In this document: one piece after another, positions 1-64,000 of the stretch
Layout of the letters: the number at the start of each line of letters is the position of its first letter
How positions within the stretch are numbered: the stretch's first letter is position 1
Source of the DNA: Candidatus Bipolaricaulota bacterium
Lineage (GTDB): Bacteria; Bipolaricaulota; Bipolaricaulia; UBA7950; UBA9294
Length of the DNA stretch: 64,000 nt
Assembly: GCA_040752575.1 (NCBI GenBank)
Contig: JBFMGK010000011.1
Location: 2,580 to 66,579 of the forward strand
Reading direction: 5' to 3'
Translations under genes and position numbers: made by a program
Notes under the pieces: model-generated
The model's input: only the letters and a program-made list of their open reading frames with translations
Told to the model about the DNA's origin: nothing
Database searches by the model: none

Positions 1-140
1 TGAAGGGGTTCGTCGTCCCCGGGTCTCCCGAGGTGGAGCAAGGGATCTGCATTTCCCTCGGCGTAGCCTTCGGATCGTCCGGACAACGATGGATGGAGCT
101 CGTGTCCGTCGGGGCCGACCTCTACTGGAGCGAGAACTAA
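1..140 (+). CDS. 3' end of a gene truncated by the window edge (...VSVGADLYWSEN*), product unknown
   Basis: Open frame from position 3 to TAA 138-140, followed by non-coding sequence. Confidence 0.5.
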   Translation, partial: KGFVVPGSPEVEQGICISLGVAFGSSGQRWMELVSVGADLYWSEN

Positions 141-377
141 CAGGCGGCTGTACTGGACGGATAGAATGGGGGGGAGTGCCACGTCGCCCGATCTCGTCGA
201 ACGCGCGCCGGGAGCTGAGACGGGCGCGCGGGCATGGGCGGCGCGGGCGCTGAGCTACCCCTGCGCGTGTTGGCGATCGTCGCGAAGATGCGCTAGAGGC
301 GAGATCTGAGGAATGCGTTCAGAGGCAGGCTCGGCAAGCCTGAAGCCGAGCGGGAGAGAGGAGGCTGGAGCCAAGAG

Positions 378-1262
378 ATGCTGAGCCGAGATGAGACCAA
401 AGCCATGGCGGCGATCCCGGTGGCTCTCGCGGTGGCTGCTGCGGTTGCCTGGGCAGGAAGCGCGGGAGGAAGAACGATTCTTGGGTTTCCTGTCTTTGCC
501 GTGCTCTTCGCCATGGCCTTTCTGATCCAGTGGGTGGTCTTCGTGCCGTCCTTCCTGCTTCGCAGCGAGCGCTTCTTCGACGTCACGGGGAGTCTGACGT
601 ACGTCTCGGTGATGGCTCTCGCGGTGGCGTGGAGTCCCCCCGTCGATGCGCGGTCCGCCCTGCTGCTGGCGCTGGTTGTCGTCTGGGCGGCAAGGCTTGG
701 GACGTTTCTCTTGCGCCGCGTGCGCCGCGCGGGCAAGGACGCGCGCTTCGACCAGATCAAAGGTTCCTTCTGGCGGCTCCTGCTGACCTGGACGCTCCAG
801 GGCCTCTGGGTGTCGCTGACGCTGGCTGCCGGGACGGCGGCGATCACGGCGGGGACGCGTCGGCCGCTAGGGATTCCGGAAGCCCTGGGCTTGGGGGTTT
901 GGCTGATCGGCTTCGGCCTGGAAGCATTGGCCGACGAACAGAAGCGCAGGTTCCAGTTGGTCTCTGCGAACCGGGGCGAGTTCATCCGAACCGGGCTGTG
1001 GGGGAGATCGCGTCATCCCAACTACCTGGGCGAGATCCTCCTCTGGACGGGCGTGGCCGCCATCTCCGCCCCCGTCCTGCGGGGATGGCAGTGGGTCACG
1101 ATGGTCTCTCCGGCCTTTGTCGCTCTTCTGCTGACGCGGATCAGCGGGATTCCCATTCTCGAGAAGCGCGCCGACAAGAAGTGGGGCGGGCGCGAGGATT
1201 ACGAGACCTACAAACGCAACACGCCCGTGCTCCTTCCTCGCCTCTGGAAGCGACAAGGCTAG
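378..1262 (+). CDS. DUF1295 / steroid 5-alpha-reductase-like membrane protein
   Basis: Multiple TM segments; motifs FFDVTGS, GKDARF, WTLQGLWV, EALADEQK, GLWGRSRHPNYLGEILLW. Confidence 0.85.
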   Translation: MLSRDETKAMAAIPVALAVAAAVAWAGSAGGRTILGFPVFAVLFAMAFLIQWVVFVPSFLLRSERFFDVTGSLTYVSVMALAVAWSPPVDARSALLLALVVVWAARLGTFLLRRVRRAGKDARFDQIKGSFWRLLLTWTLQGLWVSLTLAAGTAAITAGTRRPLGIPEALGLGVWLIGFGLEALADEQKRRFQLVSANRGEFIRTGLWGRSRHPNYLGEILLWTGVAAISAPVLRGWQWVTMVSPAFVALLLTRISGIPILEKRADKKWGGREDYETYKRNTPVLLPRLWKRQG

Positions 1263-1353
1263 ATCCGGGTCGGATCGCCCAGACGAGCACGCACGGGCCC
1301 ATGCTTCAGGCGCCCGCGAACGAGTCCACTAGAGCGTTCGCGCTGGAACAGGC

Positions 1354-1866
1354 CTAGTGGCTCTCCTGCCCCAAGGCCTGCAAGTGCGCGATGCTCTGCT
1401 CGACGACCGACGGGGGAAGACGCAGGGTCGCGACGCCGACGCTGCAATCAAGGCCGAGTAGCCTGCCCAGGCAGCGGAACGACCGGCCGCCGATCCAGAC
1501 GTACACGTAGGCCAGATCGATTCCCACGGTGAAGGCCCCCTCCTCTTGGACCGGGTGGAAGGTCCACAGCTCGTCCGGCACGGGGAAGTCGGCTGCAGAG
1601 TAGGTGCTGTCCGACGTGTACAGCACGCTTGCCGAGACGATGAGCTCAAATAGGCCGGGGGCGGAGGTCGCTGCGATCTGCGCTCCGCTGACCTGCCACA
1701 GTTGAACCTCATCGCGATCCGCCCGTGAGCAGAACGACACGATGAGCGAAGGCGCCGTGAGGCTGCTCGCGGCGGCCTCACAGACAGACAGCGAATTCCA
1801 CTGGAGTTGATCGCCCAGACAGGATCCTGTGAGGACGGCGACGATCAGGCAGCCGAAGAGCGCCAT
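1354..1866 (-). CDS. Hypothetical exported/lipoprotein
   Basis: Hydrophobic N-terminus MALFGCLIVAVLTGSC followed by globular sequence; start uncertain (1866 or 1911). Confidence 0.5.
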   Translation of the reverse strand: MALFGCLIVAVLTGSCLGDQLQWNSLSVCEAAASSLTAPSLIVSFCSRADRDEVQLWQVSGAQIAATSAPGLFELIVSASVLYTSDSTYSAADFPVPDELWTFHPVQEEGAFTVGIDLAYVYVWIGGRSFRCLGRLLGLDCSVGVATLRLPPSVVEQSIAHLQALGQESH

Positions 1867-2142
1867 GCGTTTCACGTGGAGCGGCCGTCGGTACGGTATG
1901 GGGGTTCTCATAGAGCCAGCATGGACCTGGAGAGGTCTGCCTGCCATCCCGCCGGGGATCGGGAGACGCGAAGCGTGTCCGCTCTGTGCGGCGGTCGCTT
2001 GGCCACACGCCTGTCCCTCTGCCTCCGTTTGCAGCTCGCCTGCCGGGGGAGGCGCAGCCGAGCCAGCACACGATCGAGTTCGCCGCCTGCGAGGGTCAGG
2101 AGGACTCAGGGGAGACGCATCGGCAGTCGCTCTCGCCACGTA

Positions 2143-2796
2143 TCAGTAGGGATACTGCATCTGGGTTCCGAACCCCTCCTTGGAGGCGCAGTTGTCCCAG
2201 ACCTCGCGCAGCGTGAACACGTAGGCCGGGTACTTGAGCCAACGATCGAGGTCCGGCCGGTGATACACGTCGTGCTGGGCGTTGATGAACTGCTGATAGA
2301 TCTCTCGCTTGCCGGACGCCGTCTGATCGAAGATCTCGATCGTGCCTCGGAGTTCGTAGGACACCATTGGGGGCTGATAGTAGATCAGCGTGGCCTCGGG
2401 ATTCGCCCGGTAGTTGTTCCAGCTATGCTTCTTGGCCATCTCCAAGCTGCCAAGGCGCGTCAGATCGATTCGATCCTGCACTTCGGGTCTGTAGAGGTGC
2501 TTAACGAGCAGGGCCAAGCCGCGCTGGCTGTACGCTTGGTCGTCTCCGTCGTAGCTCTTGATGTGCTGCATGTACGCGTCAAGCGTCTCCTCCAGATACT
2601 CGGGCTTCGGTAGGAAGCCGACCCCCTTGATGCTGCCGTTGAGTCCGTCGGGGCCGTGGGAGATGAAGGCCGGATTGTGAGAGCAGAAACTCAGGAAGAC
2701 CTTCTCCCGGCTCATCTCCTCCCCTTCGTGGAGCTTGATGACCGTCTGCGCTCTCGACCGAAACGCCCAGTTGAAGAATGCCTCGGCTGACTTCAT
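2143..2796 (-). CDS. Pyridoxamine 5'-phosphate oxidase-like FMN-binding split-barrel protein
   Basis: SHNPAFIS...NGSIKGVGF, KHSWNNYRANPEATLIYYQPPMVSYELRG pattern; GGAGG RBS upstream. Confidence 0.6.
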   Translation of the reverse strand: MKSAEAFFNWAFRSRAQTVIKLHEGEEMSREKVFLSFCSHNPAFISHGPDGLNGSIKGVGFLPKPEYLEETLDAYMQHIKSYDGDDQAYSQRGLALLVKHLYRPEVQDRIDLTRLGSLEMAKKHSWNNYRANPEATLIYYQPPMVSYELRGTIEIFDQTASGKREIYQQFINAQHDVYHRPDLDRWLKYPAYVFTLREVWDNCASKEGFGTQMQYPY

Positions 2797-2963
2797 GACG
2801 ACCCCTCCAGATGGTAAGGACTTCGTGCGATCCTAGCGTGCCCCCGAAGTTCCGTCAACGGCGACAGCGCGGTCCCGGAGTTCGCTCTTCCAAATGGAGT
2901 TGAGCCTGGGCTACCGAAGAGCGCCGCAGGACTGCATCGGATCGGCGGTGATCCGGGAGCGTC

Positions 2964-2992
2964 TTGACATGCCATGAGACGGGCTGTAGTTT
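2964..2992 (+). promoter_or_regulatory. Sigma70-type promoter TTGACA-N17-TAGTTT
   Basis: Consensus -35, 17-bp spacer, TAnnnT -10, 74 nt upstream of ATG 3067 with GAGGAGG RBS. Confidence 0.75.
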
Positions 2993-3066
2993 GAGCACGA
3001 GGGACGTGGAGCCTGACGCGTTCCGCGCGAAACAGGCCATCCAGGTTGGACTAGAGGAGGCTCGGT

Positions 3067-4407
3067 ATGTGTCGGAAGTTGGGAGCATGCATTGTGGTGT
3101 TGTTGATGTTCCTAGCACTCGCTGGCGTGGCCGCACTCGGCGCCGGGCGCTATGAGGCGATCGCGGGAGACTACCAGATCGACATCACGAACCTTGGGAT
3201 GCCGCTCATCTTCTACCTGCGGATTGACGCGGACGGGGCCTTCATGCTCGCCCCGAATACGGGTTTCGATCCCGTCGAGAGTCGCGGCGAGGGAGTGCTT
3301 GCCGAGAGTGGCGGCGTCTACATGATGATCTACAAGGAGCACACGTCCGACAATCCCAAGACGGCGACCTTCGTGCTCGACGGGCCGAACCTGGTGTTTC
3401 AATCGCGGCTTCCCTATGGCGCGAGCAACATCCTAAACAGCGCCGAGGATCCGGACGATCCGACGATTGTCTACCTCCTGACCGCGGACACGCTGGTGCT
3501 CGCGGAGTATTTCGGCACCTACGTCGGCTCCCACTCCACGCAGGCCATGGGGGCCACCGTCGAGTACGTGTACACGCTCGAGCTGAAGGCCGGGCTGCGC
3601 TATGCGTTCGTGAGCGAATTCGCCATGGGCGGCACCGACTACAGCTATGCCGAGAACGGTACCTGGAGTGTGGCCGACGGCAAGCTGACGCTTGATCCCG
3701 CCGACGAGGACCCCGTCGAGGGGACCATCAGCGCTGAAGGCGAGATCACCGTCGCGATCCGCCCGTCCGCTATGGCACCGATGAGGGCCGACCGCATTCT
3801 GCGCATCGCAACCCATGCCGAGGTGGCAGGCACCTACGTTGGCGAGAAGTCCTCGCCCATGTACACGGTGAAGTCGACGCTGGACCTGGACATGTTCGGC
3901 AACTACCACTACAGCGCCGATGTCGGAATGCCCGACAAGTACGAAGAGACGGGGGCGTACGATGTGGTCGACGGCACCGTCACCTTGGCCCCTGAAGGCG
4001 GGGCGGCGTACATGGCGATGTTAGCGAATCTGGTCGTGACGGGACGCTTCCGAATCATCGGCTCGATGCCGGCGACGGACCTCGTTATGTACAGCTCGAC
4101 GATTCAGGGAACGTTCGCCGGTACGGCGACAAACGAGGAGATCGAGTACACCGCTCGCCTCACGCTGAGCCCGGGTGGCACGTATGCGCTGCAGGTGACG
4201 GACGGCACGGAGCAAGTGATCGTCGACTCGGCGGGTAGCTTCGAGATGCGGCGCGGCATGACGCTCATGGTCGTCCTCGCCGGTATGGACCCGGCGCCGA
4301 CGTGTTCCGTCAGCGCCGAGGAGCTGAACCTGTCCATCGTGCTTCCGGGCGTCACCGTGACCTCGGGGATGGGCGGCGGTCTGGGCTTCACGCTCCGGAG
4401 AGAGTGA
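3067..4407 (+). CDS. Secreted protein with four lipocalin-like beta-rich repeats
   Basis: Signal peptide; repeated G-[TD]-[YF]-x starts (AGDYQ, FGTYVG, AGTYVG, QGTFAG); strong RBS. Confidence 0.75.
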   Translation: MCRKLGACIVVLLMFLALAGVAALGAGRYEAIAGDYQIDITNLGMPLIFYLRIDADGAFMLAPNTGFDPVESRGEGVLAESGGVYMMIYKEHTSDNPKTATFVLDGPNLVFQSRLPYGASNILNSAEDPDDPTIVYLLTADTLVLAEYFGTYVGSHSTQAMGATVEYVYTLELKAGLRYAFVSEFAMGGTDYSYAENGTWSVADGKLTLDPADEDPVEGTISAEGEITVAIRPSAMAPMRADRILRIATHAEVAGTYVGEKSSPMYTVKSTLDLDMFGNYHYSADVGMPDKYEETGAYDVVDGTVTLAPEGGAAYMAMLANLVVTGRFRIIGSMPATDLVMYSSTIQGTFAGTATNEEIEYTARLTLSPGGTYALQVTDGTEQVIVDSAGSFEMRRGMTLMVVLAGMDPAPTCSVSAEELNLSIVLPGVTVTSGMGGGLGFTLRRE

Positions 4408-4519
4408 CGCCGTGAGGTGTCGATAGGGCTCGTTTAACGCGCCGCCAGGCTTGGCTTGTGCTCGGCCTGGCGGTGCACGTCGTTCGACGATGGAGCGAGA
4501 TACGTAGCCGGGAGCGGAG

Positions 4520-6484
4520 ATGCCCAGAGCGCGGGGGATTACGATCGCGTGTCTTGTGCTGCTGACGGGCGCAGCGTTGCTCCAAACGGGCTGCCAGAAG
4601 ACCGAGTATCTCCGCCGTACCGACTCGACGAACACCCTCTACGTGGGCGTCGTCGAGTCGTCGTTTCCCGTGGCGTTCATGCCTTGGCTCTCCCGCGATG
4701 GAATCGCTCCGACCATCGCCAGCATGCTCTACAGCACGCTGTTCTCCTACGATGACGAGACCGGCGGATTCCTCCCGGGTCTCGCGCGGGACTGGTGCTA
4801 CGTCGATGCGCAGGGGGCGCCGATCGTCACCGAATCAGGCGGCATCGATTACGCGCGGGTCGAGACCGAGGGAGTGAAAGTTCTGCGGAATCCGCAGACG
4901 GGGAAGAACGAACGGTATTTGACGGTCCGCATCGAACTCGACCCCCATGCCCGGTGGAGTGACGGGCATCCGGTCACCGCAGAAGACGTCTACTACACGT
5001 TCGACATCGCGAGGAACAACTACCTCTCCAACCATGCCGGCGCGCTCGCGTGGACGGCCGACCTGTTGCACCTGTACTCGAACACGGGCCAGCTTCAGCT
5101 GCAGGGAGTCTTCACCTACAACCACGGTGCAGCCGATCTGGGATACCCCATCGCCGAGGCGGAGCGAGACCTGGTGGTCTACGTTCACGTTCGCGGCGTC
5201 CTGGGGGCGGTCACCAGCCTGTTCACGACGATTCTCATCCTTCCCCACCACCTCTGGGAGCCCGTCGTGAGCCGCCAGAACCAACTGAACAGCCGGAGCC
5301 CGGATGCCCACATGCAGCACCTCTATCAGAACCCGGTCGGCAGCGGCCCGTACGTCCTCGATGCTGCGGCTTCAGGGCCTTCGCAGATCGTCCTCCGGCG
5401 CAACGAGCTCTATCACCAGACCCGAGAAGACTCCAGCCCGCTCTACACCGTCGAGACCCTGCGCCTGGTGCTGTATCAGGAAATCAACGTGGCCATCTAT
5501 GCCGTCATGCAGGGCCACATCGACATGCTCAGCGCCGGCTTGAGCCCGAATTACGTGAAGCTGTTCGAAGGTCGTGACGACCTGTTCCTGTCGATCGCCG
5601 AGGGCGTGTTTACCCAGACCTTGGTGTTCAACGTCAACCCCGTCGCCTCGGAGCAAACCCCCTTGCGAAGGTTGCTGTCCGATGCGCGAGTGCGAAGGGC
5701 CATTGCGCTGGCGATCGACACGGACATGCTCATTCGCCTGGTCGCCAATGGTGCGGCGACGCGCATGAGCGCCGGTCTGATTGCCGAGAGCTTGACCGAC
5801 TTCTGCAATCCGAGCGCCGACATTCTTCACGGGGAGCACGCGGCCCGCCTGGAGGAAGCCAATGACCTCTTGGATCAGGTCGCGCCGCAGAGAGACGCTC
5901 AAGGATATCGCCTCCTCGAGGGAGAGCGCGTTACGTTCAACGTGTTGGGGCATCCCGGAGAGATGGAACTGGTCGCGTTCCTCGAGATCCAGCTCCAGAA
6001 GATCGGCATCAAGATCCGCTACCAGGCCAAGGGCAACTCGCCCGAGACGACGCACCTATGGACGAGCCGTTTCGACATGACCCTGCACGGGGTCATCTTC
6101 TCGCTCGCGAACGTCGACATCATGCTCAATGCCCACTTTGTCGCGCTGGGGCGCACGTCGAACTACGGCCGCCTGATCGAGCCGGAGCTGGCCGCCGCGA
6201 TCGAGGAGATGAGGTCCACCCTGAATCTCCACCGCAAGTTCGCGTTGCTGTACGACCTGCAGCCGGTGATCGCCGGGCTGTTCTACAAAGTCCCTCTTTA
6301 CACGCCGCAGATCATCTCCATCGCCCGGACAGATCGATACACCGGCTATGAAGTCGTCCCGGGCGAGGTCGTATTCAACTCGACCAACCTGCAGCGGATC
6401 CAGCGCGTAGAGTCTCCAGGCGACGCGGAGCCGTCGGCGGACGATGGCGCGGTGTCGCGGTGCGAACCGGGAGAGAGACAATGA
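4520..6484 (+). CDS. ABC transporter substrate-binding lipoprotein, family 5 (OppA/DppA-like)
   Basis: Lipobox LQTGC; ARWSDGHPVTAEDVYYTF; NPVGSGPY; VRRAIALAID. Confidence 0.9.
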   Translation: MPRARGITIACLVLLTGAALLQTGCQKTEYLRRTDSTNTLYVGVVESSFPVAFMPWLSRDGIAPTIASMLYSTLFSYDDETGGFLPGLARDWCYVDAQGAPIVTESGGIDYARVETEGVKVLRNPQTGKNERYLTVRIELDPHARWSDGHPVTAEDVYYTFDIARNNYLSNHAGALAWTADLLHLYSNTGQLQLQGVFTYNHGAADLGYPIAEAERDLVVYVHVRGVLGAVTSLFTTILILPHHLWEPVVSRQNQLNSRSPDAHMQHLYQNPVGSGPYVLDAAASGPSQIVLRRNELYHQTREDSSPLYTVETLRLVLYQEINVAIYAVMQGHIDMLSAGLSPNYVKLFEGRDDLFLSIAEGVFTQTLVFNVNPVASEQTPLRRLLSDARVRRAIALAIDTDMLIRLVANGAATRMSAGLIAESLTDFCNPSADILHGEHAARLEEANDLLDQVAPQRDAQGYRLLEGERVTFNVLGHPGEMELVAFLEIQLQKIGIKIRYQAKGNSPETTHLWTSRFDMTLHGVIFSLANVDIMLNAHFVALGRTSNYGRLIEPELAAAIEEMRSTLNLHRKFALLYDLQPVIAGLFYKVPLYTPQIISIARTDRYTGYEVVPGEVVFNSTNLQRIQRVESPGDAEPSADDGAVSRCEPGERQ

Positions 6485-7479
6485 AGAGAAGCTATGTTAT
6501 CAAACGGGTGCTGTATGCCCTATTCATCTTCGTTGTCGTGTTGACGCTCAACTTCTTCATCCCGCGCCTGGGCGTGGGGGATCCCGCCGAGCGCTACTAC
6601 CCTCCCAAGGGTGCGATGTCCGACATCGAGTACGAGATCATCAAGCAGTTCACCCGCGAGCAATATGGGTTCGACGTTTCGACGTTCCAGCAGTACATCC
6701 GCTATGTCCAGGGTTTGTTCCGTTTTGACTTGGGCACGTCGCTGCGGTCCGGTTCGCCCAAGGTGGTCGAGCTGATCGGGAAGCGACTTCCCTGGACGCT
6801 CGTGCTGTCGGTGACCACGCTTCTCATCAGCTTGGTCATCGGCCTGTCGTTCGGCACGTTGGCTGCCTGGAAGCGCGGGCGATGGCAGGATTCCGTCCTG
6901 CTCAATGCCTCAACGATCAGCGTGGCCCTACCCGGATTCTTCATCGCTTTGATGATGTCGTTCTATCTCGGCTTTGAGCTAGAGCTATTCCCTGCGTACA
7001 CGAACCCCAACATGGTTGCCGACTTCGACTGGAGCAAAGAGGCGATCATGGTCGTGCTGAACAATGCCGCCTTGCCCATCATGAGCATGGCTCTCGGGGG
7101 CATCGTCGGGTACTCGCAGAGCACCCGGAACAGCGTGATCGCCGTCACCAATGAGGACTTCGTGATCACCGCGCGGGCCAAAGGATTGAGCGAAACGACG
7201 GTCTTGTACAAGCACGTCTTGCGCAACGCCCTGCTGCCCCTCACAACCTCGATTGGGATGAGCGTCAGCGGCCTCATCGGCGGGGCGATCATCATCGAGC
7301 AGGTTTTCAACTGGCAGGGCATGGGAACGCTGTTCCTCGAAGCGAACAGCACCAATGACTATCCGCTCATGATGGGCATCATGCTTTTCCTCTCTGCGTT
7401 TGCGATTCTCGCGAATCTCGTCACGGAGCTGTTCTACGTGGTTCTCGATCCTCGCGTCACCGTGGGGGAGAAACGATGA
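6481..7479 (+). CDS. Peptide ABC permease (OppB/DppB-like)
   Basis: FDLGTS, LPWTLVL, EAA loop EDFVITARAKGLS...KHVLRNAL; ATGA-type coupling. Confidence 0.92.
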   Translation: MKRSYVIKRVLYALFIFVVVLTLNFFIPRLGVGDPAERYYPPKGAMSDIEYEIIKQFTREQYGFDVSTFQQYIRYVQGLFRFDLGTSLRSGSPKVVELIGKRLPWTLVLSVTTLLISLVIGLSFGTLAAWKRGRWQDSVLLNASTISVALPGFFIALMMSFYLGFELELFPAYTNPNMVADFDWSKEAIMVVLNNAALPIMSMALGGIVGYSQSTRNSVIAVTNEDFVITARAKGLSETTVLYKHVLRNALLPLTTSIGMSVSGLIGGAIIIEQVFNWQGMGTLFLEANSTNDYPLMMGIMLFLSAFAILANLVTELFYVVLDPRVTVGEKR

Positions 7480-8507
7480 CCGGACGCAACGTGCTCCTCC
7501 AGGTGGCGCAAAGGGGCGGCTCGTTCCTCGGTTTCGTGAGGAAGCTCTGGCAGCATCCCAAGGGACGGGTGGGGTTGATCATGGCTGGCTTCCTCGTCCT
7601 TGTGGCCGTGCTTGCGCCGGTGCTTGCACCGTACGACCCCTACGACGTCACCCAACGGGCGGCCAAAGGGCTTCGCCCGAGTTGGGCACATCCGCTTGGG
7701 ACGACGATTACCACCGGACAGGACATCCTGAGCATGCTGATCTACGGAGCGCGGGTGTCGCTGATGATCGGCATCGGGACGGGAATCGCGCTGGCCGCTC
7801 TCGGCGCCCTGCTGGGTGTCATGGCCGGGTACATGGGGGGGCTCGTCGACAGCCTGATCATGCGGATCGTTGACATCCTGCTCGTGATCCCGACGCTTCC
7901 GCTGATCATCGTGCTCACCAACTTCCTGGGGCGAAGCTACTTCGTGATTGTTCTGGTGTTCGTGCTCTTCGGATGGACCGGCCTCGCGCGGGTGATCCGG
8001 TCGCTCGTCCTCGTCCTGAAGAACAGCAACTACGTCAAGGCCGCCGAGCTCGCAGGAGCCAGCCGATGGCACATCATGACCAAGCACATCCTGCCGGGGA
8101 CCTCGCACCTGATCATCATGAACACGACCCTGACCTGTGCCGGCATCATGGTGGCCGAAGCCGGGCTGAGCTTCCTGGGCTTGGGGGACCCCACGGCGAT
8201 CAGCTGGGGCAAGATGCTTGCCGAAGCCCAGAGCGGAGGTGCGCTGCTATTCGGCGCCTGGTGGTGGATCATCGCGCCCGGCCTCGGCATCTTCCTTTCG
8301 GTTTTCGCCTTCATGCGCATCGGCTTGGTCATGGAAGAGGTGTTCAACCCCAGGATGAAGGCCTCGAGCAGCATCCATAAGCTCTTCAAACACCTGAACA
8401 ACAAGTACCTGGACGAGGTGTTCCAATCGATGGACGACGAGGCGGCCTGTGGACCGCCGGAACGCCTTGACGAGATCGATGCCTCGCAGGCCCGAGGGCT
8501 GCCATGA
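7476..8507 (+). CDS. Peptide ABC permease (OppC/DppC-like) with C-terminal extension
   Basis: HPLGT...GQDILSMLIYGARVSL, YVKAAELAGAS, EAGLSFLGLG, SWGKML. Confidence 0.92.
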   Translation: MTGRNVLLQVAQRGGSFLGFVRKLWQHPKGRVGLIMAGFLVLVAVLAPVLAPYDPYDVTQRAAKGLRPSWAHPLGTTITTGQDILSMLIYGARVSLMIGIGTGIALAALGALLGVMAGYMGGLVDSLIMRIVDILLVIPTLPLIIVLTNFLGRSYFVIVLVFVLFGWTGLARVIRSLVLVLKNSNYVKAAELAGASRWHIMTKHILPGTSHLIIMNTTLTCAGIMVAEAGLSFLGLGDPTAISWGKMLAEAQSGGALLFGAWWWIIAPGLGIFLSVFAFMRIGLVMEEVFNPRMKASSSIHKLFKHLNNKYLDEVFQSMDDEAACGPPERLDEIDASQARGLP

Positions 8508-9496
8508 CCGAAGCGATGCTCAACCTTCGGAACCTGAAGGTCGCTTTTCCCTGCCCGGCGGGGATGATCCGCGCGGTCGAGGGCATCGACCTATCGGTGA
8601 AGCGGGGCGAGTGCGTTGCGTTGGTTGGCGAGTCCGGGTGCGGGAAGAGCGTTACGGCCCTGGCCGTGATGAGGCTGCTCAGGACGCCCCCTTCGATCAG
8701 CCGCGTCGACAAGCTTGAGCTGGACGGCGTCGATCTCACCGATTGGACCGATCGACAGATGCGAGACCTTCGTGGCAAAGACATGGCGATGATCTTTCAG
8801 GATGCAATGACGGCGCTGAATCCCGTCATGACGGTCGGCAGGCAGATCGAAGAGGTGTACCAACGCCACACTCGGATGGCGAGAAGGGAAGCTCGGCGGG
8901 AGACGATTCGGGCTCTGGAGCTTGTCGGCGTTCCCGAGGCCCGCTCGCGGGTCAAGAGTTACGCGCACGAGCTGTCCGGCGGATTGCGGCAGCGGGTCCT
9001 GATCGCTTTGGCGTTTGCCTGCCTGCCGAAGCTGATCATCGCCGACGAGCCGACGACGGCTCTGGATGTCACGATCCAGGCACAGGTGCTGGATCTACTG
9101 AAGGCGATGCAGAAAGAGCATGGCGTCTCCACGCTGCTCATCACGCACGACCTGAGTGTCGTTGCGAACATGGCCGATACGGTCTACGTCATGTACTCCG
9201 GCAAGATCGTCGAGCGGGCTGCGGCGCGGGACGTTTTCCAGAAACCGCGCCATCCCTACACGCAGGGGCTCATGGCCTCGGTCCCGCGGCTGTCCGACAG
9301 GCGGCAGATGTTCGTTCAGATTCCGGACACCGTGCCGCATCCGATGCACAAACCCACCGGCTGCTACTTCCATCCTCGTTGTTCCCGCGCCGCGGACGAG
9401 TGTCGGCGGCGGATGCCTCGCCTGGAGACCCTGGAGAGCCATCGTGAGGTTCGCTGTTGGTTCCCGCTGTCCAATCCGCAGGAGGCAGGCTCATGA
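8504..9496 (+). CDS. Peptide ABC ATP-binding protein (OppD-like)
   Basis: Walker A GESGCGKS, LSGGLRQR, IIADEPTTALD, C-terminal Cys cluster GCYFHPRC. Confidence 0.95.
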   Translation: MTEAMLNLRNLKVAFPCPAGMIRAVEGIDLSVKRGECVALVGESGCGKSVTALAVMRLLRTPPSISRVDKLELDGVDLTDWTDRQMRDLRGKDMAMIFQDAMTALNPVMTVGRQIEEVYQRHTRMARREARRETIRALELVGVPEARSRVKSYAHELSGGLRQRVLIALAFACLPKLIIADEPTTALDVTIQAQVLDLLKAMQKEHGVSTLLITHDLSVVANMADTVYVMYSGKIVERAAARDVFQKPRHPYTQGLMASVPRLSDRRQMFVQIPDTVPHPMHKPTGCYFHPRCSRAADECRRRMPRLETLESHREVRCWFPLSNPQEAGS

Positions 9497-10542
9497 TCGG
9501 TCTCGAGCGCGAAGCCGGCCCCCTGTTGGAGATGGAGAACGTCTCGGTCAACTTCCCCGTCAAGAAGGCCTACCCGTTCAGCCGGAGGCGCTGGATCCAG
9601 GCCGTCACCGACGTCTCCCTCCGCGTCGCCTATGGCGAGACGTTCGGTATCGTCGGGGAGTCGGGCTGCGGAAAGAGCACGCTGGCCAACGCGATGGTCG
9701 GCATGGTCCGCCCGACGGCAGGTGTCGTGCGCTTCCAGGGCGCCGACCTGTACTCCCTGAGACGCCGCGAGTTTCGAGACGCACGGCGGAACATGCAGAT
9801 GATCTTTCAGGACCCCTTCTCGTCGCTCAATCCGCGATTCTCGGTCTACGAGATCATCCGCGAGCCGCTCTACATCCGCGGCGGGGCGACGGAGTCTGCG
9901 ATGAAGGCAAGAGTGCTGGAACTCCTCAAGCTCGTCGGCCTCGATGAGGAGGACATGAACCGCTTCCCCTCGGACTTCTCCGGCGGGCAGCGCCAGCGCA
10001 TCGGGATCGCTCGTGCGATCATCCTCAATCCGGTCTTCCTGGCCTGCGACGAACCGGTCAGCGCGTTGGACGTGTCGGTGCACGCCCAGATTCTGAACCT
10101 GTTGATGGAAATCCAGCGGAGCCGGAACCTGACCTACGTGTTCATCTCGCACAATCTGGCCGTGGTGAAGAACATCTGCGACAATCTCCTCGTGATGTAC
10201 TTGGGCACGGTGATGGAGTCCGGAGCATCGGACGCCGTGTTCGCCAATCCCCTCCACCCGTACACGAAAGCCTTGCTGTCCGCGGTTCTCGACATCGATG
10301 TCGACGGATCTCGCGAGAGGATCCTCCTGAAGGGTGACACGCCAAGTCCGATCGATCCGCCGAGGGGATGTCGATTCTGGCAGCGCTGCCCGTCGGCGAT
10401 GAACGGCTGCGCGGCGATTCCGGCGCCTCTGGTTGAGGTCGAGCCGGGCCATCAGGTCGCATGCCATCTCGTCTCCGGCTTCTCTCGCGAGCAACTTGCG
10501 GCCGGCGCCGGAGAACCCGTCACTTCGGCGACCGGTTCGTGA
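9493..10542 (+). CDS. Peptide ABC ATP-binding protein (OppF-like)
   Basis: GESGCGKS, FSGGQRQR, CDEPVSALD, HPYTKALL, GCRFWQRC; ATG 9493 overlaps the previous stop. Confidence 0.95.
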   Translation: MIGLEREAGPLLEMENVSVNFPVKKAYPFSRRRWIQAVTDVSLRVAYGETFGIVGESGCGKSTLANAMVGMVRPTAGVVRFQGADLYSLRRREFRDARRNMQMIFQDPFSSLNPRFSVYEIIREPLYIRGGATESAMKARVLELLKLVGLDEEDMNRFPSDFSGGQRQRIGIARAIILNPVFLACDEPVSALDVSVHAQILNLLMEIQRSRNLTYVFISHNLAVVKNICDNLLVMYLGTVMESGASDAVFANPLHPYTKALLSAVLDIDVDGSRERILLKGDTPSPIDPPRGCRFWQRCPSAMNGCAAIPAPLVEVEPGHQVACHLVSGFSREQLAAGAGEPVTSATGS

Positions 10543-10552
10543 GCAATCCGTC

Positions 10553-10927
10553 GTGACACGAAGAGCGAAGGCCCTGGCGCTGTGCGCGTCTCAGGCCCTG
10601 ATGCTGGGCTGCTTGAGCCTCCTCCAGGTCGCGCCAGGTCGATTCTCCCTTGCGCTGTTGGTGGCGATGCACGTGGGGATCGTGTCGTTCATGAAGCTGA
10701 GGAGAAGCCTCGCCGCAGGCTCGCCGGACGTCGCACGGGTCGCGCGTGCCACCTATCTTCTGTTGGCCGTGTACCTGCCGGTGCTGCTCTACAGGTTGCT
10801 TGGCACGCTTGGCCTGCTTCGTGTCGACCCTCACGTTCTTCTCGGCGTGACGGTCGGGCTCTCCCTTCCCGCGGCTCTCCTCAATGGCTGGGCGATTTGG
10901 AGACTGGGAGTACGAGGGGGAGATTAG
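10553..10927 (+). CDS. Small four-TM hypothetical membrane protein
   Basis: Hydrophobic ORF directly after the opp operon; GTG start inferred. Confidence 0.55.
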   Translation: MTRRAKALALCASQALMLGCLSLLQVAPGRFSLALLVAMHVGIVSFMKLRRSLAAGSPDVARVARATYLLLAVYLPVLLYRLLGTLGLLRVDPHVLLGVTVGLSLPAALLNGWAIWRLGVRGGD

Positions 10928-11134
10928 CTCGCGAGAGAACGCTCCATGCCTGTGCAGAACGGCTTACGGAGCGCCGGATCGAGCCCGCGCGCCCCTTGGC
11001 GCCGGGCGATGATCGACTCCCCATCAGAGGCACTCCCACGGAGCAGGGCCTCGGGTCCCAGTGAACAGGCTGCCGGGGTACGGGCGTGCGAAGGCGAGGC
11101 TCCACGCTGGATCCCCGACGGGCGGCGGACGACG

Positions 11135-11178
11135 TTGCCCAAGCTGCGGACCTGGAGTATATTAGTCATCACGTATAT
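11135..11178 (+). promoter_or_regulatory. Promoter TTGCCC-N17-TATATT with overlapping ArsR-type imperfect palindrome (ATATtaG..CgtATAT)
   Basis: Directly upstream of the arsR-family start codon. Confidence 0.55.
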
Positions 11179-11593
11179 GGATCCCACGAACGCCCCGAAG
11201 CCTACGATCGAAGTCCTCTGTGCTGGGCTGAGGGTCCTCTCGGTCGAGACTCGGCTACGGATGCTGACGTTGCTCGCCGAGCGCAACCTGTGCGTTGGGG
11301 CTTTGGCCTGTCAGCTTGGACTCACGCAGGGGGCCGTCTCTCAGCATCTCAAGGTACTGCGAGAAGCCGGTCTTGTGGCGGCAGAGCGCGCGGGGTACTT
11401 CGTGCACTACAAAGTCGATGGCGTGTCCGTGGGTCGATTGCAGGCGGCCCTCGATCGGATGCTCGAGCAGGTCCAGCGGGGGCGCGCAGATCGGGGGCCG
11501 GGGAGCGAGACAGCCAAGCAGGGGTGCGGAAGCCGAAAGGAGAGCGCATGTGCGAAAAGTCGCCAGGTTGTTGCCAGAAGGGGCGCGACGTAG
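11177..11593 (+). CDS. ArsR/SmtB family transcriptional regulator
   Basis: TRLRMLTLL..NLCVGALACQLGLTQGAVSQHLKVLREAGLV..ERAGYFVHY. Confidence 0.92.
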   Translation: MDPTNAPKPTIEVLCAGLRVLSVETRLRMLTLLAERNLCVGALACQLGLTQGAVSQHLKVLREAGLVAAERAGYFVHYKVDGVSVGRLQAALDRMLEQVQRGRADRGPGSETAKQGCGSRKESACAKSRQVVARRGAT

Positions 11594-11742
11594 CCCGCGG
11601 GGGTTGCTCGCCCGAGCAGATCCACGAGTGCCACGGCCCCGAGGGTGGCCATCCGTGCAAGAATGCCGCGGGGGAGTGTTCGCCTGAGCAGATCCGCGAC
11701 GGTCATGGGGCCGAAGCGGATCACCCTTGCAAGCGGGGATAG
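11548..11742 (+). CDS. 64-aa Cys/His-rich microprotein (metallothionein-like candidate)
   Basis: AGGAG RBS; 8 Cys and 5 His; two 24-aa repeats CSPEQI..[C/G]HG...HPCK. Confidence 0.7.
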   Translation: MCEKSPGCCQKGRDVARGGCSPEQIHECHGPEGGHPCKNAAGECSPEQIRDGHGAEADHPCKRG

Positions 11743-11752
11743 GGGTCTGCCG

Positions 11753-12721
11753 ATGTCGATCCGGGTTCAGGGCCTCTCGAAGGCGTTCGACGACGTTCAG
11801 GCGGTTGCCGAAGTCTCCTTCGAGATCCAGGAGGGCGAGTTGTTCGGTTTGCTCGGGCCGAATGGCGCGGGGAAGACGACGACGATCAACATGCTTACGG
11901 GGTTGGCGCGCCCCGACAGCGGATCGATCCACGTCGGCGGCATCGACTGCACCCGAAACGTCAAGGCGGCGCAGCACCTGGTCGGCGTCGTTCCCGACGA
12001 GAGCAACCTCTACCCTGAGCTGACGGGGAGGCAGAACCTCACGTTCTGCGCCGCGCTGTATGGGATCCCCAAGAGGGAGCGCGAGGAACGGGCTCGCCGC
12101 CTGATCGACCAGTTCGGCCTCAGCGACGCAGCCGACCGGAAGTTCGCCGGCTATTCGAAGGGGATGAAGCGCAAGTTGACGATTGCCGCGGGCATCATCC
12201 ATCGACCTCCGATCCTCTTCCTCGACGAGCCGACGACCGGGATCGACGTCGCCAGTGCACGGCAGATCCGACAGCTGATTGCGTCGCTCAACGCGGACGG
12301 GACGACGATCTTGTTGACGACGCACTACATCGAGGAGGCCGAAAGACTGTGCGGACGGATTGCGTTCATCGTGCGCGGACGCATCGTGCGGATCGATCGC
12401 GTATCCGACCTGCTGCAACCGCTTCAGGAGAAGCACGTTGCCGTCATCGAGGTATCGGATGCGGTGAGGGTCGATGCGCGCGCTTTGGCTGCGGCATTCC
12501 CGAAGGCTCGGTTCGAAACGCCTAAGCCCGGTGAAGTTCGGGTCGAATCGCACGTACGGATGGCTGTGGGGCCGATCGTGCGCTTCCTGGAAGAGGCCGG
12601 CGTCGAGGTGGCCGAAGCCCGACGCGTTCGACCGTCACTGGAGGAGGTCTTCGTTCAGGTCACGGGGATTGAGGCCGACGCGATGCGCGGCGAGAAGCCG
12701 AGGGCGGGGGGGCGGACATGA
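11753..12721 (+). CDS. ABC-2 type exporter ATP-binding protein
   Basis: GPNGAGKTT, YSKGMKRK, FLDEPTTGID, TTHY. Confidence 0.93.
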   Translation: MSIRVQGLSKAFDDVQAVAEVSFEIQEGELFGLLGPNGAGKTTTINMLTGLARPDSGSIHVGGIDCTRNVKAAQHLVGVVPDESNLYPELTGRQNLTFCAALYGIPKREREERARRLIDQFGLSDAADRKFAGYSKGMKRKLTIAAGIIHRPPILFLDEPTTGIDVASARQIRQLIASLNADGTTILLTTHYIEEAERLCGRIAFIVRGRIVRIDRVSDLLQPLQEKHVAVIEVSDAVRVDARALAAAFPKARFETPKPGEVRVESHVRMAVGPIVRFLEEAGVEVAEARRVRPSLEEVFVQVTGIEADAMRGEKPRAGGRT

Positions 12722-13458
12722 GACGCGCGTGGATTGCCTTCTGGAGCATCCTCGGCAAGGACATGCGGTCCTACTACCTGAAGCCGCCGAACATCAGCTG
12801 GGGAATCATCTTTCCCTTCGCCTGGACCGGCATGTTCCTGATTCGCTCTGGCGGGTCAGTCAGCGACGTGCTGTCTCTTCTGCCCGGCGTGATGGCGATC
12901 TCGATTCTCTTTGGCACAACGTCCATGCTCGCGGTCACGATTACCTTCGAGAAGAAGGGTCGATCGTTCGAGCGGCTGTTGCTGGCTCCGATTGCGCTTG
13001 ACCTGCTGATGATGGCCAAGACGGCAGGCGCGGTCGCCTTTGGCATCGCCAACGCGTTCGTTCCGGTCGCGATGGTCGCGTTCCTCGTCGATCTCTCGGG
13101 GATCGCCTGGGGCGTCCTGATCTCCGCTGTCGTGCTGATCGCGCTTTCCTCGACATTTGTCGGTCTGTTCGTGGCCGTGGCGGTCAGCGAGGTGTTCGAA
13201 GCGCAGACCTTCTCCAACTTCCTGCGCTTTCCGATGATCTTCCTTTGCGGGCTGTTCTTTCCGATCGAGAGCCTCCCGTGGGCCATCCGACCGCTGTCCT
13301 ACGCCCTGCCTCTGACGTACGGCGTCGACGCCCTACGCGGCGCCGTGCTGGGCAGCCGGTCGCTGCCGCTGGCTGTCGATCTGCCGGTGCTCGCTTTCTT
13401 CTGTGTCGCGCTATTTGCGCTGAGCCTGCGGAACATACGGAGGAAGTGGATCGTCTAG
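12718..13458 (+). CDS. ABC-2 type exporter permease
   Basis: Six TM segments, FERLLLAP, FLCGLFFP..LP, LPLTYGVDALR. Confidence 0.9.
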   Translation: MRRAWIAFWSILGKDMRSYYLKPPNISWGIIFPFAWTGMFLIRSGGSVSDVLSLLPGVMAISILFGTTSMLAVTITFEKKGRSFERLLLAPIALDLLMMAKTAGAVAFGIANAFVPVAMVAFLVDLSGIAWGVLISAVVLIALSSTFVGLFVAVAVSEVFEAQTFSNFLRFPMIFLCGLFFPIESLPWAIRPLSYALPLTYGVDALRGAVLGSRSLPLAVDLPVLAFFCVALFALSLRNIRRKWIV

Positions 13459-13548
13459 CGGGCGCATGCCTTGCGGCGCGAGCGATCCGCTTCCGCATCA
13501 GCTCAGACCTCAAGCCGCTCTACATACAGAGGCGCCCGGCGTAGCTGC

Positions 13549-13700
13549 GGGGTCAGATCTTCATTCTTGGTGTTCCTGCGGCTCCGTGATGAGTCTCAGG
13601 TGCCTCGGGCTCGGTCCTGCGTCACGACGGTGGGCGCGCGGCAAACCTTCCTCTTGGGCGAAGTCGCACTGCTGTCGGGTGGCGGGGGCGCGTCTTGCCT
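13549..13700 (+). repeat. Direct repeat copy 1 (152 bp), starting and ending in 26-bp GGGGTCA..TCTTG motifs
   Basis: 150/152 identical to 15382-15533. Confidence 0.95.
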
Positions 13701-14153
13701 TTGGGCGTTGGGTCCGGTTGACCGTCTGCGATAACGGGTTTGTCGGCCTTCCCCTGATATGTTCATAGTGTCGATGCGTGAGTCAGCTCCGTGTACTGGT
13801 CGCGAACGCATACGTGCAGGAGCGCAACGAGTGCAGAGGCCACAACCAAGTGCAGAGGCTCCCCGCGCGCGGGTTCGCTACTTCGCTGACGAAGCGGGGG
13901 GCCCAAAGCTCTTCGGTGAGAAGGGGCGCTGCATCACCGGCAAGGACGGATGCTCGCACTGCTTTGCTCTCCGACTCCCCGAAGTCGAGGCCCGCGCGGA
14001 ATGCGAAGCAGGCTGAAGCTGGTGCAGAAGCGGCTGCTGGCCGATCCATGCTCCCGTGGAGCCAGCAGCGTCCATGCCGCGACCGCGGCAACGAAGGGCT
14101 AGCTCCATGGCGGGATTGTGGTTGTTATCTATCTGGATTACTCTATTCTGCAC

Positions 14154-14948
14154 ATGAGAGGCTACCGTTTGTACGTCGACGAGGTCGGTAATTCCAGCCT
14201 GCGCGTCGGCGATCCGAACAACGAGAACGATCGCTTCCTATCGCTGACCGGCGTAGCCGTTCGAGGAGACTACGCACTCGCGTCCTTCGTGCCTGAGATG
14301 GATGCCCTGAAGAGGAGATTCTTCCAGACAGACCCAGACGTGCCGGTGATCCTCCACAGGACGGATATGCTCAACAGGAAGTGGCCTTTCACCGAGTTGC
14401 AGGACCCGGCTACAGAGAGCGCTTTCTATGTAGCGTTGAACGAGCGACTGGCAGCGTGGGAATATGCAGTTGTCTCCGTCGTGATAGACAAGCACCGGCA
14501 GAAGAATCTCTACCAGGTTTGGCAGGCTAATCCATATCACTACTGCATGAAGGTGCTACTAGAGAGGTACGTGATGTTCCTGCAGGGGGGCAGCGCGACG
14601 GGCGATGTCATGGTAGAGAGCAGACAGGCGAAAGACGACTTCAAGCTCAAGGAGTCGTACAAGCGTCTCTACATCTCCGGCACCGAGCGAATCGCAGCCA
14701 CGAGTTTCCAGCGCCGGCTATCGTCGAAGGAACTGAAGGTCAAACCCAAGAGCGCCAATATCGCGGGCCTTCAACTCGCGGATCTACTCGCCTGCGGAGC
14801 GCAACGAGGGATTCTCTCCGAGGTTGGGCTCCCGTCTCGCTCGAACCACGGGTTCGACTCGGATGTCTGGGCGCTTCTTGAGGGCGCGAAGTTCATCCGT
14901 GACCGCGATGGAAAGACTCTTGGGTTCGGAAAGAAACTCCTCCCATAG
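14154..14948 (+). CDS. DUF3800 domain protein
   Basis: LYVDEVG N-terminus, VILHRTDM, ESR..KDD, NIAGLQLADLLA. Confidence 0.85.
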   Translation: MRGYRLYVDEVGNSSLRVGDPNNENDRFLSLTGVAVRGDYALASFVPEMDALKRRFFQTDPDVPVILHRTDMLNRKWPFTELQDPATESAFYVALNERLAAWEYAVVSVVIDKHRQKNLYQVWQANPYHYCMKVLLERYVMFLQGGSATGDVMVESRQAKDDFKLKESYKRLYISGTERIAATSFQRRLSSKELKVKPKSANIAGLQLADLLACGAQRGILSEVGLPSRSNHGFDSDVWALLEGAKFIRDRDGKTLGFGKKLLP

Positions 14949-14954
14949 AAGAAG

Positions 14955-15030
14955 AGAAGCGCCCGTTGGGGCGCCCTCCCGATGGCCTACGGACCATCCA
15001 CCTCCGACGAGCGGATTACTCCGAGCTTAG
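14955..15030 (+). ncRNA. Candidate DUF3800-associated structured RNA
   Basis: GC-rich short stems (GCGCCC/GGGCGC; GATGG/CCATC) immediately after the DUF3800 stop; position typical of DUF3800 RNA motifs; no covariance test done. Confidence 0.4.
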
Positions 15031-15133
15031 CATTGTGTACGTGCGAAGTCAAGAGCGCCGCGGCTGCGTAACCCACACCTCTACTGAGCTTGGCGCATCT
15101 TGCGCAGAGTTTCGAAGCGGGCGACGGGGTCTG

Positions 15134-15542
15134 GGAGTCAGAGTCGTTTCTTGCCCCTAGACGGCAGTGGGTCAAAACGAAGCTGGCGTTGACACCAGTG
15201 AGGTCGCGTGGTCAGATCTCAACTCTTTGCATCGCGCGGCACCTCGACAGGACGTCAAAGTGGCCGCGGGGTCAGATCTTCATTCTTGGTGTCTCTGCGG
15301 CTCCGTGATGAGTCTCAGGTGCCTCGGGCTCGGTCCTGCGTCACGACGGTGGGCGCGCGGCAAACCTTCCTCTTGGGCCACGGGGTCAGATCTTCATTCT
15401 TGGTGTTCCTGCGGCTCCGTGATGAGTCTCAGGTGCCTCGGGCTCGGTCCTGCGTCACGACGGTGGGCGCGCGGCAAACCTTCCTCTTGGGCGAAGTCGC
15501 ACTGCTGTCGGGTGGCGGGTTCGCGTCTTGCCTCTTGACGTT
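15134..15542 (+). repeat. Array of GGGGTCA-family motifs (about 15134, 15208, 15268, 15382, 15517) including repeat copies 2 (15268-15378) and 3 (15382-15533)
   Basis: Direct alignment; 114-bp tandem duplication; variable spacing 74/60/114/135 bp. Confidence 0.85.
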
Positions 15543-15748
15543 GGCACGGGCGACCCCCTTGATGCGGTGTCGTCTGGTCCTGCACTGCTGCACCCCGGCG
15601 CACCATCCGTCGGCGTGAAGAGGCCGCCAACGCCGTTCGACTTCGCTACTGCCGCGGTGCAGCTTCCCCGGCGCATCCCCGAAAGGGGGAGACGGTCGAA
15701 GCGCTGGAAATGGCGGAATCTCCTGGTCTAGGTCTTGCGCGCAACGGC

Positions 15749-16813
15749 CTAGAGCACGCCCTCGGCCGCGCCGAAGGCCTTCGAGATGACGCGTTCCGTT
15801 TCGCCGCTCACAATCATCAGCAGGTAGTCGCCGACCTCGATCGAGATGTCGTCCCGCGGGAGTTTCAGCAGCTTGCGGCCACCGCTTGTGCCCTTTGCGA
15901 TGCCGATGAGGACGACGTTGTATGCCTTCTTGAGGTCAACGAAGGCGTCCCCGTACGTCCGCCCCGCGTAGGGATTGCCTGGCGTCACGAGGAACTGCTG
16001 GATGTCGTATTCGTCGCTCCCCTCGGCAGAGGCGAGTAGATCGGCCTCGTACTCCGCGACGTCGGGTTCGAAGATGTAACTGGCAACCATCTTCGCGGCG
16101 ATCTCGCCTCGGGAGAGCACGAAGGTCACTCCCGCCGTGCGGAACGTCCCTCGGAGATCCTCGTTATCCAACGCGACGACGAACTGCGCGTTCGGGAATT
16201 CGCGCTTGATGTTGAGGATGGCCACCAGCTTGTCCGTGTCGGTCTTAAGGTTCGGGAAGACCATTCCGGCGTCTCGGATCCCGGCTTTCTCCAAGACGAG
16301 CGGATCCCTGAGATCGGCGAACAGCACGAAGACCTTGTCCCTTGGGAACTGCTCGTGGATCAGATCGACGTCGTCCTTCGCATCGGTAACGATCGCGACG
16401 CGCAGATCGGCTTTCAAGAGCTGCTGCGCGACCGACTTGGCGAAGTCGTCCCAGCCTACGATGAGAACATGCTTGCTGAAGCTCGTTCCATTGTGCCCCA
16501 TCCTTCTGCGCTCCCTTATCTCCGAGAGGCGTCCGGAGACCTTGTAGACGAGAACTCCGAGGACGCCAAGGCTGCCCAAGAGAAAGAGCGAGCCGATCGC
16601 CCTTCCCCCCGCGCTGACGGGGTACTTGTCCCCGTATCCGACGGTGGTGAGCGTGACGAGCGAGTACCAAGCGGCATCGCCGACACTGCGGATCGTCGCG
16701 CCGGGGTGCCCACGTTCAGCCCACACCAGAGACACGACGAGGAGGCTCCAGACCAGAACCAGAGGGACGATCACCTGCCACAGCCTCGGTCCATTCGTCT
16801 GCCGACCGCTCAC
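15749..16813 (-). CDS. Potassium channel protein (2-TM pore plus RCK/TrkA domains)
   Basis: Selectivity filter TLTTVGYGD, KHVLIVGWDDF; GGAGG RBS before GTG 16813. Confidence 0.92.
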   Translation of the reverse strand: MSGRQTNGPRLWQVIVPLVLVWSLLVVSLVWAERGHPGATIRSVGDAAWYSLVTLTTVGYGDKYPVSAGGRAIGSLFLLGSLGVLGVLVYKVSGRLSEIRERRRMGHNGTSFSKHVLIVGWDDFAKSVAQQLLKADLRVAIVTDAKDDVDLIHEQFPRDKVFVLFADLRDPLVLEKAGIRDAGMVFPNLKTDTDKLVAILNIKREFPNAQFVVALDNEDLRGTFRTAGVTFVLSRGEIAAKMVASYIFEPDVAEYEADLLASAEGSDEYDIQQFLVTPGNPYAGRTYGDAFVDLKKAYNVVLIGIAKGTSGGRKLLKLPRDDISIEVGDYLLMIVSGETERVISKAFGAAEGVL

Positions 16814-17104
16814 GACACCTTCCTCCCGCCTGCCGGGCCGCCGGCCATCTGCCCGATCGAACGTCACCCGCAGCCCCGAGCCCTCGCGTGAGGCGTTGCC
16901 TGCCGTGGCGGGACGCCTCGGCAGAGAGCATAGGGCGAGAACGAGGCGGAAGGAAGAGATCCTGACGAAGGATGCCTCGGGTTCGGCTTGCGGCGAGGCT
17001 TGTGGGGCGGCATCGGTCGCGGCGCAGAGAGCCGTGACGAGCGCCCTCCCGACGCCGATCCCTACGCCCAGGTCCGGCGGCGTCAGGCGCGAAGAGCAGG
17101 CTAG

Positions 17105-18301
17105 TTACGTTGGCGGCGCAGAGGCGCTGCCCAGATCGAGGAGCCGGCTCTCTCCCTGGAGGCTCCGGATCTCTGTCGCATCCTGACTGACCTCGAGGCA
17201 ACCGAGATACGAACCCTGCTCGTCCCGAACTGCGAAGTACTCGATCACGATGAAGCGGCCGCCCAGTTGGATCCAGAATCGCGCCTCGTTTCGCGATCCG
17301 TTCTTGAACGCATCCAAGATCTGGAGGACCTTGTCAACGCTCTTGGGAGGATGGCAGTTCGTAACCGAACGGCCGATCACGGCGGGGGTGCGGGGGAAGA
17401 CGCGCTGCGGGTTGTCGGAGTAGAACTGCACCCGATCCTGCGCGTCGACGAAGCTAATGTCGACGGGCAAGCGAGTCAGCATCCGGCGAAGCTGCAGCTC
17501 GGTGAGTTGCCCCGTCGCGAGGCGGATCCCGGCGACGTCTTGCCCTTGTCCGCCCGTCCTCGAGCTGTCTTCCGGCGTCGCAGGCCACGCGGGGGGCTTG
17601 CCGAAGGCGAATCCGACGGCCTCCTCGCCGCGGCGCATCTCGACCCACTCCTGGTCGGACAGCTTACCCAAGGCCATTGGGAAAAGGATCTTCTCTTCCT
17701 TGTAGATCATCTCCGTGATGGCCTGGGCCAAGCTTGCGATGTCCCGAGCTCCCGCCTCGCGATCGCCTGTGAGTGCCTCCGCATCGAGGTCGCGAAGCTG
17801 CTTACGGATCTGGTCGTGGATGCCCCACATCACCTGCGTCGGACCCGTCACGCCGTGCTTTTCGAGGAAGGGAAACAGCTGGTTCTCCTTCCGGAGGTAA
17901 TGGATGTGGACCTTCGCGAGGGTTGCGAGATGTTCGGCGATGGCTGCATGGCGGCTGCTTTGCTCCTCGATCCGCGAGGCCTCGAGAAGACGATTTGCAG
18001 CTTGCTCAAACTCGCGATTCTCCAGCATGTAAGTGTGAAGGGGATGGCCCGCCGGAACGCGAGAGATGCCTTGGTCCTGGAGGCGGTCGCGGACAACGCC
18101 TACGTGGAGATCGCAAAGACGTTGGATCTCCTCCACGGGGAGCCCTTGGCGGATGAGCGTCTGCTCCATCTCAGCCAACTCGTCGGGGGACACCTCGGCG
18201 ATCAGACGGTCGAACCTCGCCTTCACACTCTCAACGGCTTCTCCTGCGTGAAGAGCCAGAATCATCCTCTTCAGGGCTTCAGTCTTCTGCGCGTCAACCA
18301 T
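17105..18301 (-). CDS. DUF438-hemerythrin-PAS domain protein
   Basis: LHAGEAVESVKARF, LCDLHV, GHPLHTY..EN, HYLRKENQLFP, MWGIHDQIR, C-terminal PAS with NCHPPKS. Confidence 0.88.
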   Translation of the reverse strand: MVDAQKTEALKRMILALHAGEAVESVKARFDRLIAEVSPDELAEMEQTLIRQGLPVEEIQRLCDLHVGVVRDRLQDQGISRVPAGHPLHTYMLENREFEQAANRLLEASRIEEQSSRHAAIAEHLATLAKVHIHYLRKENQLFPFLEKHGVTGPTQVMWGIHDQIRKQLRDLDAEALTGDREAGARDIASLAQAITEMIYKEEKILFPMALGKLSDQEWVEMRRGEEAVGFAFGKPPAWPATPEDSSRTGGQGQDVAGIRLATGQLTELQLRRMLTRLPVDISFVDAQDRVQFYSDNPQRVFPRTPAVIGRSVTNCHPPKSVDKVLQILDAFKNGSRNEARFWIQLGGRFIVIEYFAVRDEQGSYLGCLEVSQDATEIRSLQGESRLLDLGSASAPPT

Positions 18302-18527
18302 CGTGACCTCCGGCAGTACAGTACCCAGGGAACGGGGGCCGTCCAAGTGCTCGGGCCATCCACAACCGGAGCGGCGTGGGCCTGCAGGGTCCGGTGGCGG
18401 TGCGCCCGCCATCGTTGCGGAGCCGCCGCGTCTCAGCTGTGGAGGCGCGCCGGCCCGGGGAATCGAGGGCTCCGAGGCGTGCTCACCCCTCACTTGCTAC
18501 TTCTTCGGCGCGCTCGCGCACTTGCGC

Positions 18528-19895
18528 TCAGGGCGCGACGACGGTGAGATCGGCCGCGAACGTTCCGACGACCGTGCCGGCGCTGGTCGCCGTCACAACG
18601 ATGGAGGCTGCCTCGCCGTGGGGCGCGGTGGCCGGAGGCATCACGGTCAGAAGCACGTTTCGGGTGGGGCCGGGAGTGCTCACCCACTGCTTCTCGATGG
18701 ATACCTCCGTCTGGCTGAGGCAGGCATACCAGCCGGCCGGCACGCCGGAAACGGAGAGGGTGAGGTCGAGATCGGCATAGCCGAAGCCGGCCTCGTACAG
18801 GAGGACCTCGTAGTACGAGGGCGAGCGTAGGGTAAGGACCCACGAGATCGCGACGCCGAGAGGAACGTCGGCTTGTGCCTGCGTAACCTCGCGCGGTCGC
18901 TCGACCTCGGTGATGCTGGCTGTGTGTTGCTCGTCGAAGCTCGCTCCGGAAATCCCCCTCTCGTCGCCGCGGGCGACGGTGAGGTGCTGCGGAAGAAGGA
19001 ACGTTGCGGGGACGCCCGTTTCGGGGAAGTGGTTGTTGAACATCTCAAGGACCAGGGCCGCTCCCGACGGCACCCAGGGCGAGCTCTCGAACTCCGTCCA
19101 CCCAAGGTCGGGGAAGAAGACGTCGATCCAGACATGGCCGATGCCGTTCTGGGCGTCGGCGTCCGCCACGTACCCCCAGGCAGGCCGTGACGGAATCCCG
19201 GCAGCTCGCAAGAGGGCGAGGGCGAGGTTCGAGAAGTTCCCGCAGATGCCGCGGCCGTTCTCAAGCGTCCAGAGCGCGTCGATCTGCGGCACGGGAGTGT
19301 CGCACTCCGCGATGGCCACATGCTCATGGAGCCAGCCCAATACCCTCGCCACGACCTCGATCTGCATGACCGCGCCGGTCGTGAGCTGTCCCGCCAACTG
19401 AGCGACGGCTGGGGCATCCGACTGGACCTGCGCGCTTGCCGCGAGCCACGGCAAGGCATCCGCCGGAAGAACACCCGGGTCGATCGGATAGCGTGACGTC
19501 GTGAGGATCGGGGCGTATAGAGTTTCGTCCAGCCAGCGCGTCCTCCGGACGAGGCTAGCGTCGCCCGAGGCGTCGGTCCAATGGGCGATGAACCACCGGT
19601 TCCCATCGGTGTCCATCTCCTCCCGCGAGCTCTGAAGAGCGGGATCCGCGGTCAGGTCGCAAGCGGCGATCCTCTGCTCGTGCCCGAGAGAGCCGCCTGA
19701 GGTCGGCAAGGAGATGGTGACGCTGACATCGCTGGGTCCGGTTCCCGCGGCCGCAATCACCGTGTACGTGTGCTCGGACTCCTGCAGCAGGACCCCCTCG
19801 AGGGCGAACAGAACGGGTCCCGGCGTCATCTCCTCGGCCGCAGAGCTCAAGCAGACCATCGCCAAGAATCCCAGCGTGAGTAGCACGATCTTCAT
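18528..19895 (-). CDS. Secreted transglutaminase-like domain protein
   Basis: Signal peptide; GICGNFSNLALALLRAAGIPSR, GHVWIDVF, GWTEFE. Confidence 0.8.
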   Translation of the reverse strand: MKIVLLTLGFLAMVCLSSAAEEMTPGPVLFALEGVLLQESEHTYTVIAAAGTGPSDVSVTISLPTSGGSLGHEQRIAACDLTADPALQSSREEMDTDGNRWFIAHWTDASGDASLVRRTRWLDETLYAPILTTSRYPIDPGVLPADALPWLAASAQVQSDAPAVAQLAGQLTTGAVMQIEVVARVLGWLHEHVAIAECDTPVPQIDALWTLENGRGICGNFSNLALALLRAAGIPSRPAWGYVADADAQNGIGHVWIDVFFPDLGWTEFESSPWVPSGAALVLEMFNNHFPETGVPATFLLPQHLTVARGDERGISGASFDEQHTASITEVERPREVTQAQADVPLGVAISWVLTLRSPSYYEVLLYEAGFGYADLDLTLSVSGVPAGWYACLSQTEVSIEKQWVSTPGPTRNVLLTVMPPATAPHGEAASIVVTATSAGTVVGTFAADLTVVAP

Positions 19896-20197
19896 GTCGA
19901 CTGGCCCTCCTTCGCCACGCAAGCTTCGCGCGAACTCCGCGAAGCCTAAGCCTCGGACACACGCCCAGGCCCTCTGACCCAGAGGCAGTTTACGGATCTC
20001 GTGCATCCCAGCCAAATCCACCAGGTCGGGCGTCTGCGACCGGTGGCGTCGGACTCAGCGCGCATCGGGCGCGGCGGCTTCGCGTGGGCGAAGGCTCTGG
20101 CGAACTCGTCGCCCAGGGGCCTGTGTAGGCGATGTCCCAAGACCAGTGCGCTGCACGTGCTCCGGAGAGACAGCCCGGGCATGAGGCCGGCGAGCCG

Positions 20198-20560
20198 TCA
20201 ACCGGCGCGCAGGATCGACGCCACGCGGGCGAGAACGATCGCCCGAACGACGGCGTCCGGAATCGGATCCGCCGGCTGGAAGCGAATGGCGCCCCTGCTT
20301 GTCGCGAGTCCCGTAAGCGCGGGGAGCTGGGCTTCGATGAGCTTTGGATCCAAAGGATAGAGGGCGCAGTGCTTCTTGGTCGCCCCATAGGCGACCAAGG
20401 GTTTCCCGTCGAGGCAGAGGGCCGGGACTCCGTAGCTCATGCACTCCCTGGCCTCGGGCACGGCGTCCCGAATGACGGACCGTAGACGTTCCAGCGCGTT
20501 GCGCTGGTCGATCGACAAGCCCTTCAGGTAGTTCGCGATGCTCTCGACGTCGTGGGTCAC
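20198..20560 (-). CDS. DUF1801 (YdhG-like) protein
   Basis: LERLRSVIRDAVPEARECMSYGVP, KKHCALYP, GAIRF. Confidence 0.85.
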   Translation of the reverse strand: MTHDVESIANYLKGLSIDQRNALERLRSVIRDAVPEARECMSYGVPALCLDGKPLVAYGATKKHCALYPLDPKLIEAQLPALTGLATSRGAIRFQPADPIPDAVVRAIVLARVASILRAG

Positions 20561-20805
20561 ACGGGCAGTATAGCCGTGCCTGGGGGTGCCGAGCCTGTGA
20601 GAAGGTCGTCAGCCTCCACACCGCGCGAAGAAGCGATCGGCGTAACGCTGGGGCGGACGATACGGGGACCGTGGAATGCGTCAAGAGGCGGACGACATGC
20701 GGGGTCTGGCTGGAGTGCCTGGGAGACTCATCGGACCCTGCCGCCGGCCCCCCGTGCCTAGATCTCTCGTTGGGAGCGGTTCAAGGGCCGAGGGCAATGC
20801 GGCGA

Positions 20806-21110
20806 CTACGGATCCGCGAAGCGCAGGGCGTCGAGCGCGCGGCGGGCGGCGGCGTTGAGCGGACGGGCTCTGCGCGTTGCGGCGTCGATCTGCACGGCAA
20901 TGACCTCGGCCTCGGCGACCCAACGCTCCTCCTGGAAGACCGCCTGCGTGAGCGTGATGGAGCTGTTCCCGATTTGCTTGACTGCCGTGCCGATGGTGAC
21001 GGAGCCCGGCCAACGGACATCACCCAGGAAGCTCAGGTCGAGATGGGCAATGACCAGCTCGGCATCGCCGTCCGCGAGACGCTCCCGCGCACGGGCGATG
21101 CCGGCGCCCA
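20806..21110 (-). pseudogene. 5'-truncated acyl-CoA thioesterase (hot-dog fold)
   Basis: C-terminal part LVIAHLDLSFLGDVRWPGSVTIGTAVKQIGNSSITL..VQIDAATRRARPL intact; N-terminal D..GHVNN segment absent; upstream boundary approximate. Confidence 0.65.
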
Positions 21111-21171
21111 ACGCTTGTCGGCGCACGGGCCGTCTCGCTAGATTCGGTGGACTGCGGGAGAGGAGGCCGAG

Positions 21172-21816
21172 ATGGAGGGTCGAGTCGGGATTCGCGGCGT
21201 CGCGATCGTCGCGTTGGTTGTTCTCGGGCTTGCGCTGGGGGCTGTCACTCAAGAGAACCTCGCGCTCTATGGCGGCGTTGGCATTGTCCACGCGATGGCA
21301 TTCGATGCGGGAGATGCGGTGGAGATCTCAGGGTGGCTGTGGATGCGCCCGGAAACGAGGCAGTACGCCGACTGGGTATTTGGTCCGATTCAGACGAGCA
21401 GGGTCTCTTTGGGCGATCCCTACGTCTACATCCACATCGACGCTCTGGTGACGAACGGGCTGGATGGAGGCAGCGGCTGGAGCACACACGTGGGCGTCGA
21501 GCTATACCTGATCAACGACACGGGTGCAGCTCTCGGGCTTGCAGAGCCCGTGGGTAAGAACATCGCGACGAGAACCTCCGTGTTGCTCGACAACCCATTT
21601 CTGCCCCAGGTAGAGGGGAACACCTTCGGAACCGGGTATCAAGCATCGTCCGAGCCGCTCCGAATCTCCACGGAGCTCGTGGATCGGTACGCGAGCGAGT
21701 TTGGGCCGCTGCTCCTCGTGCGCGTCCTGCGGAAGGGTGCGAGCGAAGGGGAACCTGAGCACATTGCCGTTCGCCCCGGCGGCGTCTGGCTGTCGTTTGC
21801 CGCCGCGCCCGGGTAA
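21172..21816 (+). CDS. Hypothetical secreted protein
   Basis: GGAGAGGAGG RBS, signal peptide, coding-like composition. Confidence 0.7.
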   Translation: MEGRVGIRGVAIVALVVLGLALGAVTQENLALYGGVGIVHAMAFDAGDAVEISGWLWMRPETRQYADWVFGPIQTSRVSLGDPYVYIHIDALVTNGLDGGSGWSTHVGVELYLINDTGAALGLAEPVGKNIATRTSVLLDNPFLPQVEGNTFGTGYQASSEPLRISTELVDRYASEFGPLLLVRVLRKGASEGEPEHIAVRPGGVWLSFAAAPG

Positions 21817-22030
21817 ACCGGAGAGAGACGGAGAGAGACGGGGCGTTTGCGGCTGGCGGGAGGAGGGATGACGCCACGCCCAAGGCGTCGTGCGAGGCGT
21901 CAGCGTCGGACGGCCCTTCGGTCGGCGTCTCAGCACGGGCAGCATGGGACGTCGAGTCCGCATCTCGGCGCCCCGCGGGTCGAGTTCGTTTGGCTTTGCG
22001 GCGGACTCCGGAACCCCTCCGGAGAGAGGC

Positions 22031-22266
22031 TCAGGTCGTGTCTCCCAGCAGCTTCTTCGGATCCCCTGCCGAGGGAACCTTTCCCACCGCGACGAGATTC
22101 CCTTCGATCGCCAGCGCTGGCGTGAGCATCACGCCTCGGTTGACGATCTCGTCGATGCTCGTCACCTTGATGACCTCGGCCTGAAGCGACCGGTCTGCGA
22201 CGGACTTCTCCATGGCATCCGCCAACGCCCTGCACTTCGGGCACCCGGTACCCACTCAATCTTCAT
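22031..22266 (-). pseudogene. Small redox-active disulfide protein (MTH895-like thioredoxin), frameshifted after codon 4
   Basis: RBS GGAGG then ATG AAG ATT GAG TG GGT ACC GGG TGC CCG AAG TGC; GTGCPKC..TPALAIEG lies in a different frame. Confidence 0.8.
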
Positions 22267-22280
22267 CTGCATTCCTCCCT

Positions 22281-22883
22281 CTAGCGGACGATCGCTCCGA
22301 AAAGCTTGCCGGCGAGCGTCGAGGCCATGACGACGAGCATCACATAGGCCGCGGTCATCTTGGCGTGCATCACCTTGCCGATGACGATCATGCTGGGCAA
22401 CGACAAGGCGGGGCCGGCGAGCAGTAGCGCGAGTGCAGGGCCGTTGCCCATACCGGAGCCGATGAGGCCTTGGAGAATCGGGATCTCCGTCAGGGTCGCG
22501 AAGTGCATCAAAGACCCGGCGATGCTCGCGGCGGCATTCGCCCCCCAGGAGTTGCCGCCGACAGCGCGAGCGATCCACTCCGGCGGGATCAGGGCGGTGT
22601 GGCCCGGACGCCCGAGGAGGAAGCCCGCCACGAAGACGCCTCCGAAGAGATAGGGCAGGATCAACGTGGCGAACGACCACGTCGAGCCGCCCCAATCGAT
22701 GAGCTCCGACTTCTTGAACCCCAAAGCGACTTGCAAGACGAGCAGACCAGGAAGAGCGCCTGCGATGACAAACCGCGCGTTGTAGATCGACGTATACAGC
22801 GAAGGCGCGAACTCGAGCTTGGCCACCTCGCCTCGCGGAATCAAGACGACGCCCGCTCCCTTCTCGGCCGGCTCCATCAGCAC
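22281..22883 (-). pseudogene. C-terminal half of an ArsP/DUF318-type permease
   Basis: LIPPEWIARAVGGN, LMHFATLTEIPI, GPALALLLAGPALSLPSM; about 200 aa with no N-terminal half. Confidence 0.75.
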
Positions 22884-22895
22884 GCCTTGAGATTC

Positions 22896-23273
22896 TTAGG
22901 GACGGCCACGCTGGTTCACCTCGCAGCGAGTCGGGTCCCCGCACGTTTCGCGTTCGCGGGTCCTCGCAGCGGCGGTGACGCGATCGGCCGCCGACAGCAG
23001 CTCTGCGACGGCCGGCGACGCAAGGCGGTGAAGAACGCGGACGCCGTCGCGTCGAGAAACGATCAGCCCCGCATCGCGCAAGGCAGACAGATGACGCGAC
23101 ACCCCGGAGGGATCTACGTCGAGACAGGGTTCGATCTCGCACGAGCACAGCTCAACCCGCTCAGCGAGCCTCCGCAGAATGGCGATCCGGATCGGATGAG
23201 AGAGCCCCATGCCCACCGACGCGCAGCCAAGGTCCAGCGGCGTTCCTGGGCTTTCGATGCTTTGTTGCACCAT
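22896..23273 (-). CDS. ArsR family transcriptional regulator
   Basis: LSHPIRIAILRRL..ELCSCEI...DPSGVSRHLSALRDAGLIVSRRDG. Confidence 0.88.
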   Translation of the reverse strand: MVQQSIESPGTPLDLGCASVGMGLSHPIRIAILRRLAERVELCSCEIEPCLDVDPSGVSRHLSALRDAGLIVSRRDGVRVLHRLASPAVAELLSAADRVTAAARTRERETCGDPTRCEVNQRGRP

Positions 23274-23310
23274 GATGCAGCAAAGCTACCCTGGTCCAGC
23301 CACTCGTCAA
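23260..23310 (-). promoter_or_regulatory. arsR promoter TTGACG-N16-TAGCTT with operator palindrome CTTTGCTGCA-N6-TGCAACAAAG
   Basis: 9/10 inverted repeat at 23260-23285 centred on the start codon. Confidence 0.65.
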
Positions 23311-23678
23311 GGGGTTCGACGATCGCGGACACCGCGAGGTCTACGCGTCTGTGAAGGGCAAGGGGCATGAAGGGCCAATGCGGAGCCGGAGCGTGCAACT
23401 CGTCGGGCGTAACGGTTGTCGGTGGCGCGCGCAACGACGGGACGGCGCGTGCATCCTAGACGAGGGAAAAGGGCATCCCCGAAGCGAAGATGAAAGCACG
23501 ACAGCCTCGCATCCATGCCTGGGGTTGAGTCGGTGAGGCCCCCGAATATCTCGACGGTGGACGGGAAGAGATGAGGCTGCCCAGTGGAGCGGATGCCCGA
23601 GGACCCGCCGGGGAGCTCGGCCCCGCGATCCAAGGGCGGGCAGGCGATCCGCCGGCCCTTGGAGCACGAGACGTAAGG

Positions 23679-23918
23679 CTAGTTCGGGATCGGGCCGTTC
23701 GGCGGCACCAACTCGCTGCCGTCGGGGATTCCGTCACCCGCGCTGGGATTCGGACCGAACGGATCGCCGTCGCCGATCGGGCCGGGCGGCACGTCGTATC
23801 CGCTGCCGTCAGAGACACCATCGCCGGAGTTCGGTGCAGGTCCCGGCCCCGCGGAGATCGCGAGCGTCGCGCTCATCGAGACAAGGAGCACCAGCAAGAG
23901 CACAAGCATCTTCCTCAC
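23679..23918 (-). CDS. Small secreted Pro/Gly/Asp-rich peptide (79 aa)
   Basis: GAGGAGG RBS, GTG start, signal peptide, two GPxPxxGDGxxDGS repeats. Confidence 0.7.
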   Translation of the reverse strand: MRKMLVLLLVLLVSMSATLAISAGPGPAPNSGDGVSDGSGYDVPPGPIGDGDPFGPNPSAGDGIPDGSELVPPNGPIPN

Positions 23919-24293
23919 GTTGACCTCCTCATAGAGACACACGTGTAGCAAGCAGCTACGGATAGAATGGCAGTATAGCAGAACACTCTGGCAGAGCCCA
24001 AACGCACTTGGCGCAGTTCTGTCCATAACCGGAAGCGTGGGGCTTGCGCGGGCGTGGTCCAGACCGAGTGGGCTTGGCGGATCCATGGGCTTGACGCCGA
24101 GTCGGCGGAGGTCTGCCGAGATGCCTTCCTGATCATGGGGTGTGGAGATCCGCGTGGCCTTGCCTGCTCGGGTGCAGCGAGTCCGCCTGCGTGTTGCTTC
24201 TGCGGCGAGAGGGGCGATGTTGTGCTGAACGCTCAGGGTCTTCTCCGTCGATTGAAGGGCTTTTCCCCTCAGGGTTGCACGACGTGTCGGGAT

Positions 24294-24310
24294 TTGTGGC
24301 ATAGTGACAA
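24294..24310. promoter_or_regulatory. Candidate PucR operator TTGTGGCATAGTGACAA
   Basis: TTGT-N9-ACAA, near-identical to 26093-26109. Confidence 0.6.
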
Positions 24311-24334
24311 GAGACTGCGGTCGAAGGAGGATCC

Positions 24335-26074
24335 ATGCAGTTGACCTTACGGCAGGCTCTGGAGCTGGCGGAGCCTCTGCGCAACGCGCGAGTCGTCGCC
24401 GGCGCGGCGGGACTGGACAACGTGGTCGCCTCGGTCAATGTGATGGAAGTGCCCGACATCGTAGACTGGGTGCATCCTGGTGAGCTCCTGGTCTCGACTC
24501 TCTATCCCCTGCGGGACGACAAAGCCGCTGTCTCGAGGCTGATCCCAGAGCTGGCCAAGAAGAAGCTCGCCGGCTTGGCCGTGACACCGGAGACCTACAT
24601 AGAGGAACTGCCGCAGTCTATGGTAAGGGATGCGGATCGGCTGGGCTTCCCATTGATTGAGCTACCACCACGCGTCTCGTTCGTCGACATTATCCAGCCG
24701 CTGACCTCTCGAATCCTCGATCTTCAGGCTGCGGAGTTGCGCCAGTCTGATGCCATTCTCAAGCGGTTTCTGGACCTGGTTCTGGTCGGTGGACACTACT
24801 CGGATATCGCCCAGGTCATCAGCGAAGTCTGTCATCGCCCTGTCTCAATTGTCGACCGCTTTCGAAGAGTCCTGGGGCATGGTGGGAAGGTTGGCGACTC
24901 CGTCGCCAGCCGCCTCATCGAAGAAGACCGTGCCGGGGAGAGCTATGTCAGTCCTGCAGTTGATCTGATGGGGGGGGCGGCTGGAAGGGGCGACCGAGCG
25001 GGGTGGCACGTCGTCACGGAGCAAGATGGGATGGAGATCTCGAGCCTGATCTCGCCCGTGGAAGTTAGTGGGACATCGCTGGGGAGCATCATTGTCTGGG
25101 AGCCACTCGCCATCGAAGCACAGGGCAGAAGTCTGATGGCGATACAGCATGGTGCAACGGTTGTGGCCCTGAAGATGATGGAGACGCGCTCCATAGGGCA
25201 GATTGAGCAGCAGTTTCACAACGAGATTCTGGAAGGCTTACTCTCTGATCAAGCTGCCACTCGGTCCAGCGCGCTTCAACTGGCGGAGAGTCTGGGCAGA
25301 GCGCTCTCGCCTCCGTTCGCGATTCTGCTTGTGGGCTCCGACTTGCCATCTCATCGGCTACTCGCTGCCAGGGAGCGCCGTGAGCAGAGCAACGTCGATG
25401 CGAGCCTACACCTGGCGCAACGGTACATTCGGAGCTATCGAGACGGCGTCTCCTTCTGGAGACGCGGCCCCCATCTGATTGTCTGTTACCCCGTGCACGC
25501 TCAGGACAGGCCGCACGGTTGCGGCATCGTCGCGGAGATGCTACGGGAGGTTTGCGATCGGATCGAAAAAGAGAACGCACCCTACACCGTGTCCGCTGGA
25601 ATCAGCCGGAGGGTGGAGAGTCTTGATCGGTTCCCTCACGGCTACGAAGAAGCGAAGCAGAGCTTCGAGATCGGGCGGGCCCTCGCCGGTGAGAAGGCGA
25701 GCACTGTGACCCTCTTCGATGAGCTTGGACTGCTTCGGTTCGCCAAAGTGTCGGAGACCACGATCGGGATACGCAACTACTGCATGGACATGCTGGGGCC
25801 GCTTCTGGAGCATGACGCACGCAGTCCGGCGAGCCTTGTTCGAACGCTCAGGGTATTCCTTGACGCCAATCAGAGCCATGTGGAAGCAGCACGCATGCTG
25901 GGGATTCACTACAACACATTGCGCTACCGTCTGAGGGGAATCCGCGCCCTGGTTGGCGACATCTTTGCAGAGCCGCAGAGGCGACTCGCTGTCGAAGTTG
26001 CTCTTCATCTTTATCCCCTGTTGGAGAGCGCTGTTCGGGACGCGACAGGGCCGAAGGCGAAGGGGCGACGGTAG
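24335..26074 (+). CDS. PucR family transcriptional regulator
   Basis: N-terminal VVAGAAGLDNVVASVNVMEVPDIVDWVHPGELLVST; C-terminal HTH AARMLGIHYNTLRYRL. Confidence 0.93.
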   Translation: MQLTLRQALELAEPLRNARVVAGAAGLDNVVASVNVMEVPDIVDWVHPGELLVSTLYPLRDDKAAVSRLIPELAKKKLAGLAVTPETYIEELPQSMVRDADRLGFPLIELPPRVSFVDIIQPLTSRILDLQAAELRQSDAILKRFLDLVLVGGHYSDIAQVISEVCHRPVSIVDRFRRVLGHGGKVGDSVASRLIEEDRAGESYVSPAVDLMGGAAGRGDRAGWHVVTEQDGMEISSLISPVEVSGTSLGSIIVWEPLAIEAQGRSLMAIQHGATVVALKMMETRSIGQIEQQFHNEILEGLLSDQAATRSSALQLAESLGRALSPPFAILLVGSDLPSHRLLAARERREQSNVDASLHLAQRYIRSYRDGVSFWRRGPHLIVCYPVHAQDRPHGCGIVAEMLREVCDRIEKENAPYTVSAGISRRVESLDRFPHGYEEAKQSFEIGRALAGEKASTVTLFDELGLLRFAKVSETTIGIRNYCMDMLGPLLEHDARSPASLVRTLRVFLDANQSHVEAARMLGIHYNTLRYRLRGIRALVGDIFAEPQRRLAVEVALHLYPLLESAVRDATGPKAKGRR

Positions 26075-26092
26075 ACGGACTGGCACGCGGTA

Positions 26093-26169
26093 TTGTGCAG
26101 AAGTGACAAACGCCCGACGCTTGGTTGTGCCAGTTCGACATTCACAACGAACCCGGGTCCTCCCACAAT
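26093..26169 (+). promoter_or_regulatory. PucR-type operator sites (26093-26109, 26125-26141) and weak promoter TTCACA-N17-CACAAT
   Basis: Repeated TTGTG..ACA motif upstream of the ABC operon. Confidence 0.55.
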
Positions 26170-26272
26170 GGCACAGAGTGAAGTGCCCGATTCAGTATTG
26201 GGCACGAGAGGCCGAGTGGTCGTCCCGTCAGCGGCTGAGTCACGCGGTGCGTTGGCGCAATCCGGGGAGAAT

Positions 26273-27847
26273 ATGTGCAGTAGGGGAAGGGTCACAGCAG
26301 GTGTCGATCGCGTCAGTGCACGCGCGGGCCATCCCATTGCCCAACTCAGGGGAGTCACTAAGCGGTTCCCAGGCGTCGTAGCGAATGATGCCGTCGACCT
26401 CGACCTGTATCCGGGTGAGGTCCACGCTCTCCTTGGGGAGAACGGCGCGGGGAAGAGCACGCTGATGAAGATTCTCTACGGGTTCTACAGCTACGATGCC
26501 GGGTCAATCCATATTGACGGTCGCGAGGCTCATGTGTCTTCGCCGCTCGATGCCCGCAAACTGGGGATCGGGATGGTGTTCCAGGTCTTCACGCTCATCC
26601 CCGCGATGACAGTCGCAGAAAACGTTGCGCTGTATGTACCCGGGTTGCCCCTGATGCTCGATGCCCGCTCTCTCGGGAAGAGCCTCCGTGCTCTCGGCAA
26701 CCGCTGTGGGCTTCGAGTAGATCCGAGTGCCAACGTGCGCAGTTTGCCGATCGGAGATCAACAGAAGGTCGAGGTCTTGAAGTTGTTGGTTGCAGAGGCG
26801 CGCATTCTGATTTTCGACGAGGCCACCCGCGTGCTTGCCCCCCATGAGATTGAGGGTCTCTTCGAGATCTTCGAAATGCTCAAGAAGGATGGATACGCCA
26901 TCGTCTTCATCACGCACAAAATGCGCGAGGTCCTTGCCTGTGCGGATCGAATCACCGTGATGAGACGCGGGAAAGTCTCCGGAACCGTTCGAGGCTCGGA
27001 GGCGACGGAGAAAGCACTGATCGAGCTGATGTTCGGTGGATCCGTACCCGATCAGGCGCCCCGCGGCGTGAGGGATGCAGCGGCGGGCGACTGCATCCTA
27101 GAGCTTCGCGGCGTCAGTACTAGGGCTCATGGAGTGGGTATTGGACTTCGCGATGTGGATCTCGCGGTTCGCTCTGGCGAGATTGTGGGCGTTGCCGGAG
27201 TGTCGGGCAACGGGCAGCGCGAGCTGACCGATCTAGCTCTCGGGTTGGCTGCGTGTACCCGCGGGGAGAGACTGATCCTCGGTTCGAACGCCACAGCTTG
27301 GGGCGCTCGCAGGGTAAGGGCGATGGGAGTCGGGTTCATTCCGGAGGATCCGCTAGGTATGGGTGTGGTCCCATGGATGACGCTTGCACAAAACGCTGCG
27401 CTCGGTGATGTCGAGACGTACTCCCGCTACGGTGGACTATCGATCGATTGGCAGCACGTTCGCCGAGATGTCGCAGCTGCCTTCGCTGAACTCGATTTCG
27501 AGCCGCTGGAGACATGGGTTCCCGTCAGAACCTTCTCGGGGGGGCAGCTTCAGCGAGCCGTGCTGGCGCGAGAACTTGGCAGACACCCGCGCATATTCGT
27601 TGCCTCGTATCCGACACGTGGATTGGACGTACGCAGTGCGACGGCGACACGGCGGGTTCTGGCCGGACTGCGAAGCCGGGGCGGCGGGGTTCTTCTGATC
27701 TCCGAGGATCTGGACGAGCTCTTCCAGCTGAGCGATCGGCTCGTCGTCCTCCGCGAGGGCAGAATCGTCGGGCAATTCCTGCCCCAGGAGTTGGATCGCC
27801 ACACGATCGGTCACCTGATGACGACTTCCGGAGATGGCCATGAGTAG
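26273..27847 (+). CDS. CUT2-family (nucleoside/sugar) ABC ATP-binding protein, two NBDs
   Basis: GENGAGKSTLMK, ILIFDEAT, GVSGNGQREL, FSGGQLQR, SEDLDEL; start could be upstream. Confidence 0.92.
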   Translation: MCSRGRVTAGVDRVSARAGHPIAQLRGVTKRFPGVVANDAVDLDLYPGEVHALLGENGAGKSTLMKILYGFYSYDAGSIHIDGREAHVSSPLDARKLGIGMVFQVFTLIPAMTVAENVALYVPGLPLMLDARSLGKSLRALGNRCGLRVDPSANVRSLPIGDQQKVEVLKLLVAEARILIFDEATRVLAPHEIEGLFEIFEMLKKDGYAIVFITHKMREVLACADRITVMRRGKVSGTVRGSEATEKALIELMFGGSVPDQAPRGVRDAAAGDCILELRGVSTRAHGVGIGLRDVDLAVRSGEIVGVAGVSGNGQRELTDLALGLAACTRGERLILGSNATAWGARRVRAMGVGFIPEDPLGMGVVPWMTLAQNAALGDVETYSRYGGLSIDWQHVRRDVAAAFAELDFEPLETWVPVRTFSGGQLQRAVLARELGRHPRIFVASYPTRGLDVRSATATRRVLAGLRSRGGGVLLISEDLDELFQLSDRLVVLREGRIVGQFLPQELDRHTIGHLMTTSGDGHE

Positions 27848-28931
27848 GCGCTGGGCGACCGTGTATGGCGTGCTGAAGGGTGGATGGAGCGCTGCAGTGG
27901 CGCGATATGCCGTGATCCTCACGGTTGCTCTGATCGGCTACGCAGCCGTTCTCCTCCTGGCCGGCAAGGACCCGGTTCGCGCCTACGCCGACACGTTCGC
28001 TTATGCGTTGGGCACTCGCTATGGCTTCTCTGAGGTCCTTGTGAGAATGATCCCTTTGCTGCTGACCGGCGTTGCCGTCGCTCTGCCGGCGCGGCTTGGC
28101 CTGATCAACGTGGGGGGCGAGGGGCAGCTCTATATGGGTGCGTGGCTTGCGACGTGGGGAGCGATTACCTTCACAACGCTGCCGCAGTTCCTGCTCATCC
28201 CCCTTCTGGTACTTATGGGCTTCGTCGGCGGCGGTTGCTGGGCGGCCTTCGCAGGGCTGTTGCGCGCTCGAGGGTTGGTTAACGAGACGATCACCACGCT
28301 CCTGATGAACTACGTTGCCCCGTTGCTTGTGGGGTACTCGGTCTATGGAATGTGGCGATCTCGTGAGGTCGGGTCTGCGGCGTTCCCGCAGACGGTCGCG
28401 TTCCCGAGTGCGGCACGACTGCCACGCTTCTTTGGCACGAGAGTCCACCTGGGTCTCGTACTCGGCCTTATCGCGCTCTTCGCCGTTTGGTTCGTGGTGG
28501 AGCGGACCAAGTGGGGATTGAAGATGCGCGCGATCGGCGGGAATCCCGAAGCTGCGCGGAGATTGGGGATCCGCCTGGGCCTCTATATCGTTGTGGTGAT
28601 GTTCATCGCGGGTGGGGTCGCGGGCCTTGCAGGCATGGCGGAAGTCACAGCGCTTCACGGGCGGCTGCGTGCGGGCTTCTCGCCTGGGTACGGCTTCATG
28701 GGATTCCTCATCAGTTGGCTCGCTGGTGGGAGTCCTCCCGGGATCCTCGTGATGTCCTTCGTGCTGGCGATCGTGTTCGCCGGCGGGACCCTGCTGCAGA
28801 TCTCGCAGGGTCTGCCCTTTGCGGCGATCAACGTGCTGATGGCAATGATCCTGTTTGTTGTTCTCGCGAATCCGCGGTTCTCTGTCAGCGTTCTGAAGAG
28901 GGCACTCGCGGGCAAGGGGAGGCAGAGATGA
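27840..28931 (+). CDS. Nucleoside-type ABC permease 1
   Basis: NVGGEGQLYMGA, TLLMNYVA, AGLAG, GYGFMG. Confidence 0.9.
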   Translation: MSRRWATVYGVLKGGWSAAVARYAVILTVALIGYAAVLLLAGKDPVRAYADTFAYALGTRYGFSEVLVRMIPLLLTGVAVALPARLGLINVGGEGQLYMGAWLATWGAITFTTLPQFLLIPLLVLMGFVGGGCWAAFAGLLRARGLVNETITTLLMNYVAPLLVGYSVYGMWRSREVGSAAFPQTVAFPSAARLPRFFGTRVHLGLVLGLIALFAVWFVVERTKWGLKMRAIGGNPEAARRLGIRLGLYIVVVMFIAGGVAGLAGMAEVTALHGRLRAGFSPGYGFMGFLISWLAGGSPPGILVMSFVLAIVFAGGTLLQISQGLPFAAINVLMAMILFVVLANPRFSVSVLKRALAGKGRQR

Positions 28932-29845
28932 ACTGGGATCTCCTTCTCGGTGTCCTGTCGGGGACGATCATGTATGGGGTGCCATTATTATATACGACGC
29001 TGGGCGAGGTGGTCGGGCAGCGCGCCGGCATGGTCAACCTTGGCCTGGAGGGCATTCTCCTTGTTGGAGCTGCCGTAGGTTTCGTCATCTCGAACCTGAC
29101 CGGGAGTCCATGGGTCGGTCTCGGCGTGGCGGCAGTCGCTGGTGCTGCATTCAACCTCGTTTATGCGTTCCTTGTTGTGACACGAAGGGCGAACCAGCTG
29201 GCGAGCGGACTGACCGTGATGTTTCTCGGCATGGGGCTCAGCGCAATGATCGGGCGGAGCTTTGTCGGGGGAGGAAGCAGAGGCCTCCCTCGCTATCAGA
29301 TCCCGGGCCTGTCGCGGTTTGCCTGGGTAACCCAGTCCATGTTCAGCTACGATTTCGTGGTCTATCTCGCCTTGCCGGCGGCCATCGTCGTCTGGTGGTT
29401 TCTCTTTCGCACACGTTGGGGTTTGAGCCTGAGAGCTGTAGGTGAGAGCCCCACGGCGGCCTTCGCGGCCGGACGCCGGATCTCTCTACTCAAGTATCAG
29501 GCGGCCATGGCGTGCGGCCTTCTGTCGGGTCTTGCGGGCGCCCACCTCTCCGTAGCGTTGGCCAGGACGTGGAGCGAAGGGATGACCGGCGGGAGAGGGT
29601 TCATTGCCGTTGCATTGGTCATTTTCTCCAAGTGGCATCCGCTCCGGGCGATTGCGGGTGCCCTGCTCTTCGGTGGTGCGGTGACTCTTCAGCTGCAGCT
29701 GCAGGCGCAAGGAGCGGCGATTTCACCCTTCGTCCTGAACATGATCCCCTACGTGCTCACCCTTGGAGTGCTCCTGCTATGGGGTGGATCTCGGAGGTTC
29801 GCTGCTCCGGGAGGTCTTGGTCGGGTCTACTCGGGAGAGGAGTAG
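28928..29845 (+). CDS. Nucleoside-type ABC permease 2
   Basis: RAGMVNLGLEG, LRAVGESP, GRGFIAVALVIFSKW, PYVLTL. Confidence 0.92.
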   Translation: MNWDLLLGVLSGTIMYGVPLLYTTLGEVVGQRAGMVNLGLEGILLVGAAVGFVISNLTGSPWVGLGVAAVAGAAFNLVYAFLVVTRRANQLASGLTVMFLGMGLSAMIGRSFVGGGSRGLPRYQIPGLSRFAWVTQSMFSYDFVVYLALPAAIVVWWFLFRTRWGLSLRAVGESPTAAFAAGRRISLLKYQAAMACGLLSGLAGAHLSVALARTWSEGMTGGRGFIAVALVIFSKWHPLRAIAGALLFGGAVTLQLQLQAQGAAISPFVLNMIPYVLTLGVLLLWGGSRRFAAPGGLGRVYSGEE

Positions 29846-29982
29846 CGGGAGGCTCAGCGTGTCGGCAATGTAGACGCTATGCGCCGACGGGACACGAGGA
29901 GGTGATCGAGGCGGCTGGGCCGTGGCGAGCAGACAAGCGGAGAGCTGAACAGTGAGACAGGTCAGCAACAAGGAGGAGAGGG

Positions 29983-31071
29983 ATGAGAGCGCGAAACGCG
30001 ATGGCCTTAGCGATGCTCGTTGCGTGTGCCGTAACATGGGTTGGGGGATGGGTTGTTGCACAGGATGCGAGTCTGGTGATTGGGCTCATCCTCCCGGGAC
30101 CGAAGAATGATGCCGGTTACAACCAGACGTTCTACGATGCTGTACTGGAAGTGCAGGCGAACATCCCCAACGTCAAGGTCGTTGTAGCGGAGTGGGTCGC
30201 CGACGCGGATGCCGAGAGCACGATGGAGACGATGATCCAACAGCAAGGGGCGGAGCTGATTCTTGCTTGCGGGTTCGCCTTCCAATATCCGGCACTGGCC
30301 GTGGCGGAAAGGCACCCGGATGTCAAGTTCATGCATCCCGGGGGGTGGGAATCAACACACAATTTCATCAATTTCTTCGCCACAACGCAGCTGCATTTCT
30401 ATCTAATGGGGGTGGCGGCGGGCATGATGACGGAGACCGACAAGATCGGGTTCATCGCCGGTATGCCGCTGGGCTACATGTACGGCAACGCGAACGGTTT
30501 CCATCTTGGTGCCAGAGCCGTGAATCCCGACGTGCAGACGCATCTACTCATGACCTTTGCGTGGTACGACCCCGCGAAGGAGGTCGCTGCCGTCCAGGCA
30601 CTGCTTGACGCCGGATGTGACGTCTTCACCTACCACCTCGACTCGCCGTCCGCGGTGATCCAGGCTGTTGAGGCGGGCGGCGCGCGGACGATCGGCTTCA
30701 TGTCCACGGGGGCGCAGCAGTACGCCCCGAGCGGCTGGATCACCGGTCTGTTGCTGTCATGGGGCGACTACTTCACCGAAAACGCGCAAGCCGTGATCGA
30801 TGGAACCTGGGAAGGATTCCGATGGGATCGGTTGGGCCTTGCCGACGGAATGCTGGAGATCGCACCGTTCGGCGATGCCGTGCCGGATCGCGTACAGCAG
30901 TTTGTCTTGGCTGTAGCTGAGGGCTATAAGGCGGGTCTCATCGACACGTTCATCGGGCCGCTCGCGGACCAGGACGGTGTCATCCGAATCGCGGAGGGCG
31001 AGTTCTGGGGCAATGACCGGATGGGCGATTGGGACTTCCTGCTCGAGGGGATGGTTGGACAAGCTCAGTAG
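29983..31071 (+). CDS. BMP family (purine nucleoside-type) substrate-binding protein
   Basis: GPKNDAGYNQ, GMMTETDKIGFIAG, NGFHLGA..VNPD, WYDPAKE. Confidence 0.9.
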   Translation: MRARNAMALAMLVACAVTWVGGWVVAQDASLVIGLILPGPKNDAGYNQTFYDAVLEVQANIPNVKVVVAEWVADADAESTMETMIQQQGAELILACGFAFQYPALAVAERHPDVKFMHPGGWESTHNFINFFATTQLHFYLMGVAAGMMTETDKIGFIAGMPLGYMYGNANGFHLGARAVNPDVQTHLLMTFAWYDPAKEVAAVQALLDAGCDVFTYHLDSPSAVIQAVEAGGARTIGFMSTGAQQYAPSGWITGLLLSWGDYFTENAQAVIDGTWEGFRWDRLGLADGMLEIAPFGDAVPDRVQQFVLAVAEGYKAGLIDTFIGPLADQDGVIRIAEGEFWGNDRMGDWDFLLEGMVGQAQ

Positions 31072-31079
31072 AACGGTGC

Positions 31080-31120
31080 CGTGGGGGGGGGGGGGCGCGG
31101 GGGGGGGGCCCCCCCCCACG
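31080..31120. repeat. G13-CGC-G10-C9 low-complexity hairpin after the BMP gene
   Basis: CGTGGGGGGGGG / CCCCCCCCCACG stem; homopolymer lengths may be unreliable. Confidence 0.6.
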
Positions 31121-31176
31121 CGTCTTGCCGTCGTCGCGCCGAGACACGCCTGAGCTTGCATCCAGAGGACAGAGGT

Positions 31177-32226
31177 ATGATGAACTCGCTACCGGCACTG
31201 CACATCGGGTCGCGTGCGCTGGCACTTCTCGGGACTGCCGACGCGCGATGGGATGTGCTTGCGACGGTTGGGCATGCCGTGTACATCGTGAACCGCGATG
31301 GAGAGATCGTCTGGATCACTGATCGGGCCGAAGCTCTGCACGCGAGGGGGGTCCTGCTTGCTGCGCTGCCGACGCGTCTGACGAACTCCCGATTGCCGTT
31401 GCGTGCTTCCGCGGGACGGCTTCATTGCGCGGGTGTTAAACTGACCTGGCGGCAGGTCGATCTGTGGGAGCCGCGAGCCGCCGTGACCTCGGACAGCCGT
31501 GTCGAAGGCTTTCCGGATCGTGTTTGCGATGCGATCCGGTCCGTGGGGAGCATGGAAGGCCCCCCAGCGGGAGTTCGCAGGGACGAAGCACTTCCTGAAG
31601 GCGACGGCAGTCCGGGCGGGGAAGCTTCGGTCGCAGACGCACTCACCGAGAAGCTCATGCGCGGCGTGCGGACACTGTCGGTGGCTCCGGCGGGCTCCGA
31701 AGTGCTGCCTAGGCTTCGCGCGGTGGCGTATGTGGTGGGGTTGGGGCAGGGCCTGACGCCAGCCGGAGATGATATGTTGGGGGCGTTCCTGTACACCCTG
31801 CAGATGCTGAGTGGGACATGCTACGCAATGCCGGGCATCGATTGGGCAGATGTGCGGGCATGGGTTCACAGGGTGGCGCGTCGCACGAGTGTCATCAGCC
31901 GTTGCATGCTTCTTGATCATGCCTATGGCTCGACCTGTGCTCCGTTGGCCGAGTTCCTGCGCGCGGCGCTCGAAGGCGGAGAGGATGCGCAGCTCTCTCG
32001 ACTGGCCCGCGGTGTTGCCGGCGTCGGCGCTTCCTCCGGGCGGAGTCTACTTGCCGGGGTCGGAGCCGCCTGCAGCGCGATGCTGACGTGCCGCGCTGGC
32101 CCAAATCCGGTGCCTGTTGGACGAGTGGATGTCGTGCTGGGCGAAGATCAGAGAAGGGAGGTCGCGTGTCCGTTGACGTCAAGCGGGAGATCGAACAGGC
32201 AAACGGCGAATTCCTGCGTAGGGTAA
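31177..32226 (+). CDS. DUF2877 protein (YlbF/AllH, YahE-like)
   Basis: VGLGQGLTPAGDDMLGAFL, RTSVISRCML, GASSGRSLLAG. Confidence 0.85.
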   Translation: MMNSLPALHIGSRALALLGTADARWDVLATVGHAVYIVNRDGEIVWITDRAEALHARGVLLAALPTRLTNSRLPLRASAGRLHCAGVKLTWRQVDLWEPRAAVTSDSRVEGFPDRVCDAIRSVGSMEGPPAGVRRDEALPEGDGSPGGEASVADALTEKLMRGVRTLSVAPAGSEVLPRLRAVAYVVGLGQGLTPAGDDMLGAFLYTLQMLSGTCYAMPGIDWADVRAWVHRVARRTSVISRCMLLDHAYGSTCAPLAEFLRAALEGGEDAQLSRLARGVAGVGASSGRSLLAGVGAACSAMLTCRAGPNPVPVGRVDVVLGEDQRREVACPLTSSGRSNRQTANSCVG

Positions 32227-33443
32227 CGTCGGGCAACCCGGTGCTGGTTGACGTAGCCCCCGCGGGAGAGGTGTACGCGGACTTCCCAGAAAGGACGATC
32301 CTGCACTCTGGACCGCCCGTCGTGTGGCGGTTCATGAGCGGGGCACAGCGTGGCGCTTGTATCGGGGCTGCGCTCTTCGAAGGCTGGGCCGCGGATCCGG
32401 GGGAAGCGGTGCGGCTGCTTCAAGACGGCCAGATCGCACTTGCTCCGAACCATCCGCACTCTTTCGTAGGTCCTATGGCAGGCACAATCACGCCATCGAT
32501 GTGGGTCTGGGTGGTCGAGAACGAGACGTTCAGGAACCGAGCCTGCTGCCGACAAGTCGAGAGCCGTCAGCAGTTCGGAGAATACTCGGAAGAGGCGCTC
32601 GCGGGACTCGAGAAGTGGCGCGATGTCTGGGCCCCCGCACTGCAGAGAGCTGTCCGCAAGATGGGCGGGCTCCCCTTGAAGCCGATCATCACCAAGGCGC
32701 TGCAGATGGGCGATGAGCTTCACAATCGGCCGATTGCGGCCTCCAGTCTTTTTGCCAATGCGATGTCGGTGCCGCTTCTGAGATGCGGTCTTCCCGAGGA
32801 TCAGATTGCCGCGACCATGGGACTGCTGGCGGGGCATGAGCTCCTCTTCCTCGGGCTGTCGATGGCCGCGGGGAAATCCATAGCGGATGCAGCTCGCGAC
32901 ATCCCGTTCTGCACAGGTGTCACGGCTATGGCACGCAATGGATCGGAGTTCGGGATTCAGGTGAGCGGGCTAGAAGGGGAATGGTTCACCGCCCCTGCGC
33001 CCGAAGTCACGGGTCTGTATCTACCAGGATACAAGAGGGGAGACGAGGGCAGAGATATCGGAGACTCGGCCATTACCGAGACGGTGGGCTGGGGAGGATT
33101 CGTGCTCGGTGGGGCAACCGGGATCCTCAATTTCGTAGGAGGTACGCCCGAAGAGGCGTTCGCCTACAGCCGACAGATGCGACAGATCACGATCGGGCAA
33201 AGCCCCGACTACCTGATTCCCCCTTTGGGTTTCGAGGGAACGGCCGTCGGGATAGACATCCGAAAGGTCGTCCAGTCGGGAACGCTGCCGATCATTGACA
33301 CGGCGATGGCGCACAAAGAGCCGGGACACCCGATTGTCGGAGCAGGGCTTGTGCGCCCCCCTATGGAGTGCTTCAAGCAGGCGCTGAAGCGATTCGCCGA
33401 GAAATACACCGTGAACGCAGCAACAGATAGCAAACGACCCTAG
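32166..33443 (+). CDS. DUF1116 protein (YlbE/AllG, YahG-like)
   Basis: TILHSGPP, MSGAQRGA, VGPMAG, ALQMGDELHNR, AMARNGSEFGI, DIGDSAITETVG. Confidence 0.92.
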   Translation: MSVDVKREIEQANGEFLRRVTSGNPVLVDVAPAGEVYADFPERTILHSGPPVVWRFMSGAQRGACIGAALFEGWAADPGEAVRLLQDGQIALAPNHPHSFVGPMAGTITPSMWVWVVENETFRNRACCRQVESRQQFGEYSEEALAGLEKWRDVWAPALQRAVRKMGGLPLKPIITKALQMGDELHNRPIAASSLFANAMSVPLLRCGLPEDQIAATMGLLAGHELLFLGLSMAAGKSIADAARDIPFCTGVTAMARNGSEFGIQVSGLEGEWFTAPAPEVTGLYLPGYKRGDEGRDIGDSAITETVGWGGFVLGGATGILNFVGGTPEEAFAYSRQMRQITIGQSPDYLIPPLGFEGTAVGIDIRKVVQSGTLPIIDTAMAHKEPGHPIVGAGLVRPPMECFKQALKRFAEKYTVNAATDSKRP

Positions 33444-33460
33444 AGTCACAGAGGCAAGTG

Positions 33461-35017
33461 ATGAGTAAGTCAAGGCAGACTGCGATCAGGGTAAACCGCT
33501 ATTTCGACTCGGTCTTCTTGATGGCCGTGGCGCGCCGCCTGAGCGAACAGCCGGGCGTGAGCGCGGCGGTCGCCGTCATGGGAACCCCGGCGAACAAGCG
33601 GACGCTCGCCGAAATGGGGTTCAGCGAACGCGAACTCGCCAGAGCGTCTTCAAGTGATCTCATCGTCGCTCTTGACGGAGATGAGGAAGCGGTGCGGGCA
33701 CTTCTCGAGAGCCTTGAGTCCTGGCTTGTACGCCCCAAGATGAACCTCTCTGGAGGGACAGCGATCTCCGTCGATGACGCGCTTTCGCGGCAGCCCGAGT
33801 CGAATCTTGCCGTGGTCTCCGTGCCGGGAGAGTATGCGGCCGCCGAGACCTCCCATGCGCTGGATCGAGGCCTGAGTGTCTTCTTGTTCAGCGACCACGT
33901 CTCGATTGACGATGAGATTGCGCTGAAGGAGAAGGCTCGCTCCGCGGGTTTGATCGTCATGGGGCCGGACTGCGGTACCGCCCTGATCGCAGGTATCGGT
34001 GTGGGCTTCGCAAATGTGGTTCGCAGGGGACCGATCGGTGTCGTGGCGTCATCGGGCACGGGGCTTCAGGAGTTCGCATGCCTCGTTGACCGCTTGGGTT
34101 CAGGAGTGTCGCACGGACTCGGAACCGGAAGTCGAGACCTGTCTGACGAGGTCGGTGGAATTGCGACCCTCACGGCGATTGATGCGCTCGAAGCGGATCC
34201 AGGAACTGAGGCAATCGTCGTGATCTCGAAACCGCCGGGTGCGGCGACCCTGAAACGTGTTGCGAAGCGGCTGCAGACGTGCAGCAAGCCGGCCGCTGCC
34301 TGTTTCCTGGGGCTGAAGCCGCAATCCCCGTCACAGGACTGGCGGTTCAAGGTCTGCGCGTCGTTGGATGATCTTGCTCTTGCCGCGCTGTCCCTCGTGG
34401 GAGTGGGGCCCGCGATCGATCCAGCCGGCCTGACCGTAGTCGATCTCGTCGGGGACGAGGTTCGACGCATGGCTGCCACCCAACGCTACCTGCGCGGCCT
34501 CTTTGCCGGCGGCACTTTCTGCTATCAGTCACAGCAGATCTTCAAGAACGCCGGCGTGGTAGTTGGCTCAAACGCTCCGCTCGCCGGCATGCAGAGAATC
34601 GTGGATGTCCGGAAGAGCACCGGGCACTCGCTGATCGACATGGGGGCGGACGAGTTCACCGTCGGGACTCCGCACCCGATGATCGACGCGACCCAAAGAG
34701 TGCGGCGCATTGAAGCCGAAGCGCAAGATCCAACCGTTGCTGTGCTCCTTCTGGATGTCATTCTGGGGTATAACGCTTCGTCGGATCCGGCGGGCGATCT
34801 CGCTGAAGCCATCTCCACCGCGAAGGGAAACGCGTTGAAGAGCGGAAGGTATCTCGCGGTTGTCGCATCGATTTGCGGGACGGCAGGCGATCCGCAGGAT
34901 CTCGAAGCGCAGGAGCGGATTCTGAGGGACGTTGGCGTGGCCGTGTTCCCAAGCAACGTCCAGGCCACGAGGCTTGCGCTGGACCTTGTCCTGCGACGGC
35001 AGGAGGAAGGGCGATGA
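33461..35017 (+). CDS. fdrA: FdrA (acyl-CoA synthetase-like; AllF/YahF family)
   Basis: YFDSVFLM, VMGTPANK, SVPGEYAA, FLFSDHV, MGPDCGT, RGLFAGGTF, DEFTVGTPHPMID. Confidence 0.93.
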   Translation: MSKSRQTAIRVNRYFDSVFLMAVARRLSEQPGVSAAVAVMGTPANKRTLAEMGFSERELARASSSDLIVALDGDEEAVRALLESLESWLVRPKMNLSGGTAISVDDALSRQPESNLAVVSVPGEYAAAETSHALDRGLSVFLFSDHVSIDDEIALKEKARSAGLIVMGPDCGTALIAGIGVGFANVVRRGPIGVVASSGTGLQEFACLVDRLGSGVSHGLGTGSRDLSDEVGGIATLTAIDALEADPGTEAIVVISKPPGAATLKRVAKRLQTCSKPAAACFLGLKPQSPSQDWRFKVCASLDDLALAALSLVGVGPAIDPAGLTVVDLVGDEVRRMAATQRYLRGLFAGGTFCYQSQQIFKNAGVVVGSNAPLAGMQRIVDVRKSTGHSLIDMGADEFTVGTPHPMIDATQRVRRIEAEAQDPTVAVLLLDVILGYNASSDPAGDLAEAISTAKGNALKSGRYLAVVASICGTAGDPQDLEAQERILRDVGVAVFPSNVQATRLALDLVLRRQEEGR

Positions 35018-35190
35018 AGATGGACCTGTTGAGCGACCTTCTCGAAAAGGGACCGATAGCCGTCAACCTCGGGCTCCCGGAGTTCGCGAGATCTCTGCAG
35101 GGCCAGGGCCGGGACGTCATCCATGTTGACTGGGCGCCGCGCCCGGTGCTTGAGGCGGAACTCCGGGAGATTCTCGAGCAGCTTCTGTGA
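35014..35190 (+). CDS. Small FdrA C-terminal-domain protein
   Basis: VNLGLPEFARSLQGQGRDVIHVDWAP; ATGA coupling to fdrA. Confidence 0.85.
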   Translation: MKMDLLSDLLEKGPIAVNLGLPEFARSLQGQGRDVIHVDWAPRPVLEAELREILEQLL

Positions 35191-35789
35191 TCGCCACGCA
35201 ACCGAGCTGCGCCAGGTGGCGGGGCCGCATCGACACTCTGCTTGCACGGCGCGCTTTCCAGTCTGGGGGGGAGAGCGCGTAGCTGTGGGATCCGCAGCAT
35301 CGTACAGCCCCGGGGACATCCGCGGGCGGCACGATGAAGTTCTCCCCGTAGCGCGGCAGATCTCGGGGACACCGTCAGCGTGCGTGCGGCACAAGCCCGA
35401 GACGCTGCGGCCGCCGCCCGAGGGCATTGGATGGCCACGAGGAGTACGCCGCGAGAGAACAGAGTGTGTCTCGGCGGCTGGCCGCAAAGTGCGGCACAAG
35501 TCATGGGCAGTCGCCTTCCGTAGCGTGGGCAAGCCGGGCCATCGGCCCCCAACGGAGTCAGGAGCGACTGAGTCCATCACTCGCGCGCTACCGTTTCGCG
35601 TCGGCCGCCGTCCCGTTGCACGGCAGGGTCACCAGGGAATGCTCATGGCTTGGCCCGTGCCGCTCTCGATGAGGACATCAAGCCCTCCCGCACCCGCCGG
35701 GCTTCCCGCTATACTCGCGCCGGGTTCGGTGTCTGCATCCCGAACGGGGAGCCTGGGGACGCAAGCGCGTGGAGGGAGCGGATGGGCGC

Positions 35790-36245
35790 ATGGGAGAACC
35801 GAGGCACTCGCTGTCCGACCTGACGGAGGCCGAAGTCAGGGATCTTTGGACCCAGACCTACAATCGTGAAGGAAAGCCCGACTGGTCGCACATCTGGCCC
35901 TACTACGCCGAGGATGTCGTGTTCAGGGATAGCGTTCAGGAACTACGGGGACTCGACGCGTTCCAGGCGATGTGTCAACGGCTCACCGGCCGATGTCGAC
36001 AACTCGAAATGCATCTGCCGCATGTGGTCAAGCGGCCTGATCTCATCTTCATCGAGTGGGAAATGACGATGAGGTTCAAGCGGTTCCCGAGCTCCGTCCT
36101 GTACGGGACGACGAGGCTCGAGCTCAATGAACAGGGCAAGATCCGCAGCCAGCGGGACTACTACGATCTCTGGGGCGACATCTTCGACAACATCCCCTGG
36201 TTCGCCGGCCCCTATCGGCGGTTCATGCGTCGCAAGTTCGGTTAG
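35790..36245 (+). CDS. NTF2/SnoaL-like protein
   Basis: YAEDVVFRD..ELRGLDAF, IEWEMTM, GKIRSQRDYYD. Confidence 0.88.
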   Translation: MGEPRHSLSDLTEAEVRDLWTQTYNREGKPDWSHIWPYYAEDVVFRDSVQELRGLDAFQAMCQRLTGRCRQLEMHLPHVVKRPDLIFIEWEMTMRFKRFPSSVLYGTTRLELNEQGKIRSQRDYYDLWGDIFDNIPWFAGPYRRFMRRKFG

Positions 36246-36254
36246 GAGGCGAGC

Positions 36255-37187
36255 GTGCTCAAGTACCTCAAGGAGTATCGCTGGGCCGACATGCGACAGA
36301 TGCGCGACAACGACCGGGCCGCGCAACACACGAGCGAGCTGCGCATGGAGGGCAAGCTGTGCGTCGTGACCGGATGCACGTCGGGCGTCGGCTGGGAAGC
36401 CGCCCGACGTCTTGCGGCCTACGGAGCACACCTTGTCATGGTCAACCGCAGCGCCGAGAAGTCCGAACGCGCTTGTCGGTCGCTTCGCGACGAGTTTGAC
36501 GCCAAGTGCTCGTATCTGATTGCCGACTTCTCCGAGCTGTCGCAGGTCCATCGAGCGGCGGAGCGACTCATCGCTTCCCACGACCACATCGATCTGCTTG
36601 TGAACAACGTGGGCATGCACTCCACGAAGCTCGAGCGGACGGCCGACGGCCACGAGAGGGTCTTCTGCGTGAACCACCTTGCCTCGTTCGCGCTGACGTG
36701 GAGGCTTCTCGATACCTTGAAGCGCAGCGCCCCCTCGCGCATCGTCCAGGTGAACTCGCAGGGGCACCGCTTCGGCGGCCTAGATGTGACCGATCTGCGT
36801 TGGGAACGGCGGCACTACACGGGGCTGCGCGGCTACGGCGCTTCCAAGACCGCCCAGCTCTTGACGGTCTGGCGATTCGCCGAGATCCTCGAGGACAGCG
36901 GTGTGACGATCAACGCGATGCATCCCGGGGCGGTCAAGAGTGGTATCGGCGACAACAACGGGCCGCTCTATCGCTGGGTCAAACGCAGCTTCTTGAGCCG
37001 ATCTCTACGCGATCCCGCCATTTCGGGGCAGGCGATTCACTACCTGGCCACGGCGCCGGAGCTCGACGGCGTCAGCGGGAAGTACTTCAACCTCACGCAT
37101 CCCGAGAAACCGGCTCCTCACGCCCTGGACCGAGAGGTCGGACGCGTCGTCTGGGAGGCAAGTCTCGACATGGCGGGGCTGGCATGA
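36255..37187 (+). CDS. SDR family oxidoreductase (retinol dehydrogenase-like)
   Basis: TGCTSGVG, LVNNVG, VNHLASF, YGASK, HPGAVKS. Confidence 0.92.
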   Translation: MLKYLKEYRWADMRQMRDNDRAAQHTSELRMEGKLCVVTGCTSGVGWEAARRLAAYGAHLVMVNRSAEKSERACRSLRDEFDAKCSYLIADFSELSQVHRAAERLIASHDHIDLLVNNVGMHSTKLERTADGHERVFCVNHLASFALTWRLLDTLKRSAPSRIVQVNSQGHRFGGLDVTDLRWERRHYTGLRGYGASKTAQLLTVWRFAEILEDSGVTINAMHPGAVKSGIGDNNGPLYRWVKRSFLSRSLRDPAISGQAIHYLATAPELDGVSGKYFNLTHPEKPAPHALDREVGRVVWEASLDMAGLA

Positions 37188-38890
37188 GTCCGAGTCGCAA
37201 CACGGCGCCGGCGAACCCAGGGCGTGCAGAGAGCCGCAGACCGGCGCCCCATGATCTGATCGTCGTCGGCGGGGGAATGGCGGGACTCACGGCGAGCGCG
37301 TACGCCGCGCGGGCGGGTCGCCGCGTCCTGTTGTGCGACAAGGAGCCCGTCCTCGGAGGACTGGTTCGGTCGTTCGTCCGCAAGGACTTCATCTGGGATG
37401 CGGGCATTCGCGCCCTTGAGGACTCCGGAATCATCTTCCCGATGCTGGGCGACCTGGGCATCCACATCGACTTCGCCCAGAGCCCTGTTTCCGTTGGGAT
37501 CGAAGACCGAGTGATCGCCGTGGAGTCCAAGGAGAGTCTCGCCAGCTATCAGGCGTTGCTCGAGCATTTCTACCCGGAAGCGCGAGCGGACATCGCGAAG
37601 ATCCTGAGCGTCATCCGGCGTGTGATGAAGCACATGGACGTCCTGTACGGCGTCGAGAACCCGGCGTTCAAGGATCTCCGGCATGACCGCGGATACGTCC
37701 TCCGCGAGCTCCTGCCGTGGTTGGGCAAGTTCCTCGTGACGATCGGCAAGATTCGCCGGATGGGGATGCCCGTGGACCAGTACCTGGAGCGGCTGACCGA
37801 TTCTCAGACGCTGATCGACATCATCAGCCAGCATTTCTTCCGGAAGACGCCGGCGTTCTTCGCGCTGAGCTACTTCAGCCTGTATCTCGACTACGTCTAC
37901 CCCAAAGGCGGGACGGGGACCCTCTCTCGGGCGATGGAGCAGCACTGCGAGGAGAACGGCGTCGACATCCGCAGACAGACGCGAATCGCGGCGGTCGATC
38001 CGATCGCCCACACGGTGGTCGACGACCGGGGGAAGACCTATGCATATCGTCAACTCCTCTGGGCGGCCGACCTGAAAACCCTCTACCGAAGCATCGACTT
38101 CCGACGGCTTCCCGAAGAAGGGTGGGCTCGGCAGGCCGGCGCGCGTTCCGCCGTCGTAAAGGCGTCGAGGGGCGGCGACAGCGTGTTCACGCTCTACTTG
38201 GCTCTTGACATCGATCCGTCGTGGTTCGCCGCGAAGTCCAACGGGCACTTCTTCTACTCGCCGACCCGCACGGGAGTTGGCGCGGGCATCTTCTCGAGCC
38301 TCGATGCGATCCTTTCGCAGGCGGCCCTTGGCGAGGCGGCAACGGTCTTCGAGAAGATGCTGGACTGGATCGAGCGGTATGTCGGCTCGACGACCTACGA
38401 GATCTCGATCCCCGTGCTGAAGGATGGTTCGATGGCGCCGGAGGGGAAGACCGGGCTCATCGTGAGTGTCCTGTTCGATCACGCGCTCTGCGAGGCCGCG
38501 CGCGCTCTGGGGCGCTACGAGGATCTCAAGTTGGCCGTGGAGGAACGGCTGATCGAGACACTGGAGGCCTCCATCTACCCGGGGATTCGCGGGGCCGTGC
38601 TGGATCGCTTCTCGTCGACTCCTCTGACGATTGCCGAAGCTGTCGGGAGCTCGGAAGGGGCCATCACCGGCTGGGCGTTCACCGACCCTGTGCCGGCTGT
38701 GCGCCGGATCGAGCAGGTCGCTCGGTCCGTCCTGACGCCCTTCCCCGACATCTCGCAGGCTGGGCAGTGGTCCTACAGCCCTTCCGGAGTCCCCATAGCG
38801 ATTCTGACGGGGAAGCTTGCCGCCGACCGTGCGCTCAAGGGGTTGCGGCGCCGGCGGACCGGGATTCGCGCGGCACGCGGCGAACCGTGA
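37184..38890 (+). CDS. FAD-dependent oxidoreductase, phytoene dehydrogenase superfamily
   Basis: GGGMAGLTAS, YPKGGTGTLSRAM, STPLTI..GSSEGAITGW, AGQW. Confidence 0.88.
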   Translation: MSPSRNTAPANPGRAESRRPAPHDLIVVGGGMAGLTASAYAARAGRRVLLCDKEPVLGGLVRSFVRKDFIWDAGIRALEDSGIIFPMLGDLGIHIDFAQSPVSVGIEDRVIAVESKESLASYQALLEHFYPEARADIAKILSVIRRVMKHMDVLYGVENPAFKDLRHDRGYVLRELLPWLGKFLVTIGKIRRMGMPVDQYLERLTDSQTLIDIISQHFFRKTPAFFALSYFSLYLDYVYPKGGTGTLSRAMEQHCEENGVDIRRQTRIAAVDPIAHTVVDDRGKTYAYRQLLWAADLKTLYRSIDFRRLPEEGWARQAGARSAVVKASRGGDSVFTLYLALDIDPSWFAAKSNGHFFYSPTRTGVGAGIFSSLDAILSQAALGEAATVFEKMLDWIERYVGSTTYEISIPVLKDGSMAPEGKTGLIVSVLFDHALCEAARALGRYEDLKLAVEERLIETLEASIYPGIRGAVLDRFSSTPLTIAEAVGSSEGAITGWAFTDPVPAVRRIEQVARSVLTPFPDISQAGQWSYSPSGVPIAILTGKLAADRALKGLRRRRTGIRAARGEP

Positions 38891-38966
38891 CGAGACGCGG
38901 AAGGATCGGCGGGGTGCGACTCGCTGGCAGGTTGGCGAGCCGATCGAACACAAGGAGGTTCTGAGC

Positions 38967-39746
38967 ATGAAAGGGGCAAGATCTCGATGGGGCGTGGCCC
39001 TTGCCGCGGTGGCTGCGGCGCTGAACGTCGTGGCTGCGGGGGCGTTGCCGGACCTCGAGGGGACGTGGGCCATGCTGCAGGTCTACCCGAGGATCGCCGA
39101 GTTGCCGCTGGTCGGGGACTCCGCGCAGACAAGCTACGTGATCCAGCTGGTGGACGTCGGGCAGGAGGGGGCGCTGCTTCGGATGGACGATCGCTACTGC
39201 TTCACCTACATCGAAGAGAACACCTTCCTCGCCAAGACGGAGATTCCCGATGCCTTCATGCGTTCCTTGATGCCCCATCCGCGTGAAGCGTCGGTGCGCG
39301 AACAGAACGGGGAGATTTGCTTCGAACAGCCTTCCTACGTTGAGGTCCGCGGTGCGATTCTGGAGAACCCCGAGACCGACGTACTGCCTTTGGGTCCGGA
39401 GGATCCGCGGGTGGTCGATCAAGACGCCGACGGCTTCCCCGGGATGACGGTGAACGTGAGTCTCCTCGGCCTGATGCAGGCCCAGATCTACGTTGTGCAG
39501 CGTGTCCAATATGCGCTTCAGGGAGTGGTCGTCTCGCCGGATCGAATCGAGGGTCTTGTCGACTGGACCGACGAACAGGTGATCCTCTCCGCGACGAGCC
39601 CACTTCTCTTGGCCGGCGCCGAAAGCCGACCCGATCCGGATCCGGCCAAGCACATCTTCGTGATGCTCCGCGCGCAGGAAGCTTGGACGTGCGAGTGGCT
39701 TCGCGACCACTGGCGCGAGGTGTTCGGCGTAGGGGACGGGATCTAG
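38967..39746 (+). CDS. Hypothetical secreted protein with DQDADGFPG Ca-binding-like loop
   Basis: AAGGAGG RBS, signal peptide. Confidence 0.72.
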   Translation: MKGARSRWGVALAAVAAALNVVAAGALPDLEGTWAMLQVYPRIAELPLVGDSAQTSYVIQLVDVGQEGALLRMDDRYCFTYIEENTFLAKTEIPDAFMRSLMPHPREASVREQNGEICFEQPSYVEVRGAILENPETDVLPLGPEDPRVVDQDADGFPGMTVNVSLLGLMQAQIYVVQRVQYALQGVVVSPDRIEGLVDWTDEQVILSATSPLLLAGAESRPDPDPAKHIFVMLRAQEAWTCEWLRDHWREVFGVGDGI

Positions 39747-39841
39747 CTGTAGGCAACCTGGAGCCGTCGGCCGATCGCTTGCGCTTGCGAGGTCCCATGG
39801 AGACCCCGCATGACGGGCGATGCGGCTGACCCTGACTTCTC

Positions 39842-40792
39842 CTAGGGTGCAGCCTTTACGAGGCGGAAGCCCAACGTGTTGTGCTCGGTATCCGGAGCAA
39901 GGTAATGTCGGCGCGCAACGGGACAACGACTGGCGTCATGGTACCAGCTTCCCCCGCGATCCACGCGGTGCGTTCCCGTGGCCGGGCCACGGGGGGACTC
40001 GCCACCCGACAGCCCCTCTTCGTACCAGTCCCAACACCACTCCAAGACGTTTCCCGCCATGTCATAGAGGCCATAGCCATTGGCGTCGAAGCCTCCCACC
40101 GGAGCCGTGAACGGGTAGCCACCCACGGCATAGGCAGGATGGTCGCCGCGAGTGGAACTCGTGTCATAGCTGTAGAACACGTCGCTGTAGTAGTTCGCAC
40201 GGGTCTGCTGAATCTCGTCCGTGTCGCACCAGGGGAAGCGGTGGCCTTCGCAGCCGCCACGCGCTGCCTCCTCCCACTGCGCCTCGGTGGGAAGGAAGTA
40301 TCCGTTCGCGGCCCAGTCCACCCACTCGATCCGCACATCGACACTCCCCGTCCTGTAGGCGAACTTCCTCGCTCCATCCGTGTAGTAGCACGGCGTGAGG
40401 CCTTCCATCTCGCTGCGGGCGTTTGCCCACTTCACGGCCTCGTACCACGAGACGCCGAAGACGGGGTGATCCGCTGCCTTCGCGCTGGCGTCTGTCGGGC
40501 CGATGTCGTACCCGTTCTCCGCTGCCCACGCCGCCACGCGATCCCACTGGGCCTTGGTCGTCTCGACGGCATCCATGTAGAAGGCATCGAGCTTCACCTC
40601 GTGCATCGAGGGAGTGCTGTCGTCGTTGGCAGCGAAGTCGTCGCCCATCATGAAGCTGGATGCCGCGATGAGGATCATCCCTTCTGGCGGCTCAAGTTGC
40701 TCCTGCACCGCGGACGCGATGTGTCCGACACACGCCGCGGCAAGAACGAGCAGAATGCCCAACAGGGAACGCATGGCTTGGCTCTTCTTCAT
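39842..40792 (-). CDS. Secreted FGE-sulfatase (SUMF1) domain protein
   Basis: FMMGD, HEVKLDAFYM, PTEAQWEEAARGG, NGYGLYDMAGNVLEWCWDWY, RGGSW, LGFRLV. Confidence 0.92.
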   Translation of the reverse strand: MKKSQAMRSLLGILLVLAAACVGHIASAVQEQLEPPEGMILIAASSFMMGDDFAANDDSTPSMHEVKLDAFYMDAVETTKAQWDRVAAWAAENGYDIGPTDASAKAADHPVFGVSWYEAVKWANARSEMEGLTPCYYTDGARKFAYRTGSVDVRIEWVDWAANGYFLPTEAQWEEAARGGCEGHRFPWCDTDEIQQTRANYYSDVFYSYDTSSTRGDHPAYAVGGYPFTAPVGGFDANGYGLYDMAGNVLEWCWDWYEEGLSGGESPRGPATGTHRVDRGGSWYHDASRCPVARRHYLAPDTEHNTLGFRLVKAAP

Positions 40793-40919
40793 GGAACGGA
40801 CCCCCTTTCCAGATCATCGTACCTTCGCAGGGCCCAGCGCGGCTACCGACCCGGCGAGGTCGCCTACCCGAGTCTGAATACCAGGCGATCGCGAGAAGGT
40901 CGGCCGCGCAACGCTAGGC

Positions 40920-41636
40920 TCATTCTGCGATCAGCGCGGCGAGAAGCGTTGCGAAGTCGAGTTCGTCGCGCCGGTCGATCGAGTCCAGGATGAACCGAAA
41001 CTGGTAGTAGCCGTACTGGTACGGGTCTCGCGCCAAGGCGGCGTACTGGCTGTTGAAGAACTGCGCTTCCTCGGACTGCGGTGGCGTGGGATCGGCGAGC
41101 CGCGCGAGGGCGGCCTCAAGCCTTGGCCGCAAGCTGTGAAAGAGCGTGTCTCCGCCGTCCAGGCCGCCGAAGAAGGCGACGGCGATGTCGTTGGCTTCGC
41201 GCTCGGAAGCGTAGCGATCGCGTTCGACGCCCAGGCCCCACTGCAGCCAGTGAGCCATCTCGTGCGCGACGAGAAAGGTGTTGAACAACCCGATAAACAG
41301 TGTCGCGGCGTCCTCTTCGGAGTCGGCCAGCTCAACGAAGAACCGTCGGAGCGCCGGATCCAGCGTCGGCCAGTGGGGGATCACGATCCTCTGCGCGCGG
41401 GGGTCGAAGTACGCGAGATTCGGCGTGTTGAGGACTTCGACGGTGGGTGCGACGGCCGCTCCATCCAGACTCTCGTTCACCGCCAGCGCGAACGAGAAGA
41501 CGATTCGCTCGGCTGCTGTCTGAACCTGCTCCGGCGTCGCGTCGATCGAGAGAGCGAGCAGCGAGACGTTGGCTGGCGCAGCGTGGCCGACCGTGCAGAG
41601 CAGTCCGGCAAGTACGAGGCAGGCTACACGAGTCAT
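40920..41636 (-). CDS. Secreted protein with HExxH zincin-like motif
   Basis: Signal peptide; LVAHEMAHWLQ ... EREANDIA. Confidence 0.72.
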   Translation of the reverse strand: MTRVACLVLAGLLCTVGHAAPANVSLLALSIDATPEQVQTAAERIVFSFALAVNESLDGAAVAPTVEVLNTPNLAYFDPRAQRIVIPHWPTLDPALRRFFVELADSEEDAATLFIGLFNTFLVAHEMAHWLQWGLGVERDRYASEREANDIAVAFFGGLDGGDTLFHSLRPRLEAALARLADPTPPQSEEAQFFNSQYAALARDPYQYGYYQFRFILDSIDRRDELDFATLLAALIAE

Positions 41637-41797
41637 CTGAGGACGATCGTATGCCGAATCGGAAGGCTGAGCTACTGCGCCCGACGCGCGGTTCCCCATG
41701 GGATGGGCTGCGCGCCGCCACCAAGCCGCAGGTACCTTCAGACAGAGCGCTGGCGCGTGGCTCGTTCGTCCATGACGTGCGCCGAAGTGGACGTCTT

Positions 41798-44700
41798 TCA
41801 CTCGCTAGTTGCATCGAGGGGAAGGTCGAAGAAGAACCGCGTGAACTTGCCGACCTGCGTCTCGAACAGCAGCCGCCCATCGTGCTCGGCTGCGATCCCA
41901 CGGCTGACCCAGAGCCCGAGGCCGGTGCCTTGGTCGCGGCCTCGGCTCGTGAAGAAGGGATCGAAGATGCGATCGCGGATCGCTTCGGGAATCCCGACGC
42001 CGTGATCTGCCACGGTCGTGCGCAGCCACCTACCCTCTGCGTCCTCGAGCACTTCGACCGCAAGGGTCAGCTGCTTGTTCGGATCGCCTCGCGGATAGCG
42101 TTCGTCGAGAGCCGCCTGCGCGTTGGTGATCAAGTTCACGAGCACCTGTTGGACCTGCTGCTTGCGGCACTTCACCATGGGTGCGTCGACCGGGATGTTG
42201 ACGGCGAGCTCGATCTGGCTTCTGATGAGCGACGAACGCAGGAGAGACAGCGACGCGTTCACGATCTCGGAGATGCCGACGACGCTGCCGGTGCCATCGC
42301 CGTGCCTCGCGTAGGTGAGGAGATTGCGTACGATCTCTGCGATGCGGTTCCCCTCGGCCAGAATCCCCTGTGCGAACTCGGCGACGCGTTCGTCATCGCC
42401 GGCTCTTGTCTTGATCAGCTCGGCGTAGTTCAGGACTCCGGTCAGAGGGTTGTTGATCTCGTGCGCCACGCCGCTGGCGAGCGTGCCGATCGACTCGAGT
42501 CTCTGGGTCTGTCGGAGGTGCGCCTCGCGCTCTCTTTGGAACTCCTCCTCTTGCCGCTGCCGCGTGATGTCGGCCACGATGCAGAGGATAGCAGGCCGCG
42601 CCTCCCACTCGATGCGCGACGCGTACCCCTTGACCCAGCGCACCGTGCCCCGTTCGGACACAACGCGAAACTCGTTACCGGTCTCGAACGCTTCTCCCGC
42701 CAGCCGGCGCCGGAAACGCTCCGCAACCGTCGGCAGATCGGCGGGGTGGATGAACTCGTGGAAACGGCGCGCGGCGAGAGTCGGAGCGGAGGACTCGAGA
42801 AGCCGCAACGTGGACGCATTCGCAAACCGCACGACATCGTCCTGGATGATGCAGATCGACTCCGTGGAGTGCTCGACGACCTGCCGATACTTTTCCTCGC
42901 TCTCGCGCATCGACTGCTCGTGGCGAGTGCGTTCCTCCTCCAGCTTGAGGCTGTGCAGGGCATAGGCCACGTCGCCGACGAGTTCCTTGAACAAGGATTG
43001 CTCCTCGGGATCGTCCGCGAGGCCCTTGGGAAGAGCGACAACCAGAACCCCATACTGCCGTTCCCCCAGCCGCAACGCGCCGGCGAGCGCCGCTGTATCG
43101 CGGTAGAGGCGGGACAGAGGGCACGAAACACAGTTGGTGTCGGTGTTATGGATGACGCTCACTCCGCTCACGGACTCCATCGCCGCGTGACAGCAGGCGG
43201 GGCACTCTCCGCGCTCGAGCGCCGCCTTCACCTTGGAGAACTCGGCGCCAATCCCCGACTCGGCATAAGCAAGAAGCTTCCCCTGGGGGTCTTGCACCCC
43301 GATCCATGCGCTGCGATAGCCGCGTGTAGAGATGAGGATCTCACAGGATCGCGAGAGGAGGGCCTGGCGGTCTGTCGCGTGGGTGATGAGCTGGTTGACA
43401 TCGCGAATCGCACGCAAGACGCGATTGAGGTGCTCGATGCGGGCCGCGGCGCGCTTGCGGGCCGTGATGTCCTCGGCGGCGGCCATGATGGCGACCGCGT
43501 CGCCGCCAGCATCACGCACCGGCGCGGCCGAGAGACGGATGTCGAGCGGTTGGCCATCGCGCCGCCGGCCGGGGATCTCCCGCCCCGCGAATCCCCCCTC
43601 TTGCAGAGCCTGTCGACGCAGTGCGGCAACCTCGTCGTGCGAGCCATCTGGAAGAATCGGCAGCGGCTTGCCGACCACGTCGCCTTCCGCCCAGCCGAAA
43701 ACACGTTGCGCGGACGCGTTCCACGTGAGAACGCGATCCTCCATGTCGGTGCTGAACAGGGCTACCGGCGAGCAGCTCAGCAAGGCTCGCTGCAGTTCGG
43801 CGCTTTCGCGGAGTTCTTTCGTGCGAGCGCGCACTTGCCGGCGGAGGCTCTGTGCCCAGAACAGGGCCAGCGCAACGAAGAGCAGGAGCGAGCTGGCGGC
43901 GATCAGCACGAGCTTCAGCCATCGACGGGCGACGATGCCGGGGTCGTAGATGCCCATCCACGTCTCGTAGATGTGCCGATACTCCCCCGACTGCTCGAGG
44001 ACCGTGAGTCCTTCGCTCAGCTCCGCGAGCAGGGCCGCACTTCCCTCCGCTACGGCGAAGCAGTACTCGAGCGCGAGGAGAGGCGTGCGCCCGACGACGA
44101 GATCCCGCATCTCGGTGCGGCGAATCCAGTCCAAGGCCGTGCTACGGGCCACGAGCGCGCAGTCGAAGTCGCCCGCCGCGACGGCTTGAAGCGCCTCCGC
44201 TTGCGTCTCCACGGTGACCAGGCTGTCTGATAGCCCGTGATCCAGGGCGTAGCGCTCCATGATGTCGCCGGCTTCAACGACGATGCGCCTGCCCTTGAGC
44301 GCCTCCGCGGAAGACGGCGGCGGTCCCTCACCGGCGCGCATCACGGCCACGCAGTGGTTGACAATGTGGGCCTGGCTGAAGTCGAACCTCTGATCGCGTT
44401 CCGGCGAGTAGTACATCCCCGCGAGGGCGTCGACTTCGCCGTCTTCGAGTGCCTGGACCATTTCTGCCCACGGACCCAAGCGAATCTGGATGTCGAGCCC
44501 GACCGCCTGGGCCACGGCCCGTACGAGGTCGATGTTGTAGCCCGCCGGCTGTCCGTCGGCGTTGAGATACTCAAACGGCGGGTAGTCGAAGTCGCCGCCG
44601 ATGAGAATGGCCCGATTCGGCGGCAGCTCCAGATGCGCGAACCACTTCGCGTAGAGCCGGCGATACGTGCCGTCCGCGATGACGAGTGCGAGCCCTTCGT

Positions 44701-45403
44701 TCAGAACGGCGAGGAGATCGGCGTTACCTTGCCGGACCGCGAAACAGAAATCCTGCGAGAACTCCAGGATGGGCGGCTCGACGATCCGCAATTGCGAGGA
44801 AAGGTCGAGTTCGTCGATCAGGCGTATCGCGACGAGCTGCTGGATGACGACCGCGTCGCATCCGCGACGGGTCAGGAGACGGAGAGCTTCGGCGAAGGTC
44901 GGCGTTGTGACGATCTGGAACCCGCGCTCCTCGCGGCGCAGGAACTCCTCTGTGTTGTCGCCTGCCATGACAGCGACGACGCGCCCGCGAAGATCGTTGA
45001 GGGTTCGTACGTCATGGGTCTCACTGCGGACGACGATCGCTCCATGCATGACCAGGTACGGCACGGTGAAGTCGAAGATGGACTCGCGCTCGGGAGTCCG
45101 TCCCACCAGGGGGAGGGCCTCGATCTCGCCGCGTTCGAGCCAGCCGCGCACGTCCTCCCATGGGCCCGTCCGGAAGGTCACGTCTCGCCCCATCGCCCGC
45201 GCCGCTGCGGCCATGAGCTCGACCGAGAAGCCGTCAGCAGTTCCATCCTCGTGGACGATGCAAAACGGGGGATAGTCAACCTCGCAACCCGAGGAGATGG
45301 GAGTGAGCGGGTCACTCTGCGCGACAGCCGCTGCGCCGAGAGACAGCACGCAAAGCAGGACGCCAGCCAACCCGTCGAGGGATCTCAGCGCGCCAGGTCT
45401 CAT
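41798..45403 (-). CDS. Sensor histidine kinase: 2x SBP family 3, TM, PAS, GAF, PAS, HisKA, HATPase
   Basis: DYPPF..GFSVEL twice; GVAHEINNPL; QVLVNLITNA; DHGVGI; FDPFFT; GTGLGL. Confidence 0.93.
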   Translation of the reverse strand: MRPGALRSLDGLAGVLLCVLSLGAAAVAQSDPLTPISSGCEVDYPPFCIVHEDGTADGFSVELMAAAARAMGRDVTFRTGPWEDVRGWLERGEIEALPLVGRTPERESIFDFTVPYLVMHGAIVVRSETHDVRTLNDLRGRVVAVMAGDNTEEFLRREERGFQIVTTPTFAEALRLLTRRGCDAVVIQQLVAIRLIDELDLSSQLRIVEPPILEFSQDFCFAVRQGNADLLAVLNEGLALVIADGTYRRLYAKWFAHLELPPNRAILIGGDFDYPPFEYLNADGQPAGYNIDLVRAVAQAVGLDIQIRLGPWAEMVQALEDGEVDALAGMYYSPERDQRFDFSQAHIVNHCVAVMRAGEGPPPSSAEALKGRRIVVEAGDIMERYALDHGLSDSLVTVETQAEALQAVAAGDFDCALVARSTALDWIRRTEMRDLVVGRTPLLALEYCFAVAEGSAALLAELSEGLTVLEQSGEYRHIYETWMGIYDPGIVARRWLKLVLIAASSLLLFVALALFWAQSLRRQVRARTKELRESAELQRALLSCSPVALFSTDMEDRVLTWNASAQRVFGWAEGDVVGKPLPILPDGSHDEVAALRRQALQEGGFAGREIPGRRRDGQPLDIRLSAAPVRDAGGDAVAIMAAAEDITARKRAAARIEHLNRVLRAIRDVNQLITHATDRQALLSRSCEILISTRGYRSAWIGVQDPQGKLLAYAESGIGAEFSKVKAALERGECPACCHAAMESVSGVSVIHNTDTNCVSCPLSRLYRDTAALAGALRLGERQYGVLVVALPKGLADDPEEQSLFKELVGDVAYALHSLKLEEERTRHEQSMRESEEKYRQVVEHSTESICIIQDDVVRFANASTLRLLESSAPTLAARRFHEFIHPADLPTVAERFRRRLAGEAFETGNEFRVVSERGTVRWVKGYASRIEWEARPAILCIVADITRQRQEEEFQREREAHLRQTQRLESIGTLASGVAHEINNPLTGVLNYAELIKTRAGDDERVAEFAQGILAEGNRIAEIVRNLLTYARHGDGTGSVVGISEIVNASLSLLRSSLIRSQIELAVNIPVDAPMVKCRKQQVQQVLVNLITNAQAALDERYPRGDPNKQLTLAVEVLEDAEGRWLRTTVADHGVGIPEAIRDRIFDPFFTSRGRDQGTGLGLWVSRGIAAEHDGRLLFETQVGKFTRFFFDLPLDATSE

Positions 45404-45763
45404 CCGTCATCCTACACCAACTTGGCCTGAGGAAGTGGATCTTGATGGGATTCGCCAGGCGCGGCGGTAACGCTGGGACGGCCGCGGGTCTGAGATCTGG
45501 CGCATCAAGGGCTATGGAGCGACGACTCGCCGGGGAGTCCACGAGCGAGCGTCAGGAGCCGAGATCGCCGCGTCCCTGTGTGACTCGCCGCCAGTCTTAA
45601 GGGCCGAGTGGAGAGCCAAGGGCAGAGCCACGGTAGTCAGCGGGCCTCTTCGGGCCGGGGAGCGATCCGAAACGCGCGGAGATGCCGCAACATGGCCATC
45701 TGCCAGCGCCTGCGGGGTGGGGTCGGCCGCGTGCGTGCGTGCGTGTTCCGGCGTCCGATGGCC

Positions 45764-46430
45764 CTACGTCGGCTCTGCGTTTCGCTTTGCGTTTGCCCGA
45801 ATCGCCTCACTGGACCACATGGCAAGCCCTTGGCGGTGATGGTCGTAGAACGCCCTGAACCGCGGGTCTGCCAGGTATCCAGTCGCAAGAGCGGCGTGCA
45901 TCTCATGCGAACAAGGGTAGAAGGCCTGATCGATGACGAGCCGCGCGCGCTCGGCGATCTCCATCCCTTCGTCGCTTGTCGGAAGCACGCCACGATCGAA
46001 AGCGTCGAGCATCCTCTCCGTAACCGCCAGGTTCATGTCGCGGATGCGCTCCCAGTCCGCCTTGGTGTACCTGCTGGCGCGCCGCGAGTACTCCCGATAC
46101 GCATCGGTGCGGCCCCAGCGCGCCTTGACCTCTTCTTCGTGTTCGGCCGGGTCGAAGTCTCCGAAGACCGCGAACATCTCGTGCGGATCCATGTCCCTCC
46201 TCTCCTGCAAGTCGTGGATCGTCCTGTCAATCAGGGCCATTGTCGCCGCGAGACGAGCCGCCTGCCGCTCCAGTTGGACTCGCTGGCTGGCGAGCGCGCG
46301 GCGGCTCAGCTTGGAGTCGGCGATAAGCGCGCAGATCTGGTCAAGCGAAAGTCCGAGTTCCCCGAGGCACAGGCCCGGCCGAAGCCTCTCCAAGTCTCCC
46401 GTCGAGTACAGGCGGTACCCGGCCCGGCGG
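45764..46430 (-). pseudogene. tipA: tipA-like MerR regulator lacking most of its HTH; internal TipAS frame 46192-45764 intact
   Basis: AGYRLYSTGDLERL..ELGLSLDQI with no upstream start or VRTLHHYD segment; C-terminal TipAS (EEVKARWG.TDAY.E, FYPCSHEMHAAL..YLADPRF). Confidence 0.75.
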
Positions 46431-46530
46431 GCAAGGTTCGTGGAGGCAGCGCATCGCCCCTCAGCTCGCTTCGTGCGGCGGCGGGCTCAACAGCCTGCTC
46501 TCGGGAGAGCGCGGGGCGGTTCGGCGGGGG

Positions 46531-46575
46531 TTGACATCAGGCGGGCAGTCGCTATGATGGTCAGCGGTCGATAAC
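46531..46575 (+). promoter_or_regulatory. Promoter TTGACA-N16-TATGAT with candidate TetR operator at 46560-46575
   Basis: Near-consensus hexamers upstream of TAAGGAG RBS. Confidence 0.7.
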
Positions 46576-46592
46576 TAACATAAGGAGTCCGA

Positions 46593-47177
46593 ATGATCCG
46601 CAAGAGCACGGCACAGAGACAGCAGGACATCGTGAGCGCAGTCCTGTCTCTGATTGCGGAGTCAGGGATTCAGGGTGTGACAATGGCCCGCATTGCTGGA
46701 AGGGTTGGGTTGACCGAAGCTGCGTTGTATCGGCACTTCAAAGGCAAACTAGCGATCGTTGGCGCCACGATAGATAGGGCATTCGACGAGCTACTTGAAG
46801 CGCTGGAGCCGGCCGGGAGAGGAGGGGACGTGCTCGGGAAGCTCAAGGCCGCGCTCACTGCGCACGTAAGCTTCGTCGAAGGACGGCCGTGGATGGCTCG
46901 CATCCTGTTCTCGGACGAGGTGCACTTCAACTCCAAGGAGCTGAAGCAGAAACTCATCGCCCGTGGAGATGAAGTGGCCCAAAGGATTGGCGGGATGCTC
47001 GCTCTGGGCAAGGCAACGGGCGAACTCGACAGGGAGCTTGATGTGCAAAGCGCAGTGGTGATGTATCGCGGAATCGTGCAAGCCCAGGTGATGCTCTGGA
47101 CGCAAGGGAAGCTTGAGAGGCTTATGGAGCGTCAAGAGGGACTCTGGACTCTCTACCGCAGGGCAATTGGCGGGTGA
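46593..47177 (+). CDS. TetR/AcrR family regulator
   Basis: GVTMARIAGRVGLTEAALYRHFKGK. Confidence 0.93.
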   Translation: MIRKSTAQRQQDIVSAVLSLIAESGIQGVTMARIAGRVGLTEAALYRHFKGKLAIVGATIDRAFDELLEALEPAGRGGDVLGKLKAALTAHVSFVEGRPWMARILFSDEVHFNSKELKQKLIARGDEVAQRIGGMLALGKATGELDRELDVQSAVVMYRGIVQAQVMLWTQGKLERLMERQEGLWTLYRRAIGG

Positions 47178-47238
47178 GTTTTTTTGGTCTCGGAAGTGAG
47201 CGAGCGCTTACTGATATACGGACGGACGGGAGAATGGA

Positions 47239-49548
47239 ATGCGTTGGCTAGTAGACTGGATCATCAGACGACCTTGGATCACCTTGACCGGTCTCCTCTT
47301 GGTCACGGCTTTCTTTCTGGCAGGGATTCCGCGACTCACGGTGGACAACTCCGTGGACTCGATGCTGCCGAGTGACCATCCGGCGAGGCTCCTCTACGAC
47401 GAGGTCAACGTCACGTTTGGAGGGACAGACGTGATGGTCGTCGCGCTGGAGAGCGAAGACCTCTTCGGCGAGCCCTCGCTCGCTCAAGTCGCAGATCTCA
47501 CGGATGCATTCGGGCGGATTCCCGGAGTCGATGAGGTTGTCAGCTTGTCTACCGCGAGGCGGATGGACGGCGAGGAGGGAACGCTGATCGTTCGAGATCT
47601 CATGGATGTCGTTCCCGGGAACGAGGAAGCGCGTGGCGCACTGCGGGAGTACGTCCTCAACCAAGAGCTGTACGTCAACAGCATCGTGTCGAGCGACGGG
47701 CGGTTTGCCGGCATTGTGGTTGAGCTTCTTCCAGATGCTGATGACAGCGCGGTGTACTCGCAGCTGATGCAGGTTGTCGGTGAGCAGGAGAATGCTGACT
47801 CGATCTTCGTAGCTGGCGGTCCTGCGGTGAACGCTGAGATGACGAGTTCCATGAAGTCGGACCTCGTTCGTCTCACCCCGTTTGTCGTTCTGGTTCTTGC
47901 AGCCGTTCTCTACCTCTCGCTGCGAACGCTCTCGGGAGTCCTGCTCCCTCTAGCCGTTGTCCTTATCACCGTCATCTGGACGGCGGGGTTGATGGCCTGG
48001 CTCGGGATCCCCATGGCGATGATCAGCACCACGCTTCCCGTGATGCTGATCGCGATTGGGGTCGCAGATGCGATTCACATCCTTACGGATTACCGCGCCA
48101 GTCTGCGCTCAGGCGAGGCGAAGAGATCGGCCATCCGTCTGGTCGTGCGCCACATCGGCATGGCGATTGTTCTTACGAGCGTAACGACGCTCGTCGGGTT
48201 CCTTTCGCTAGCCACGTCGCCCGTTCAACAGGTGATGCAATTCGGGTTGTTCGTTGGGTCCGGCGTCATGGCCGCGTTGGTTATCACGCTAACCTTGATC
48301 CCAGCAGCGCTGGAGATCGGTCGAGGACCTCGTGCCTCAGACACCAAGGAGAGAGGCAACCGGAGCCACCGCGGCCTCCTTGAGTGCCTAGGCAGTCTTG
48401 TCGTCAAGAGACACAGAGCGATTCTCGCTATCGGAGGCGTGCTGTTCGTGCTGACAGCCATCGGTGCGGCTCAGCTCACGGTGGAGACGAACACGCTTCG
48501 GTTCTTCCACCCAGCGACGCCGATTCGTCAGGCAACAGAGGTGGTGGATCAGAGCTTCGGTGGGTCAGAGAACCTGTCCGTCGTCGTGCGAGGCGACATC
48601 AAGTCGCCTGATGTGCTCAAGGGCATGCTGGAGTTTCAGGCGCGAACTCTCCGGCTGGATGCTGTCGGGTACTCAGCGTCGATCGCAGACTACGTCACCC
48701 AGATCAACGGAGCGCTACACGACAATGATCCCACGGAGCGGGTGATCCCGGAAACGCGGAACGCGGTAGCGCAGGAGATCTTGCTCTATGAGATGTCCGG
48801 TGACCCGACCGACTTCGCGCGCGTTGTCAACTACAACTATGAATGGGCACGCATCATCCTGAGGATGAAGTCCCTGTCCAGTGTCGAACTGGGGGTGCTT
48901 GTTGAGTCGGTGGAGGCTCAGGCTTCCGACAGCTTTGGGGGAAGCTCTGTTGCTGAGGTAACCGGCTCGACGTATCTGTTCAAGGTTCTGACGGATCTGC
49001 TTGTCCATGGGCAGATGCTTAGTCTTGTCGTGTCCCTCTTGGGAGTTGCCTTGGTGGTGGGGCTGATCTTCCGCTCTGTTCGCTTTGGGTTGCTCAGCAT
49101 GATCCCCCTGGGCTTCACCATCACGTTCGATTTCGGAGTCATGGGATGGCTAGGCATCCCGCTGGATACGGCAACGACGATGCTGGCCAGCATCGCGATA
49201 GGAATTGGCGTTGACTACACCGTCCACTTCCTGTCCAGGTTCCGTCGGGCGCGGAGTGAAGGTCATGAGGTGGCCGCGGCGGTGGCCGTAACCATCCAGA
49301 CCACGGGCAAGGCAATCGCCTTCAACGTGTTCGCGGTCGCAGCGGGCTTTGCGGTTCTGCTGCTGTCAAGCTTCGGGCCCATTGCCACGCTCGGTGCCAT
49401 GGTCGCCCTCTCCATGGGAATCAGCGGTCTGGCGGCGCTGACGCTGCTGCCCACGGCGTTGTTCGCGACCGAACGCACGAGGAGGAACTCACAAGAGAGA
49501 GAAGCCAGCAATCGAGAGCTTGGTCTTCAGGGACCCAAGAAGGAATGA
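47239..49548 (+). CDS. MMPL/RND family transporter
   Basis: Duplicated 1+5 TM topology; LIAIGVADAIH; IAIGIGVDYTVH; TTGKAI. Confidence 0.9.
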   Translation: MRWLVDWIIRRPWITLTGLLLVTAFFLAGIPRLTVDNSVDSMLPSDHPARLLYDEVNVTFGGTDVMVVALESEDLFGEPSLAQVADLTDAFGRIPGVDEVVSLSTARRMDGEEGTLIVRDLMDVVPGNEEARGALREYVLNQELYVNSIVSSDGRFAGIVVELLPDADDSAVYSQLMQVVGEQENADSIFVAGGPAVNAEMTSSMKSDLVRLTPFVVLVLAAVLYLSLRTLSGVLLPLAVVLITVIWTAGLMAWLGIPMAMISTTLPVMLIAIGVADAIHILTDYRASLRSGEAKRSAIRLVVRHIGMAIVLTSVTTLVGFLSLATSPVQQVMQFGLFVGSGVMAALVITLTLIPAALEIGRGPRASDTKERGNRSHRGLLECLGSLVVKRHRAILAIGGVLFVLTAIGAAQLTVETNTLRFFHPATPIRQATEVVDQSFGGSENLSVVVRGDIKSPDVLKGMLEFQARTLRLDAVGYSASIADYVTQINGALHDNDPTERVIPETRNAVAQEILLYEMSGDPTDFARVVNYNYEWARIILRMKSLSSVELGVLVESVEAQASDSFGGSSVAEVTGSTYLFKVLTDLLVHGQMLSLVVSLLGVALVVGLIFRSVRFGLLSMIPLGFTITFDFGVMGWLGIPLDTATTMLASIAIGIGVDYTVHFLSRFRRARSEGHEVAAAVAVTIQTTGKAIAFNVFAVAAGFAVLLLSSFGPIATLGAMVALSMGISGLAALTLLPTALFATERTRRNSQEREASNRELGLQGPKKE

Positions 49549-49571
49549 ACTACTCGAAAGGAGCAGCAAAC

Positions 49572-50363
49572 ATGAATAGCGGCCGATGGATCGTTGCAGC
49601 CGTTGTCGCACTGGGAGTTCTGGGGGCGAGTCGGGTTGGTTTCGCCGCCCCATCTGGGCTCACCGGGAGGCAGATCATCGAGAACGTCAACGCTGTGGAG
49701 ACAGCGGACGATGCCAGGATGTCGATGTCAATGACGCTCATCAACAGCCAGGGCGAAGCCATCTCGCGCGAGATTCATACCTGGAAGCTAGGGAACGAGA
49801 AGACGGCCTTGGTGTTCGTCGCTCCTGAAGATGTAGCTGGAACCTCATTCCTGACGATCGAGACAGATGGAGACGATGATGCGTGGCTGTACCTTCCCGC
49901 GCTTGGGCTGACCAAGCGAATCGACGCGGGCAGCAGGTCGCAGAGCTTCATGGGGTCAGACTTCACGTACGACGACATGGGCGATCGAGACATCGACGCC
50001 TACGAGTACACCTTCCTCCGGGAAGACACAATCGAGGGAGAGCATGTCCTGGTTGTTGAAGGAACCGCTGTGGATCCACAGGGCTCTGGCTACAGCAAGG
50101 TCGTCACTTGGATCCGGGATGACATCTGGATGCCCGTGATGGTCGAGTACTACGACCTCAACGGCGATCTCCAGAAGGTCCAGACGAACCCTCGCATCGA
50201 GAACATCGATGGCTACTGGGCAGTAACCAGGATGCAGATGGAGAATGTCCAGATAGATCACAAGACGATTGTGGAGATGTCCCAGGTTGAAGTGAACGCG
50301 GGCACTCCCCAAGAGCTCTTCACGTCGGGGGCACTCCCGACCCTACAGGACAGGGTTCCGTAG
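49572..50363 (+). CDS. LolA-like outer-membrane lipoprotein-sorting family protein
   Basis: PEDVAGTSFL, AWLYLPAL..TKRI, SFMGSDFTYDD. Confidence 0.88.
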   Translation: MNSGRWIVAAVVALGVLGASRVGFAAPSGLTGRQIIENVNAVETADDARMSMSMTLINSQGEAISREIHTWKLGNEKTALVFVAPEDVAGTSFLTIETDGDDDAWLYLPALGLTKRIDAGSRSQSFMGSDFTYDDMGDRDIDAYEYTFLREDTIEGEHVLVVEGTAVDPQGSGYSKVVTWIRDDIWMPVMVEYYDLNGDLQKVQTNPRIENIDGYWAVTRMQMENVQIDHKTIVEMSQVEVNAGTPQELFTSGALPTLQDRVP

Positions 50364-50679
50364 CAACCCCATCGGATGGCCCGGGACGGGACCGTACAGC
50401 TGCCTCGTCCCCCTGTCACGTGCGCAGGGAGCGACATGGAACTGAAAGGACCGAGCTCCAGCGCCAGCGGCCGCTGCTCGTGGCTTCTACCTCGCAACTG
50501 GAGCCCCGCGGCGACATCGGAGAGCGTGGCCCAACCCGCGGGTACGGGCGTACGCCTGCTGATCGATGATGAGACGCAGAGCATCCGGAGTTCCTTGCGG
50601 ACTGCCCAGTTCGCACGTGCCTCCGACGCGAGCGGCCTGTTTGAGTTGGATGCGATACTGCAGATGAGGGCCAGGAGAG

Positions 50680-51775
50680 CGTGGGCTCCGCGCCGCATGA
50701 CTACGTGCTCGTTCTCCCGGAGCGCATCGGTCAAGTCTGGACTGTCACGACAGACCTCCCATCCAGTTTGCGTGTCCAGATCAGGTGGCGTACGAGGTTC
50801 CGCAAGGGTGGGCGGAGGCGGTCCATCGGAACGAGCAGGCACGGGTGGACCCGCGCCTTGTCGCGGACGTTGGTGAGGGAGTTCGTCCAGCGATCATCCC
50901 GGGTGAGCTGGCCAAGAGAGGGTAGTTCTTGTCGGCCGAGGTTCGGTCCACGGGGCTAGGGAACCAGGAGGAGTGATGTGTGCACACCCGGCGAGCTCAT
51001 GACACTCAGGCAGCGGACAGGCGCACCACCACCCGTGACCCTTGGCCGTCGAAACGCGTTGCGTGAAGCCGTCAGGCGGATGATGGCTGACGGCAACTCG
51101 CAGCCTCGCATCGTGAGCTCGGACGGAGGCCGAGTGGAGGGCGTGATCAGCACCGAGAGCTTCGTCCACGCGCCCTGCCACGTGCACGATCCAGCGGGGC
51201 AGCGAAGGGGATACGCCCAGGAATCGTTGCGGCCAAGCGTCTCGCAGTGCACCGGGGAGAAGGCGCTACACCCAGCCGACACGGGCATGTTGGGGATCGG
51301 GGATCATCTGGCACGGTCAACCTGCTTGCCTGTTGAGGAAGAAGGTCCGTTGGCTGTCATCCTGGCGCACGCGGATCTTGTGGATAGGTTTCGGCTGCTC
51401 GCGGCCCCCTTCTTGGTGATCAGCATCATCGAGCAGAGCCTTCGGTCACTCACTCAATGTGCCTTCGCAAAGGACGCAGAGCTTCAAGAGGCGACCGATG
51501 GCGCCCGACTCCATCGTCGGCAAAAGATCCGCAGTCGTTGGAAGAAGCGACGCTTGACGACTAACGCCAGATCAGCATCTGCAAGAGGAACTGCCGCCGC
51601 TTCGACGAGCAGAGCTCCGATCGAGACGCCACCGAGAGGCGGTTCATCAAGGTCTGTGGTCCGCGCCGTGACCTGTTCCACTTCAGGTCACACGCTGACC
51701 GACGATCAGAAGGATCTTCCACTCGAACCGTGCGGTGGCTCGGCCGATTGGGGACCCGCACGGCCCGCAATGTAG
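50680..51775 (+). pseudogene. Degenerate CBS-pair plus Swt1-like HEPN gene, possibly with a restriction-associated N-terminal region
   Basis: LREAVRRMMADGNSQPRIV..VEGVISTES; ADLVDRFRLLAAPFLVISIIEQSLR; after a frameshift SLEEATLDD*RQI...RRDLFHFR. Confidence 0.5.
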
Positions 51776-51784
51776 GGAGGTTTC

Positions 51785-52261
51785 ATGACGAAGCTGATGC
51801 TTCCGGCAGGGATTCTGTTCCTGCATAACGTGTTCACAGTGGTGTGGATCGGGGGGATGATCACGCTAAGCTTGATCATTCTCCCCGTTGCCAGCAAGGT
51901 GCTCGGACGGGGGGCGCAAACGAAAGAACTCGTGGATCGGATGCAGAGCAGGCTGAGTTGGTTCGTCTGGGTCAGCATTGCTGGACTGCTTCTCACCGGG
52001 GTATTGCTCTCGAAGCGAGCCGCAGCACTCGACCAGCCGTTCTCGTTTGCCACGACGTACGCAGCTGTCCTCTCGGTGAAACACATCGCAGTCGGCCTCA
52101 TGGTTGCCCTCGCGGCGACACGGAGGTGGTTCCTGAGGAGCAAGAGGGGGAGCCGACAGCGCGGGTTGAGGAAGGCCTCTCTCGTCCTACTGGTTGCCAA
52201 TACTGCCCTTGGGCTGCTGGTGCTTCTCCTGAGTTCGATGGGGGCGGTGTTGAACGCCTAG
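51785..52261 (+). CDS. CopD/DUF4149-like four-TM membrane protein
   Basis: FLHNVFTVVWIGGMI, LLLTG, LSVKHIAV; GGAGG RBS. Confidence 0.75.
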   Translation: MTKLMLPAGILFLHNVFTVVWIGGMITLSLIILPVASKVLGRGAQTKELVDRMQSRLSWFVWVSIAGLLLTGVLLSKRAAALDQPFSFATTYAAVLSVKHIAVGLMVALAATRRWFLRSKRGSRQRGLRKASLVLLVANTALGLLVLLLSSMGAVLNA

Positions 52262-52570
52262 CAGATGGAGGCTCGGCTGCCGTGCTTGGCCATGACGCCA
52301 CGATGGGCAGGTGTGGGTCAAGGCTGTATTGGGGTAGTTGCCGAGTCGAGCGGCGTTGGCCGGTAGGATCACTTCGAGAGAGGAGCGATCGTGATCGGCA
52401 AGAACAGAGGCATCTCGCCAGCTGAGTGCGTGACACGGTGCGGCGGAGGGAAGGGCGGGTCCGGTCGCGGCGGCTTGACGCAGGCAATCCACCCTCTGGA
52501 GAACCCAGGGCGATTCACGGGGAGTTCGATGCGCGGGACCGAACGGAAATCGAAGTGCGGCTACTGCTGG

Positions 52571-53137
52571 ATGCGCATCGGACGCGCGGATTCGTGGTTC
52601 TCGGCTGCCGTGATCCTTGCCGCAGCGACCGCCGTTGTCTGTCTGGGATACTGGGCCTACCAGGAGATGCGGGCGATGGAGCATCGGCTGGTGAGCATCC
52701 TGGGGATCTACGCTCTGGCCGGGATCTTCTACGGGAATGTGGGTGTGTGGATGCATGAGCAGCTTCACGGCCTCGCCTATCGTGGGAGCATCCCCGCGAA
52801 ACGGATACGAGTGTCCTACGAGCGGAGGCTCATCCTCGGTCTGAGAGGCTGCTACCGAGTGAATGGGCGGATGGCCTACCGAATCCAGAGGCGCGCCCTC
52901 TTGGCTCCTCTGGTCTTGTGTGGAGCCCTCGCGGTCCTCGGAGGACTGGGAAGCCTTGTCCTTCCCGGGTGGTGGCTCCCCGTGCTGTTGAGCCTCGCGG
53001 TGGCAAGTCTCGCGGACATGCTCCACGACATCTACATGGTGCTCAAGATGCGACCCATAGGGGACAAGGGAAGATACTGGGACCGCGGCTCTGAAGTCCA
53101 TGTTGTGTGGAAGGCGGAACGGCCGGCGGACGGGTGA
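52571..53137 (+). CDS. DUF3267-like membrane zincin
   Basis: WMHEQLHGLAY (HExxH), ALLAPLVL, LADMLHD; start uncertain. Confidence 0.65.
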   Translation: MRIGRADSWFSAAVILAAATAVVCLGYWAYQEMRAMEHRLVSILGIYALAGIFYGNVGVWMHEQLHGLAYRGSIPAKRIRVSYERRLILGLRGCYRVNGRMAYRIQRRALLAPLVLCGALAVLGGLGSLVLPGWWLPVLLSLAVASLADMLHDIYMVLKMRPIGDKGRYWDRGSEVHVVWKAERPADG

Positions 53138-53528
53138 GCGCGTGAGACCCAACGGAGTGAGCGTCGCTGGGTGCCATGATCGCGCGAGGAATGCACCCGT
53201 TGACCTTCGCGCCGAAGACGTGCGGTCTGGCGGGTCAAGACTCGCTCTAGACGATGCAGCATCTCGCGCCGTCTTGTCGGGGGCATCTTCTGGATGCTCT
53301 GAGGCTTCCACGGGGGCGGCACGCCGCTCGAGATGGCCGAAGCCAAGCCGTATCCACTCCGGCTCACCTCGTTGCCTCGACAGCAGGAAGCCATGCTTCG
53401 TCGCCGAGTGGTGAGACGAGTCCCTTCGGGGCGCACCCTCGGCCGCGGTATGCTTGTGGGCAGCGGCTGCCGCGCGGCGAAGCCAACGCGCCAGCGGACC
53501 CAGCGAGACTCGAGGAGCAAGCAGGGAC

Positions 53529-55388
53529 ATGAAGCGGAAAATGCTCGTGGTTCTGATCGTGACCGGTCTGCTGGCAGGTGCAGGAGGCGGCTCTTGCCCG
53601 CGCGCTGAACCGCCGCCCCTGCGGCCGCAGGCGGCGAACGGGGAGCCGGATGTCCCGCCAGCGATCGCGACGCGCGAGCCCGCCGCCGGCGCGACGATCA
53701 CCTTCGCCTACGGGTCGCCGGAGTCACAGGGTGTCGCTTCCGAGGCGCTGCAGGATCTGGCGGAGATCGTTCGCGGTTTCGTCGAGAACGACGGAATTGT
53801 CGGAGCGGAGCTTGTGGTGCTCAAGAACCGGTGCGTTCTGCTGCACGAATCCTTCGGCTGGAAGGATCGAGACGACGGACAGGCCATGGCGATCGACACG
53901 CTGTTCAACATTCGCTCCATGACCAAACCCGTGGTGGGCACGGCCGTCCAGATGCTCATCGACGACGGGCAGCTCGCGCCGGGCGATGCGGTGGCCAAGT
54001 ACTTGCCCTCGTTCGACAACGCGAGATCGCGAGCCATTACGATCGAGATGCTGCTCACCCATCGCAGCGGCCTGCCCATGAGTCTGATCGCGGCATCTTT
54101 CGGAGAATACACGAGCCTGCGCAGACTGGCCGATGCCGCGGGCGAGCGCGGCCCCGACTTCCAGCCGGGCAGCGCGTTCCAGTACAGCGACGCGGGGTTC
54201 GAAGTCCTCGGCGCGCTGGTCGAAGTCGTATCGGGCGTGCCCCTGCAGCAATTCGTCCAGCAACGCATCCTCGACCCCCTGGGCATGGCCGATACCATCA
54301 TGCTGCCCGAGCCCGACGATCCGCGCGTGGAACGCATGGCCAGCCTGTACTTCGGCGCCCGGGGTAGCTGGAGTCTGCTCTGGAGTCAGGATCGAGGTCC
54401 CCTCTATCCCTTTGCCATGGGCTCTCAGAGCCTCTACAGCACGCCGCTGGACTACGCCCGCTTCCTGACGCTGTGGATGGACTGCGGTGTGATTGGCGAT
54501 CGGCAACTCCTCTCGCCCGAGGCAACGCGCCGGGCTCTGACGCCGGTGTCGGACAGCAAGCTGTCCGGCGGCTTCCACGGCCTGCGGCTTGACTACGGCC
54601 AGGCGTGGATTGTCTATGTTCCTCAGGATGCGCCAGAAGGCGGGGGCGCGGTGGCGCTGTTCGGCCACAGCGGTTCCGATGGCACCTGGGCGTGGGCCTG
54701 GCCGGACCAGGACCTCCTCGTCCTGTACTTCACCCAATCGCGGGGCCAGGGCACCGGCACGATTCTGGAGTCCGAGGTGGACCGCCTGCTGATTCACCCT
54801 GGCCGGTACGAGGCGGAACTGCCGGCGGAGCTGGAACCGCTCTTGGGAACGTACACCGCCCTTTCCGGGCCCCTGATGTACCAGGAGTTCGAGATCGTCG
54901 CCCTCGATGGAGGATTGGCCGTCCGTCTCCCCGAGCAGGTCGTCGTGCCCCTTGAGGGTCCGGACCGCGCGGGCCGCTGGACCCTGGCTGTCGATCCTTC
55001 GTTGTCCGTCTCGTTTGTGCTCGACGAACAGGGAGATGCAACCCGAATGCATTGGCATCAGGCCGGCGAAGTCTTCGACCTGCCCCGGGGCGCCGCCCCC
55101 GAGGAACCGCCCCTCGACCGGGAAGCCGTGCAGAAGTACTTGGGCCGCTACAAGCGGCCGGAGGACGGCGCGACCATCGAAGTCGTCATCTACAACGGAC
55201 ACCTTGGCGTCGTATCGCCCGAGGTGTCTGCCGTGCTCGAGCTATTCCCGCCCAGCGAGGAGGGCGCGTGGCGCTTCCGACTGAACCCTGCTGTGTACAT
55301 CAGCTTTCAGGTGGGGGAGAACGGCGAGGTCGCGTCGTTCACGGCACATACGCCGGAGGGCGACTTCGTCCGGCCGAGAAGCGAGTAG
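53529..55388 (+). CDS. Secreted serine hydrolase (beta-lactamase/AmpC family) with two C-terminal beta domains
   Basis: FNIRSMTKP (SxxK), LLTHRSGL, FQYSDAGF, FGHSGSDG. Confidence 0.9.
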   Translation: MKRKMLVVLIVTGLLAGAGGGSCPRAEPPPLRPQAANGEPDVPPAIATREPAAGATITFAYGSPESQGVASEALQDLAEIVRGFVENDGIVGAELVVLKNRCVLLHESFGWKDRDDGQAMAIDTLFNIRSMTKPVVGTAVQMLIDDGQLAPGDAVAKYLPSFDNARSRAITIEMLLTHRSGLPMSLIAASFGEYTSLRRLADAAGERGPDFQPGSAFQYSDAGFEVLGALVEVVSGVPLQQFVQQRILDPLGMADTIMLPEPDDPRVERMASLYFGARGSWSLLWSQDRGPLYPFAMGSQSLYSTPLDYARFLTLWMDCGVIGDRQLLSPEATRRALTPVSDSKLSGGFHGLRLDYGQAWIVYVPQDAPEGGGAVALFGHSGSDGTWAWAWPDQDLLVLYFTQSRGQGTGTILESEVDRLLIHPGRYEAELPAELEPLLGTYTALSGPLMYQEFEIVALDGGLAVRLPEQVVVPLEGPDRAGRWTLAVDPSLSVSFVLDEQGDATRMHWHQAGEVFDLPRGAAPEEPPLDREAVQKYLGRYKRPEDGATIEVVIYNGHLGVVSPEVSAVLELFPPSEEGAWRFRLNPAVYISFQVGENGEVASFTAHTPEGDFVRPRSE

Positions 55389-55549
55389 GAGCGGCCGGGA
55401 GAGTGGCGTCACGCCCCCGGCGTGGGGGGATGTCCATGGGGCGTCTCGGTGCGTGAGACAGAGCCAGCCTCGCACGCCAGCAAAGCGGCTTCCCGTCGTC
55501 TTGAGGAGCGCCGAGCGCCGCTTGCTGACGTTTGGCCTGGAGCCTGAGA

Positions 55550-55642
55550 GCCGATCAGAGAACTCCGGTGGCCGTGGCAGAGTGGTAGTCATTGGCGGCG
55601 AACGGAACATCAAGAGGCAAGGGGTGACCCCACTGCCCGTGT
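55550..55642. repeat. Dispersed repeat copy A containing the 26-bp motif on the minus strand (55606-55631)
   Basis: Colinear, roughly 80% identical to 57055-57144. Confidence 0.85.
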
Positions 55643-55785
55643 ACCCCTGCGAATGCATTGCGACGTGCGTCTTGAGTTCCCTCAGTTCTCACGCCAAGAC
55701 GCTGGAGGCCTCACGGTGGTATCCTGGGAAGCGCGCATTGCGCAACACGGCGGAGGCGTTGTCGTGCCAGAGGAAGGAGTGCACC

Positions 55786-56976
55786 GTGGCGGCATTGCGG
55801 CGATTTGCGTGGATGGGGCCACTGATCGTGCTGGCGGCGAGCGCCATCGCATGTGGCCAGGTCACATCTTCTTCGCTGTTCGAGATGCTGGCGCGGGTGC
55901 CGCAGGCCGCGGTGCCCGCAAACAGCGTGTGGGCGGTCGCCCGCTACGCCAACTACGAGGCATTGTTCGCCGCCGAGGGTGCGACAGAGCTTCGGGATCT
56001 CGGAGACGTGGCACGGATGATGGAGTCCCTGCCGCTTGGCGCCATACTGAACCGCGTCGTCGCCGGTCCGGAAGCGATCAACTACCTCTCTTCGGGTACA
56101 GGGCAGATGCCCGACGTAGTTGGCTTCGAGTGGCTCGTGGATGTCGATAGCAGCCTCGAGTTCGGGGATCCGCCGGACCTCGGCTTGCTTCTGGGCGGCG
56201 ACTTCGACGCCGAGGCGATCGGACGAGCGCTACAGGGCCGCAACTTCGCCCTCGAGGAGATCCAGGGGGTTCCGGTCTGGCACCGGTTGGGGGATCGAGA
56301 GATCTCGCTCCAAGACCGCAATCCGGCCGATCCGTTTGGCGGTCACCTCGGAGCGGCGGCGCGCATCGCACTCCTTCCGAGGATGATCGCCAATGCCCGC
56401 AGTTGGCCGTTCATCGAGGCAATCCTTGCTGCGGGGACAGGCGAGCTGCCATCGTTGGCCGAGGACGTGGGCTACCGGGCGCTTGCCACAGCCGTCTCGG
56501 AGCCAGAAGGGATGCTCATCCAGGCGTTGCTGTTCACCGGCGCTTCGTTGCGTGTGACGGATGTCCCCGAGCTGTCCGGCGACCTAGCGCTTGAGCCGAT
56601 CGACGGACTGCCGTGGTACTCCCACGCCATCCTTGCCGATCGACAGGAGGGCGACGATCAGGTTCACCTCATCGGGCTGGTGTGCAGCGACAGGGTCACG
56701 GCGCAGACTGCCTCCTTCGTGCTGTCAGGGCGCTTGGAAGCCTTCCATCCGCCCGATCAGCCCGAGCAGGTGCTCGCCGAACGATACGGGGCGACGACCC
56801 GTGCTTCGGTCATCGAGTTCCCTGAGGACAACTTGGCCATCGCCCTGGTCGAGGTACGCTACCCCGTGCCCGCCGACCGCGACGACCCAGACACCGGCTT
56901 CTACGCCACGCTCGGCCCTCTGTTCCGCGCGTGGGTGAACGCAATCCTCCGGCGTGAGTTCAGCCCCCTCTGGTGA
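55786..56976 (+). CDS. Hypothetical secreted/lipoprotein
   Basis: AGGAAGGAG RBS, GTG start, hydrophobic leader ending AIACG. Confidence 0.7.
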   Translation: MAALRRFAWMGPLIVLAASAIACGQVTSSSLFEMLARVPQAAVPANSVWAVARYANYEALFAAEGATELRDLGDVARMMESLPLGAILNRVVAGPEAINYLSSGTGQMPDVVGFEWLVDVDSSLEFGDPPDLGLLLGGDFDAEAIGRALQGRNFALEEIQGVPVWHRLGDREISLQDRNPADPFGGHLGAAARIALLPRMIANARSWPFIEAILAAGTGELPSLAEDVGYRALATAVSEPEGMLIQALLFTGASLRVTDVPELSGDLALEPIDGLPWYSHAILADRQEGDDQVHLIGLVCSDRVTAQTASFVLSGRLEAFHPPDQPEQVLAERYGATTRASVIEFPEDNLAIALVEVRYPVPADRDDPDTGFYATLGPLFRAWVNAILRREFSPLW

Positions 56977-57054
56977 TTCGCGGGTGCGTTGGAGCTGCTC
57001 CGTCCCGTCGATGGGCGGAAGTGCTCCACGAGGGGATGGATCGTGGAACCTGGG

Positions 57055-57144
57055 GCCGATGAGAGAACTTGGGTAGCCGTGGCAGAGTGGTAGTCATCGG
57101 CGCCGAACGGAACGTCAAGACGCAAGAGCTGACCCCGTCGCCCG
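57055..57144. repeat. Dispersed repeat copy B containing the 26-bp motif on the minus strand (57111-57136)
   Basis: Direct repeat of 55550-55642. Confidence 0.85.
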
Positions 57145-57295
57145 AACGGGTTGGCAAGTTGCGCGGCGGCGACACACAAGCCACCCTCTTCACTCTTGTA
57201 GTAGCATGGGATGAGTGGGAAGTGAGGCGTTCTCTTCCGTTGGCTTCGGCGAATACAAGAGAGATCGTGGGAGATACGTAGAGGAGGAAAGACTG

Positions 57296-58402
57296 ATGGT
57301 GTCAAAGGCTAGACTGCTCGCTCCCGGTGTTGTTCTGCTGGTGATCCTCGTTGTCTCCTCGAGCAGCGTCAGGTGCGAAACAGGTTCAGCCTCTGCCAAC
57401 CCATCTGACTGCCCGTTCCAAGAGCTCTACGATCAAGGGGTGGATCGCTATCTTGGTGTATTCGTGCCAACAGCCACGGAACTCCTCATGGGAAACGTTG
57501 TCAAGCACGAATTCGTCGGCGGTGACGGGCCCCTTTGCTTCACTGGCAACGAGTTCTCGATGTACACGAGAGATGGTGAGAGCGAGGAACTCATGATCTT
57601 CCTGCAGGGTGGCGGTGCCTGCGGACCGACATCTTGCGAAGCTGTCGATTTCCCCTTGCCGATTGTCAGCCTGGGCATTCTCGATCCCAGAAACGCGGCA
57701 AACCCTGCGGCGAACTTCGACCTGGGCTACACACCCTATTGCGACGGAACGCTGTTCAGTGGCGACAAGGAAGTCGATAGCAATGGAGACGGAAACATCG
57801 ATCGATTCTTCCGCGGAATTCAGAACCTCTCGGCCGCACTAGACGTTATCGCCAGCACCTATCCCGCCCCAAGCAGAATCCTCCTAGTCGGCAATAGCGC
57901 AGGCGGGTTCGGCGTCCATTACGCCTTGCCGCTTGTTCGGAAGCTGTACCCGGAGGTGCCGATCGACCTTGTCAATGACTCCGGAGTCGGCATCCAACAA
58001 CCTGGTGTGCAGGAGAGCCTGATTGACTATTGGAACTCCGGTGGCTTCTTCCCGGCAAGCTGCAGTCGTTGCATCGGCGACGATGGCAATCTCACCGACT
58101 ACTACAAGTACCAACTCGCCGAAGACGAGAACGTCCGAATGGGCTTCATCAGCTCCACGCGTGACGAAGTGGTGACTGGACGAACGATGATCGACGGTGC
58201 CGAGTTTGAAGCGCAGCTTATCGCGGCAATGGCCGAGCTCGAACAGGCATACCCCGACCGCTTCCGCAGCCTGATTTCCGACACGGCGGAGCATACCTTC
58301 GTCATCAAGCAGTTTGGGTTCGCTGTCGCCGACACCACCGTCCTGCAGTGGATCACGGATATGCTAAGTCAAAGCGGTGATTGGGTGTCCGCCAGCGACT
58401 GA
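57296..58402 (+). CDS. Secreted pectinacetylesterase-family hydrolase
   Basis: IFLQGGGAC, PYCDGTLFSGD, GNSAGG nucleophile elbow, NDSG; GAGGAGG RBS. Confidence 0.85.
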   Translation: MVSKARLLAPGVVLLVILVVSSSSVRCETGSASANPSDCPFQELYDQGVDRYLGVFVPTATELLMGNVVKHEFVGGDGPLCFTGNEFSMYTRDGESEELMIFLQGGGACGPTSCEAVDFPLPIVSLGILDPRNAANPAANFDLGYTPYCDGTLFSGDKEVDSNGDGNIDRFFRGIQNLSAALDVIASTYPAPSRILLVGNSAGGFGVHYALPLVRKLYPEVPIDLVNDSGVGIQQPGVQESLIDYWNSGGFFPASCSRCIGDDGNLTDYYKYQLAEDENVRMGFISSTRDEVVTGRTMIDGAEFEAQLIAAMAELEQAYPDRFRSLISDTAEHTFVIKQFGFAVADTTVLQWITDMLSQSGDWVSASD

Positions 58403-58564
58403 TCCACCATTCGGCATGAAGAGCCTGCACGCTTGCCTGGCCACAGCATCCAGTCACGATTCACCGGGAGCCGACTCATCTGCGTTTAGAGCCTAGGAGA
58501 CCCGAGCGAAGGCTCCCGCCTTCATAGGTCCTAGAGAGCGTTAGGGAATCGCGCACCAGAAAGA

Positions 58565-59518
58565 AGGGTCAGGTCTTCCTATCACGCATTCCTTCTTCTC
58601 CGTATCACACCTTCCTGTGCGCGCACGCGGCGGCTGATGGTCGAGTAGTGAATGCGAAGATGCGCGGCGATCTCCTGCTGGGTGTAGCGGTGTTCGAGGT
58701 ACGCGCGGGCAATCCCGGCAGCGTCATCGGGGTTGGAGACGATGGCGATGAGTGCAGGCCGCCCGGCGACAAGCTGATCCCGGGGGATCTCTGAGAAGGC
58801 CGTTCGCGGGGGCGTGTGCTCCTCGATGAACGCGTCGCTCCCCAGATAGACTTGCCCGCGCAGGTTCTCCCACACCGTGACCCCGCGGCCTTGTGATACG
58901 AACTTCCGGTACGCCTTCTGCGCTCTGGCCCTCGATGCGCCGAACTGGTCAAGGATCCAGTCGGTCGTTAGGAACTCGGGTGTGGCCTCGAAACCGGCCG
59001 TGGCGCGATAGCTTGACCATGGCCAGTCCCGCGCGGAGCGGACCATCCGAGCTCGAACCGGATTCAGGACCACGTAGCGGGCGAGCTCAAGGAGGTACGG
59101 ATCCCGCTCCACGAGGACTCCCTTGAAGCGCCCCTGGAAGACGTGGCCCGTTCTTCGGTGCCTGCGGTTGAACTCCTGGGTGTACACGCCATTCAGCTGT
59201 CGCATCCCGAGAGACAGGGTGGGCTCAAGCGTCTCGATCAGGAGGTGATATGTGGTTGGCGACGCTGCGCGTCGCTAGGGGCGAACTGCGTTCGCCTTGA
59301 CGTTCTGGCAATACGCATGGCACTGCCAAGTGAACCGTTCGACGACCTCCGTGAGCAGCTCGAGGAACATCTCTCGGTCGGGGTCGGTGAAGAAGATCTT
59401 CTCGCGCGCATTGCCGCGACAAGTCACATGGTAGACAGCTCCGGGGTACTCAATTCTCAGAGGACGAGCCATATGCCCAGCATAGCCCTTTCGGTGCTTG
59501 ATAGGAAGACCTGACCCT
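58565..59518 (-). mobile_element. RAYT (TnpA-REP, Y1 HUH) element bounded by perfect 20-bp inverted repeats
   Basis: AGGGTCAGGTCTTCCTATCA at 58565-58584 and its reverse complement at 59499-59518. Confidence 0.85.
58582..59472 (-). pseudogene. RAYT transposase with C-terminal HTH, interrupted at the HUH motif
   Basis: MARPLRIEYPGAVYHVTCRGN...CHAYC, in-frame TAG 59277-59275, YHLLIET..GMRQLNGVYTQEFNRRH.R.GHVFQGRFK...NPVRA...WPWSSY. Confidence 0.92.
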
Positions 59519-59549
59519 ACGCCCTGACCCTACGCCCTGACCCTACGCC
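59511..59549. repeat. Tandem repeat (CTGACCCTACGCC)x3
   Basis: Three exact 13-bp units overlapping the RAYT upstream inverted repeat. Confidence 0.95.
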
Positions 59550-59752
59550 CCGGGTCCCACTCAAGTCGGACAGTGAGGTCCTCGTCTCCGGCCGTGATCG
59601 GCACGAGTCGCATGGGGCACCTCCACTCCCTGGACGCGTTCGGACAGCCGGGTAGCACATCGACGGCACGGGCTGCTCGGCTGTTGCCAGGAGCATGACC
59701 CGCCGCCGCTGTGCGTCGAGCGTCGCGGGAGTCCGTGTACGAAGGCGCAACG

Positions 59753-60703
59753 CTATGGTCGTGGCGGGCCGATGTGCCATTCGCTCATTCGGGCGTACTC
59801 GACGCAGCCCTGTCTGGCGAAGAGGCGCATCATCGCCCCATTCGTCTCGCTCGTTCCGTCATGATAGGTCGTACCTCCGAGCGCGCGCAGCGTTGCAATC
59901 CCATGTCGGTGCACCGGAAGGCCGAGGCCACGCCCGCGATGCGTGGGAACGATGCCGATGAACGCAATCGTCGACCAGCCGTCCTCGGGCGTCGCCAGGC
60001 AGAAGAGAATCGCCACCGGCTCAGCCCCCAAGTAGCCGATCTGGATCGCACGCGGGTCTAGGTCTTCGTAGCGCGCCCCGAGGGTGTTCTCGATGGCGGA
60101 AGAGCCCACGCTGGTGTCGACGGCGTCCGGAGAGTCGATGCTCGCTACGCGAAGGAGATGGAGCACGAGGTCCTCGCCTGTCTCAACCATCGTCCTCCAA
60201 ACGAGATCCGAGGTGTCCTCCAGGGCCATCTGATCGAGCGGCGTCTTGTACTCGACTCTGCGAGTGACCCGCCCGAACCCCGCATCGAGTAGGGCGGCTT
60301 CGTAGTCAGGCGTCATCTGATCATCGTGCACGCGCGTGCCAAGGTCGCGAATGCCCATCTCCCCCGCTCGTCGGCGTGCCTGCATCAGGAGCCGCGTGAT
60401 ACTCCCCCGCGTGCCGTACCCGTCGCGGCCTCGCCACGGCATGAGCACGGCCTCGTCGGGTCCGCGGCGAAACAGACGAAGGCTGCCCGTCACGTGGAGT
60501 CCGTCAGGGCCGATCTCGACGAAGACATCGGCGAGATCGAGGTCGCCGGTCTCGACTCGGCGAGTCATCCGCTCCAGGACGGCGGAAGGCTCGTCGCCCT
60601 GGAGCGAGGCGAGTAGCTCGGCGTATGCCTCAAGATGTGAAGGGTCAAGACGCATGGCCCGGGCTGTGCATGAGCCGGGCTGCGGTCTGTCGGCTTGTGT
60701 CAT
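59753..60703 (-). CDS. GNAT family N-acetyltransferase (tandem GNAT)
   Basis: IAFIGIVPTHRGRGLG, TSETNGAMMRLFARQG; GAGGAG RBS. Confidence 0.85.
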   Translation of the reverse strand: MTQADRPQPGSCTARAMRLDPSHLEAYAELLASLQGDEPSAVLERMTRRVETGDLDLADVFVEIGPDGLHVTGSLRLFRRGPDEAVLMPWRGRDGYGTRGSITRLLMQARRRAGEMGIRDLGTRVHDDQMTPDYEAALLDAGFGRVTRRVEYKTPLDQMALEDTSDLVWRTMVETGEDLVLHLLRVASIDSPDAVDTSVGSSAIENTLGARYEDLDPRAIQIGYLGAEPVAILFCLATPEDGWSTIAFIGIVPTHRGRGLGLPVHRHGIATLRALGGTTYHDGTSETNGAMMRLFARQGCVEYARMSEWHIGPPRP

Positions 60704-61126
60704 GAAGTCTCCTCTTCTGCGTGCGGTGTGATTCGCGCGCGACAGACGTGCCCCGAATGGGGCAGGATTGGGATGCCGCGCACCGGTCTTGCGGGAGGAG
60801 CGACCCAGGCAACGGAGAAATCCGTGGCGCTCTAGAAGAGGCTCGATGCTCGCGTGGCGAGGGTAGCTTCCGGCTCTGGAATGGGTTTTCTGGCTGTTAA
60901 CATCGCTACCCTCCTTTCTCTCTCAGGCTCCGTACAACGATGGCAGCCGTTGGAGAACGCATCGGATGGGGCCAGTATAGAGACGTGCCGATGCCGGCGC
61001 AAGGGGCGTCCACAAAGTAGGCCGAGCTGGCGGGGACTGGATCCGACCGGCGCGGAGGGCCATGATGGGCCTCGTGGGTTTCCATCGAGCGGCAAGGGCT
61101 GGGAGGCAACTCGTGAGGTGCGAAGA

Positions 61127-62107
61127 ATGAGGAAGGACAGGACGCCGGCGGCAGCGGCGATGAATGCGGTTGTCTGCCGCAGGTATGGACCGCCCGAAGT
61201 CTTGCAGCTCGCGAAGGTCGCGAAGCCGTTTCCTAGACCTGACGAAGTGCGCGTACGCATCCATGCAAGCGCCGTCACAGCAAGCGACATCTTCATCCGA
61301 TCGGCGCGCGTGACGCCCGCGTTCCAGATTCCATTCCGCCTGATGATGGGGATCACCAAACCACGGCATCCTGTTGTCGGGTTTGTCTTCTCTGGCGTTG
61401 TGGATGAAGTGGGCGCGAGGATTGAGCGGTTCAAGCCGGGGGATGAGGTGTATGGAACGACAGGATTTCGCCTCGGCGCCTACGCGGAGTACCGATGCAT
61501 GAGAGAAGCGGACTCACGTCAGCACGGTTGCCTGGCGCTCAAGCCCGAGAACGTCACACACGAGGAGGCAACTGCGGCCGCATACGGCGGGTTGCTAGCA
61601 CTTCAGTATGTCGAGAAGGGGAACATCCAGGCCGGCGACAAGGTCCTCATCTACGGAGCGTCGGGGACGTCCGGCACGATCGCTGTGCAATACGCAAAAC
61701 ACCTCGGCGCGATCGTAACGGGCGTGTGCAGCACGACGAACATCGACTTCGTGAAGTCGCTTGGCGCAGATCAGGTGATCGACTACACACGGACGGATGC
61801 GCCGCCGGAGGGTGCCCGTTACGACTTCGTGCTCGATTCCGTCGGTGGCATCAAGACGTCGAGGCTGAAGAAGGCGTGCAAGGAAGCGGTTGCGCCAGGA
61901 GGGAAGTACGTCTCGATTGACGACGGCGATCTAGAGCTGAGCTCCAAACGGATGGCGCGACTCAAGGAACTTGTCGAAGCTGGGACGATCACGCCGGTTC
62001 TTGGGCGCACGTATTCGCTTAGCGACGTCGTTGAAGCCCATCGCTTCGTCGAAGGCGGGCACAAACGTGGCGGTGTGGCGGTGACAATTCCGCATGCGGA
62101 AGACTGA
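61127..62107 (+). CDS. NAD(P)-dependent MDR-family oxidoreductase (quinone reductase/ADH-like)
   Basis: YGPPEVL, VRIHASAVTASD, GAYAEY, VLIYGASGTSG, VKSLGADQVIDYT, GHKRGGV; start 61127 or 61160. Confidence 0.92.
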   Translation: MRKDRTPAAAAMNAVVCRRYGPPEVLQLAKVAKPFPRPDEVRVRIHASAVTASDIFIRSARVTPAFQIPFRLMMGITKPRHPVVGFVFSGVVDEVGARIERFKPGDEVYGTTGFRLGAYAEYRCMREADSRQHGCLALKPENVTHEEATAAAYGGLLALQYVEKGNIQAGDKVLIYGASGTSGTIAVQYAKHLGAIVTGVCSTTNIDFVKSLGADQVIDYTRTDAPPEGARYDFVLDSVGGIKTSRLKKACKEAVAPGGKYVSIDDGDLELSSKRMARLKELVEAGTITPVLGRTYSLSDVVEAHRFVEGGHKRGGVAVTIPHAED

Positions 62108-62211
62108 CCTGCCCCCGAGGGCGCTGGGGGGATGAAGAGCAGACAGGGACAACGCTGTGGAGTCTGGATGACTGCAGCCAGAACCTTCGTTCTGACTACA
62201 GAGTGGTAGTG

Positions 62212-62284
<73 letters not shown>

Positions 62285-62296
62285 AGAGTCAGCCGC

Positions 62297-62326
62297 ATGA
62301 TACCCGTTGATGGCGGAGGGGCGCAA
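62297..62326 (-). promoter_or_regulatory. tRNA promoter TTGCGC-N18-TATCAT
   Basis: Directly upstream of the tRNA 5' end. Confidence 0.5.
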
Positions 62327-62335
62327 CGGGCGGCT

Positions 62336-62452
62336 GAGTCCGTGGTCCAGAGTCGAGAACCGATTCGTTGGGTTCATTGGGTTGCGAGGAACTGGGTGCG
62401 CGGTGCGCAGCCCCTGGTCCGCAGTGCGCGGTCCGCAGTCCCGGAGGACGGC
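62336..62452. repeat. Mixed 7-mer (GTCCGCR) / 9-mer (GRGTTCRTT) repeat tract, left
   Basis: 23-bp exact match 62364-62386 = 63667-63689. Confidence 0.85.
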
Positions 62453-62537
62453 AGGCCTACGGCCGCGCGCGGTTCGGGATCATGTAGCGTCGGGGCTTGC
62501 CCCGGCGGCATCTGTGGGCGCGGAGCGGAAGATGCCT

Positions 62538-62978
62538 CTACATCAGGTCAGGGTGCTCGGCCTGGAGCCATTCGCGGACGCGCGTGACGACTTGTGTCGC
62601 GAGGGCGATCGCGTCGAGCGCTTCCTGAGCGGACACGCCACCCGCGCGCTCGTAGTCGCTCTTGTCTCTCTTCCTTTTCACGGTCTGAAGCATCAAGAGG
62701 GTTTCGGAATCGAGGCCGACGGTGAAGCGCAGGGACTGGAGCGTGTAGTGGTGGTGGCCCGAGCCTTTCGCGGCACGGTAGCCGGCGGCGGCCAGCGCAG
62801 TCGTGGCTGCCTGGAGGGCGGCGTTGAAGGCGATGGCGAGCTTCCATTCGGGGCAGTGCGTGGCCGACGAGGCCTCCCTGAGATCACGCCGCGTGATGGC
62901 CAGCAGGTCGGCGATCTCCTGTGGGCTCGTCGCATGTGCGGCGAGGAAGCGATGCTGCAGCCACTCAGTCAAGCTCAT
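62538..62978 (-). CDS. HEPN domain protein (SAV_6107-like)
   Basis: All-helical; AFNAALQAATTALAAAGYR..GHH..KRKRDKSDYER; overlaps the MNT stop. Confidence 0.8.
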   Translation of the reverse strand: MSLTEWLQHRFLAAHATSPQEIADLLAITRRDLREASSATHCPEWKLAIAFNAALQAATTALAAAGYRAAKGSGHHHYTLQSLRFTVGLDSETLLMLQTVKRKRDKSDYERAGGVSAQEALDAIALATQVVTRVREWLQAEHPDLM

Positions 62979-63567
62979 CGAGATCCCCGATCAGTTGCAG
63001 CTTCGGACTTCTAAGAACCGAGGCTACGAAGTGCTCCCCTGTCCTTCGTCTCTCTCGGAACTCGTTCGTGGCGAACACGGTGGGATTGAGCTCACGGCCG
63101 AGGGCGTCGCGAACGTGGGCCGTTGCGGAGACGATGTCGAACAGTGAGACGTCCCCGATGACGAGAAGGTCGACGTCGCTCGCGGCGGTCTCGTCGCCGC
63201 GCGCCATCGATCCGTAGACGGCTGCCGCGTCGATCCGGTCCGCCAGAGGTTCGAGGGCGGCGCGAAGCACGTCGACGACTCCCGATGTCTTGCGGATTAG
63301 GCCCCTGAGCTCCTCAAAGGCCGGCGCCATCTCGTTGGCCTGAAAGTAGACCTGCTGTCCGTCCGGGGTTCGCGTCAGGAGACCGGCGTGAGTCAAGCGC
63401 GCGAGTTCGCGCTGCACGGCGCCACGCCCCGCCCCGGTCCGCCGCAGGATCTCGGTCAGGTAGAAGCGGCGCTGCGCATGGCCGTAGAGCAGCGTGAGGA
63501 CGGCGAGACGCGTCTTGCCGAAGAGCGCTGGGCCGACGGACGAAGTCCCCATATTGGGTACGAGCAT
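62965..63567 (-). CDS. wHTH plus minimal nucleotidyltransferase (MNT) protein
   Basis: LFGKTRLAVL..FYLTEILR..GRGAVQRELARL; AVYGSMARGDETAASDVDLLVIG; start 63567 or 63552. Confidence 0.88.
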   Translation of the reverse strand: MLVPNMGTSSVGPALFGKTRLAVLTLLYGHAQRRFYLTEILRRTGAGRGAVQRELARLTHAGLLTRTPDGQQVYFQANEMAPAFEELRGLIRKTSGVVDVLRAALEPLADRIDAAAVYGSMARGDETAASDVDLLVIGDVSLFDIVSATAHVRDALGRELNPTVFATNEFRERRRTGEHFVASVLRSPKLQLIGDLDELD

Positions 63568-63614
63568 ACTCACTATGGGTACGCGAGGCAAGCGCGATCT
63601 CGAGGGCGGGGGGC

Positions 63615-63870
63615 AGTCCGTTGAGTTCGTTGAGATGGAGTCCGGAGTCCGCGGTCAAGAATCGAGTTCGTTGGGTTCATTGGGTTGCGGGCGACGAAGG
63701 CGTCCGCAGTCCGGGGGCCGGAGTCCGCGGCCAAGAACCAAGTTCGTTGGGTTCGCTGAGTTCATTGGGTTCCGACCGGCGAGGGCGTCCGCAGTCCGCG
63801 GTGCGCAGTCCGCAGTGCGTTGAGTTCGTTAGGACGGAGTGCGCAGTGCGCCGTCCGCGGTCCCGGGAAC
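63615..63870. repeat. Mixed 7-mer / 9-mer repeat tract, right
   Basis: Multiple GTCCGCAG/GTCCGCGG and GGGTTCATT/GAGTTCGTT units arranged in roughly 75-bp higher-order repeats. Confidence 0.88.
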
Positions 63871-64000
63871 GGGCAGCCTGCGCAGTGCGCGGTTGGGGAT
63901 CACGTGGCGTGGAGGCTTGCCGCGACGGCTTTGCGCCGGCGGGGCGGCTCAGACGCGCAGCTTGACAAGGATCAGATCTACCGCCGCCGCGAGGTCGGCG

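Follow-up and report, generated by a model that had tools for sequence, protein, structure and literature searches.

The question raised by this locus is whether a short reading frame that starts inside the 3' end of an arsR gene and ends just before an ABC exporter is a gene at all and, if so, which of its neighbours it serves. ArsR/SmtB repressors are the main model for bacterial metal sensing and, to our knowledge, the sites with which they sense are all part of the repressor protein, with SrnR/SrnQ as a rare exception. In the window, i.e., the whole stretch of 64,000 nucleotides that was analysed, the reading frame in question (P0001; positions 11548–11742, plus strand) translates without a stop into 64 residues, MCEKSPGCCQKGRDVARGGCSPEQIHECHGPEGGHPCKNAAGECSPEQIRDGHGAEADHPCKRG, with eight Cys (positions 2, 8, 9, 20, 28, 37, 44, and 61; 12.5%) and five His (positions 26, 29, 35, 53, and 59; 7.8%), exactly as a sequence-only reading of the same DNA had counted. 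That reading had also given the frame a ribosome-binding site of its own, an overlap with arsR and a 72-bp internal duplication, and all three are found. A Shine-Dalgarno sequence AAGGAG (11537–11542, plus strand) lies within the coding sequence of arsR and is separated by 5 nt from the ATG at 11548; the last 46 nt of arsR (11177–11593, plus strand) are shared with the start of the small ORF (frame relation 2); and a direct repeat of 63 nt (11599–11661 and 11671–11733; 71% identity, 72-nt spacing) encodes the units GCSPEQIHECHGPEGGHPCK and ECSPEQIRDGHGAEADHPCK, which are identical at 13 of 20 positions. The description of the ORF as unannotated is upheld as far as this is checkable, as none of its four possible forms is present in the public gene set of the contig, even though ArsR (as a protein of 152 aa) and the ABC ATPase are.

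With single-sequence words, the homologue search proposed in the sequence-only reading returned only one homologue; exhaustive searching with HMMER gave 16 representatives at E < 1e-3, and a profile gave 1,698 protein clusters with the family unit. Relatives were found in species genomes (n = 173), the profile matches the window copy at E = 1.3e-14, and all named members are labelled "hypothetical." The family is defined by an alignment of 79 sequences (A2) and its unit reads C-x12-C-[ST]PEQI-x2-CHG-x4-HPC, with a leading spacing of x(10-13) and PEQ[IV], i.e., a ligand pattern of C-x12-C-x7-CH-x5-H-x-C (Cys4His2) per unit. M1, C9, C20, C28, H29, G30, and H35 are invariant in the alignment and C37 is present in at least 90% of the sequences. 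Unit 1 of P0001 (C9 to C37; 11572–11658, plus strand) has all of C9, C20, C28, H29, G30, H35, and C37, and with them six of six family ligand positions (C9, C20, C28, H29, H35, and C37). Unit 2 (C44 to C61; 11677–11730, plus strand) is degenerate; C44, H53, H59, and C61 are kept, but the leading Cys is missing and the Cys of CHG is replaced by Gly52. The latter loss had been noticed before, but it is the sole such case in 142 units and, judged against the family, is a lineage-specific decay and not a family trait. The number of units per protein ranges from 1 to 3, with a single unit in 22 of 80 loci, and in 61 of the 80 the protein opens with MC.

The median dN/dS outside the arsR overlap is 0.16 (77 pairs). 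Judged from this ratio and its homologues, the small ORF is a real gene under purifying selection, and as 80 loci share the motif, the ribosome-binding site with its ATG, and the place behind arsR, and 1,698 clusters share the motif, these features are far beyond chance. The family has 12.4% Cys, 6.5% His, no Trp or Phe, and 0.2% Tyr, in agreement with the metallothionein-like composition claimed for P0001, which falls within a broad definition of metallothioneins (small, Cys-rich, no aromatics). The claim that its motif is unlike that of SmtA is also borne out, as Pfam-A and NCBIfam scans at E ≤ 1 returned no family; at the same threshold there was no match to the bacterial metallothionein model (Metallothio_Pro; Cys9His2 Zn4-cluster fold) or to the Pfam models of ArsD, CopZ-type HMA, and TRASH/YHS, and the family profile matched no PDB sequence at E ≤ 10. 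We found no description of this Cys4His2 family in the literature searched, and a selenoprotein/ABC preprint does not mention ArsR. None of the public RNA runs searched contained the stretch, and DNA gave one weak match. As recovered by these searches, the family is large, unnamed, and spread over many phyla of uncultured anaerobes. The carrier MAGs come from sulfidic and soda-lake sediments, and none of the plasmids searched carries a relative.

The neighbourhood analysis, also proposed beforehand, was run over 80 loci, and it showed that the linkage to ArsR is constant and that the class of exporter is not. In the window the upstream gene (11177–11593, plus strand) encodes an ArsR/SmtB-family repressor of 138 aa (HTH_5, PF01022, E = 3.1e-17; NF033788, 77.3 bits vs. 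a cut-off of 55), the start of which, ATG 11177, agrees with homologue N-termini; the public call of 152 aa from TTG 11135 opens within the -35 hexamer. Among the 75 informative loci arsR is a separate gene directly upstream in 55 and forms an in-frame fusion with the small gene in 10 others, so that the suggested tie to the repressor is found in 65 of 75. The fusions occur in Anaerolineales, Syntrophomonadaceae, Desulfobacterales, and Bacillota MAGs, and in P0014; when other fusion partners were sought with the Cys/His region of P0014, only P0014 itself was returned. In 35 of the 55 loci with a separate arsR the two genes overlap by 43–52 nt in the same relative frame (small frame -1 vs. arsR), and some loci use another frame relation. 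The window copy, with its 46-nt overlap, falls into this class of 43–52 nt.

An overlap of nearly constant length with the small frame at -1 in 35 loci is also what would be expected if the Cys/His segment were made only as a C-terminal extension of ArsR, by programmed -1 frameshifting within the 46-nt overlap. In-frame fusions are known among the loci, and an internal Shine-Dalgarno sequence can stimulate frameshifting, as in dnaX. Slippery heptamers of the form X_XXY_YYZ are however present in just 3 of 46 overlaps and show no conservation, and programmed frameshifting was rejected on this ground. Moreover, (G)AAAGGAG or GAAGGGAG stands, well spaced, before an ATG in 79 of 80 loci, including those where arsR is separate or distant, and the other frame relation is used in some loci; we regard frameshifting as highly improbable. 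The Shine-Dalgarno sequence and the ATG are kept at the junction in 10 of 10 in-frame fusions.

The genes that follow are less constant. In the window a DrrA-like ABC ATPase of 322 aa (11753–12721, plus strand; ABC_tran, E = 1.6e-33; TIGR01188 drrA, 304 bits vs. a cut-off of 312) starts 10 nt past the stop of the small gene, and an ABC-2 permease of 246 aa (12718–13458, plus strand; ABC2_membrane, E = 4e-25) overlaps the ATPase stop by 4 nt. Across the loci the downstream classes are ABC-2, type-I ABC, RND, ChrA, and MFS_MOT1, and further downstream genes encode a SAM methyltransferase, a DsrE-like protein (five loci), or a secreted Cys/Asp-rich protein. As arsR linkage stays while the downstream genes change, the constant partner is ArsR and not the ABC-2 exporter, to which the small gene had been thought to be coupled, and on the loci compared the ArsR-small pair is a constant core ahead of several unrelated exporter classes. 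Of the earlier proposal of a buffer or chaperone tied to the exporter, the small gene itself has proved real, and an exporter-specific or simple-buffer role is disfavoured. A role as exporter-specific chaperone was down-weighted because the exporter class differs among loci. A small Cys-rich peptide gene directly 5' of an ABC-2 exporter could also encode the substrate of that exporter, i.e., an exported peptide or RiPP precursor. This is the least probable of the explanations: a signal or leader peptide is missing, neither a protease nor a modification enzyme is conserved with the gene, P0001 is hydrophilic and very acidic/basic, 10 loci have the domain joined to a cytoplasmic DNA-binding protein, and the class of exporter is not conserved.

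The operon has one evident point of control. A sigma-70-type promoter, TTGCCC-17 nt-TATATT (11135–11163, plus strand), is the sole promoter-like site in 10900–13800, and the arrangement TTGACA...TA(G)TAT(A/T)T is found 5' of arsR in most related loci. An imperfect palindrome, ATATTAGTCA|TCACGTATAT (11159–11178, plus strand), reaches from the -10 box as far as the start codon of arsR and is a candidate ArsR operator; at this position the palindrome is perfect in a relative of the same family (ATATTCGTG-CT-CACGAATAT), and other lineages have TTAGC-N4-6-GCTAA.

How ArsR would sense its ligand is less evident from the repressor itself. The window ArsR has Cys at C39 in alpha3 (LCV, LCVGAL) and at C117 and C125 in its tail (C-x7-C), with no His/Asp site in alpha5 and no complete alpha3 CxC/alpha3N or DxHx10Hx2E site, and in the 66 partner ArsRs aligned the only conserved Cys and His are C39, H57, H77, and one tail Cys. 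As aligned, the partner ArsRs are thus without complete canonical sensory sites. Of 46 overlapping loci, 41 encode a tail Cys no more than 7 nt from the small-gene ATG, and this is so with either frame relation. The CmtR, BigR, and TsoR models all score far below their cut-offs with the window ArsR. It is conceivable that the Cys4His2 unit signals sulfide or oxidant stress to an ArsR of the BigR/SqrR type, either by holding an Fe-S cluster, for which four Cys per unit could serve as ligands, or by forming di- or polysulfide links. The hosts are anaerobes of sulfidic sediments, DsrE-like genes are present in five loci, and an alpha-helical Cys with a C-terminal Cys is the arrangement of BigR/SqrR, with a weak BigR score of 43.7 bits. 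This score is however far under the cut-off of 155, neither a persulfide dioxygenase nor a rhodanese is encoded in the operons, most downstream genes are for efflux pumps and metal-resistance proteins, and two invariant His per unit suit metal-ion sites better, which makes a redox, persulfide, or Fe-S module improbable.

The main rival to a partner of the sensor is a metallothionein-like buffer, made under the control of ArsR as SmtA is under SmtB, with ArsR itself sensing through C39 and its tail Cys. In the cyanobacterial SmtB-SmtA and AzuR-NmtA systems an ArsR/SmtB repressor controls a Cys/His bacterial metallothionein. As in SmtB-SmtA, an ArsR-family regulator here adjoins a small, aromatic-free, Cys/His-rich protein in a metal-stress context (cf. 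PMC8790569). In contrast to SmtA, P0001 has an unrelated sequence with the ligand pattern in repeated form, its gene is co-directional with and overlaps that of the repressor instead of being divergent, several lineages have the domain as part of the repressor through gene fusion, and an exporter usually follows. A buffer is favoured by the typical composition (small, rich in Cys and His, aromatics missing), by the variable unit number, by the metal-stress neighbours found among the loci (Metal_resist, OEP, RND, and the secreted Cys/Asp-rich protein), and by the C-x7-C pair of the ArsR tail, which together with C39 could form an S3 site and so make ArsR a self-sufficient sensor. In addition, the strong Shine-Dalgarno sequence of the small gene, compared with a nearly leaderless arsR, suggests that P0001 is made in excess over the repressor, and an excess suits a buffer better than a stoichiometric subunit. 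On the other hand, fusion in frame with the repressor, which arose in at least four lineages, is uncommon for buffers, 12% Cys is low for a high-capacity sponge, one unit suffices in many lineages (22 of 80 loci), and the strict spacing and the invariant PEQI-x2-CHG helix point to a defined domain and not to a cluster-forming peptide. All in all a buffer seems unlikely, if still a serious contender. Against a partner of the sensor speak, besides the possible S3 site of ArsR and the suggested excess of P0001, the range of 1 to 3 units, which is a metallothionein-like trait, and the decay of unit 2 in this lineage.

Structure prediction gave models of low confidence, with AlphaFold2 pLDDT values of 54.7 (15 aligned sequences) and 54.0 (79 aligned sequences), and the models contain two short helices only, over PEQIxECH. 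The paucity of aromatic and hydrophobic residues and the failed fold fit a metal-dependent fold, to which the Cys/His-rich composition, the missing aromatics, the conserved ligand residues, and the low confidence of the models all point. As a hydrophobic core is missing, the unit probably folds only round a bound thiophilic metal or metalloid ion.

Because the family is nearly always found beside or fused to ArsR-type repressors, P0001 most likely binds metal as the partner of the switch that governs the pump, and because ArsR is constant while the exporter varies, a sensor, co-regulator, or repressor chaperone is favoured over a simple buffer. Our best reading is that P0001 is a putative thiophilic metal(loid) binder for ArsR, which would act as a detachable sensor of, or chaperone to, the repressor. 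It is further favoured by the incomplete sensory sites of the partner ArsRs, by the single promoter of the operon with its palindrome, and by the precedent of a two-protein ArsR sensor in SrnR/SrnQ. Taken jointly, that P0001 is a translated cytoplasmic mini-protein and a detachable ligand-binding partner of ArsR has a probability of about 0.5; contact with ArsR is inferred from gene fusion and synteny. P0001, built of one intact and one decayed Cys4His2 unit, would be made from its own strong ribosome-binding site within the arsR 3' end and would capture a thiophilic metal or metalloid ion. It could then act on ArsR either by forming a complex or by ligand exchange with C39 and the tail Cys residues, and its state would decide the residence of ArsR on its candidate operator, the palindrome that covers the -10 box and the arsR start codon. 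Release of ArsR would switch on the arsR-small-ABC-ABC2 operon.

It is tempting to speculate further that the family represents two-piece ArsR sensors, in which a Cys4His2 module is made from an embedded start, an ATG-TGY is shared, and the pair is a portable switch for at least five systems. The internal ribosome-binding site and ATG would be retained even in in-frame fusions, the C-terminal Cys of ArsR and the Met-Cys of the partner would come from the same nucleotides (ATG-TGY read in two frames), and uncultured anaerobes would have put the cassette before at least five unrelated efflux or sequestration systems. In this full form the proposal is tentative, and we are inclined to doubt it somewhat more than to accept it.

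Some of the proposed features have parallels elsewhere. In Streptomyces griseus, SrnR is reported to be an ArsR-family DNA binder with a separate nickel-binding partner, SrnQ (PMC7055735, citing Kim et al. 2003). In that system, as proposed here, the DNA binder works with a small metal-binding partner of no known family. The SrnRQ complex was reportedly shown biochemically, whereas contact at our locus is deduced from fusion and synteny, and SrnRQ is said to repress sodF with Ni, whereas the efflux operon here would be derepressed. The order of repressor, small Cys metal carrier, ATPase, and permease is shared with copYZAB of Enterococcus hirae and arsRDAB of R773. In the former, the repressor CopY receives Cu(I) from CopZ; in the latter, ArsD serves ArsA as As(III) chaperone and also represses weakly, so that a carrier talking to a repressor is a known mechanism. 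P0001 is however unlike CopZ (HMA) or ArsD, with no Pfam match, and the pump here is an ABC-2 exporter, with other pump classes in relatives. A pure As(III) site is disfavoured for the family unit by its invariant His residues. Finally, the TRASH domain of CopT/CopM in Sulfolobus exists both as a free protein and as the C-terminal domain of an adjacent regulator, beside an exporter. The small Cys domain described here is likewise both stand-alone and a regulator C-terminus near an exporter, but TRASH reads C-x19-22-C-x3-C, P0001 has no Pfam YHS/TRASH match, and the regulator is Lrp/TrmB-like there and an ArsR here.

If the partner reading is true, the family would represent a new metal-binding fold and a new way to build a metal switch, in the form of a domain of about 1,700 clusters from many phyla that is missing from Pfam, NCBIfam, and PDB and that is fused to ArsR or has a start overlapping it. 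The family flags many small genes in sulfidic and soda-lake MAGs that were overlooked by gene callers or labelled hypothetical. The metal and metalloid chemistry of such sediments is unusual, and the family offers a handle for locating the efflux systems of the organisms that live in them.

The cassette is accessory, as it is missing from seven of seven same-genus genomes. A recent horizontal import was rejected on composition, the GC content of the operon (0.63–0.66) being equal to that of its surroundings, and no Rfam family was found in 10000–16000. One locus scored as having no ArsR does have an arsR on the same strand, about 8.8 kb upstream, and RND genes occupy the interval.

The small gene is an open frame of 64 codons (11548-11742, + strand) whose product, P0001, has the sequence MCEKSPGCCQKGRDVARGGCSPEQIHECHGPEGGHPCKNAAGECSPEQIRDGHGAEADHPCKRG and contains eight Cys and five His. 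It has its own Shine-Dalgarno sequence (AAGGAG, 11537-11542, +), 5 nt ahead of the ATG, and overlaps the final 46 nt of arsR (11177-11593, +), which encodes an ArsR/SmtB-family regulator (PF01022, E=3e-17; NF033788, 77 bits vs a cut-off of 55). A 63-nt direct repeat within the small gene (71% identity, spacing 72 nt) encodes both CSPEQI...HG....HPCK units. A DrrA-like ABC ATPase (11753-12721, +) begins 10 nt past the stop codon and is followed by an ABC-2 permease (12718-13458, +), and the sole sigma-70-like promoter across 10900-13800 is TTGCCC-17-TATATT (11135-11163, +). The elements listed in the sequence-only reading, i.e., the open frame, the Cys and His counts, the ribosome binding site, the arsR overlap, the duplication and the ABC exporter, are all present where it had placed them. 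In the public gene set ArsR is 152 aa long and starts from the TTG at 11135, i.e., in the promoter -35 hexamer; a start from the ATG at 11177 matches homologues at the N-terminus and would make the transcript nearly leaderless. The peptide GSDLHSWCSCGSVMSLRCLGLGPASRRWARGKPSSWA occurs three times in the ORF listing (window 13466-13768 and 15167-15538), just 3' of the ABC-2 permease, and its copies are near-identical DNA repeats on both sides of the gene at 14118-14948.

The small gene appears to have been missed by annotation in this assembly. The public gene set includes the contig's ArsR and ABC ATPase and lacks the small ORF in any of its four possible versions, which supports its earlier description as unannotated. 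Even with the threshold set at E<=1, P0001 had zero matches in Pfam and NCBIfam. When homologues were sought, as had been proposed, an HMMER search run exhaustively over 1.8 billion representatives returned 16 proteins at E<1e-3, 14 of them proteins of 44-80 aa bearing the same motif, and a profile built from 79 sequences matched 1,698 clusters; those clusters that are named are all called 'hypothetical protein', and Pfam domains are absent throughout. Relatives numbered at least 173 in a scan of species-representative genomes, and 80 loci, all from MAGs, were fetched. The hosts belong to Planctomycetota (Brocadiia, Phycisphaerae), Anaerolineae, Lentisphaerota, Kiritimatiellota, Acetothermia, Syntrophomonadaceae, Fermentibacteria/Aegiribacteria and Desulfobacterota, and many carriers come from soda-lake and other anoxic sediments. 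With the arsR-overlapping part left out, dN/dS of 77 homologue pairs had a median of 0.16 and a maximum of 0.58. An ATG with a strong Shine-Dalgarno sequence, typically GAAAGGAG or GAAGGGAG, is present at 79 of 80 loci, and 61 of the 80 products begin with Met-Cys. Judged from this comparative evidence the small gene is probably translated; a search of RNA data sets found none that contains the stretch.

Among 142 units, the Cys preceding SPEQ and the CHG Cys are each conserved in 141 and the CHG His in all 142; the G-x4-H spacing is kept in 134, as is the final Cys, and an additional Cys 13 residues upstream (C-x12-C) is present in 112. From these counts the full unit is defined as C-x12-C-[ST]PEQ[IV]-x2-CHG-x4-HPC; it contains four Cys and two His. 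Two units are found in 57 of the 80 loci, one in 22 and three in one; a three-unit variant of 136 aa (L065:4941-5351) has units 2 and 3 separated by an additional Cys-rich linker, CTPAECLACEERPTC. The family is rich in Glu (14.9%), Cys (12.4%), Pro (9.9%), Gly (8.9%), Lys (8.6%) and His (6.5%), while Trp and Phe are absent, Tyr is at 0.2% and Leu, Ile and Val are each below 3%; a chain of this composition cannot form a hydrophobic core. AlphaFold2 gave a pLDDT of 54-55, whether 15 or 79 sequences were aligned, and predicted one short helix per unit across PEQIxECH and nothing else, and the family profile matched zero chains in the PDB. Composition, prediction and PDB search are taken together as indirect support for a fold that depends on a bound ion.

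In P0001, unit 1 keeps all conserved ligands (C9, C20, C28, H29, H35, C37). Unit 2 lacks the leading Cys, and the missing Cys already noticed in the sequence-only reading is that of CHG, replaced by Gly in the sole such case in 142 units. Ligand losses in unit 2 differ among the nearest relatives, affecting the first Cys in loci L007 and L088 and a His in protein P0005. Unit 2 is decaying in the lineage of the window, and a single unit is evidently sufficient, in keeping with the many one-unit members of the family.

Upstream context was scored in the 75 loci having upstream sequence. arsR lies immediately upstream in 55, and in 35 of these it overlaps the first 43-52 nt of the small gene, with the two frames offset just as they are in the window. 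Another ten (L010, L020, L028, L043, L044, L052, L064, L078, L082, L086), which belong to Anaerolineales, Syntrophomonadaceae, Desulfobacterales and Bacillota, encode the Cys/His domain in one continuous frame with ArsR, and a further such fusion, P0014, came from the protein search. In all ten fusions a Shine-Dalgarno sequence and an ATG are still present right at the junction, as would be expected if the domain were made in free form too. That the small gene encodes an exported peptide is hardly credible, as it has no leader and the domain is fused with a cytoplasmic regulator in these loci. The remaining ten loci have no adjacent ArsR; five (L015, L017, L022, L025, L032) are from Brocadiaceae, where an RND pump (HlyD + AcrB) precedes the small gene, and in L017, the only one of the five with a long enough contig, arsR is found ~8.8 kb upstream on the same strand.

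Of the 52 loci with sufficient downstream sequence, 35 have a DrrA-type ABC ATPase no more than 2.5 kb away, and a SAM methyltransferase, with weak, sub-threshold resemblance to ArsM, intervenes in 19 loci. Type-I ABC half-transporters are found at loci from Anaerolineae, and neighbours elsewhere include RND pumps, ChrA chromate-type and MFS_MOT1 transporters, DsrE-like proteins and, in some loci, ECF sigma/anti-sigma pairs together with Metal_resist and OEP genes. Because the downstream genes vary, the invariant core is ArsR plus the small protein. Of the proposed coupling to an ArsR-ABC exporter operon, the link to ArsR is constant (65 of 75 loci adjacent or fused) and the exporter is not. 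In a Kiritimatiellota MAG a ChrA-type chromate transporter (L021:1816-3200; PF02417, E=4e-79) lies directly 3' of the small gene, with no ArsR detected upstream, and MFS_MOT1 (molybdate-type) transporters occur at four other loci. In Aegiribacteria the following gene encodes a secreted Cys/Asp-rich protein of 121 aa; the order in Aegiribacteria/Fermentibacteria (L073:3744-4109, likewise L062, L068, L074 and L075) is nrdD-nrdG, ArsR with a one-unit small gene, then the 121-aa protein, in which a signal peptide precedes a mature part extremely rich in Cys, Asp and Glu (...DCDNCETVDEECSCGG...CDCETPCDDCTCDD...). It has no match in Pfam or NCBIfam and may be a secreted metal-binder.

When 66 partner ArsRs were aligned, conservation of Cys and His was confined to C39 (98%; LCV, alpha3), H57 (SQHL recognition helix), H77 (wing) and a Cys in the C-terminal tail; the alpha5 Asp/His site and CxC are both absent, and scores against the NCBIfam models CmtR, BigR, TsoR and Rv2640c are all far under cut-offs. 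In 37 of 46 overlapping loci the tail Cys codon (TGT/TGC) arises from reading the ATG-TGY (Met-Cys) of the small gene in the frame of arsR. This holds for the window (11546-11553), where the same bases give Met-Cys of the small protein and the C-terminal Cys of the repressor. Where the frame relation is another, the Cys codon is 4-7 nt ahead of the ATG, so that 41 of 46 overlapping loci have an ArsR Cys within 7 nt of the junction. Both readings of the junction appear to be under selection. Programmed -1 frameshifting across the overlap is very improbable, as slippery sites are found in just 3 of the 46. Many ArsRs, including that of the window (C117, C125), have a second tail Cys 7-8 residues earlier, and ArsR could offer up to three thiolates per monomer. 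These thiolates could make it a self-sufficient S3 sensor, or they could serve in exchange of the ion with the partner.

The fusion/fission pattern, the constant ArsR-small protein pair and the varied downstream genes point to the repressor as the conserved partner. We consider it about an even chance (roughly 0.5) that the small protein is a detachable ligand-binding partner of ArsR, i.e., a sensor subunit or a repressor-loading chaperone. Its Cys4His2 site would take up a thiophilic metal or metalloid ion and convey it to ArsR, which would leave the operator and allow the exporter to be expressed. The main rival, the metallothionein-like buffer of the sequence-only reading, agrees with the composition, with unit numbers that vary and with the strength of the ribosome binding site, but the domain-like strictness of the spacing and the repeated in-frame fusions with a DNA-binding protein make it a doubtful, if possible, alternative. 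It is unlikely that the protein senses persulfide or carries an Fe-S cluster for sensing, given weak family scores and metal-type neighbours. Among candidate ligands, the invariant His favour Zn, Cd, Ni, Co or Cu over a pure As(III) site. Neighbouring transporters are of both cation and oxyanion type, and ChrA and MFS_MOT1 hint that oxyanions may also be among the ligands.

Precedents for such partner-to-repressor logic are copYZAB, where CopZ loads CopY, and ArsD in arsRDAB. Searches of Pfam, NCBIfam and the PDB by profile gave no match of the small gene to the SmtA/BmtA, ArsD, HMA or TRASH/YHS families, which it resembles in logic alone. SrnR/SrnQ, an ArsR-family DNA binder with a separate Ni-binding partner (PMC7055735), is likewise a precedent for the logic of a two-protein ArsR and ion-binding partner. 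No description of the domain family was found in the domain libraries and literature searched. What seems new is the domain together with the unusual overlapping or fused gene architecture, whereas an ArsR-linked protein that binds or senses metal would be of a known kind.

Upstream of arsR most loci have TTGACA, ~17 nt, TAGTAT or TATATT and an inverted repeat, with the arsR start a few nt further on; in most lineages the repeat is TTAGC-N4-6-GCTAA. The candidate operator of the window (11159-11178) has the halves ATATTAGTCA and TCACGTATAT, and at the equivalent position in G011, a genome from the same family, the palindrome is perfect (ATATTCGTG-CT-CACGAATAT). By its sequence this arrangement looks typical of ArsR operons under autoregulation. 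The small gene is present in 4 of 41 related genomes and in none of the 7 of the same genus, from which the permease orthologue is also missing, and the GC content of the operon equals that of its surroundings; the operon is an accessory cassette that base composition does not set apart. G011 has an orthologous ABC-2 exporter (L091, G011:C23 2640-3810; permease 87% identical) with the same promoter and palindrome (ATATTCGTGCTCACGAATAT), and a 19-codon remnant where arsR and the small gene would stand; either the switch was lost naturally or the assembly is in error. The ABC ATPase of G011 is broken into two frames (2752-3465 and 3481-3810).

Follow-up and report, generated by a model that had tools for sequence, protein, structure and literature searches.

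Motif copies and the resident element

The window, that is, the whole analysed stretch of 64,000 nucleotides, carries solo copies and direct arrays of a 26-nt motif, and one TIRtron with a destroyed HUH motif. Coordinates are given in Table 1.

Table 1. Repeat units, accessory block and resident element in the window (TIR, terminal inverted repeat).
Feature	Position	Strand	Basis or remark
Copy A1, canonical TIR with ~7 nt of outer sequence	13541..13574 (TIR 13549-13574)	+	Motif scan, strain comparison
Unit A1-B1, 164 nt: TIR A, 85-nt interior, degenerate TIR B1 (13684-13709)	13548..13711	+	
DUF3800 block	13733..15258	+	94.9% identity with contig L119
DUF3800 gene	14154..14948	+	PF12686, E 2e-13
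Degenerate TIR-like copies in right tail of DUF3800 block	15118-15157, 15208-15233		
Copy A2, head of 114-nt tandem partial unit (15267-15380)	15268..15293	+	
Unit A3-B2, copies at 15382-15407 and 15517-15542	15381..15544	+	97% identical to 13548-13711
Unit C1, 90 nt, TIR at 55606-55631	55550..55639	-	
Unit C2, TIR at 57111-57136	57055..57144	-	
Resident TIRtron, 954 bp (912 bp without insert)	58565..59518	-	
3' TIR AGGGTCAGGTCTTCCTATCACGCA	58565..58588	+	Overlaps stop codon
5' TIR AGGGTCAGGTCTTCCTATCAAGCA	59495..59518	-	End 22 nt upstream of ATG (59472-59470)
TIRYT pseudogene, Y1/HUH core with HTH_23/HTH_28 tail	58582..59472	-	
53-nt insert, two 7-bp hairpins with 3-nt loops	59251..59303	-	z -4.2
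Three tandem 13-nt units GGCGTAGGGTCAG	59511..59549	-	

The 26-base motif is a genuine repeat. Its form GGGGTCAGATCTTCATTCTTGGTGTT is present exactly at 13549 and 15382 and with one mismatch at 15268. A degenerate pattern adds 15517 (+), 55606-55631 (-) and 57111-57136 (-), with a total of 6 matches in the window versus 0 in 100 shuffles; all six principal copies of the preliminary description were located in this way. Two position-weight matrices, one from the window sites and the second from other genomes, find the same sites and 13684, and 15208 only weakly (8 hits in the window at 12 bits, 0.3-0.6 in shuffles). Of four degenerate copies proposed earlier, 13684 is retained, and 15208 weakly, but 53231 and 15134 score below 10 bits in both matrices, 15134 being linked to the family only via a shared 14-mer. 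CGGGCGACGGGGTC at 15118 is the reverse complement of 57131-57144, as had been claimed. GGGTCAGNTCTT occurs 6 times versus 0.03 expected; two of the six correspond to the inverted repeats that bracket the transposase gene. The intergenic placement described earlier holds: all convincing copies lie between long ORFs.

Independence of the copies is limited to about four old ones (A, B, C1, C2), because 13548-13711 and 15381-15544 form a recent duplicate. C1 and C2 are 86% alike over 90 nt. The part common to A, B and C copies is the motif with a few flanking bases. The GGGGWSAS box reads GGGGTCAG in A, in C2 and in the consensus drawn from other genomes, and GGGGTCAC in C1; the B copies deviate from it (GGGTTCGC at 15517, GGGGGCGC at 13684). 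No TIRYT coding remnant was detected in the 85-nt A1-B1 interior, and the interiors of the A and C units (85-90 nt) had no match in TIRYT coding sequence or in any of the loci retrieved.

Arms of the resident TIRtron (24 nt) are 96% complementary; long terminal inverted repeats are likewise present in loci L116, L023 and L123. The resident repeats read AGGGTCAG, matching the GGGGWSAS box in 7 of 8 positions. The inner half of the dispersed copies differs from these ends. The TIRYT pseudogene is interrupted by an in-frame TAG, and its HUH motif is broken: the 53-nt insert replaces 11 nt of the intact allele (net +42) and splits CHAYC...NHYHLL. HTH_23 (E 2e-5; 24.6 bits, at the cut-off) and HTH_28 (E 1e-4) are found at residues 164-199 of a 207-aa ORF, and close homologues are annotated with PF13384 and PF01797. 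Each GGCGTAGGGTCAG unit joins 5 nt of outer flank to TIR positions 1-8, and the last of the three is the TIR tip itself. The TIRtron is a discrete unit, present in other flanks elsewhere. A contig of another metagenome (X16) matches it at 97% from tip to tip, with bounds at 58565 and 59519, different flanks and an intact HUH motif reading CHAYCQMTNHYHLL. A 94% identical intact gene lies in a defence island of another organism.

Occurrence in other genomes and class membership

Occurrence of the motif extends beyond this Bipolaricaulota genome. In a scan of species-representative genomes it was found in more than 100 loci under about a dozen phylum labels, with the consensus GGGGTCAGGTCTTCATTCTTGGTGTT, from which the window A copy is one base off. 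The seven free positions of the pattern are strongly biased (e.g., 105 of 128 instances have A at position 7). Where an element is intact, the motif forms its 3'-end terminal inverted repeat and overlaps the last codons of a Y1/HUH-HTH gene; in other genomes the same 26 nt abut or overlap the 3' end of homologous genes. A TIRYT gene or fragment lies beside the motif in 12 of 18 metagenome stretches bearing the exact window variant. The 3'-end overlap and these stretches bear out the tie to a RAYT-like transposase that had been proposed. In the intact TIRtrons of L116 (6557-7472) and L023 (2515-3436), GGGGTCAGGTCTTCATTCTTGGTGTT or a close variant lies across the stop codon, and its first ~17 nt are inverted upstream of the ATG. 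Both proteins pass the PF01797 cut-off and share 54-57% identity with the window gene along its full length.

Forms found elsewhere are full elements, gene-less TIR-bounded miniatures of 57-392 bp, dimers, tandem direct arrays and solo copies. Co-oriented TIR copies flank AbiEii/Phd, ParE/antitoxin, CopG-antitoxin and Fic genes. Tip duplications are present in 9 loci and end every time at TIR position 8; one is polymorphic between samples. Their length is 13-17 nt.

REP repeats are short imperfect palindromes with a GTAG (or CGTC) head, and REPINs are inverted doublets of them forming hairpins. REP/REPIN-RAYT systems were reportedly described by Nunvar in 2010, by Bertels and Rainey in 2011 and by Ton-Hoang in 2012. 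TIRtrons resemble them in the homologous Y1 enzyme, in a gene flanked by inverted copies of the dispersed repeat of the genome, and in the TIR-bounded miniatures of other genomes, which fold into long REPIN-like hairpins (62-bp L033 element, z -12.7). They differ in a motif without GTAG head, not palindromic as a single copy, in the extra helix-turn-helix domain of TIRYT, and in varied contexts, looking mobile rather than domesticated. Membership in REP/REPIN was rejected: the GTAG head is absent, units A, C1 and C2 fold at z +1.4, +0.7 and +0.1, no better than shuffles, and the window has no inverted doublets. The earlier statement that palindromic REP models do not fit is correct on this point. 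The REPIN-like miniature form is absent here, because the window holds no inverted pair of the motif besides the TIRtron itself.

IS200/IS605 elements (IS608, ISDra2) and their gene-less PATE derivatives share the Y1/HUH superfamily (PF01797). They have subterminal hairpins, no terminal inverted repeats, and insert beside a tetra- or pentanucleotide target. TIRtron ends, in contrast, are true inverted repeats of 17-26 nt; membership was rejected because the inverted repeats, 17-24 nt long, extend to the tips of the element. To our knowledge, no mechanism other than single-strand 'peel and paste' transposition has been studied from which a model could be built. ISCR/IS91 elements and integron attC arrays are similar in layout only, with co-oriented repeats between single accessory genes; the window copies differ in having no attC-type hairpin, no HUH-Y2 enzyme and no evident capture events. 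Accessory genes in such layouts are often toxin-antitoxin or defence genes. An integron array was rejected, with no fold signal and no tyrosine recombinase or integrase among ten neighbouring proteins (Pfam). So was a CRISPR array: spacings are 60-135 nt, the 'spacers' that go with the best copies are tandem duplicates, identical to one another, and Rfam gave no hit.

The features agree with a published class. TIRYT and TIRtron were named in 2013 by Di Nocera, De Gregorio & Rocco (PMC3733652); TIRtron ends share the GGGGWSAS box, and TIR families occur as singles, dimers and clusters (PMC3733652). Subgroup 2.1.2 of TnpA_Y1 subclass 2.1 carries an HTH_23, HTH_28 or Bac_DnaA_C-like C-terminal domain (Quentin et al. 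2018, PMC6006769). The window has a RAYT-like Y1/HUH gene as a pseudogene member, whose X16 allele has an intact HUH; its resident element has long TIRs, as opposed to REP hairpins; GGGGTCAG fits the box in A, C2 and the consensus; the C-terminal helix-turn-helix agrees with subgroup 2.1.2 by domain content; and the family is dispersed, with singles and co-oriented clusters in the window and dimers and miniatures in other genomes. Occurrence over phyla is patchy, as in the class, and nothing differs in kind. The motif copies are very probably dispersed ends of a TIRtron, a ~0.9-kb element with TIRYT as the sole gene and repeats beginning GGGGTCAG. From its sequence, TIRYT is predicted to be a tyrosine transposase, a RAYT-like Y1/HUH nuclease of single-stranded DNA with a helix-turn-helix domain fused at its C terminus.

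The kind is already known, the class having been named in the 2013 publication. Added here are the 26-nt end consensus under about a dozen phylum labels, the overlap of the motif with the last codons, the tip duplications ending at position 8, the copies at borders of strain-variable blocks, and the inactivation of the resident gene by a hairpin insert.

Borders of strain-variable blocks

Motif copies are located at borders of strain-variable gene blocks. In four places the match to a relative's contig stops next to a copy, each time 6-9 nt outside a repeat tip. The match to a near-identical strain (run X3) is lost after 13541, that of the DUF3800 block to L119 stops 9 nt short of the A2 tip, and relatives' contigs (runs X15 and X17) align from 57143 rightwards only, being unrelated to the left of it. 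The DUF3800 block is also present in L119, with 95% identity, as part of an unrelated island; there, as read from sequence, it adjoins an MmeI-type restriction gene and a RelE/HigB-like + HTH pair. The two degenerate TIR-like copies in its right tail are kept in both contexts. The L119 copy of the block has no flanking A-B units and no flanking direct repeats. The PAE gene and block lie outside the tips of both neighbouring elements, not inside one.

The preliminary description held that the copies delimit mobile cargo units. Here TIR copies would be recombination sites, and TIRYT would capture or move adjacent genes as units by one-ended or rolling-circle-like HUH reactions, giving repeat-gene-repeat-gene arrays. 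This is improbable, and the support for delimited units is circumstantial. Two repeat-gene-repeat layouts (A-B / DUF3800 / A-A-B and C1 / gene / C2), the breaks at tips, the recurrence of the DUF3800 block and the co-oriented TIRs around toxin-antitoxin and Fic genes of other genomes agree with it. However, breaks at repeat ends are also expected from simple repeat insertion, and near-identical flanks of 152-164 nt are more readily explained by homologous (Campbell-type or unequal) recombination than by transposition. The bare DUF3800 block of L119, the PAE block beyond both tips, the dead resident enzyme and the differing inner halves stand against it, and relatives' contigs showed no joints of a circular or excised form. 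Flexible regions may also merely gather both repeats and toxin-antitoxin or defence genes. Insertion or recombination at the repeats explains the data as well as the capture of cassettes does.

A regulatory role, as a promoter (-35 TTGACG) or an operator common to several genes, is highly unlikely, although TTGACG or TTGATG is present in the inner half and C1 and C2 lie ~150 nt upstream of gene starts. A sigma-70-like promoter was predicted at no copy, which speaks against the promoter alternative named in the preliminary description. Orientation is inconsistent (A co-oriented with plus-strand genes, C opposed), copies occur in tandem arrays, and the same 26 nt are a transposase-gene end in many phyla. 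Local duplication without a mobile-element link has a negligible probability. It accounts for the recent A1-B1/A3-B2 duplicate, the tandem A2 and the likeness of C1 to C2; as the sole explanation it is refuted by the cross-genome scan, the A copy being one base from a consensus of over 100 loci, and A, B and C being alike in hardly more than the motif. It remains true for A1/A3 and A2.

Predicted activity and occurrence of TIRtrons

If the copies are dispersed TIRtron ends, an intact TIRYT of canonical type would have produced them in trans; as the resident repeats have a different inner half, the resident gene is not a likely source. The conserved GGGGTCAG box would be where the enzyme acts, with a cut probably right behind position 8, as the tip duplications suggest. 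Recognition of the inner half of the repeat, which is lineage-specific, would fall to the helix-turn-helix tail. Cleavage, binding and trans-mobilisation are predicted activities of TIRYT. Copies in this genome may now be mostly inert relics marking inserted or recombined DNA, which would explain why the strain-variable blocks (DUF3800, the gene at 55786-56976, the TIRtron) end there. A broader proposal is that TIRYT ends are site-specific single-strand recombination sites cut just after GGGGTCAG, that TIR arrays form an integron- or ISCR-like platform capturing toxin-antitoxin, Fic, DUF3800 and other accessory genes one after another in Bipolaricaulota and many phyla, and that the 13-17-nt tip duplications are footprints of abortive reactions; it is considered unlikely.

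Details accessible to testing are the 26-nt end shared among phyla, the likely cut after GGGGTCAG, the natural broken and intact alleles of one element, and repeat copies that coincide exactly with the borders of strain-variable accessory genes. For annotation, such 'mystery motifs' in uncultured genomes are to be read as transposon ends, not as promoters, CRISPR-like arrays or a new cassette system. TIRtrons are very common, with more than 7,000 close TIRYT protein clusters in one search.

The motif as a TIRtron end

The 26-nt word GGGGTCAGATCTTCATTCTTGGTGTT is present at A1 and A3, two copies of the terminal inverted repeat (TIR), as the preliminary description had claimed; A2 differs by one mismatch. 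The copies claimed at B2, C1 and C2 are all matched by a degenerate pattern, which has 6 matches in the window (G + C content of 63%) and 0 in 100 shuffles. Two position-weight matrices also recover B1 and, weakly, 15208; at 12 bits, 8 matches are found in the window and 0.3–0.6 in shuffles. Proposed copies at 53231 and 15134 are below 10 bits in both matrix scans. Every good copy falls between long open reading frames, confirming the intergenic placement. The flank CGGGCGACGGGGTC is shared, as described, between the 15118 region and C2. The word GGGTCAGNTCTT occurs 6 times against 0.03 expected; the inverted repeats that flank the transposase gene account for two of the six. Independent copies are fewer than apparent, because the A units are duplicated or in tandem and the C units are alike (86% across 90 nt).

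At L116 and L023, loci of other origin, the motif spans the stop codon of a gene of 281–282 aa (...KHQE-stop), and its first ~17 nt recur inverted 20–25 nt upstream of the ATG. The elements measure 916 and 922 bp. Both proteins score above the PF01797 (Y1_Tnp) cut-off. The window's TIRYT gene is 54–57% identical to them, with a C-terminus of HTH_23/HTH_28 type. The asserted tie of the motif to a RAYT-like gene is thus correct, since the same motif crosses the stop codon of homologous Y1 genes. The frame read through the motif varies by locus (...KHQE-stop, ...TPRKKT-stop, ...NTKNEGLTP); conservation therefore acts on DNA, not on protein.

The element is of a known kind, the TIRtron with its TIRYT gene, which Di Nocera et al. 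2013 (PMC3733652) described. TIRtron inverted repeats have GGGGWSAS in common; their copies, present singly, as dimers or in clusters, make up families of moderate abundance (PMC3733652). Most TIRYT genes were assigned to TnpA_Y1 subclass 2.1 by Quentin et al. 2018 (PMC6006769); tails of subgroup 2.1.2 are HTH_23/HTH_28/Bac_DnaA_C (PMC6006769). The window shows relic solo copies and direct arrays only, plus one inactivated TIRtron. Units A and C were checked for decayed TIRYT C-termini in their interiors by tblastn (three TIRYT queries) and three-frame translation, and nothing beyond the motif matched.

Other readings were rejected. An explanation as promoter only, named in the preliminary description as refuting, is not upheld: no sigma-70-like site is predicted at any copy, orientation is inconsistent and copies lie in tandem arrays. 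A reverse-strand ECF-type reading (GGAAC-N17-GACC), judged by eye, was dropped because the copies at 13.5–15.5 kb would then face convergent gene ends. Folding of the window units is no better than that of shuffles (REP hairpin). The 'spacers' of a CRISPR-like array are identical. For an integron-like array, no attC-type fold was found, nor an integrase among ten neighbouring genes scanned. Plain tandem duplication of the C1/C2 gene units is ruled out, as the genes after C1 and C2 have no similarity to each other. The Rfam gathering scan of the window returned tRNA and no other family; the tRNA scan found a single tRNA-Ala, unrelated to the motif. Near it, separate families of short direct repeats (50–63-nt units of 7- and 9-mers), unrelated to the TIR motif, flank a small gene pair on either side.

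Positions of TIR copies, elements and associated loci (window coordinates unless a locus, L, from another genome or metagenome is named)
Feature	Position or loci	Remark
Copies A1, A2, A3	13549; 15268; 15382	
Copies B1, B2	13684; 15517 (+)	
Copies C1, C2	55606–55631 (−); 57111–57136 (−)	
Duplicated A-B units	13548–13711; 15381–15544	97% duplicate
Partial tandem copy	15267–15380	
DUF3800 block	13733–15258	between A-B units
GC-rich stem	14949–14976	8 bp
Resident TIRtron	58565–59518 (−)	
TIRYT pseudogene	58582–59472	
Double-hairpin insert	59251–59303	
Tip triplication	59511–59549	
Short direct-repeat families	62335–63904	
DUF3800 surroundings in L119	L119 253–7523	
Arrays of five TIRs	L139 4174–6064; L147 6050–7940	fused helix-turn-helix part in sense orientation
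Gene-less TIR-bounded elements	L033, L091, L027, L054, L007, L026, L112, L061, L114, L118, L044	
Direct tandem copies	L009, L095, L004, L100	spaced 29–44 nt
TIR-flanked toxin-antitoxin/Fic loci	L089 2044–3674; L090 359–2141; L093 381–1959; L033 204–1949	other phyla
Tip-duplication loci besides the window	L138, L144, L084, L093, L094, L107, L108, L124	
Pattern matches, Bipolaricaulota/Acetothermia label	at least 16 loci	
Pattern matches, 'uncultured Thermotogae' bins	at least 19 loci	
Pattern matches, Vicinamibacterales	one MAG with at least 8 contigs	further Acidobacteriota
Other labels among the matches listed		Planctomycetota/Brocadiaceae, Thermodesulfobacteriota, Kiritimatiellales, Actinomycetota, Atribacteria, WOR-3, Dehalococcoidia, Bacteroidota, Endozoicomonas

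Occurrence and forms in other genomes

The motif is not private to the window's genome. A pattern scan with GGGKTCNNNNCTTNNNTCTTGRYGTT, one genome per species, gave at least 118 stretches. The seven free pattern positions are strongly biased (among the matches listed, position 7 is A in 105 of 128 instances, position 8 G in 91, position 10 T in 90); therefore about 100 of the matches listed are one family. A minority of all matches listed are chance matches within conserved genes, e.g. four Stenotrophomonas loci. The cross-genome consensus, GGGGTCAGGTCTTCATTCTTGGTGTT, is one base from the A copy of the window.

Full TIRtrons, gene-less elements of 57–392 bp with TIR tips facing outward, direct tandem copies, solo copies and TIRs fused to C-terminal TIRYT fragments all occur elsewhere. 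The gene-less TIR-bounded elements are the counterparts of REPINs; one of 62 bp (L033) is a perfect hairpin of ~30 bp (z −12.7). At L139/L147, three of five co-oriented TIRs are fused to residues ~210–282 of a window-like TIRYT. These units may have arisen by internal deletion and could yet code for the DNA-binding tail by itself. The window's A-type TIR is found in exact form in 18 metagenome stretches; in 12 of them it directly adjoins a TIRYT gene or gene fragment, mostly of L023 type (82–96% identity).

The resident TIRtron and its broken gene

Arms of 24 nt, 96% complementary. The TIRYT gene has an in-frame TAG and 19 codons between CHAYC and YHLL, versus 5 in homologues. A contig of 1,040 nt from metagenome run X16 aligns to 58565–59250 and 59304–59519 at ~97% identity, both its flanks being unrelated to the window; 11 nt replace the insert and restore CHAYCQMTNHYHLL. 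The match runs tip to tip in foreign flanks, so the TIRtron is delimited by its tips and forms a discrete unit, and from the allele without the insert it follows that the allele in the window is derived and dead. The insert folds into a pair of 7-bp hairpins, each with a 3-nt loop (z −4.2), adds a net 42 nt in frame and carries a TAG. It may be a REP-type mini-element targeting the HUH-codon site; no second copy lies within the window. An intact gene, 94% identical (protein P0123), is found in another organism, within an island of defence genes and insertion sequences.

Between the resident TIRs, AGGGTCAGGTCTTCCTATCAMGCA, and the dispersed copies, only the first ~14 nt agree. In their inner half (...TCTTGRYGTT) the dispersed copies follow canonical L023/L116-type elements and not the resident TIRs; the resident element is therefore not their source. 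The double-hairpin insert falls exactly within the TIRYT codons for the HUH motif.

Borders of strain-variable DNA and tip duplications

The strain of metagenome run X3 is 98.6–100% identical to the window in pieces of at least ~190 nt. Its contig tracks the window up to 13541, short of the A1 tip, then diverges. The DUF3800 block is present in L119 (run X1) at 94.9% identity, between an MmeI-type restriction(-modification) gene and a RelE/HigB-like + HTH pair (the pair called by sequence reading). The common stretch stops 9 nt short of the A2 tip. L119 is without A-B units and flanking direct repeats; the tail of its block retains both degenerate TIR-like copies. Recurring at 95% in other surroundings, the block behaves as a movable accessory gene of defence-island type. 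The GC-rich stem, inside the common block, stands right after the DUF3800 stop codon and is classed as terminator-like on the minus strand. Exact-protein look-up of the window DUF3800 and ABC-2 proteins gave no record.

In runs X15 and X17, of different studies, the PAE esterase gene is present and an unrelated left flank meets the window at 57143, 7 nt outside the C2 tip. In X15 and X14, right-hand divergence follows 58558, at a distance of 6–7 nt from the TIRtron tip. Each of the four breaks located in this manner beside a copy (4/4) falls 6–9 nt outside a GGGG tip. For the left border of C1, relatives yielded no informative contig. A simple empty site was rejected: the loose contig ends have no match elsewhere in the window within 5–6 edits. 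In the X15 contig, the 890 nt lying upstream find no counterpart in the window, even when only 80% similarity is asked for. L132 and L123 carry the same TIRtron with two different left flanks, the common sequence starting GGGCGAT, then AGGGTCAG; the window equivalent is GGGGCGT, then AGGGTCAG. Most high-GC A-type copies have a GGGCGNC-like heptamer before them. The mobile end therefore reaches ~7 nt beyond GGGG, which accounts for the break offset. Outside the tip, a target-site consensus over all genomes is limited to a weak G-rich bias at −5/−6.

Of the proposal that the copies delimit mobile cargo, the coincidence of breaks with tips stands; enclosure of cargo is doubtful, as the repeat units are absent where the DUF3800 block recurs and the PAE gene lies outside both adjacent elements. 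A gene-cassette system built on TIR copies is accordingly unlikely, even with two repeat-gene-repeat layouts in the window and, elsewhere, co-oriented copies or hairpin miniatures flanking AbiEii+Phd, two ParE/antitoxin modules, a CopG antitoxin and Fic. The near-identical DUF3800 flanks of 152–164 nt resemble homologous recombination (Campbell-type integration or unequal exchange at a pre-existing TIR cluster), no joints of excised or circular forms turned up, the enzyme of the resident TIRtron is dead, and flexible regions gather selfish repeats and toxin-antitoxin/defence genes anyway. The cassette idea, a minority hypothesis, is unnecessary for explaining the data; relic TIRtron ends remain the preferred reading.

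At the 5' tip of the resident TIRtron, GGCGTAGGGTCAG stands three times in tandem. Exact tandem duplications of like build occur at 8 further independent loci of several phyla, nine in all with the window. Their units of 13–17 nt comprise 5–9 nt of outer flank and the first 8 nt of the TIR, and end without exception in ...GGGTCAG/GGGTCGG/GGGTCAC. The ends thus point to an event specific to one site, directly after position 8 of the TIR and within the GGGGWSAS box. This would be the nick site of the HUH enzyme, predicted to lie after GGGGTCAG on one strand. L124 has two units, versus one at the same locus in eight other samples (L123, L125–L131). Of 148 tips, 17 have GGGGTC or GGGTCA within 30 nt on their outer side; the background is 1.5%.

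Follow-up and report, generated by a model that had tools for sequence, protein, structure and literature searches.

The window analysed here, the whole stretch of 64,000 nucleotides (nt) from a Candidatus Bipolaricaulota bacterium (GenBank assembly GCA_040752575.1, contig JBFMGK010000011.1, positions 2,580 to 66,579), carries between 13.5 and 15.6 kb a DUF3800 gene of 264 amino acids (14154-14948, + strand; PF12686, 2.3e-13) enclosed by direct repeats, which contain copies of a motif of about 24 bases, GGGGTCAGATCTTCAYTCTT. The cluster occupies what used to be the gap between two convergent genes, those of an ABC-2 permease and of a K+ channel, the latter now lying to the right of the cluster (15749-16867, - strand). 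Relatives of the motif, and a pseudogene of the transposase type to which we relate it below, occur between 55 and 60 kb. The remaining window is ordinary chromosome (transporters, regulators, metabolism), in which a 26-G run (84% matches) was also observed at 31083-31108, at the junction of the open reading frames (ORFs) 29983-31071 and 31081-32226.

Motif copies in the cluster

Motif copies are called TIRs here, after the identity proposed for them below. The 12-mer GGGGTCAGATCT was found exactly at 13549, 15268 and 15382 in a string scan of the window, and the same three positions matched a 21-nt consensus at 21/21, followed by 15208 and 57116 (-) at 17/21, 55611 (-) at 16/21 and 15517 at 15/21. 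A hidden Markov model trained solely on 42 motif copies from other genomes was then run on the window with nhmmer. It returned the three exact copies at E values of about 1e-8 (13549, E=2e-8; 15382, E=8e-9) and, directly below them at rank 4, the copy at 15208 (E=0.25). The latter is a degenerate variant-A TIR, GTGGTCAGATCTCAACTCTT (15208-15231, + strand), whose orthologue in the groundwater metagenome contig L001, GTGGTCAGATCTTCACTCTT, matches the 21-nt consensus at 19/21. A second variant, B, has the consensus GGGGTCAsCyCTTGCsTCTTGAyGTT, defined by sister copies at 55606 (-) and 57111 (-) aligned with that at 15517. Against a background maximum of 18/26 in the window, the copy at 15517 (TIR_B, 15517-15544, + strand) scored 23/26, and a degenerate copy at 13684 (TIR_B', 13684-13711, + strand), about 80% identical to it, scored 20/26. 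In related-strain contigs the 15517 copy is nearer to the variant-B consensus (T15520G, G15525A); in the window it closes the repeat region, 205 nt short of the stop codon of the K+ channel gene.

A sequence-only reading of this DNA had described, downstream of DUF3800, five co-oriented copies at about 15134, 15208, 15268, 15382 and 15517, spaced by 74, 60, 114 and 135 nt. When re-measured, these positions and spacings were correct, and the copies at 15208, 15268, 15382 and 15517 are borne out by the scores above, but the first one (15134-15163, + strand; 71% identical over 31 nt to 15510-15540) is unsupported. Concerning the concern that the outer copies might score at background, this is the case for 15134 (17/26) and not for 15517; a partial GGGTCA reported at 15167 is also background and not a copy. 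On the other hand, that reading overlooked two copies on the upstream side of DUF3800, the full one at 13549 and the degenerate variant-B one at 13684. The repeats are real, the motif copies are fewer than first claimed, and the structure is larger than the downstream interval to which it had been assigned. Supported TIR copies in the window are those at 13549, 13684, 15208, 15268, 15382, 15517, 55606 (-) and 57111 (-). Throughout the 13.5-15.6 kb region they lie on the + strand, with no minus-strand match of 14/21 or more.

Repeat architecture around DUF3800

Given the upstream copies at 13549 and 13684, a 164-nt direct repeat, the first 139 nt of which are 100% identical, brackets DUF3800. 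The blastn alignment places the left side against 15381-15544 at 97% identity, the two copies being 1833 nt apart. The left copy of the perfect 139-nt repeat, R-A (13548-13686, + strand), is identical to 15381-15519, opens with the TIR GGGGTCAGATCTTCATTCTTGGTG (13549-13572) and is directly followed by TIR_B'. On the right side of DUF3800, 114 nt are tandemly duplicated in perfect register (15262-15375 and 15376-15489; 97% identity; TRF period 114, 2.0 copies, score 441). The first unit, R' (15262-15375, + strand), has its TIR at 15268, and the second unit together with the right copy of the 139-nt repeat forms R-C (15376-15519, + strand), with its TIR at 15382. Given this duplication, the earlier observation that two spacers are duplicates was right. 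In the 114-nt unit, 6 nt of left flank precede the TIR, and a GGC microhomology marks the boundaries of the unit. The whole layout can be read as TIR_A with a 112-nt spacer, TIR_B', 21 nt, the DUF3800 block, 9 nt, TIR_A with 90 nt, a further TIR_A with a 112-nt spacer, and TIR_B.

With the first G of the motif as reference, R-A and R-C match at every position from -1 to +137, differ by 5 mismatches in the next 25 nt, and are unrelated thereafter. The perfect tract opens with the first G of TIR_A, to which one ambiguous base is added, and closes inside the initial GGG of the variant-B TIR that follows. Were divergence uniform, all five mismatches would, by our own calculation, end up in the last 25 of 164 positions with a probability of about 8e-5. 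This identity up to +137, with the mismatches crowded behind it, points to a recently copied or homogenised unit of 136 nt that has TIR outer edges at both sides. R', however, departs from the other two copies at positions -2, +25 and +26, and the perfect 139-nt identity could therefore also be a gene-conversion tract.

Origin of the DUF3800 block

The segment 13733-15258 (+ strand), which contains the DUF3800 gene, is 94.9% identical over 1527 nt to contig L001, and this is the only stretch that L001 and the window have in common, the flanks being unrelated on both sides. As it shows about 95% identity to part of an otherwise unrelated defence-island contig, the block was acquired horizontally. 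Its GC content is 0.55-0.60, compared with 0.62-0.66 in the flanks. In L001 (253-7281) the block lies amid a MmeI-type restriction-modification gene, a PDC-S05-like gene and a HigB-like toxin gene, a gene content that identifies the region as a predicted defence or toxin-antitoxin island. The L001 block is without TIR_B' at its left end, which indicates that the block did not travel as a TIR-led unit. Only the DUF3800 core 14115-15058 is common to the next closest DUF3800 locus, L164, at 78% nucleotide identity. The TIR-like copy at 15208, situated inside the block 50 nt before its right breakpoint, consequently lies outside the conserved DUF3800 gene unit.

Homologues of the DUF3800 protein numbered 875, mostly of 262-264 amino acids, and its search for function gave no sequence match in PADLOC, NCBIfam or PDB. 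Neither the window's DUF3800 protein nor the flanking permease had an exact protein on record. In L001, a single-nucleotide difference at window position 13999 leads to the DUF3800 ORF being called as 372 amino acids. As the gene stands between 139-nt perfect direct repeats, recombination can delete or move it.

A 151-nt sediment-metagenome contig (runs X15/X16; window 13676-13742) was found to contain TIR_B' and the first 10 nt of the block after a different upstream sequence, which ends in CTTCTTGACGTTGGCG, another variant-B-like end. It possibly represents a junction that lacks R-A, and is consistent with R-A as a later arrival.

Identity of the repeated motif

To find the motif elsewhere, one genome per prokaryotic species was scanned with GGTCAGATCTTCAYTCTT, which yielded at least 80 loci where, by our own estimate, about 35 are expected by chance. 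About half of the listed matches are chance or coding sequence, e.g. in a conserved GAPDH-like gene. The full GGGG-prefixed 20-mer occurs at 24 loci among the matches listed, often several per genome, in hosts belonging to Bipolaricaulota, many Desulfobacterota, a Thermotogae MAG, an Aquificales MAG, a Micrarchaeota archaeon and unclassified bacteria; the best TIR matches agree with a placement of the window's genome in Bipolaricaulota. At two of the loci, L004 and L066, two inverted motif copies surround a gene of 287-289 amino acids whose protein starts with MARPLRLEYEGAVYHVTSRGN and matches Y1_Tnp (PF01797, 2.9e-9) as well as the REP-associated tyrosine transposase family of NCBIfam (NF047646, 82.6 bits with a cut-off of 80). 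The stop codon of this gene sits in the repeat, with H Q E stop encoded by CAC CAA GAA TGA and followed by AGATCTGACCCC. Identical 20-24-mers are also found at the ends of Y1 genes in L013 and L065. Across genomes, homology is confined to the stretch from -3 to about +921 from the motif, which argues that the unit ends at its TIRs.

Elements of this kind were named TIRtrons, and their transposase genes TIRYT, by Di Nocera 2013 (BMC Genomics 14:522, PMC3733652), according to whom their TIRs share GGGGWSAS and are found as singles, dimers and clusters. TIRYT constitutes Y1 subclass 2.1 (TnpA_REP-like), with a C-terminal HTH and without REP-like hairpins (Quentin 2018, PMC6006769). The outer end GGGGTCAG of the copies at 13549, 15268 and 15382 agrees with GGGG[AT][CG]A[CG]. 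A search of the literature for the motif string returned no paper, and the motif is absent from the Di Nocera supplements; among mobile-element collections, the plasmid collection gave no match and the viral contigs no exact TIR.

Taken together, these comparisons identify the motif as the end-repeat of the TIRYT type of Y1/HUH transposase genes, a little-studied family related to the REP-associated RAYTs. Our full reading, to which we give a probability of roughly 0.7, is that the locus gathers orphan copies of this TIR, of variants A and B and all in one orientation. The cluster can now be given a name, that of orphan TIRYT/TIRtron end-repeats duplicated around an acquired DUF3800 gene, i.e. 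a selfish repeat of a known kind, and the repeats have no evident cellular function. TIRYT/TIRtron elements are widespread across many phyla, and we know of no TIRYT enzyme that has been tested at the bench.

Two further observations concern TIRs in other genomes. In the Desulfobacterota loci L057 (543-664), L063, L017 and L048, the TIR forms short inverted doublets of 58-122 nt that are MITE- or REPIN-like. In L016, L032, L068 and L069 the last bases of the 5' TIR are TTGACA, and TATAAG stands 17-18 nt further on; judged by its match to consensus, this pair in Desulfobacterota 5' TIRs is a predicted consensus-like promoter for the TIRYT gene.

TIRtron pseudogene and TIR-led units elsewhere in the window

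The window has a TIRtron of its own (58565-59518, - strand), in which a TIRYT gene (Y1/HUH, C-terminal HTH; 58582-59472) lies between 24-nt inverted repeats, AGGGTCAGGTCTTCCTATCACGCA (58565-58588 and 59495-59518, 96% identical), whose sequence starts AGGGTCAGGTC. Their outer end, AGGGTCAG, agrees with GGGG[AT][CG]A[CG] at 7/8 positions. The gene was recovered by tblastn with the L004 protein (5e-92, 53% identical) and by hmmsearch with a TIRYT profile (9e-107), and its C-terminus matches HTH_23. At about 59255-59300 it contains an in-frame insert of 42 nt, made up of two perfect 7-bp hairpins and carrying a TAG, which turns the HUH motif NHYH into TTYH, the frame being otherwise open. Because this insert destroys the HUH motif, the gene is a pseudogene; as the window has no other TIRYT gene, ongoing activity, if there is any, depends on a further copy in another part of the genome. 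Neither hairpin of the insert recurs elsewhere in the window.

The variant-A TIR is unlike the TIR of this pseudogene, and the window carries three related TIR variants: A in the array, B at 13684, 15517, 55606 (-) and 57111 (-), and C at the pseudogene ends. Two variant-B TIR-led units, of which the first measures 102 nt (55538-55639, - strand), are 84% identical and in direct orientation to each other, the second being located at 57044-57144 (- strand); their homology opens about 9 nt before GGGG. They bracket an ORF of about 1.4 kb (within 55453-56976) that has no Pfam match, so that 55538-57144 represents a second gene between TIR-led repeats in the window.

At the 5' TIR of the pseudogene, a 13-nt sequence, GGCGTAGGGTCAG, is tandemly repeated 3.2 times (59510-59550, - strand; TRF 100% matches, score 82), comprising the outer octamer of the TIR and flank. 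The repeated sequence corresponds to GTAG fused to the TIR octamer and abuts the TIR on its outside, and L026 has an analogue, CATAGGGGTCAG, in two copies. The duplication of flank plus octamer both in the window and in L026 suggests a putative breakpoint just 3' of the octamer.

Structural tests and comparison with known systems

Searches for hairpins and RNA signals were negative. A permissive Rfam scan of 13500-17500 returned no match, and the R unit did not fold better than shuffled sequences either as RNA or as DNA (z +0.65 to +1.5; as DNA, z +0.65). DNA folds of the TIRs had energies of -0.3 to -5.6 kcal/mol, with z values of -0.4 to +1.3 relative to shuffles. No promoter-like site and only weak terminator-like matches were detected in a promoter and terminator scan. 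Two candidate explanations of R as gene sequence were rejected: its translations look non-protein, and as a remnant of a TIRYT gene it obtained negative bit scores with the profile that gave 9e-107 for the pseudogene used as control.

Among known systems, TIRtrons are the closest. Like the gene of the window, they combine a Y1/HUH domain and a C-terminal HTH between non-hairpin inverted repeats starting with GGGGWSAS, and, as in the window, further TIR copies lie scattered, singly, in dimers or in clusters. In contrast to them, the cluster described here is made up entirely of orphan copies in one orientation, and neither of their two variants is the TIR of the local gene; the cluster includes a tandem duplication and brackets a foreign gene, and the local TIRYT is a pseudogene. 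The R unit is bounded by co-oriented TIRs (variant A at 5', variant B at 3') and not by inverted ones, and hence is not a MITE-like TIRtron derivative.

The REP/BIME and REPIN systems associated with RAYT (E. coli TnpA_REP; Pseudomonas) are similar in having short intergenic repeats, also clustered, which go with a domesticated Y1 transposase, present in single copy and with inverted copies of that repeat on either side. However, a REP is a palindrome that forms a hairpin and bears a GTAG/CGTC tag, and a REPIN is a doublet of inverted repeats, whereas the TIRs of the window are unfolded and their cluster is head-to-tail. As they do not fold, they are not REPs in the strict sense, and a REPIN organisation, with inverted REPs and a short spacer, was not found in the 13.5-15.6 kb region. 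IS200/IS605 elements (IS608, ISDra2) belong to the same enzyme superfamily as TIRYT, and a behaviour like their single-strand 'peel and paste' transposition, with one strand cut at two co-oriented sites, reinsertion beside a specific sequence and no short target duplication, would explain a unit that runs from GGGG edge to GGGG edge; on the other hand, the ends of IS608 have subterminal hairpins and tetranucleotide cleavage sites, and no such hairpins are present in the window TIRs.

The sequence-only reading had remarked a likeness to CRISPR and integron arrays and set it aside, as no cas or intI genes were seen. We agree: none was detected among the 38 window ORFs scanned, and no site folds as attC does. 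A CRISPR array was rejected because no cas domain occurs in the ORFs scanned and because of the spacings (60/114/135) and duplicate spacers. The likeness to integron cassette arrays goes further, with head-to-tail units that carry a motif resembling a recombination site, one of them with a promoterless foreign gene; it ends with the missing integrase and the units being mostly non-coding duplicates. For annotation, head-to-tail motif clusters of such kind should not be read as CRISPR-like or integron-like arrays.

Alternative explanations

Different scenarios might also account for the repeats. If the DUF3800 segment had inserted once with a long target-site duplication, the 139-164 nt of R-A and R-C would be the duplicated target, which happened to contain TIRs. 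This scenario fits the identity of R-A and R-C over 139 nt, and L066 offers a parallel: 105-nt direct repeats (98%; 3303-3407 and 5019-5123) surround a 195-aa cargo gene and an intact TIRtron (1.6 kb), one of these repeats starting 7 nt past the TIR outer end. The L066 repeats themselves resemble either a long target duplication or a one-ended mobilisation. In our locus, however, the bracket is without a TIRYT gene, a diverged partial copy, R', lies inside the supposed insert, and identity stops exactly at TIR_B, the next 25 nt being about 80% alike, which differs from what a simple duplication predicts. The X15/X16 contig, moreover, suggests that TIR_B' and the block exist together without R-A. 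We therefore regard a target-site duplication as unlikely.

An artefact of metagenome assembly, with additional R copies arising from strain variants or from the collapse or expansion of a repeat, deserves attention, as the window is a MAG contig and the 139-nt perfect repeat is near read and k-mer length. No indexed public run holds the whole stretch, the best share of words being 0.23, and none of the low-depth Logan contigs of relatives spans a repeat junction. Nevertheless, the junctions from R-A to TIR_B', from the block to R' and from R' to R-C (CTCTTGGGC followed by CACGGGG) are unique sequences, the R copies carry private differences, De Bruijn assemblers tend to collapse repeats rather than multiply them, and the same architecture recurs in independent assemblies, all of which makes an artefact highly improbable. 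Still harder to credit is a functional array, be it CRISPR-like, integron-like (attC) or composed of sRNA or regulatory sites for DUF3800 or the channel gene. The co-oriented repeats with variable spacers do adjoin a gene that is found in a defence island elsewhere, but their spacing is irregular and their spacers duplicated, the 38 ORFs scanned include neither cas gene nor integrase, the searches for Rfam matches, folds and promoter-like sites were negative as described above, and a TIR-like stretch lies outside the conserved DUF3800 unit. An orthologous empty site was also sought and none was found, the nearest K+ channel relatives (75-77% amino acid identity) showing neither synteny nor R-like DNA.

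Boundaries and growth of the array

Returning to a cluster of orphan TIRYT end-repeats, the boundaries of repeats in other genomes bear on how it may have grown. Among pairs of TIR-bearing segments, 20/21 homologies start 2-12 nt before GGTCAG, in other words anywhere from the first G of GGGG to a point 10 nt further upstream. Direct repeats of 100-210 nt that have one boundary at a TIR outer end and bracket 0.2-2.6 kb were present at 5/24 TIR loci versus 1/56 chance loci, the bracketed spans being 1.7-2.6 kb in L013, L032, L058 and L066, and 217 nt in L004. The position of repeat boundaries on the outer (GGGG) edges of the motif suggests recombination at transposase ends.

IS608-type relatives cut one strand at two ends and rejoin it at a third site, a behaviour established for these relatives only. 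We infer that the array may have grown by recombination at the outer GGGG edges of its TIRs, in which a unit of 136-139 nt, with the first G of TIR_A at one end and that of the next TIR at the other, would have been copied in front of another TIR. By analogy, such units could be made by a Y1 enzyme with two co-oriented cutting sites on one strand and a third site at which it rejoins the strand. The 114-nt unit, in turn, would be an ordinary slipped-strand tandem duplication at GGC microhomology; its right end in the parent copy is not at a TIR, which counts against a mechanism acting at TIR edges. As far as the sequences tell, the units may have arisen by serial insertion, or by duplication or gene conversion, and the array could also reflect a 139-nt gene-conversion tract whose ends lie near TIRs for homology reasons only. 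The sequence-only reading, in which the locus consisted of serial insertion scars or an expanding site array, came close in spirit, inasmuch as the motif is a transposase end-repeat and growth would have proceeded by duplication with breakpoints at such ends. It did not recognise the identity of the motif, however, and what it took for an array is mostly one 114-nt tandem duplication, to which the bracketing repeat upstream of DUF3800 has to be added.

A bolder version of this scheme, which we consider improbable on the present comparisons, is that the GGGGWSAS outer edges would be the recombination points of TIRYT, and the stretch between co-oriented TIRs a cassette that reinserts before another TIR, in an HUH-driven, integron-like form of gene capture. 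Hints in its favour are the perfect repeat that reaches from one GGGG edge to the next, the flank-plus-octamer duplications of the window and L026, and the bracketing direct repeats of L013, L032, L058, L066 and L004. If true, cassette movement would build head-to-tail arrays that trap foreign genes such as DUF3800, and would constitute a gene-capture mechanism in Bipolaricaulota and other anaerobe phyla. The locus is a natural case in which repeat boundaries map to the nucleotide on the outer edges of the octamer, a coincidence worth following up, and it has a recently transferred gene between perfect direct repeats; it thereby yields specific predictions on where the TIRYT enzyme cuts and on which circles or deletions should be detectable.

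A repeated TIR-led segment of another composition was observed in L007 (2337-2660) and, in the same genome on the opposite strand, in L024. It comprises the TIR and 313 nt with an IS3-family OrfA-like fragment (EILRKASAFFAQAELDRRPK), and the homology between the two loci opens 9 nt before the motif and closes at a GGGG.

Follow-up and report, generated by a model that had tools for sequence, protein, structure and literature searches.

A TIRtron-like element in Candidatus Bipolaricaulota and a two-hairpin cassette that recurs in the HUH motif of TIRYT genes

Introduction

Why does a RAYT-type transposase gene in a Candidatus Bipolaricaulota genome lie, alone, between two copies of the same inverted repeat? 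The locus belongs to a 2.16-Mb, 66% GC draft assembly of 78 contigs, and we analyzed it within a stretch of 64,000 nucleotides (C11:2580-66579), hereafter the window, to whose numbering all coordinates refer. An initial annotation had proposed that the encoded protein belongs to a helix-turn-helix (HTH)-bearing RAYT subtype that recognizes non-palindromic inverted ends, perhaps through its C-terminal HTH. Units of this description already have a name: in the work of Di Nocera, De Gregorio & Rocco (2013, BMC Genomics 14:522; PMC3733652), RAYT-like genes situated between terminal inverted repeats (TIRs) are called TIRYTs and the units that contain them TIRtrons. Quentin, Siguier, Chandler & Fichant (2018, BMC Genomics 19:475; PMC6006769) subsequently placed most TIRYTs in subclass 2.1 of TnpA-Y1. 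Because TIRtrons and TIRYTs were named in 2013 and classified in 2018, our finding amounts to a re-discovery and adds no new category. We ask here what the repeats at this locus are, whether they belong to the gene as a mobile unit, and in what state the gene survives.

Results

A repeat search of the window returned an inverted pair of 24 nt, 58565-58588 and 59495-59518, that is 96% complementary with one mismatch and is separated by a gap of 906 nt. The exact 20-mer within it, AGGGTCAGGTCTTCCTATCA, occurs just twice, at 58565-58584 on the plus strand and at 59499-59518 on the minus strand, and was matched in none of 100 dinucleotide-preserving shuffles of the window, even with up to three mismatches permitted. 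A 24-nt inverted repeat in the window is not expected by chance. Between the arms lies just one reading frame, on the minus strand (59472..58582), and the description in the initial annotation of an exact 20-bp repeat around the RAYT gene alone holds, with the repeat extending even to 24 nt at the cost of one mismatch. The outer tip of the 3', or right-end, TIR (58565..58588, minus strand) lies at 58565, 17 nt past the stop codon, and the arm contains that codon, TGA, at 58584-58582. The 5', or left-end, TIR (59495..59518, minus strand) has its outer tip at 59518, at a distance of 46 nt from the ATG, whose A is 59472; on the inner side its exact portion stops at 59499, 27 nt from that A. These coordinates agree with the annotated stop codon inside one copy and the 27-bp interval between the other copy and the ATG.

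Folded as single-stranded DNA, three of the four strands of the TIR arms gave z scores between +0.4 and +0.6, and the remaining one gave -0.27, which is no better than shuffled sequence. Since neither arm folds alone, the term non-palindromic, as originally applied to these ends, is appropriate. The TIR of the window begins AGGGTCAGGTCTTC, against a family consensus of GGGGTCAGGTCTTG, and at the position of the GGGGWSAS tip motif it reads AGGGTCAG, with one mismatch at position 1. The left end additionally displays a promoter-like geometry (59479..59507, minus strand), composed of a -35 box, TTCCTA (59507-59502), that coincides with TIR positions 12-17, a 17-nt spacer, and a -10 box, TATGCT (59484-59479), located 6 nt from the ATG. 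Judged by this arrangement, the promoter is probably functional. A search of Rfam yielded nothing within 55000-62000 at E <= 0.1.

The gene between the repeats (58582..59472, minus strand) spans 296 codons in one frame and is disrupted. It carries an in-frame TAG at codon 66, for which reason ORF calling divides it into ORFs of 65 and 207 aa, and its HUH motif reads T-T-Y-H instead of N-H-Y-H. The initial annotation had treated the gene as intact, which the TAG and the lost HUH histidine contradict. Compared with the NCBIfam model of REP-associated tyrosine transposases (NF047646), only residues 75-153 of the read-through, downstream of the HUH position, find a match. The C-terminal HTH (58609..58716, minus strand; residues 253-288 of the read-through) is recognized by Pfam HTH_23 with E values of 2e-5 to 3e-5 and by HTH_28; on the 207-aa ORF the respective scores are 24.6 bits, equal to the cut-off of 24.6, and 22.6 bits. 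PF13384 is annotated on relatives, and residues T264 and S266 of the HTH (...HYSTISR...) are invariant across 30 of them. Also invariant in our alignments is a tyrosine within ARYVVLNPV (codon at 59074..59076, minus strand), which is residue 133 of the read-through and Y119 in intact relatives. It falls 57-59 residues past the HUH motif, compared with medians of 58-67 in PMC6006769, and is presumably the catalytic residue.

Intact relatives of the gene allow the protein to be assigned. Two of these, P0123 and P0124, are 282 aa in length, share 94% amino acid identity with the 207-aa C-terminal ORF of the window, and read QMTNH[YF]H at the HUH motif. Although P0123 as a sequence query had no PDB match at E <= 0.1, a structural model of the protein (pLDDT 69) had as its best fold match 4er8_A, the E. 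coli RAYT bound to REP (E 2e-6; TM 0.66 on target), followed by structures of the ISDra2 and IS608 TnpA proteins. An intact 287-aa paralogue in the same genome (C46:25923-26783, hereafter C46) matches Pfam Y1_Tnp (4e-11) and NCBIfam NF047646, REP_Tyr_transpos, at 91 bits (cut-off 80). Pfam, NCBIfam and fold comparison hence concur with the original identification of a Y1/HUH protein of RAYT type with a C-terminal HTH. The other paralogues in the genome are degraded or rearranged, one being frameshifted (C27), one internally deleted (C27b) and one bearing an N-terminal insertion (C73), and there are fragments as well. The closest named protein relatives come from Candidatus Bipolaricaulis MAGs. 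In the window, the gene is neighbored by a pectin-acetylesterase-like gene and a GNAT-like gene.

Inverted ends accompany these paralogues. The sequences GGGGTCAGATCTTCA / TGAAGATCTGACCCC flank both the intact C46 gene and the deleted C27b, the frameshifted C27 is bounded by a 26-nt inverted pair, and C73 also carries TIRs. The TIRs of these paralogues and of most homologues begin GGGGTCAG or GGGGTCAA. At the related-genome loci L003-L010, TIRs are found at both ends in four of six cases, and at the 5' end only in L007 and L009. We extended the comparison by a scan of homologue flanks, with one genome per species, that provided 80 loci, 72 of them usable, from Bipolaricaulota, Nitrospirota, Desulfobacterota, Acidobacteriota, Beta/Gammaproteobacteria and others. 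The best inverted repeat in the flanks of the 72 loci had a median score of 17, compared with 7 in displaced control windows. A strict core, GGTCA[AG][AG]TCTT, whose background is 20 matches per 471 kb, was present within 150 nt upstream at 56 loci, in inverted orientation at the 3' end at 47, and at both ends at 42. Its placement is narrowly constrained: the tip lies 45-49 nt from the ATG in 38 of the 56 loci with an upstream core, with a mode of 46 nt (18/56) that is also the value in the window, while the 3' tip ranges from -15 to +45 relative to the stop codon and mostly falls at +4, +12, +19 or +24 (+17 in the window).

Within the TIR, positions 1-14 are nearly invariant (GGGGTCAGGTCTTG), and positions 15-26 show 70% identity between the arms of one element versus 39% between elements. 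Conserved among the 18 homologues whose spacing is 46 nt are TTG (positions 12-14) and TAnnnT (positions 35-40), with the ATG 6 nt on; the -35, -10 and ATG of the left end have the geometry of a leaderless transcript. Because the paralogues and 42 of 72 loci across phyla keep the core at both ends and at near-fixed distances, we regard the TIRs as a family trait. The initial annotation had named two outcomes that would undermine its proposal, homologues devoid of such repeats or repeats at variable distances from the gene; instead, inverted pairs occur in many phyla and the tip-to-ATG distance is near-constant. The comparison identifies the non-palindromic inverted ends as a conserved property of the RAYT-HTH protein subtype and not as two accidental REP insertions. 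Across the genome, the 14-mer core with up to three mismatches occurs 204 times, which is the chance level (200-247 in shuffles). Clearly related TIR copies number about two dozen, some of them solo or clustered, and are also found in the window.

Near-identical copies of the element elsewhere delimit the unit. Logan contigs of four metagenomes (X1-X4) aligned to 58400-59700 contain copies with ~3% differences, and together with the JGI/ENA contigs L091, L096 and L111, which encode P0123/P0124-type genes, they provide copies 94-97% identical to the window. Similarity to the window ends at 58565/58566 on one side and at 59511-59524 on the other, with unrelated sequence beyond both; for the JGI/ENA contigs, blastn similarity runs from 59524 to 58566. 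At least five different flanking contexts are represented (the window, L091/X4, X1, X2 and X3). Because these copies have in common what lies between the tips, to within 6 nt, but no sequence outside them, the TIR-to-TIR segment is the unit that was moved or transferred. Internally deleted derivatives, namely C27b and a remnant of ~85 nt at C43, retain both ends. In several Bipolaricaulia copies, the 6-7 nt beyond the 5' tip are also common (GGGCGAT or GGGCGT), and the left boundary may thus extend slightly past the TIR. Part of the conservation of the 5' TIR could come from promoter function alone.

Movement of the unit must be rare, because other members of the family stay in one context across many samples. 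Proteins identical to P0138 and P0034 were each encountered on 13 contigs in one constant context, which speaks against recent transposition of these two; such genes resemble residents of a genome more than active insertion sequences. For the insertion in the window, a DNA search with its 3.5-kb neighborhood among 30 relatives revealed neither a target-site duplication nor an empty site; since relatives share only the GNAT-like neighbor, no empty site can be defined.

The tips themselves bear small tandem duplications. At the left end of the window element, three tandem 13-nt units, GGGCGTAGGGTCA (59510..59550, minus strand), each consist of 6 nt of outside flank followed by the first 7 nt of the TIR (AGGGTCA). 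The C46 paralogue has two 12-nt tip units, and at one locus sampled twice, L093 has two 15-nt units versus one in L091; as unit number differs at the same locus, the tip array is polymorphic. Perfect tandem duplications across the tip were present at 13 of 110 ends examined, and 9 of these 13 duplications take in the TIR as far as position 6-9. Such a pattern would be explained by a recurrent break near GGGGTCA^G, and tandem duplications of flank plus the first 6-9 TIR nt may mark the point of cleavage in vivo.

The lesion that inactivates the window gene proved to be a discrete cassette. Alignment with intact relatives locates 14 extra codons between CHAYCQ and YHLLIET, where the window has 53 nt (59251..59303, minus strand) in place of the 11 nt of intact relatives (TGACGAACCAC), a net gain of 42 nt; on the plus strand, L111 and the metagenome copies have GTGGTTCGTCA at the site of this block. 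The cassette comprises two 7-bp hairpins (59259-59275 and 59280-59296) around a CTAG that supplies the in-frame TAG (59277-59275), with a folding energy of -16.2 kcal/mol and a z score of -4.5. It converts the HUH Asn-His to Thr-Thr, with loss of the first HUH His, and leaves the Tyr codon in place. Near-identical relatives lack the cassette, and metagenome contigs match the intact L111 and L091 sequences exactly. By its reading frame, the window copy cannot encode an HUH-competent protein; at best, it would be a non-autonomous element with good ends, or a source of an N-terminal stub and an HTH-bearing fragment from an internal start. The dN/dS of the window lineage (relative to L111 and L091) is ~0.29, compared with 0.08-0.12 in intact lineages, indicating that selection is relaxed, yet that the gene has not been neutral for long.

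Several origins for the cassette were considered and rejected. Neither hairpin occurs elsewhere in its own genome with up to two mismatches, and the GTAG-REP family of this genome, which has ~25-29 copies of GTAGCGTCGCAG-CTTGT-CTGCGACG, none of them at the flanks of the window element, differs from it in sequence; the cassette is therefore not a member of a dispersed-repeat family of this genome. It is alike in style to the 120-nt hairpin modules (C50, C27) and to tRNA-Gln-linked hairpin modules, with no alignable similarity to either. Nor is the HUH motif restored by contiguous excision or by a simple ribosome hop. With 11 resident nt replaced, and with an extra nt after AACCAC in most carriers of the cassette, ...QMTNHYH... 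cannot be regained by any deletion of the cassette.

These carriers are other TIRYT genes. A search of 184 genomes of the phylum for the 23-nt core of the cassette, AGGCGAACGCAGTTCGCCCCTAG, with up to two mismatches found it in four other genomes, in three exactly and in the fourth with one mismatch, whereas a control pattern gave no hits; the 23-mer is also present in 14 metagenome contigs. Altogether, the cassette occupies the same codons in 12 further distinct TIRYT genes (13 with the window), with the core identical or one mismatch away, and these carriers represent two genera, with at least five genomes, together with nine metagenome contexts of 54-64% GC. All have it between ...CHAY and (N)H-Y-H-LLIET, with the TAG in frame every time, and the layout is stereotyped: ...CHAY, 13 variable nt, hairpin 1, CCTAG, hairpin 2, CC, AA[CT]CA[CT], usually one extra nt, and TAYCAY. 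The surrounding coding DNA is strongly diverged among carriers. One compensated pair differs in hairpin 2 (A-U in 10 carriers, G-C in 3), and the loop of this hairpin is variable. Only the genes in the window, L116 and L124 are otherwise fully open; the others have more stops, frameshifts or deletions. One more exact 23-mer (L130), this one outside TIRYT genes, lies in an unrelated AT-rich intergenic region.

In a maximum-likelihood tree built from 40 members of the family, the five carriers that could be placed are scattered; their distribution requires five changes, of which well-supported branches force at least four. Each of four carriers has a cassette-free gene as its direct partner, and the fifth, L124, lies just outside a clade that contains the carrier L116 and four cassette-free genes. 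The cassette has thus been acquired repeatedly. In a closely matched pair, L121 and L012, 95% identical on both sides of the site, 53 nt, including the 13 nt to the left of hairpin 1, replace 12 nt. Both strands of the cassette read 5'-CTAG and then a 7-bp hairpin, an arrangement reminiscent of two REP-type nuclease sites set head to head. On this evidence, we tentatively consider, short of adopting it, that the cassette is a tiny insert specific to the TIRYT family that passes from one TIRYT gene to another and disables the nuclease, and not a private lesion of one copy. Among possible routes, it may be a parasite of a parasite, or a host-favored 'off switch', that gene conversion across the family's two best-conserved DNA stretches carries from one paralogue to another; another possibility is that its site is where a Y1 enzyme itself inserts or removes DNA. 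Its repeated acquisition could stem from conversion of this kind or from an active, site-specific process.

Discussion

We consider it very probable that the window element is a TIRtron, a unit of ~0.95 kb in which one TIRYT gene, encoding a RAYT-like Y1/HUH protein with a C-terminal HTH, is bounded by conserved, non-hairpin TIRs; this copy has been inactivated. Under the model we favor, the TIRYT enzyme would act on the TIR tips and cut near GGGGTCA^G, as the tandem duplications suggest, and the invariant helix of the HTH would bind the invariant core of the TIR. The left TIR supplies the TTG of a -35 box whose -10 partner lies 6 nt before the ATG, and binding of the HTH there could also repress the gene's own promoter.

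The last of these proposals touches on a different reading of the repeats, in which they are regulatory operators of a resident, domesticated nuclease gene, with the HTH autoregulating at the left copy, over the -35 box, and the right copy looping or blocking read-in. The conserved -35 TTG at a fixed 46-nt geometry in the left TIR speaks for this reading, and the persistence of identical proteins at one locus across many samples fits it, as does the general behavior of RAYTs as single-copy host genes, as described in PMC5581495. It leaves unexplained why the 3' end, which has no need of a promoter, retains the same core, why similarity between copies that are 94-97% identical and stand in different contexts stops at the tips, why internally deleted derivatives (C27b and the ~85-nt C43 remnant) retain both ends, and why solo and clustered TIR copies are dispersed in the genome. 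We therefore consider operators unlikely as the whole account; an operator role is compatible with the TIRtron reading as a second role of the left end.

Solo and clustered TIR-like copies, which are present elsewhere in the window as well as in the genome, would also be in keeping with two independent REP-like insertions that bracket the gene by chance. We find this hardly credible, given that the positions of the arms relative to the ATG and the stop codon are near-constant across phyla, that the arms form no hairpins, and that their inner sequence co-varies within elements. Tn3-type inverted repeats also begin GGGG, and the shared GGGG(T)C start is the one feature that would favor ends belonging to another transposase acting in trans, such as a Tn3-type DDE enzyme. 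With no other transposase gene inside or adjoining the unit, and with a TIR core that tracks the Y1-HTH protein across phyla, such an arrangement is extremely improbable.

IS200/IS605 elements such as IS608 and ISDra2 share with the TIRYT family the Y1 HUH chemistry on single-stranded DNA and a similar fold. They differ in that their ends are asymmetric, with subterminal hairpins and without TIRs, that they insert 3' of a target of 4-5 nt, and that their transposases lack an HTH tail, whereas the ends described here are symmetric and hairpin-free. REPtrons, exemplified by E. coli YafM (4er8; PMC3479197, PMC3333891, PMC8266576), have the same nuclease fold, a gene bracketed by inverted cognate copies, and a low copy number. 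However, a REP is a hairpin with a GTAG tag and occurs tens to hundreds of times, whereas the TIR arms are few and unfolded, and no abundant, dispersed GTAG-tagged palindromes serve as flanks of our element. E. coli-type RAYTs, unlike the family of the window, are without an HTH tail.

The closest likeness is to TIRtrons. According to PMC3733652, GGGGWSAS is common to many TIRs, their spacing from the gene is similar and a TIR may reach into the 3' end of the gene, and in some genomes TIR copies occur alone, as dimers or in clusters. The element in the window has each of the features compared here: a RAYT-like Y1 protein, of which it encodes a broken member, TIRs in place of REP hairpins, the GGGGWSAS motif (GGGGTCAG in paralogues, AGGGTCAG in the window), a constant and similar spacing, and a 3' TIR that overlaps the end of the gene. 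It differs from those described in belonging to a new host phylum, Bipolaricaulota, and in being inactivated. In PMC6006769, subclass 2.1 is distinguished by a C-terminal HTH_23, HTH_28 or Bac_DnaA_C domain and by the absence of REPs, and is equated with TIRYTs by the authors, who note that the TIR motif is unlike a DnaA box and leave open whether the HTH reads the TIR. Our protein family has the HUH/Y core and the C-terminal HTH of this subclass, to which we assign it by domain architecture and TIR motif. The idea of an inverted-end RAYT-HTH system, already published as TIRYT/TIRtron in PMC3733652 and PMC6006769, gains support from our homologue survey. To the TIRtron picture we add a core of ~14 nt (GGGGTCAGGTCTTG), a fixed 46-nt spacing with a left-end promoter, and recurrent tip duplications, none of which is stated in the accessible text of PMC3733652.

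The 14-nt end conserved across phyla, the promoter geometry of the left end, the candidate cleavage after GGGGTCA, and the intact proteins P0123, P0124 and C46 provide handles for a first biochemistry of the family; to our knowledge, no TIRYT has been studied biochemically so far. The unexpected part of our results is that one conserved two-hairpin cassette disables the HUH motif of many copies unrelated to each other, and our literature search found no paper whose title or abstract concerns such a hairpin insert in an HUH motif. Should the cassette prove mobile or be spread through conversion, it would count as an inactivating insert of unusually small size, specific to one gene family, and it would suggest recurrent pressure to silence TIRYT nuclease genes. 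Small GC-rich hairpin inserts within coding regions are known from yeast mitochondria as mobile GC clusters and 'byp' elements. The cassette is likewise a short, GC-rich, palindromic insert in an open reading frame, with the downstream frame kept, and in this it also resembles the intragenic REPs listed in PMC3733652, short GC-rich palindromic inserts inside coding regions. It stands apart from intragenic REPs, GC clusters and 'byp' elements alike in that it occupies one codon position of one gene family, carries a stop, and destroys the catalytic motif.

Probable decayed TIRtron ends within the window

Beyond the TIRtron, in which the transposase gene TIRYT lies between terminal inverted repeats (TIRs), the window carries two further kinds of TIR-bearing repeat. 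Three copies of a unit of ~114 nt, which begins with the TIR core GGGGTCAGATCTTCATTCTTGGTG, lie on the plus strand at 13549-13680, 15268-15380 and 15382-15500, two of them arranged in tandem. In reverse complement, this unit resembles the 3' end of a TIRYT gene of the type found on C46, a contig of the same genome that carries an intact paralogue, and at locus L011; a tblastn search found no coding remnant in the units. On the minus strand, two copies of a ~100-nt repeat (55600-55631 and 57105-57136) start with GGGGTCA(G/C)C(T/C)CTTGC(G/C)TCTTGA(C/T)GTTCCGTTC and appear to be decayed 5' ends, comprising TIR and promoter, of a paralogue resembling that on contig C73. The 57136 copy is degraded, with ACG in place of ATG, and one copy of this repeat sits just upstream of an esterase-like gene at 57215.

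TIRtron remnants and the surroundings of related sequences

Elsewhere in the draft genome, a remnant of ~85 nt (C43:59900-60040) combines a degenerate left TIR with a good right TIR (TGAAGATCTGACCCC), and a solo 3'-type TIR in the opposite orientation follows ~40 nt beyond it; both look like MITE-like relics. Remnants also adjoin both copies of a 120-nt module (C50:3438-3557 and C27:43917-44033; 83% identical), as a C-terminal HTH fragment in the former and as solo TIR-like sites in the latter. The module is built from several short hairpins, the stems of which vary by compensating changes.

The intact close relative P0123 is borne by metagenome contigs L091 and L092, in which an IS3-type gene pair (HTH_Tnp_1, HTH_21; 1017-1672) lies directly upstream of the TIRtron, with an NB-ARC gene beyond. 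The left flank at locus L096 differs from this one and starts exactly at GGGCGAT plus the TIR.

The 23-mer core of the two-hairpin cassette that interrupts the window TIRYT has an exact copy on the minus strand of metagenome contig Ga0209755_10244188 (L130, 1114-1136), a match that, by rough estimate, is unlikely to arise by chance in a collection of such size. This copy occupies an AT-rich intergenic setting on the upstream side of a YebC-like gene, and it lies within a larger inverted repeat, GGCTGTCTCAAA...TTTGAGACAGCC.

Other dispersed repeats and a second Y1 gene

By 14-mer counts, the genome holds ~25-29 copies of a GTAG-tagged REP family, GTAGCGTCGCAG-CTTGT-CTGCGACG (for example, C7:12987-13030), and ~21 copies of a CRISPR-type repeat, GTGGTCCCCACACCCGTGGGGATGAACCG. 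Its second Y1 gene (C8:7250-8200) is distant, encoding 218 aa that score 49 bits against the REP-associated tyrosine transposase profile NF047646, below the cut-off of 80 bits. This gene is flanked on each side by two inverted copies of a 22-nt repeat, ATTCCGGGGACATAGTACT, present ~18 times across the genome, an arrangement that is REPtron-like and of another family.
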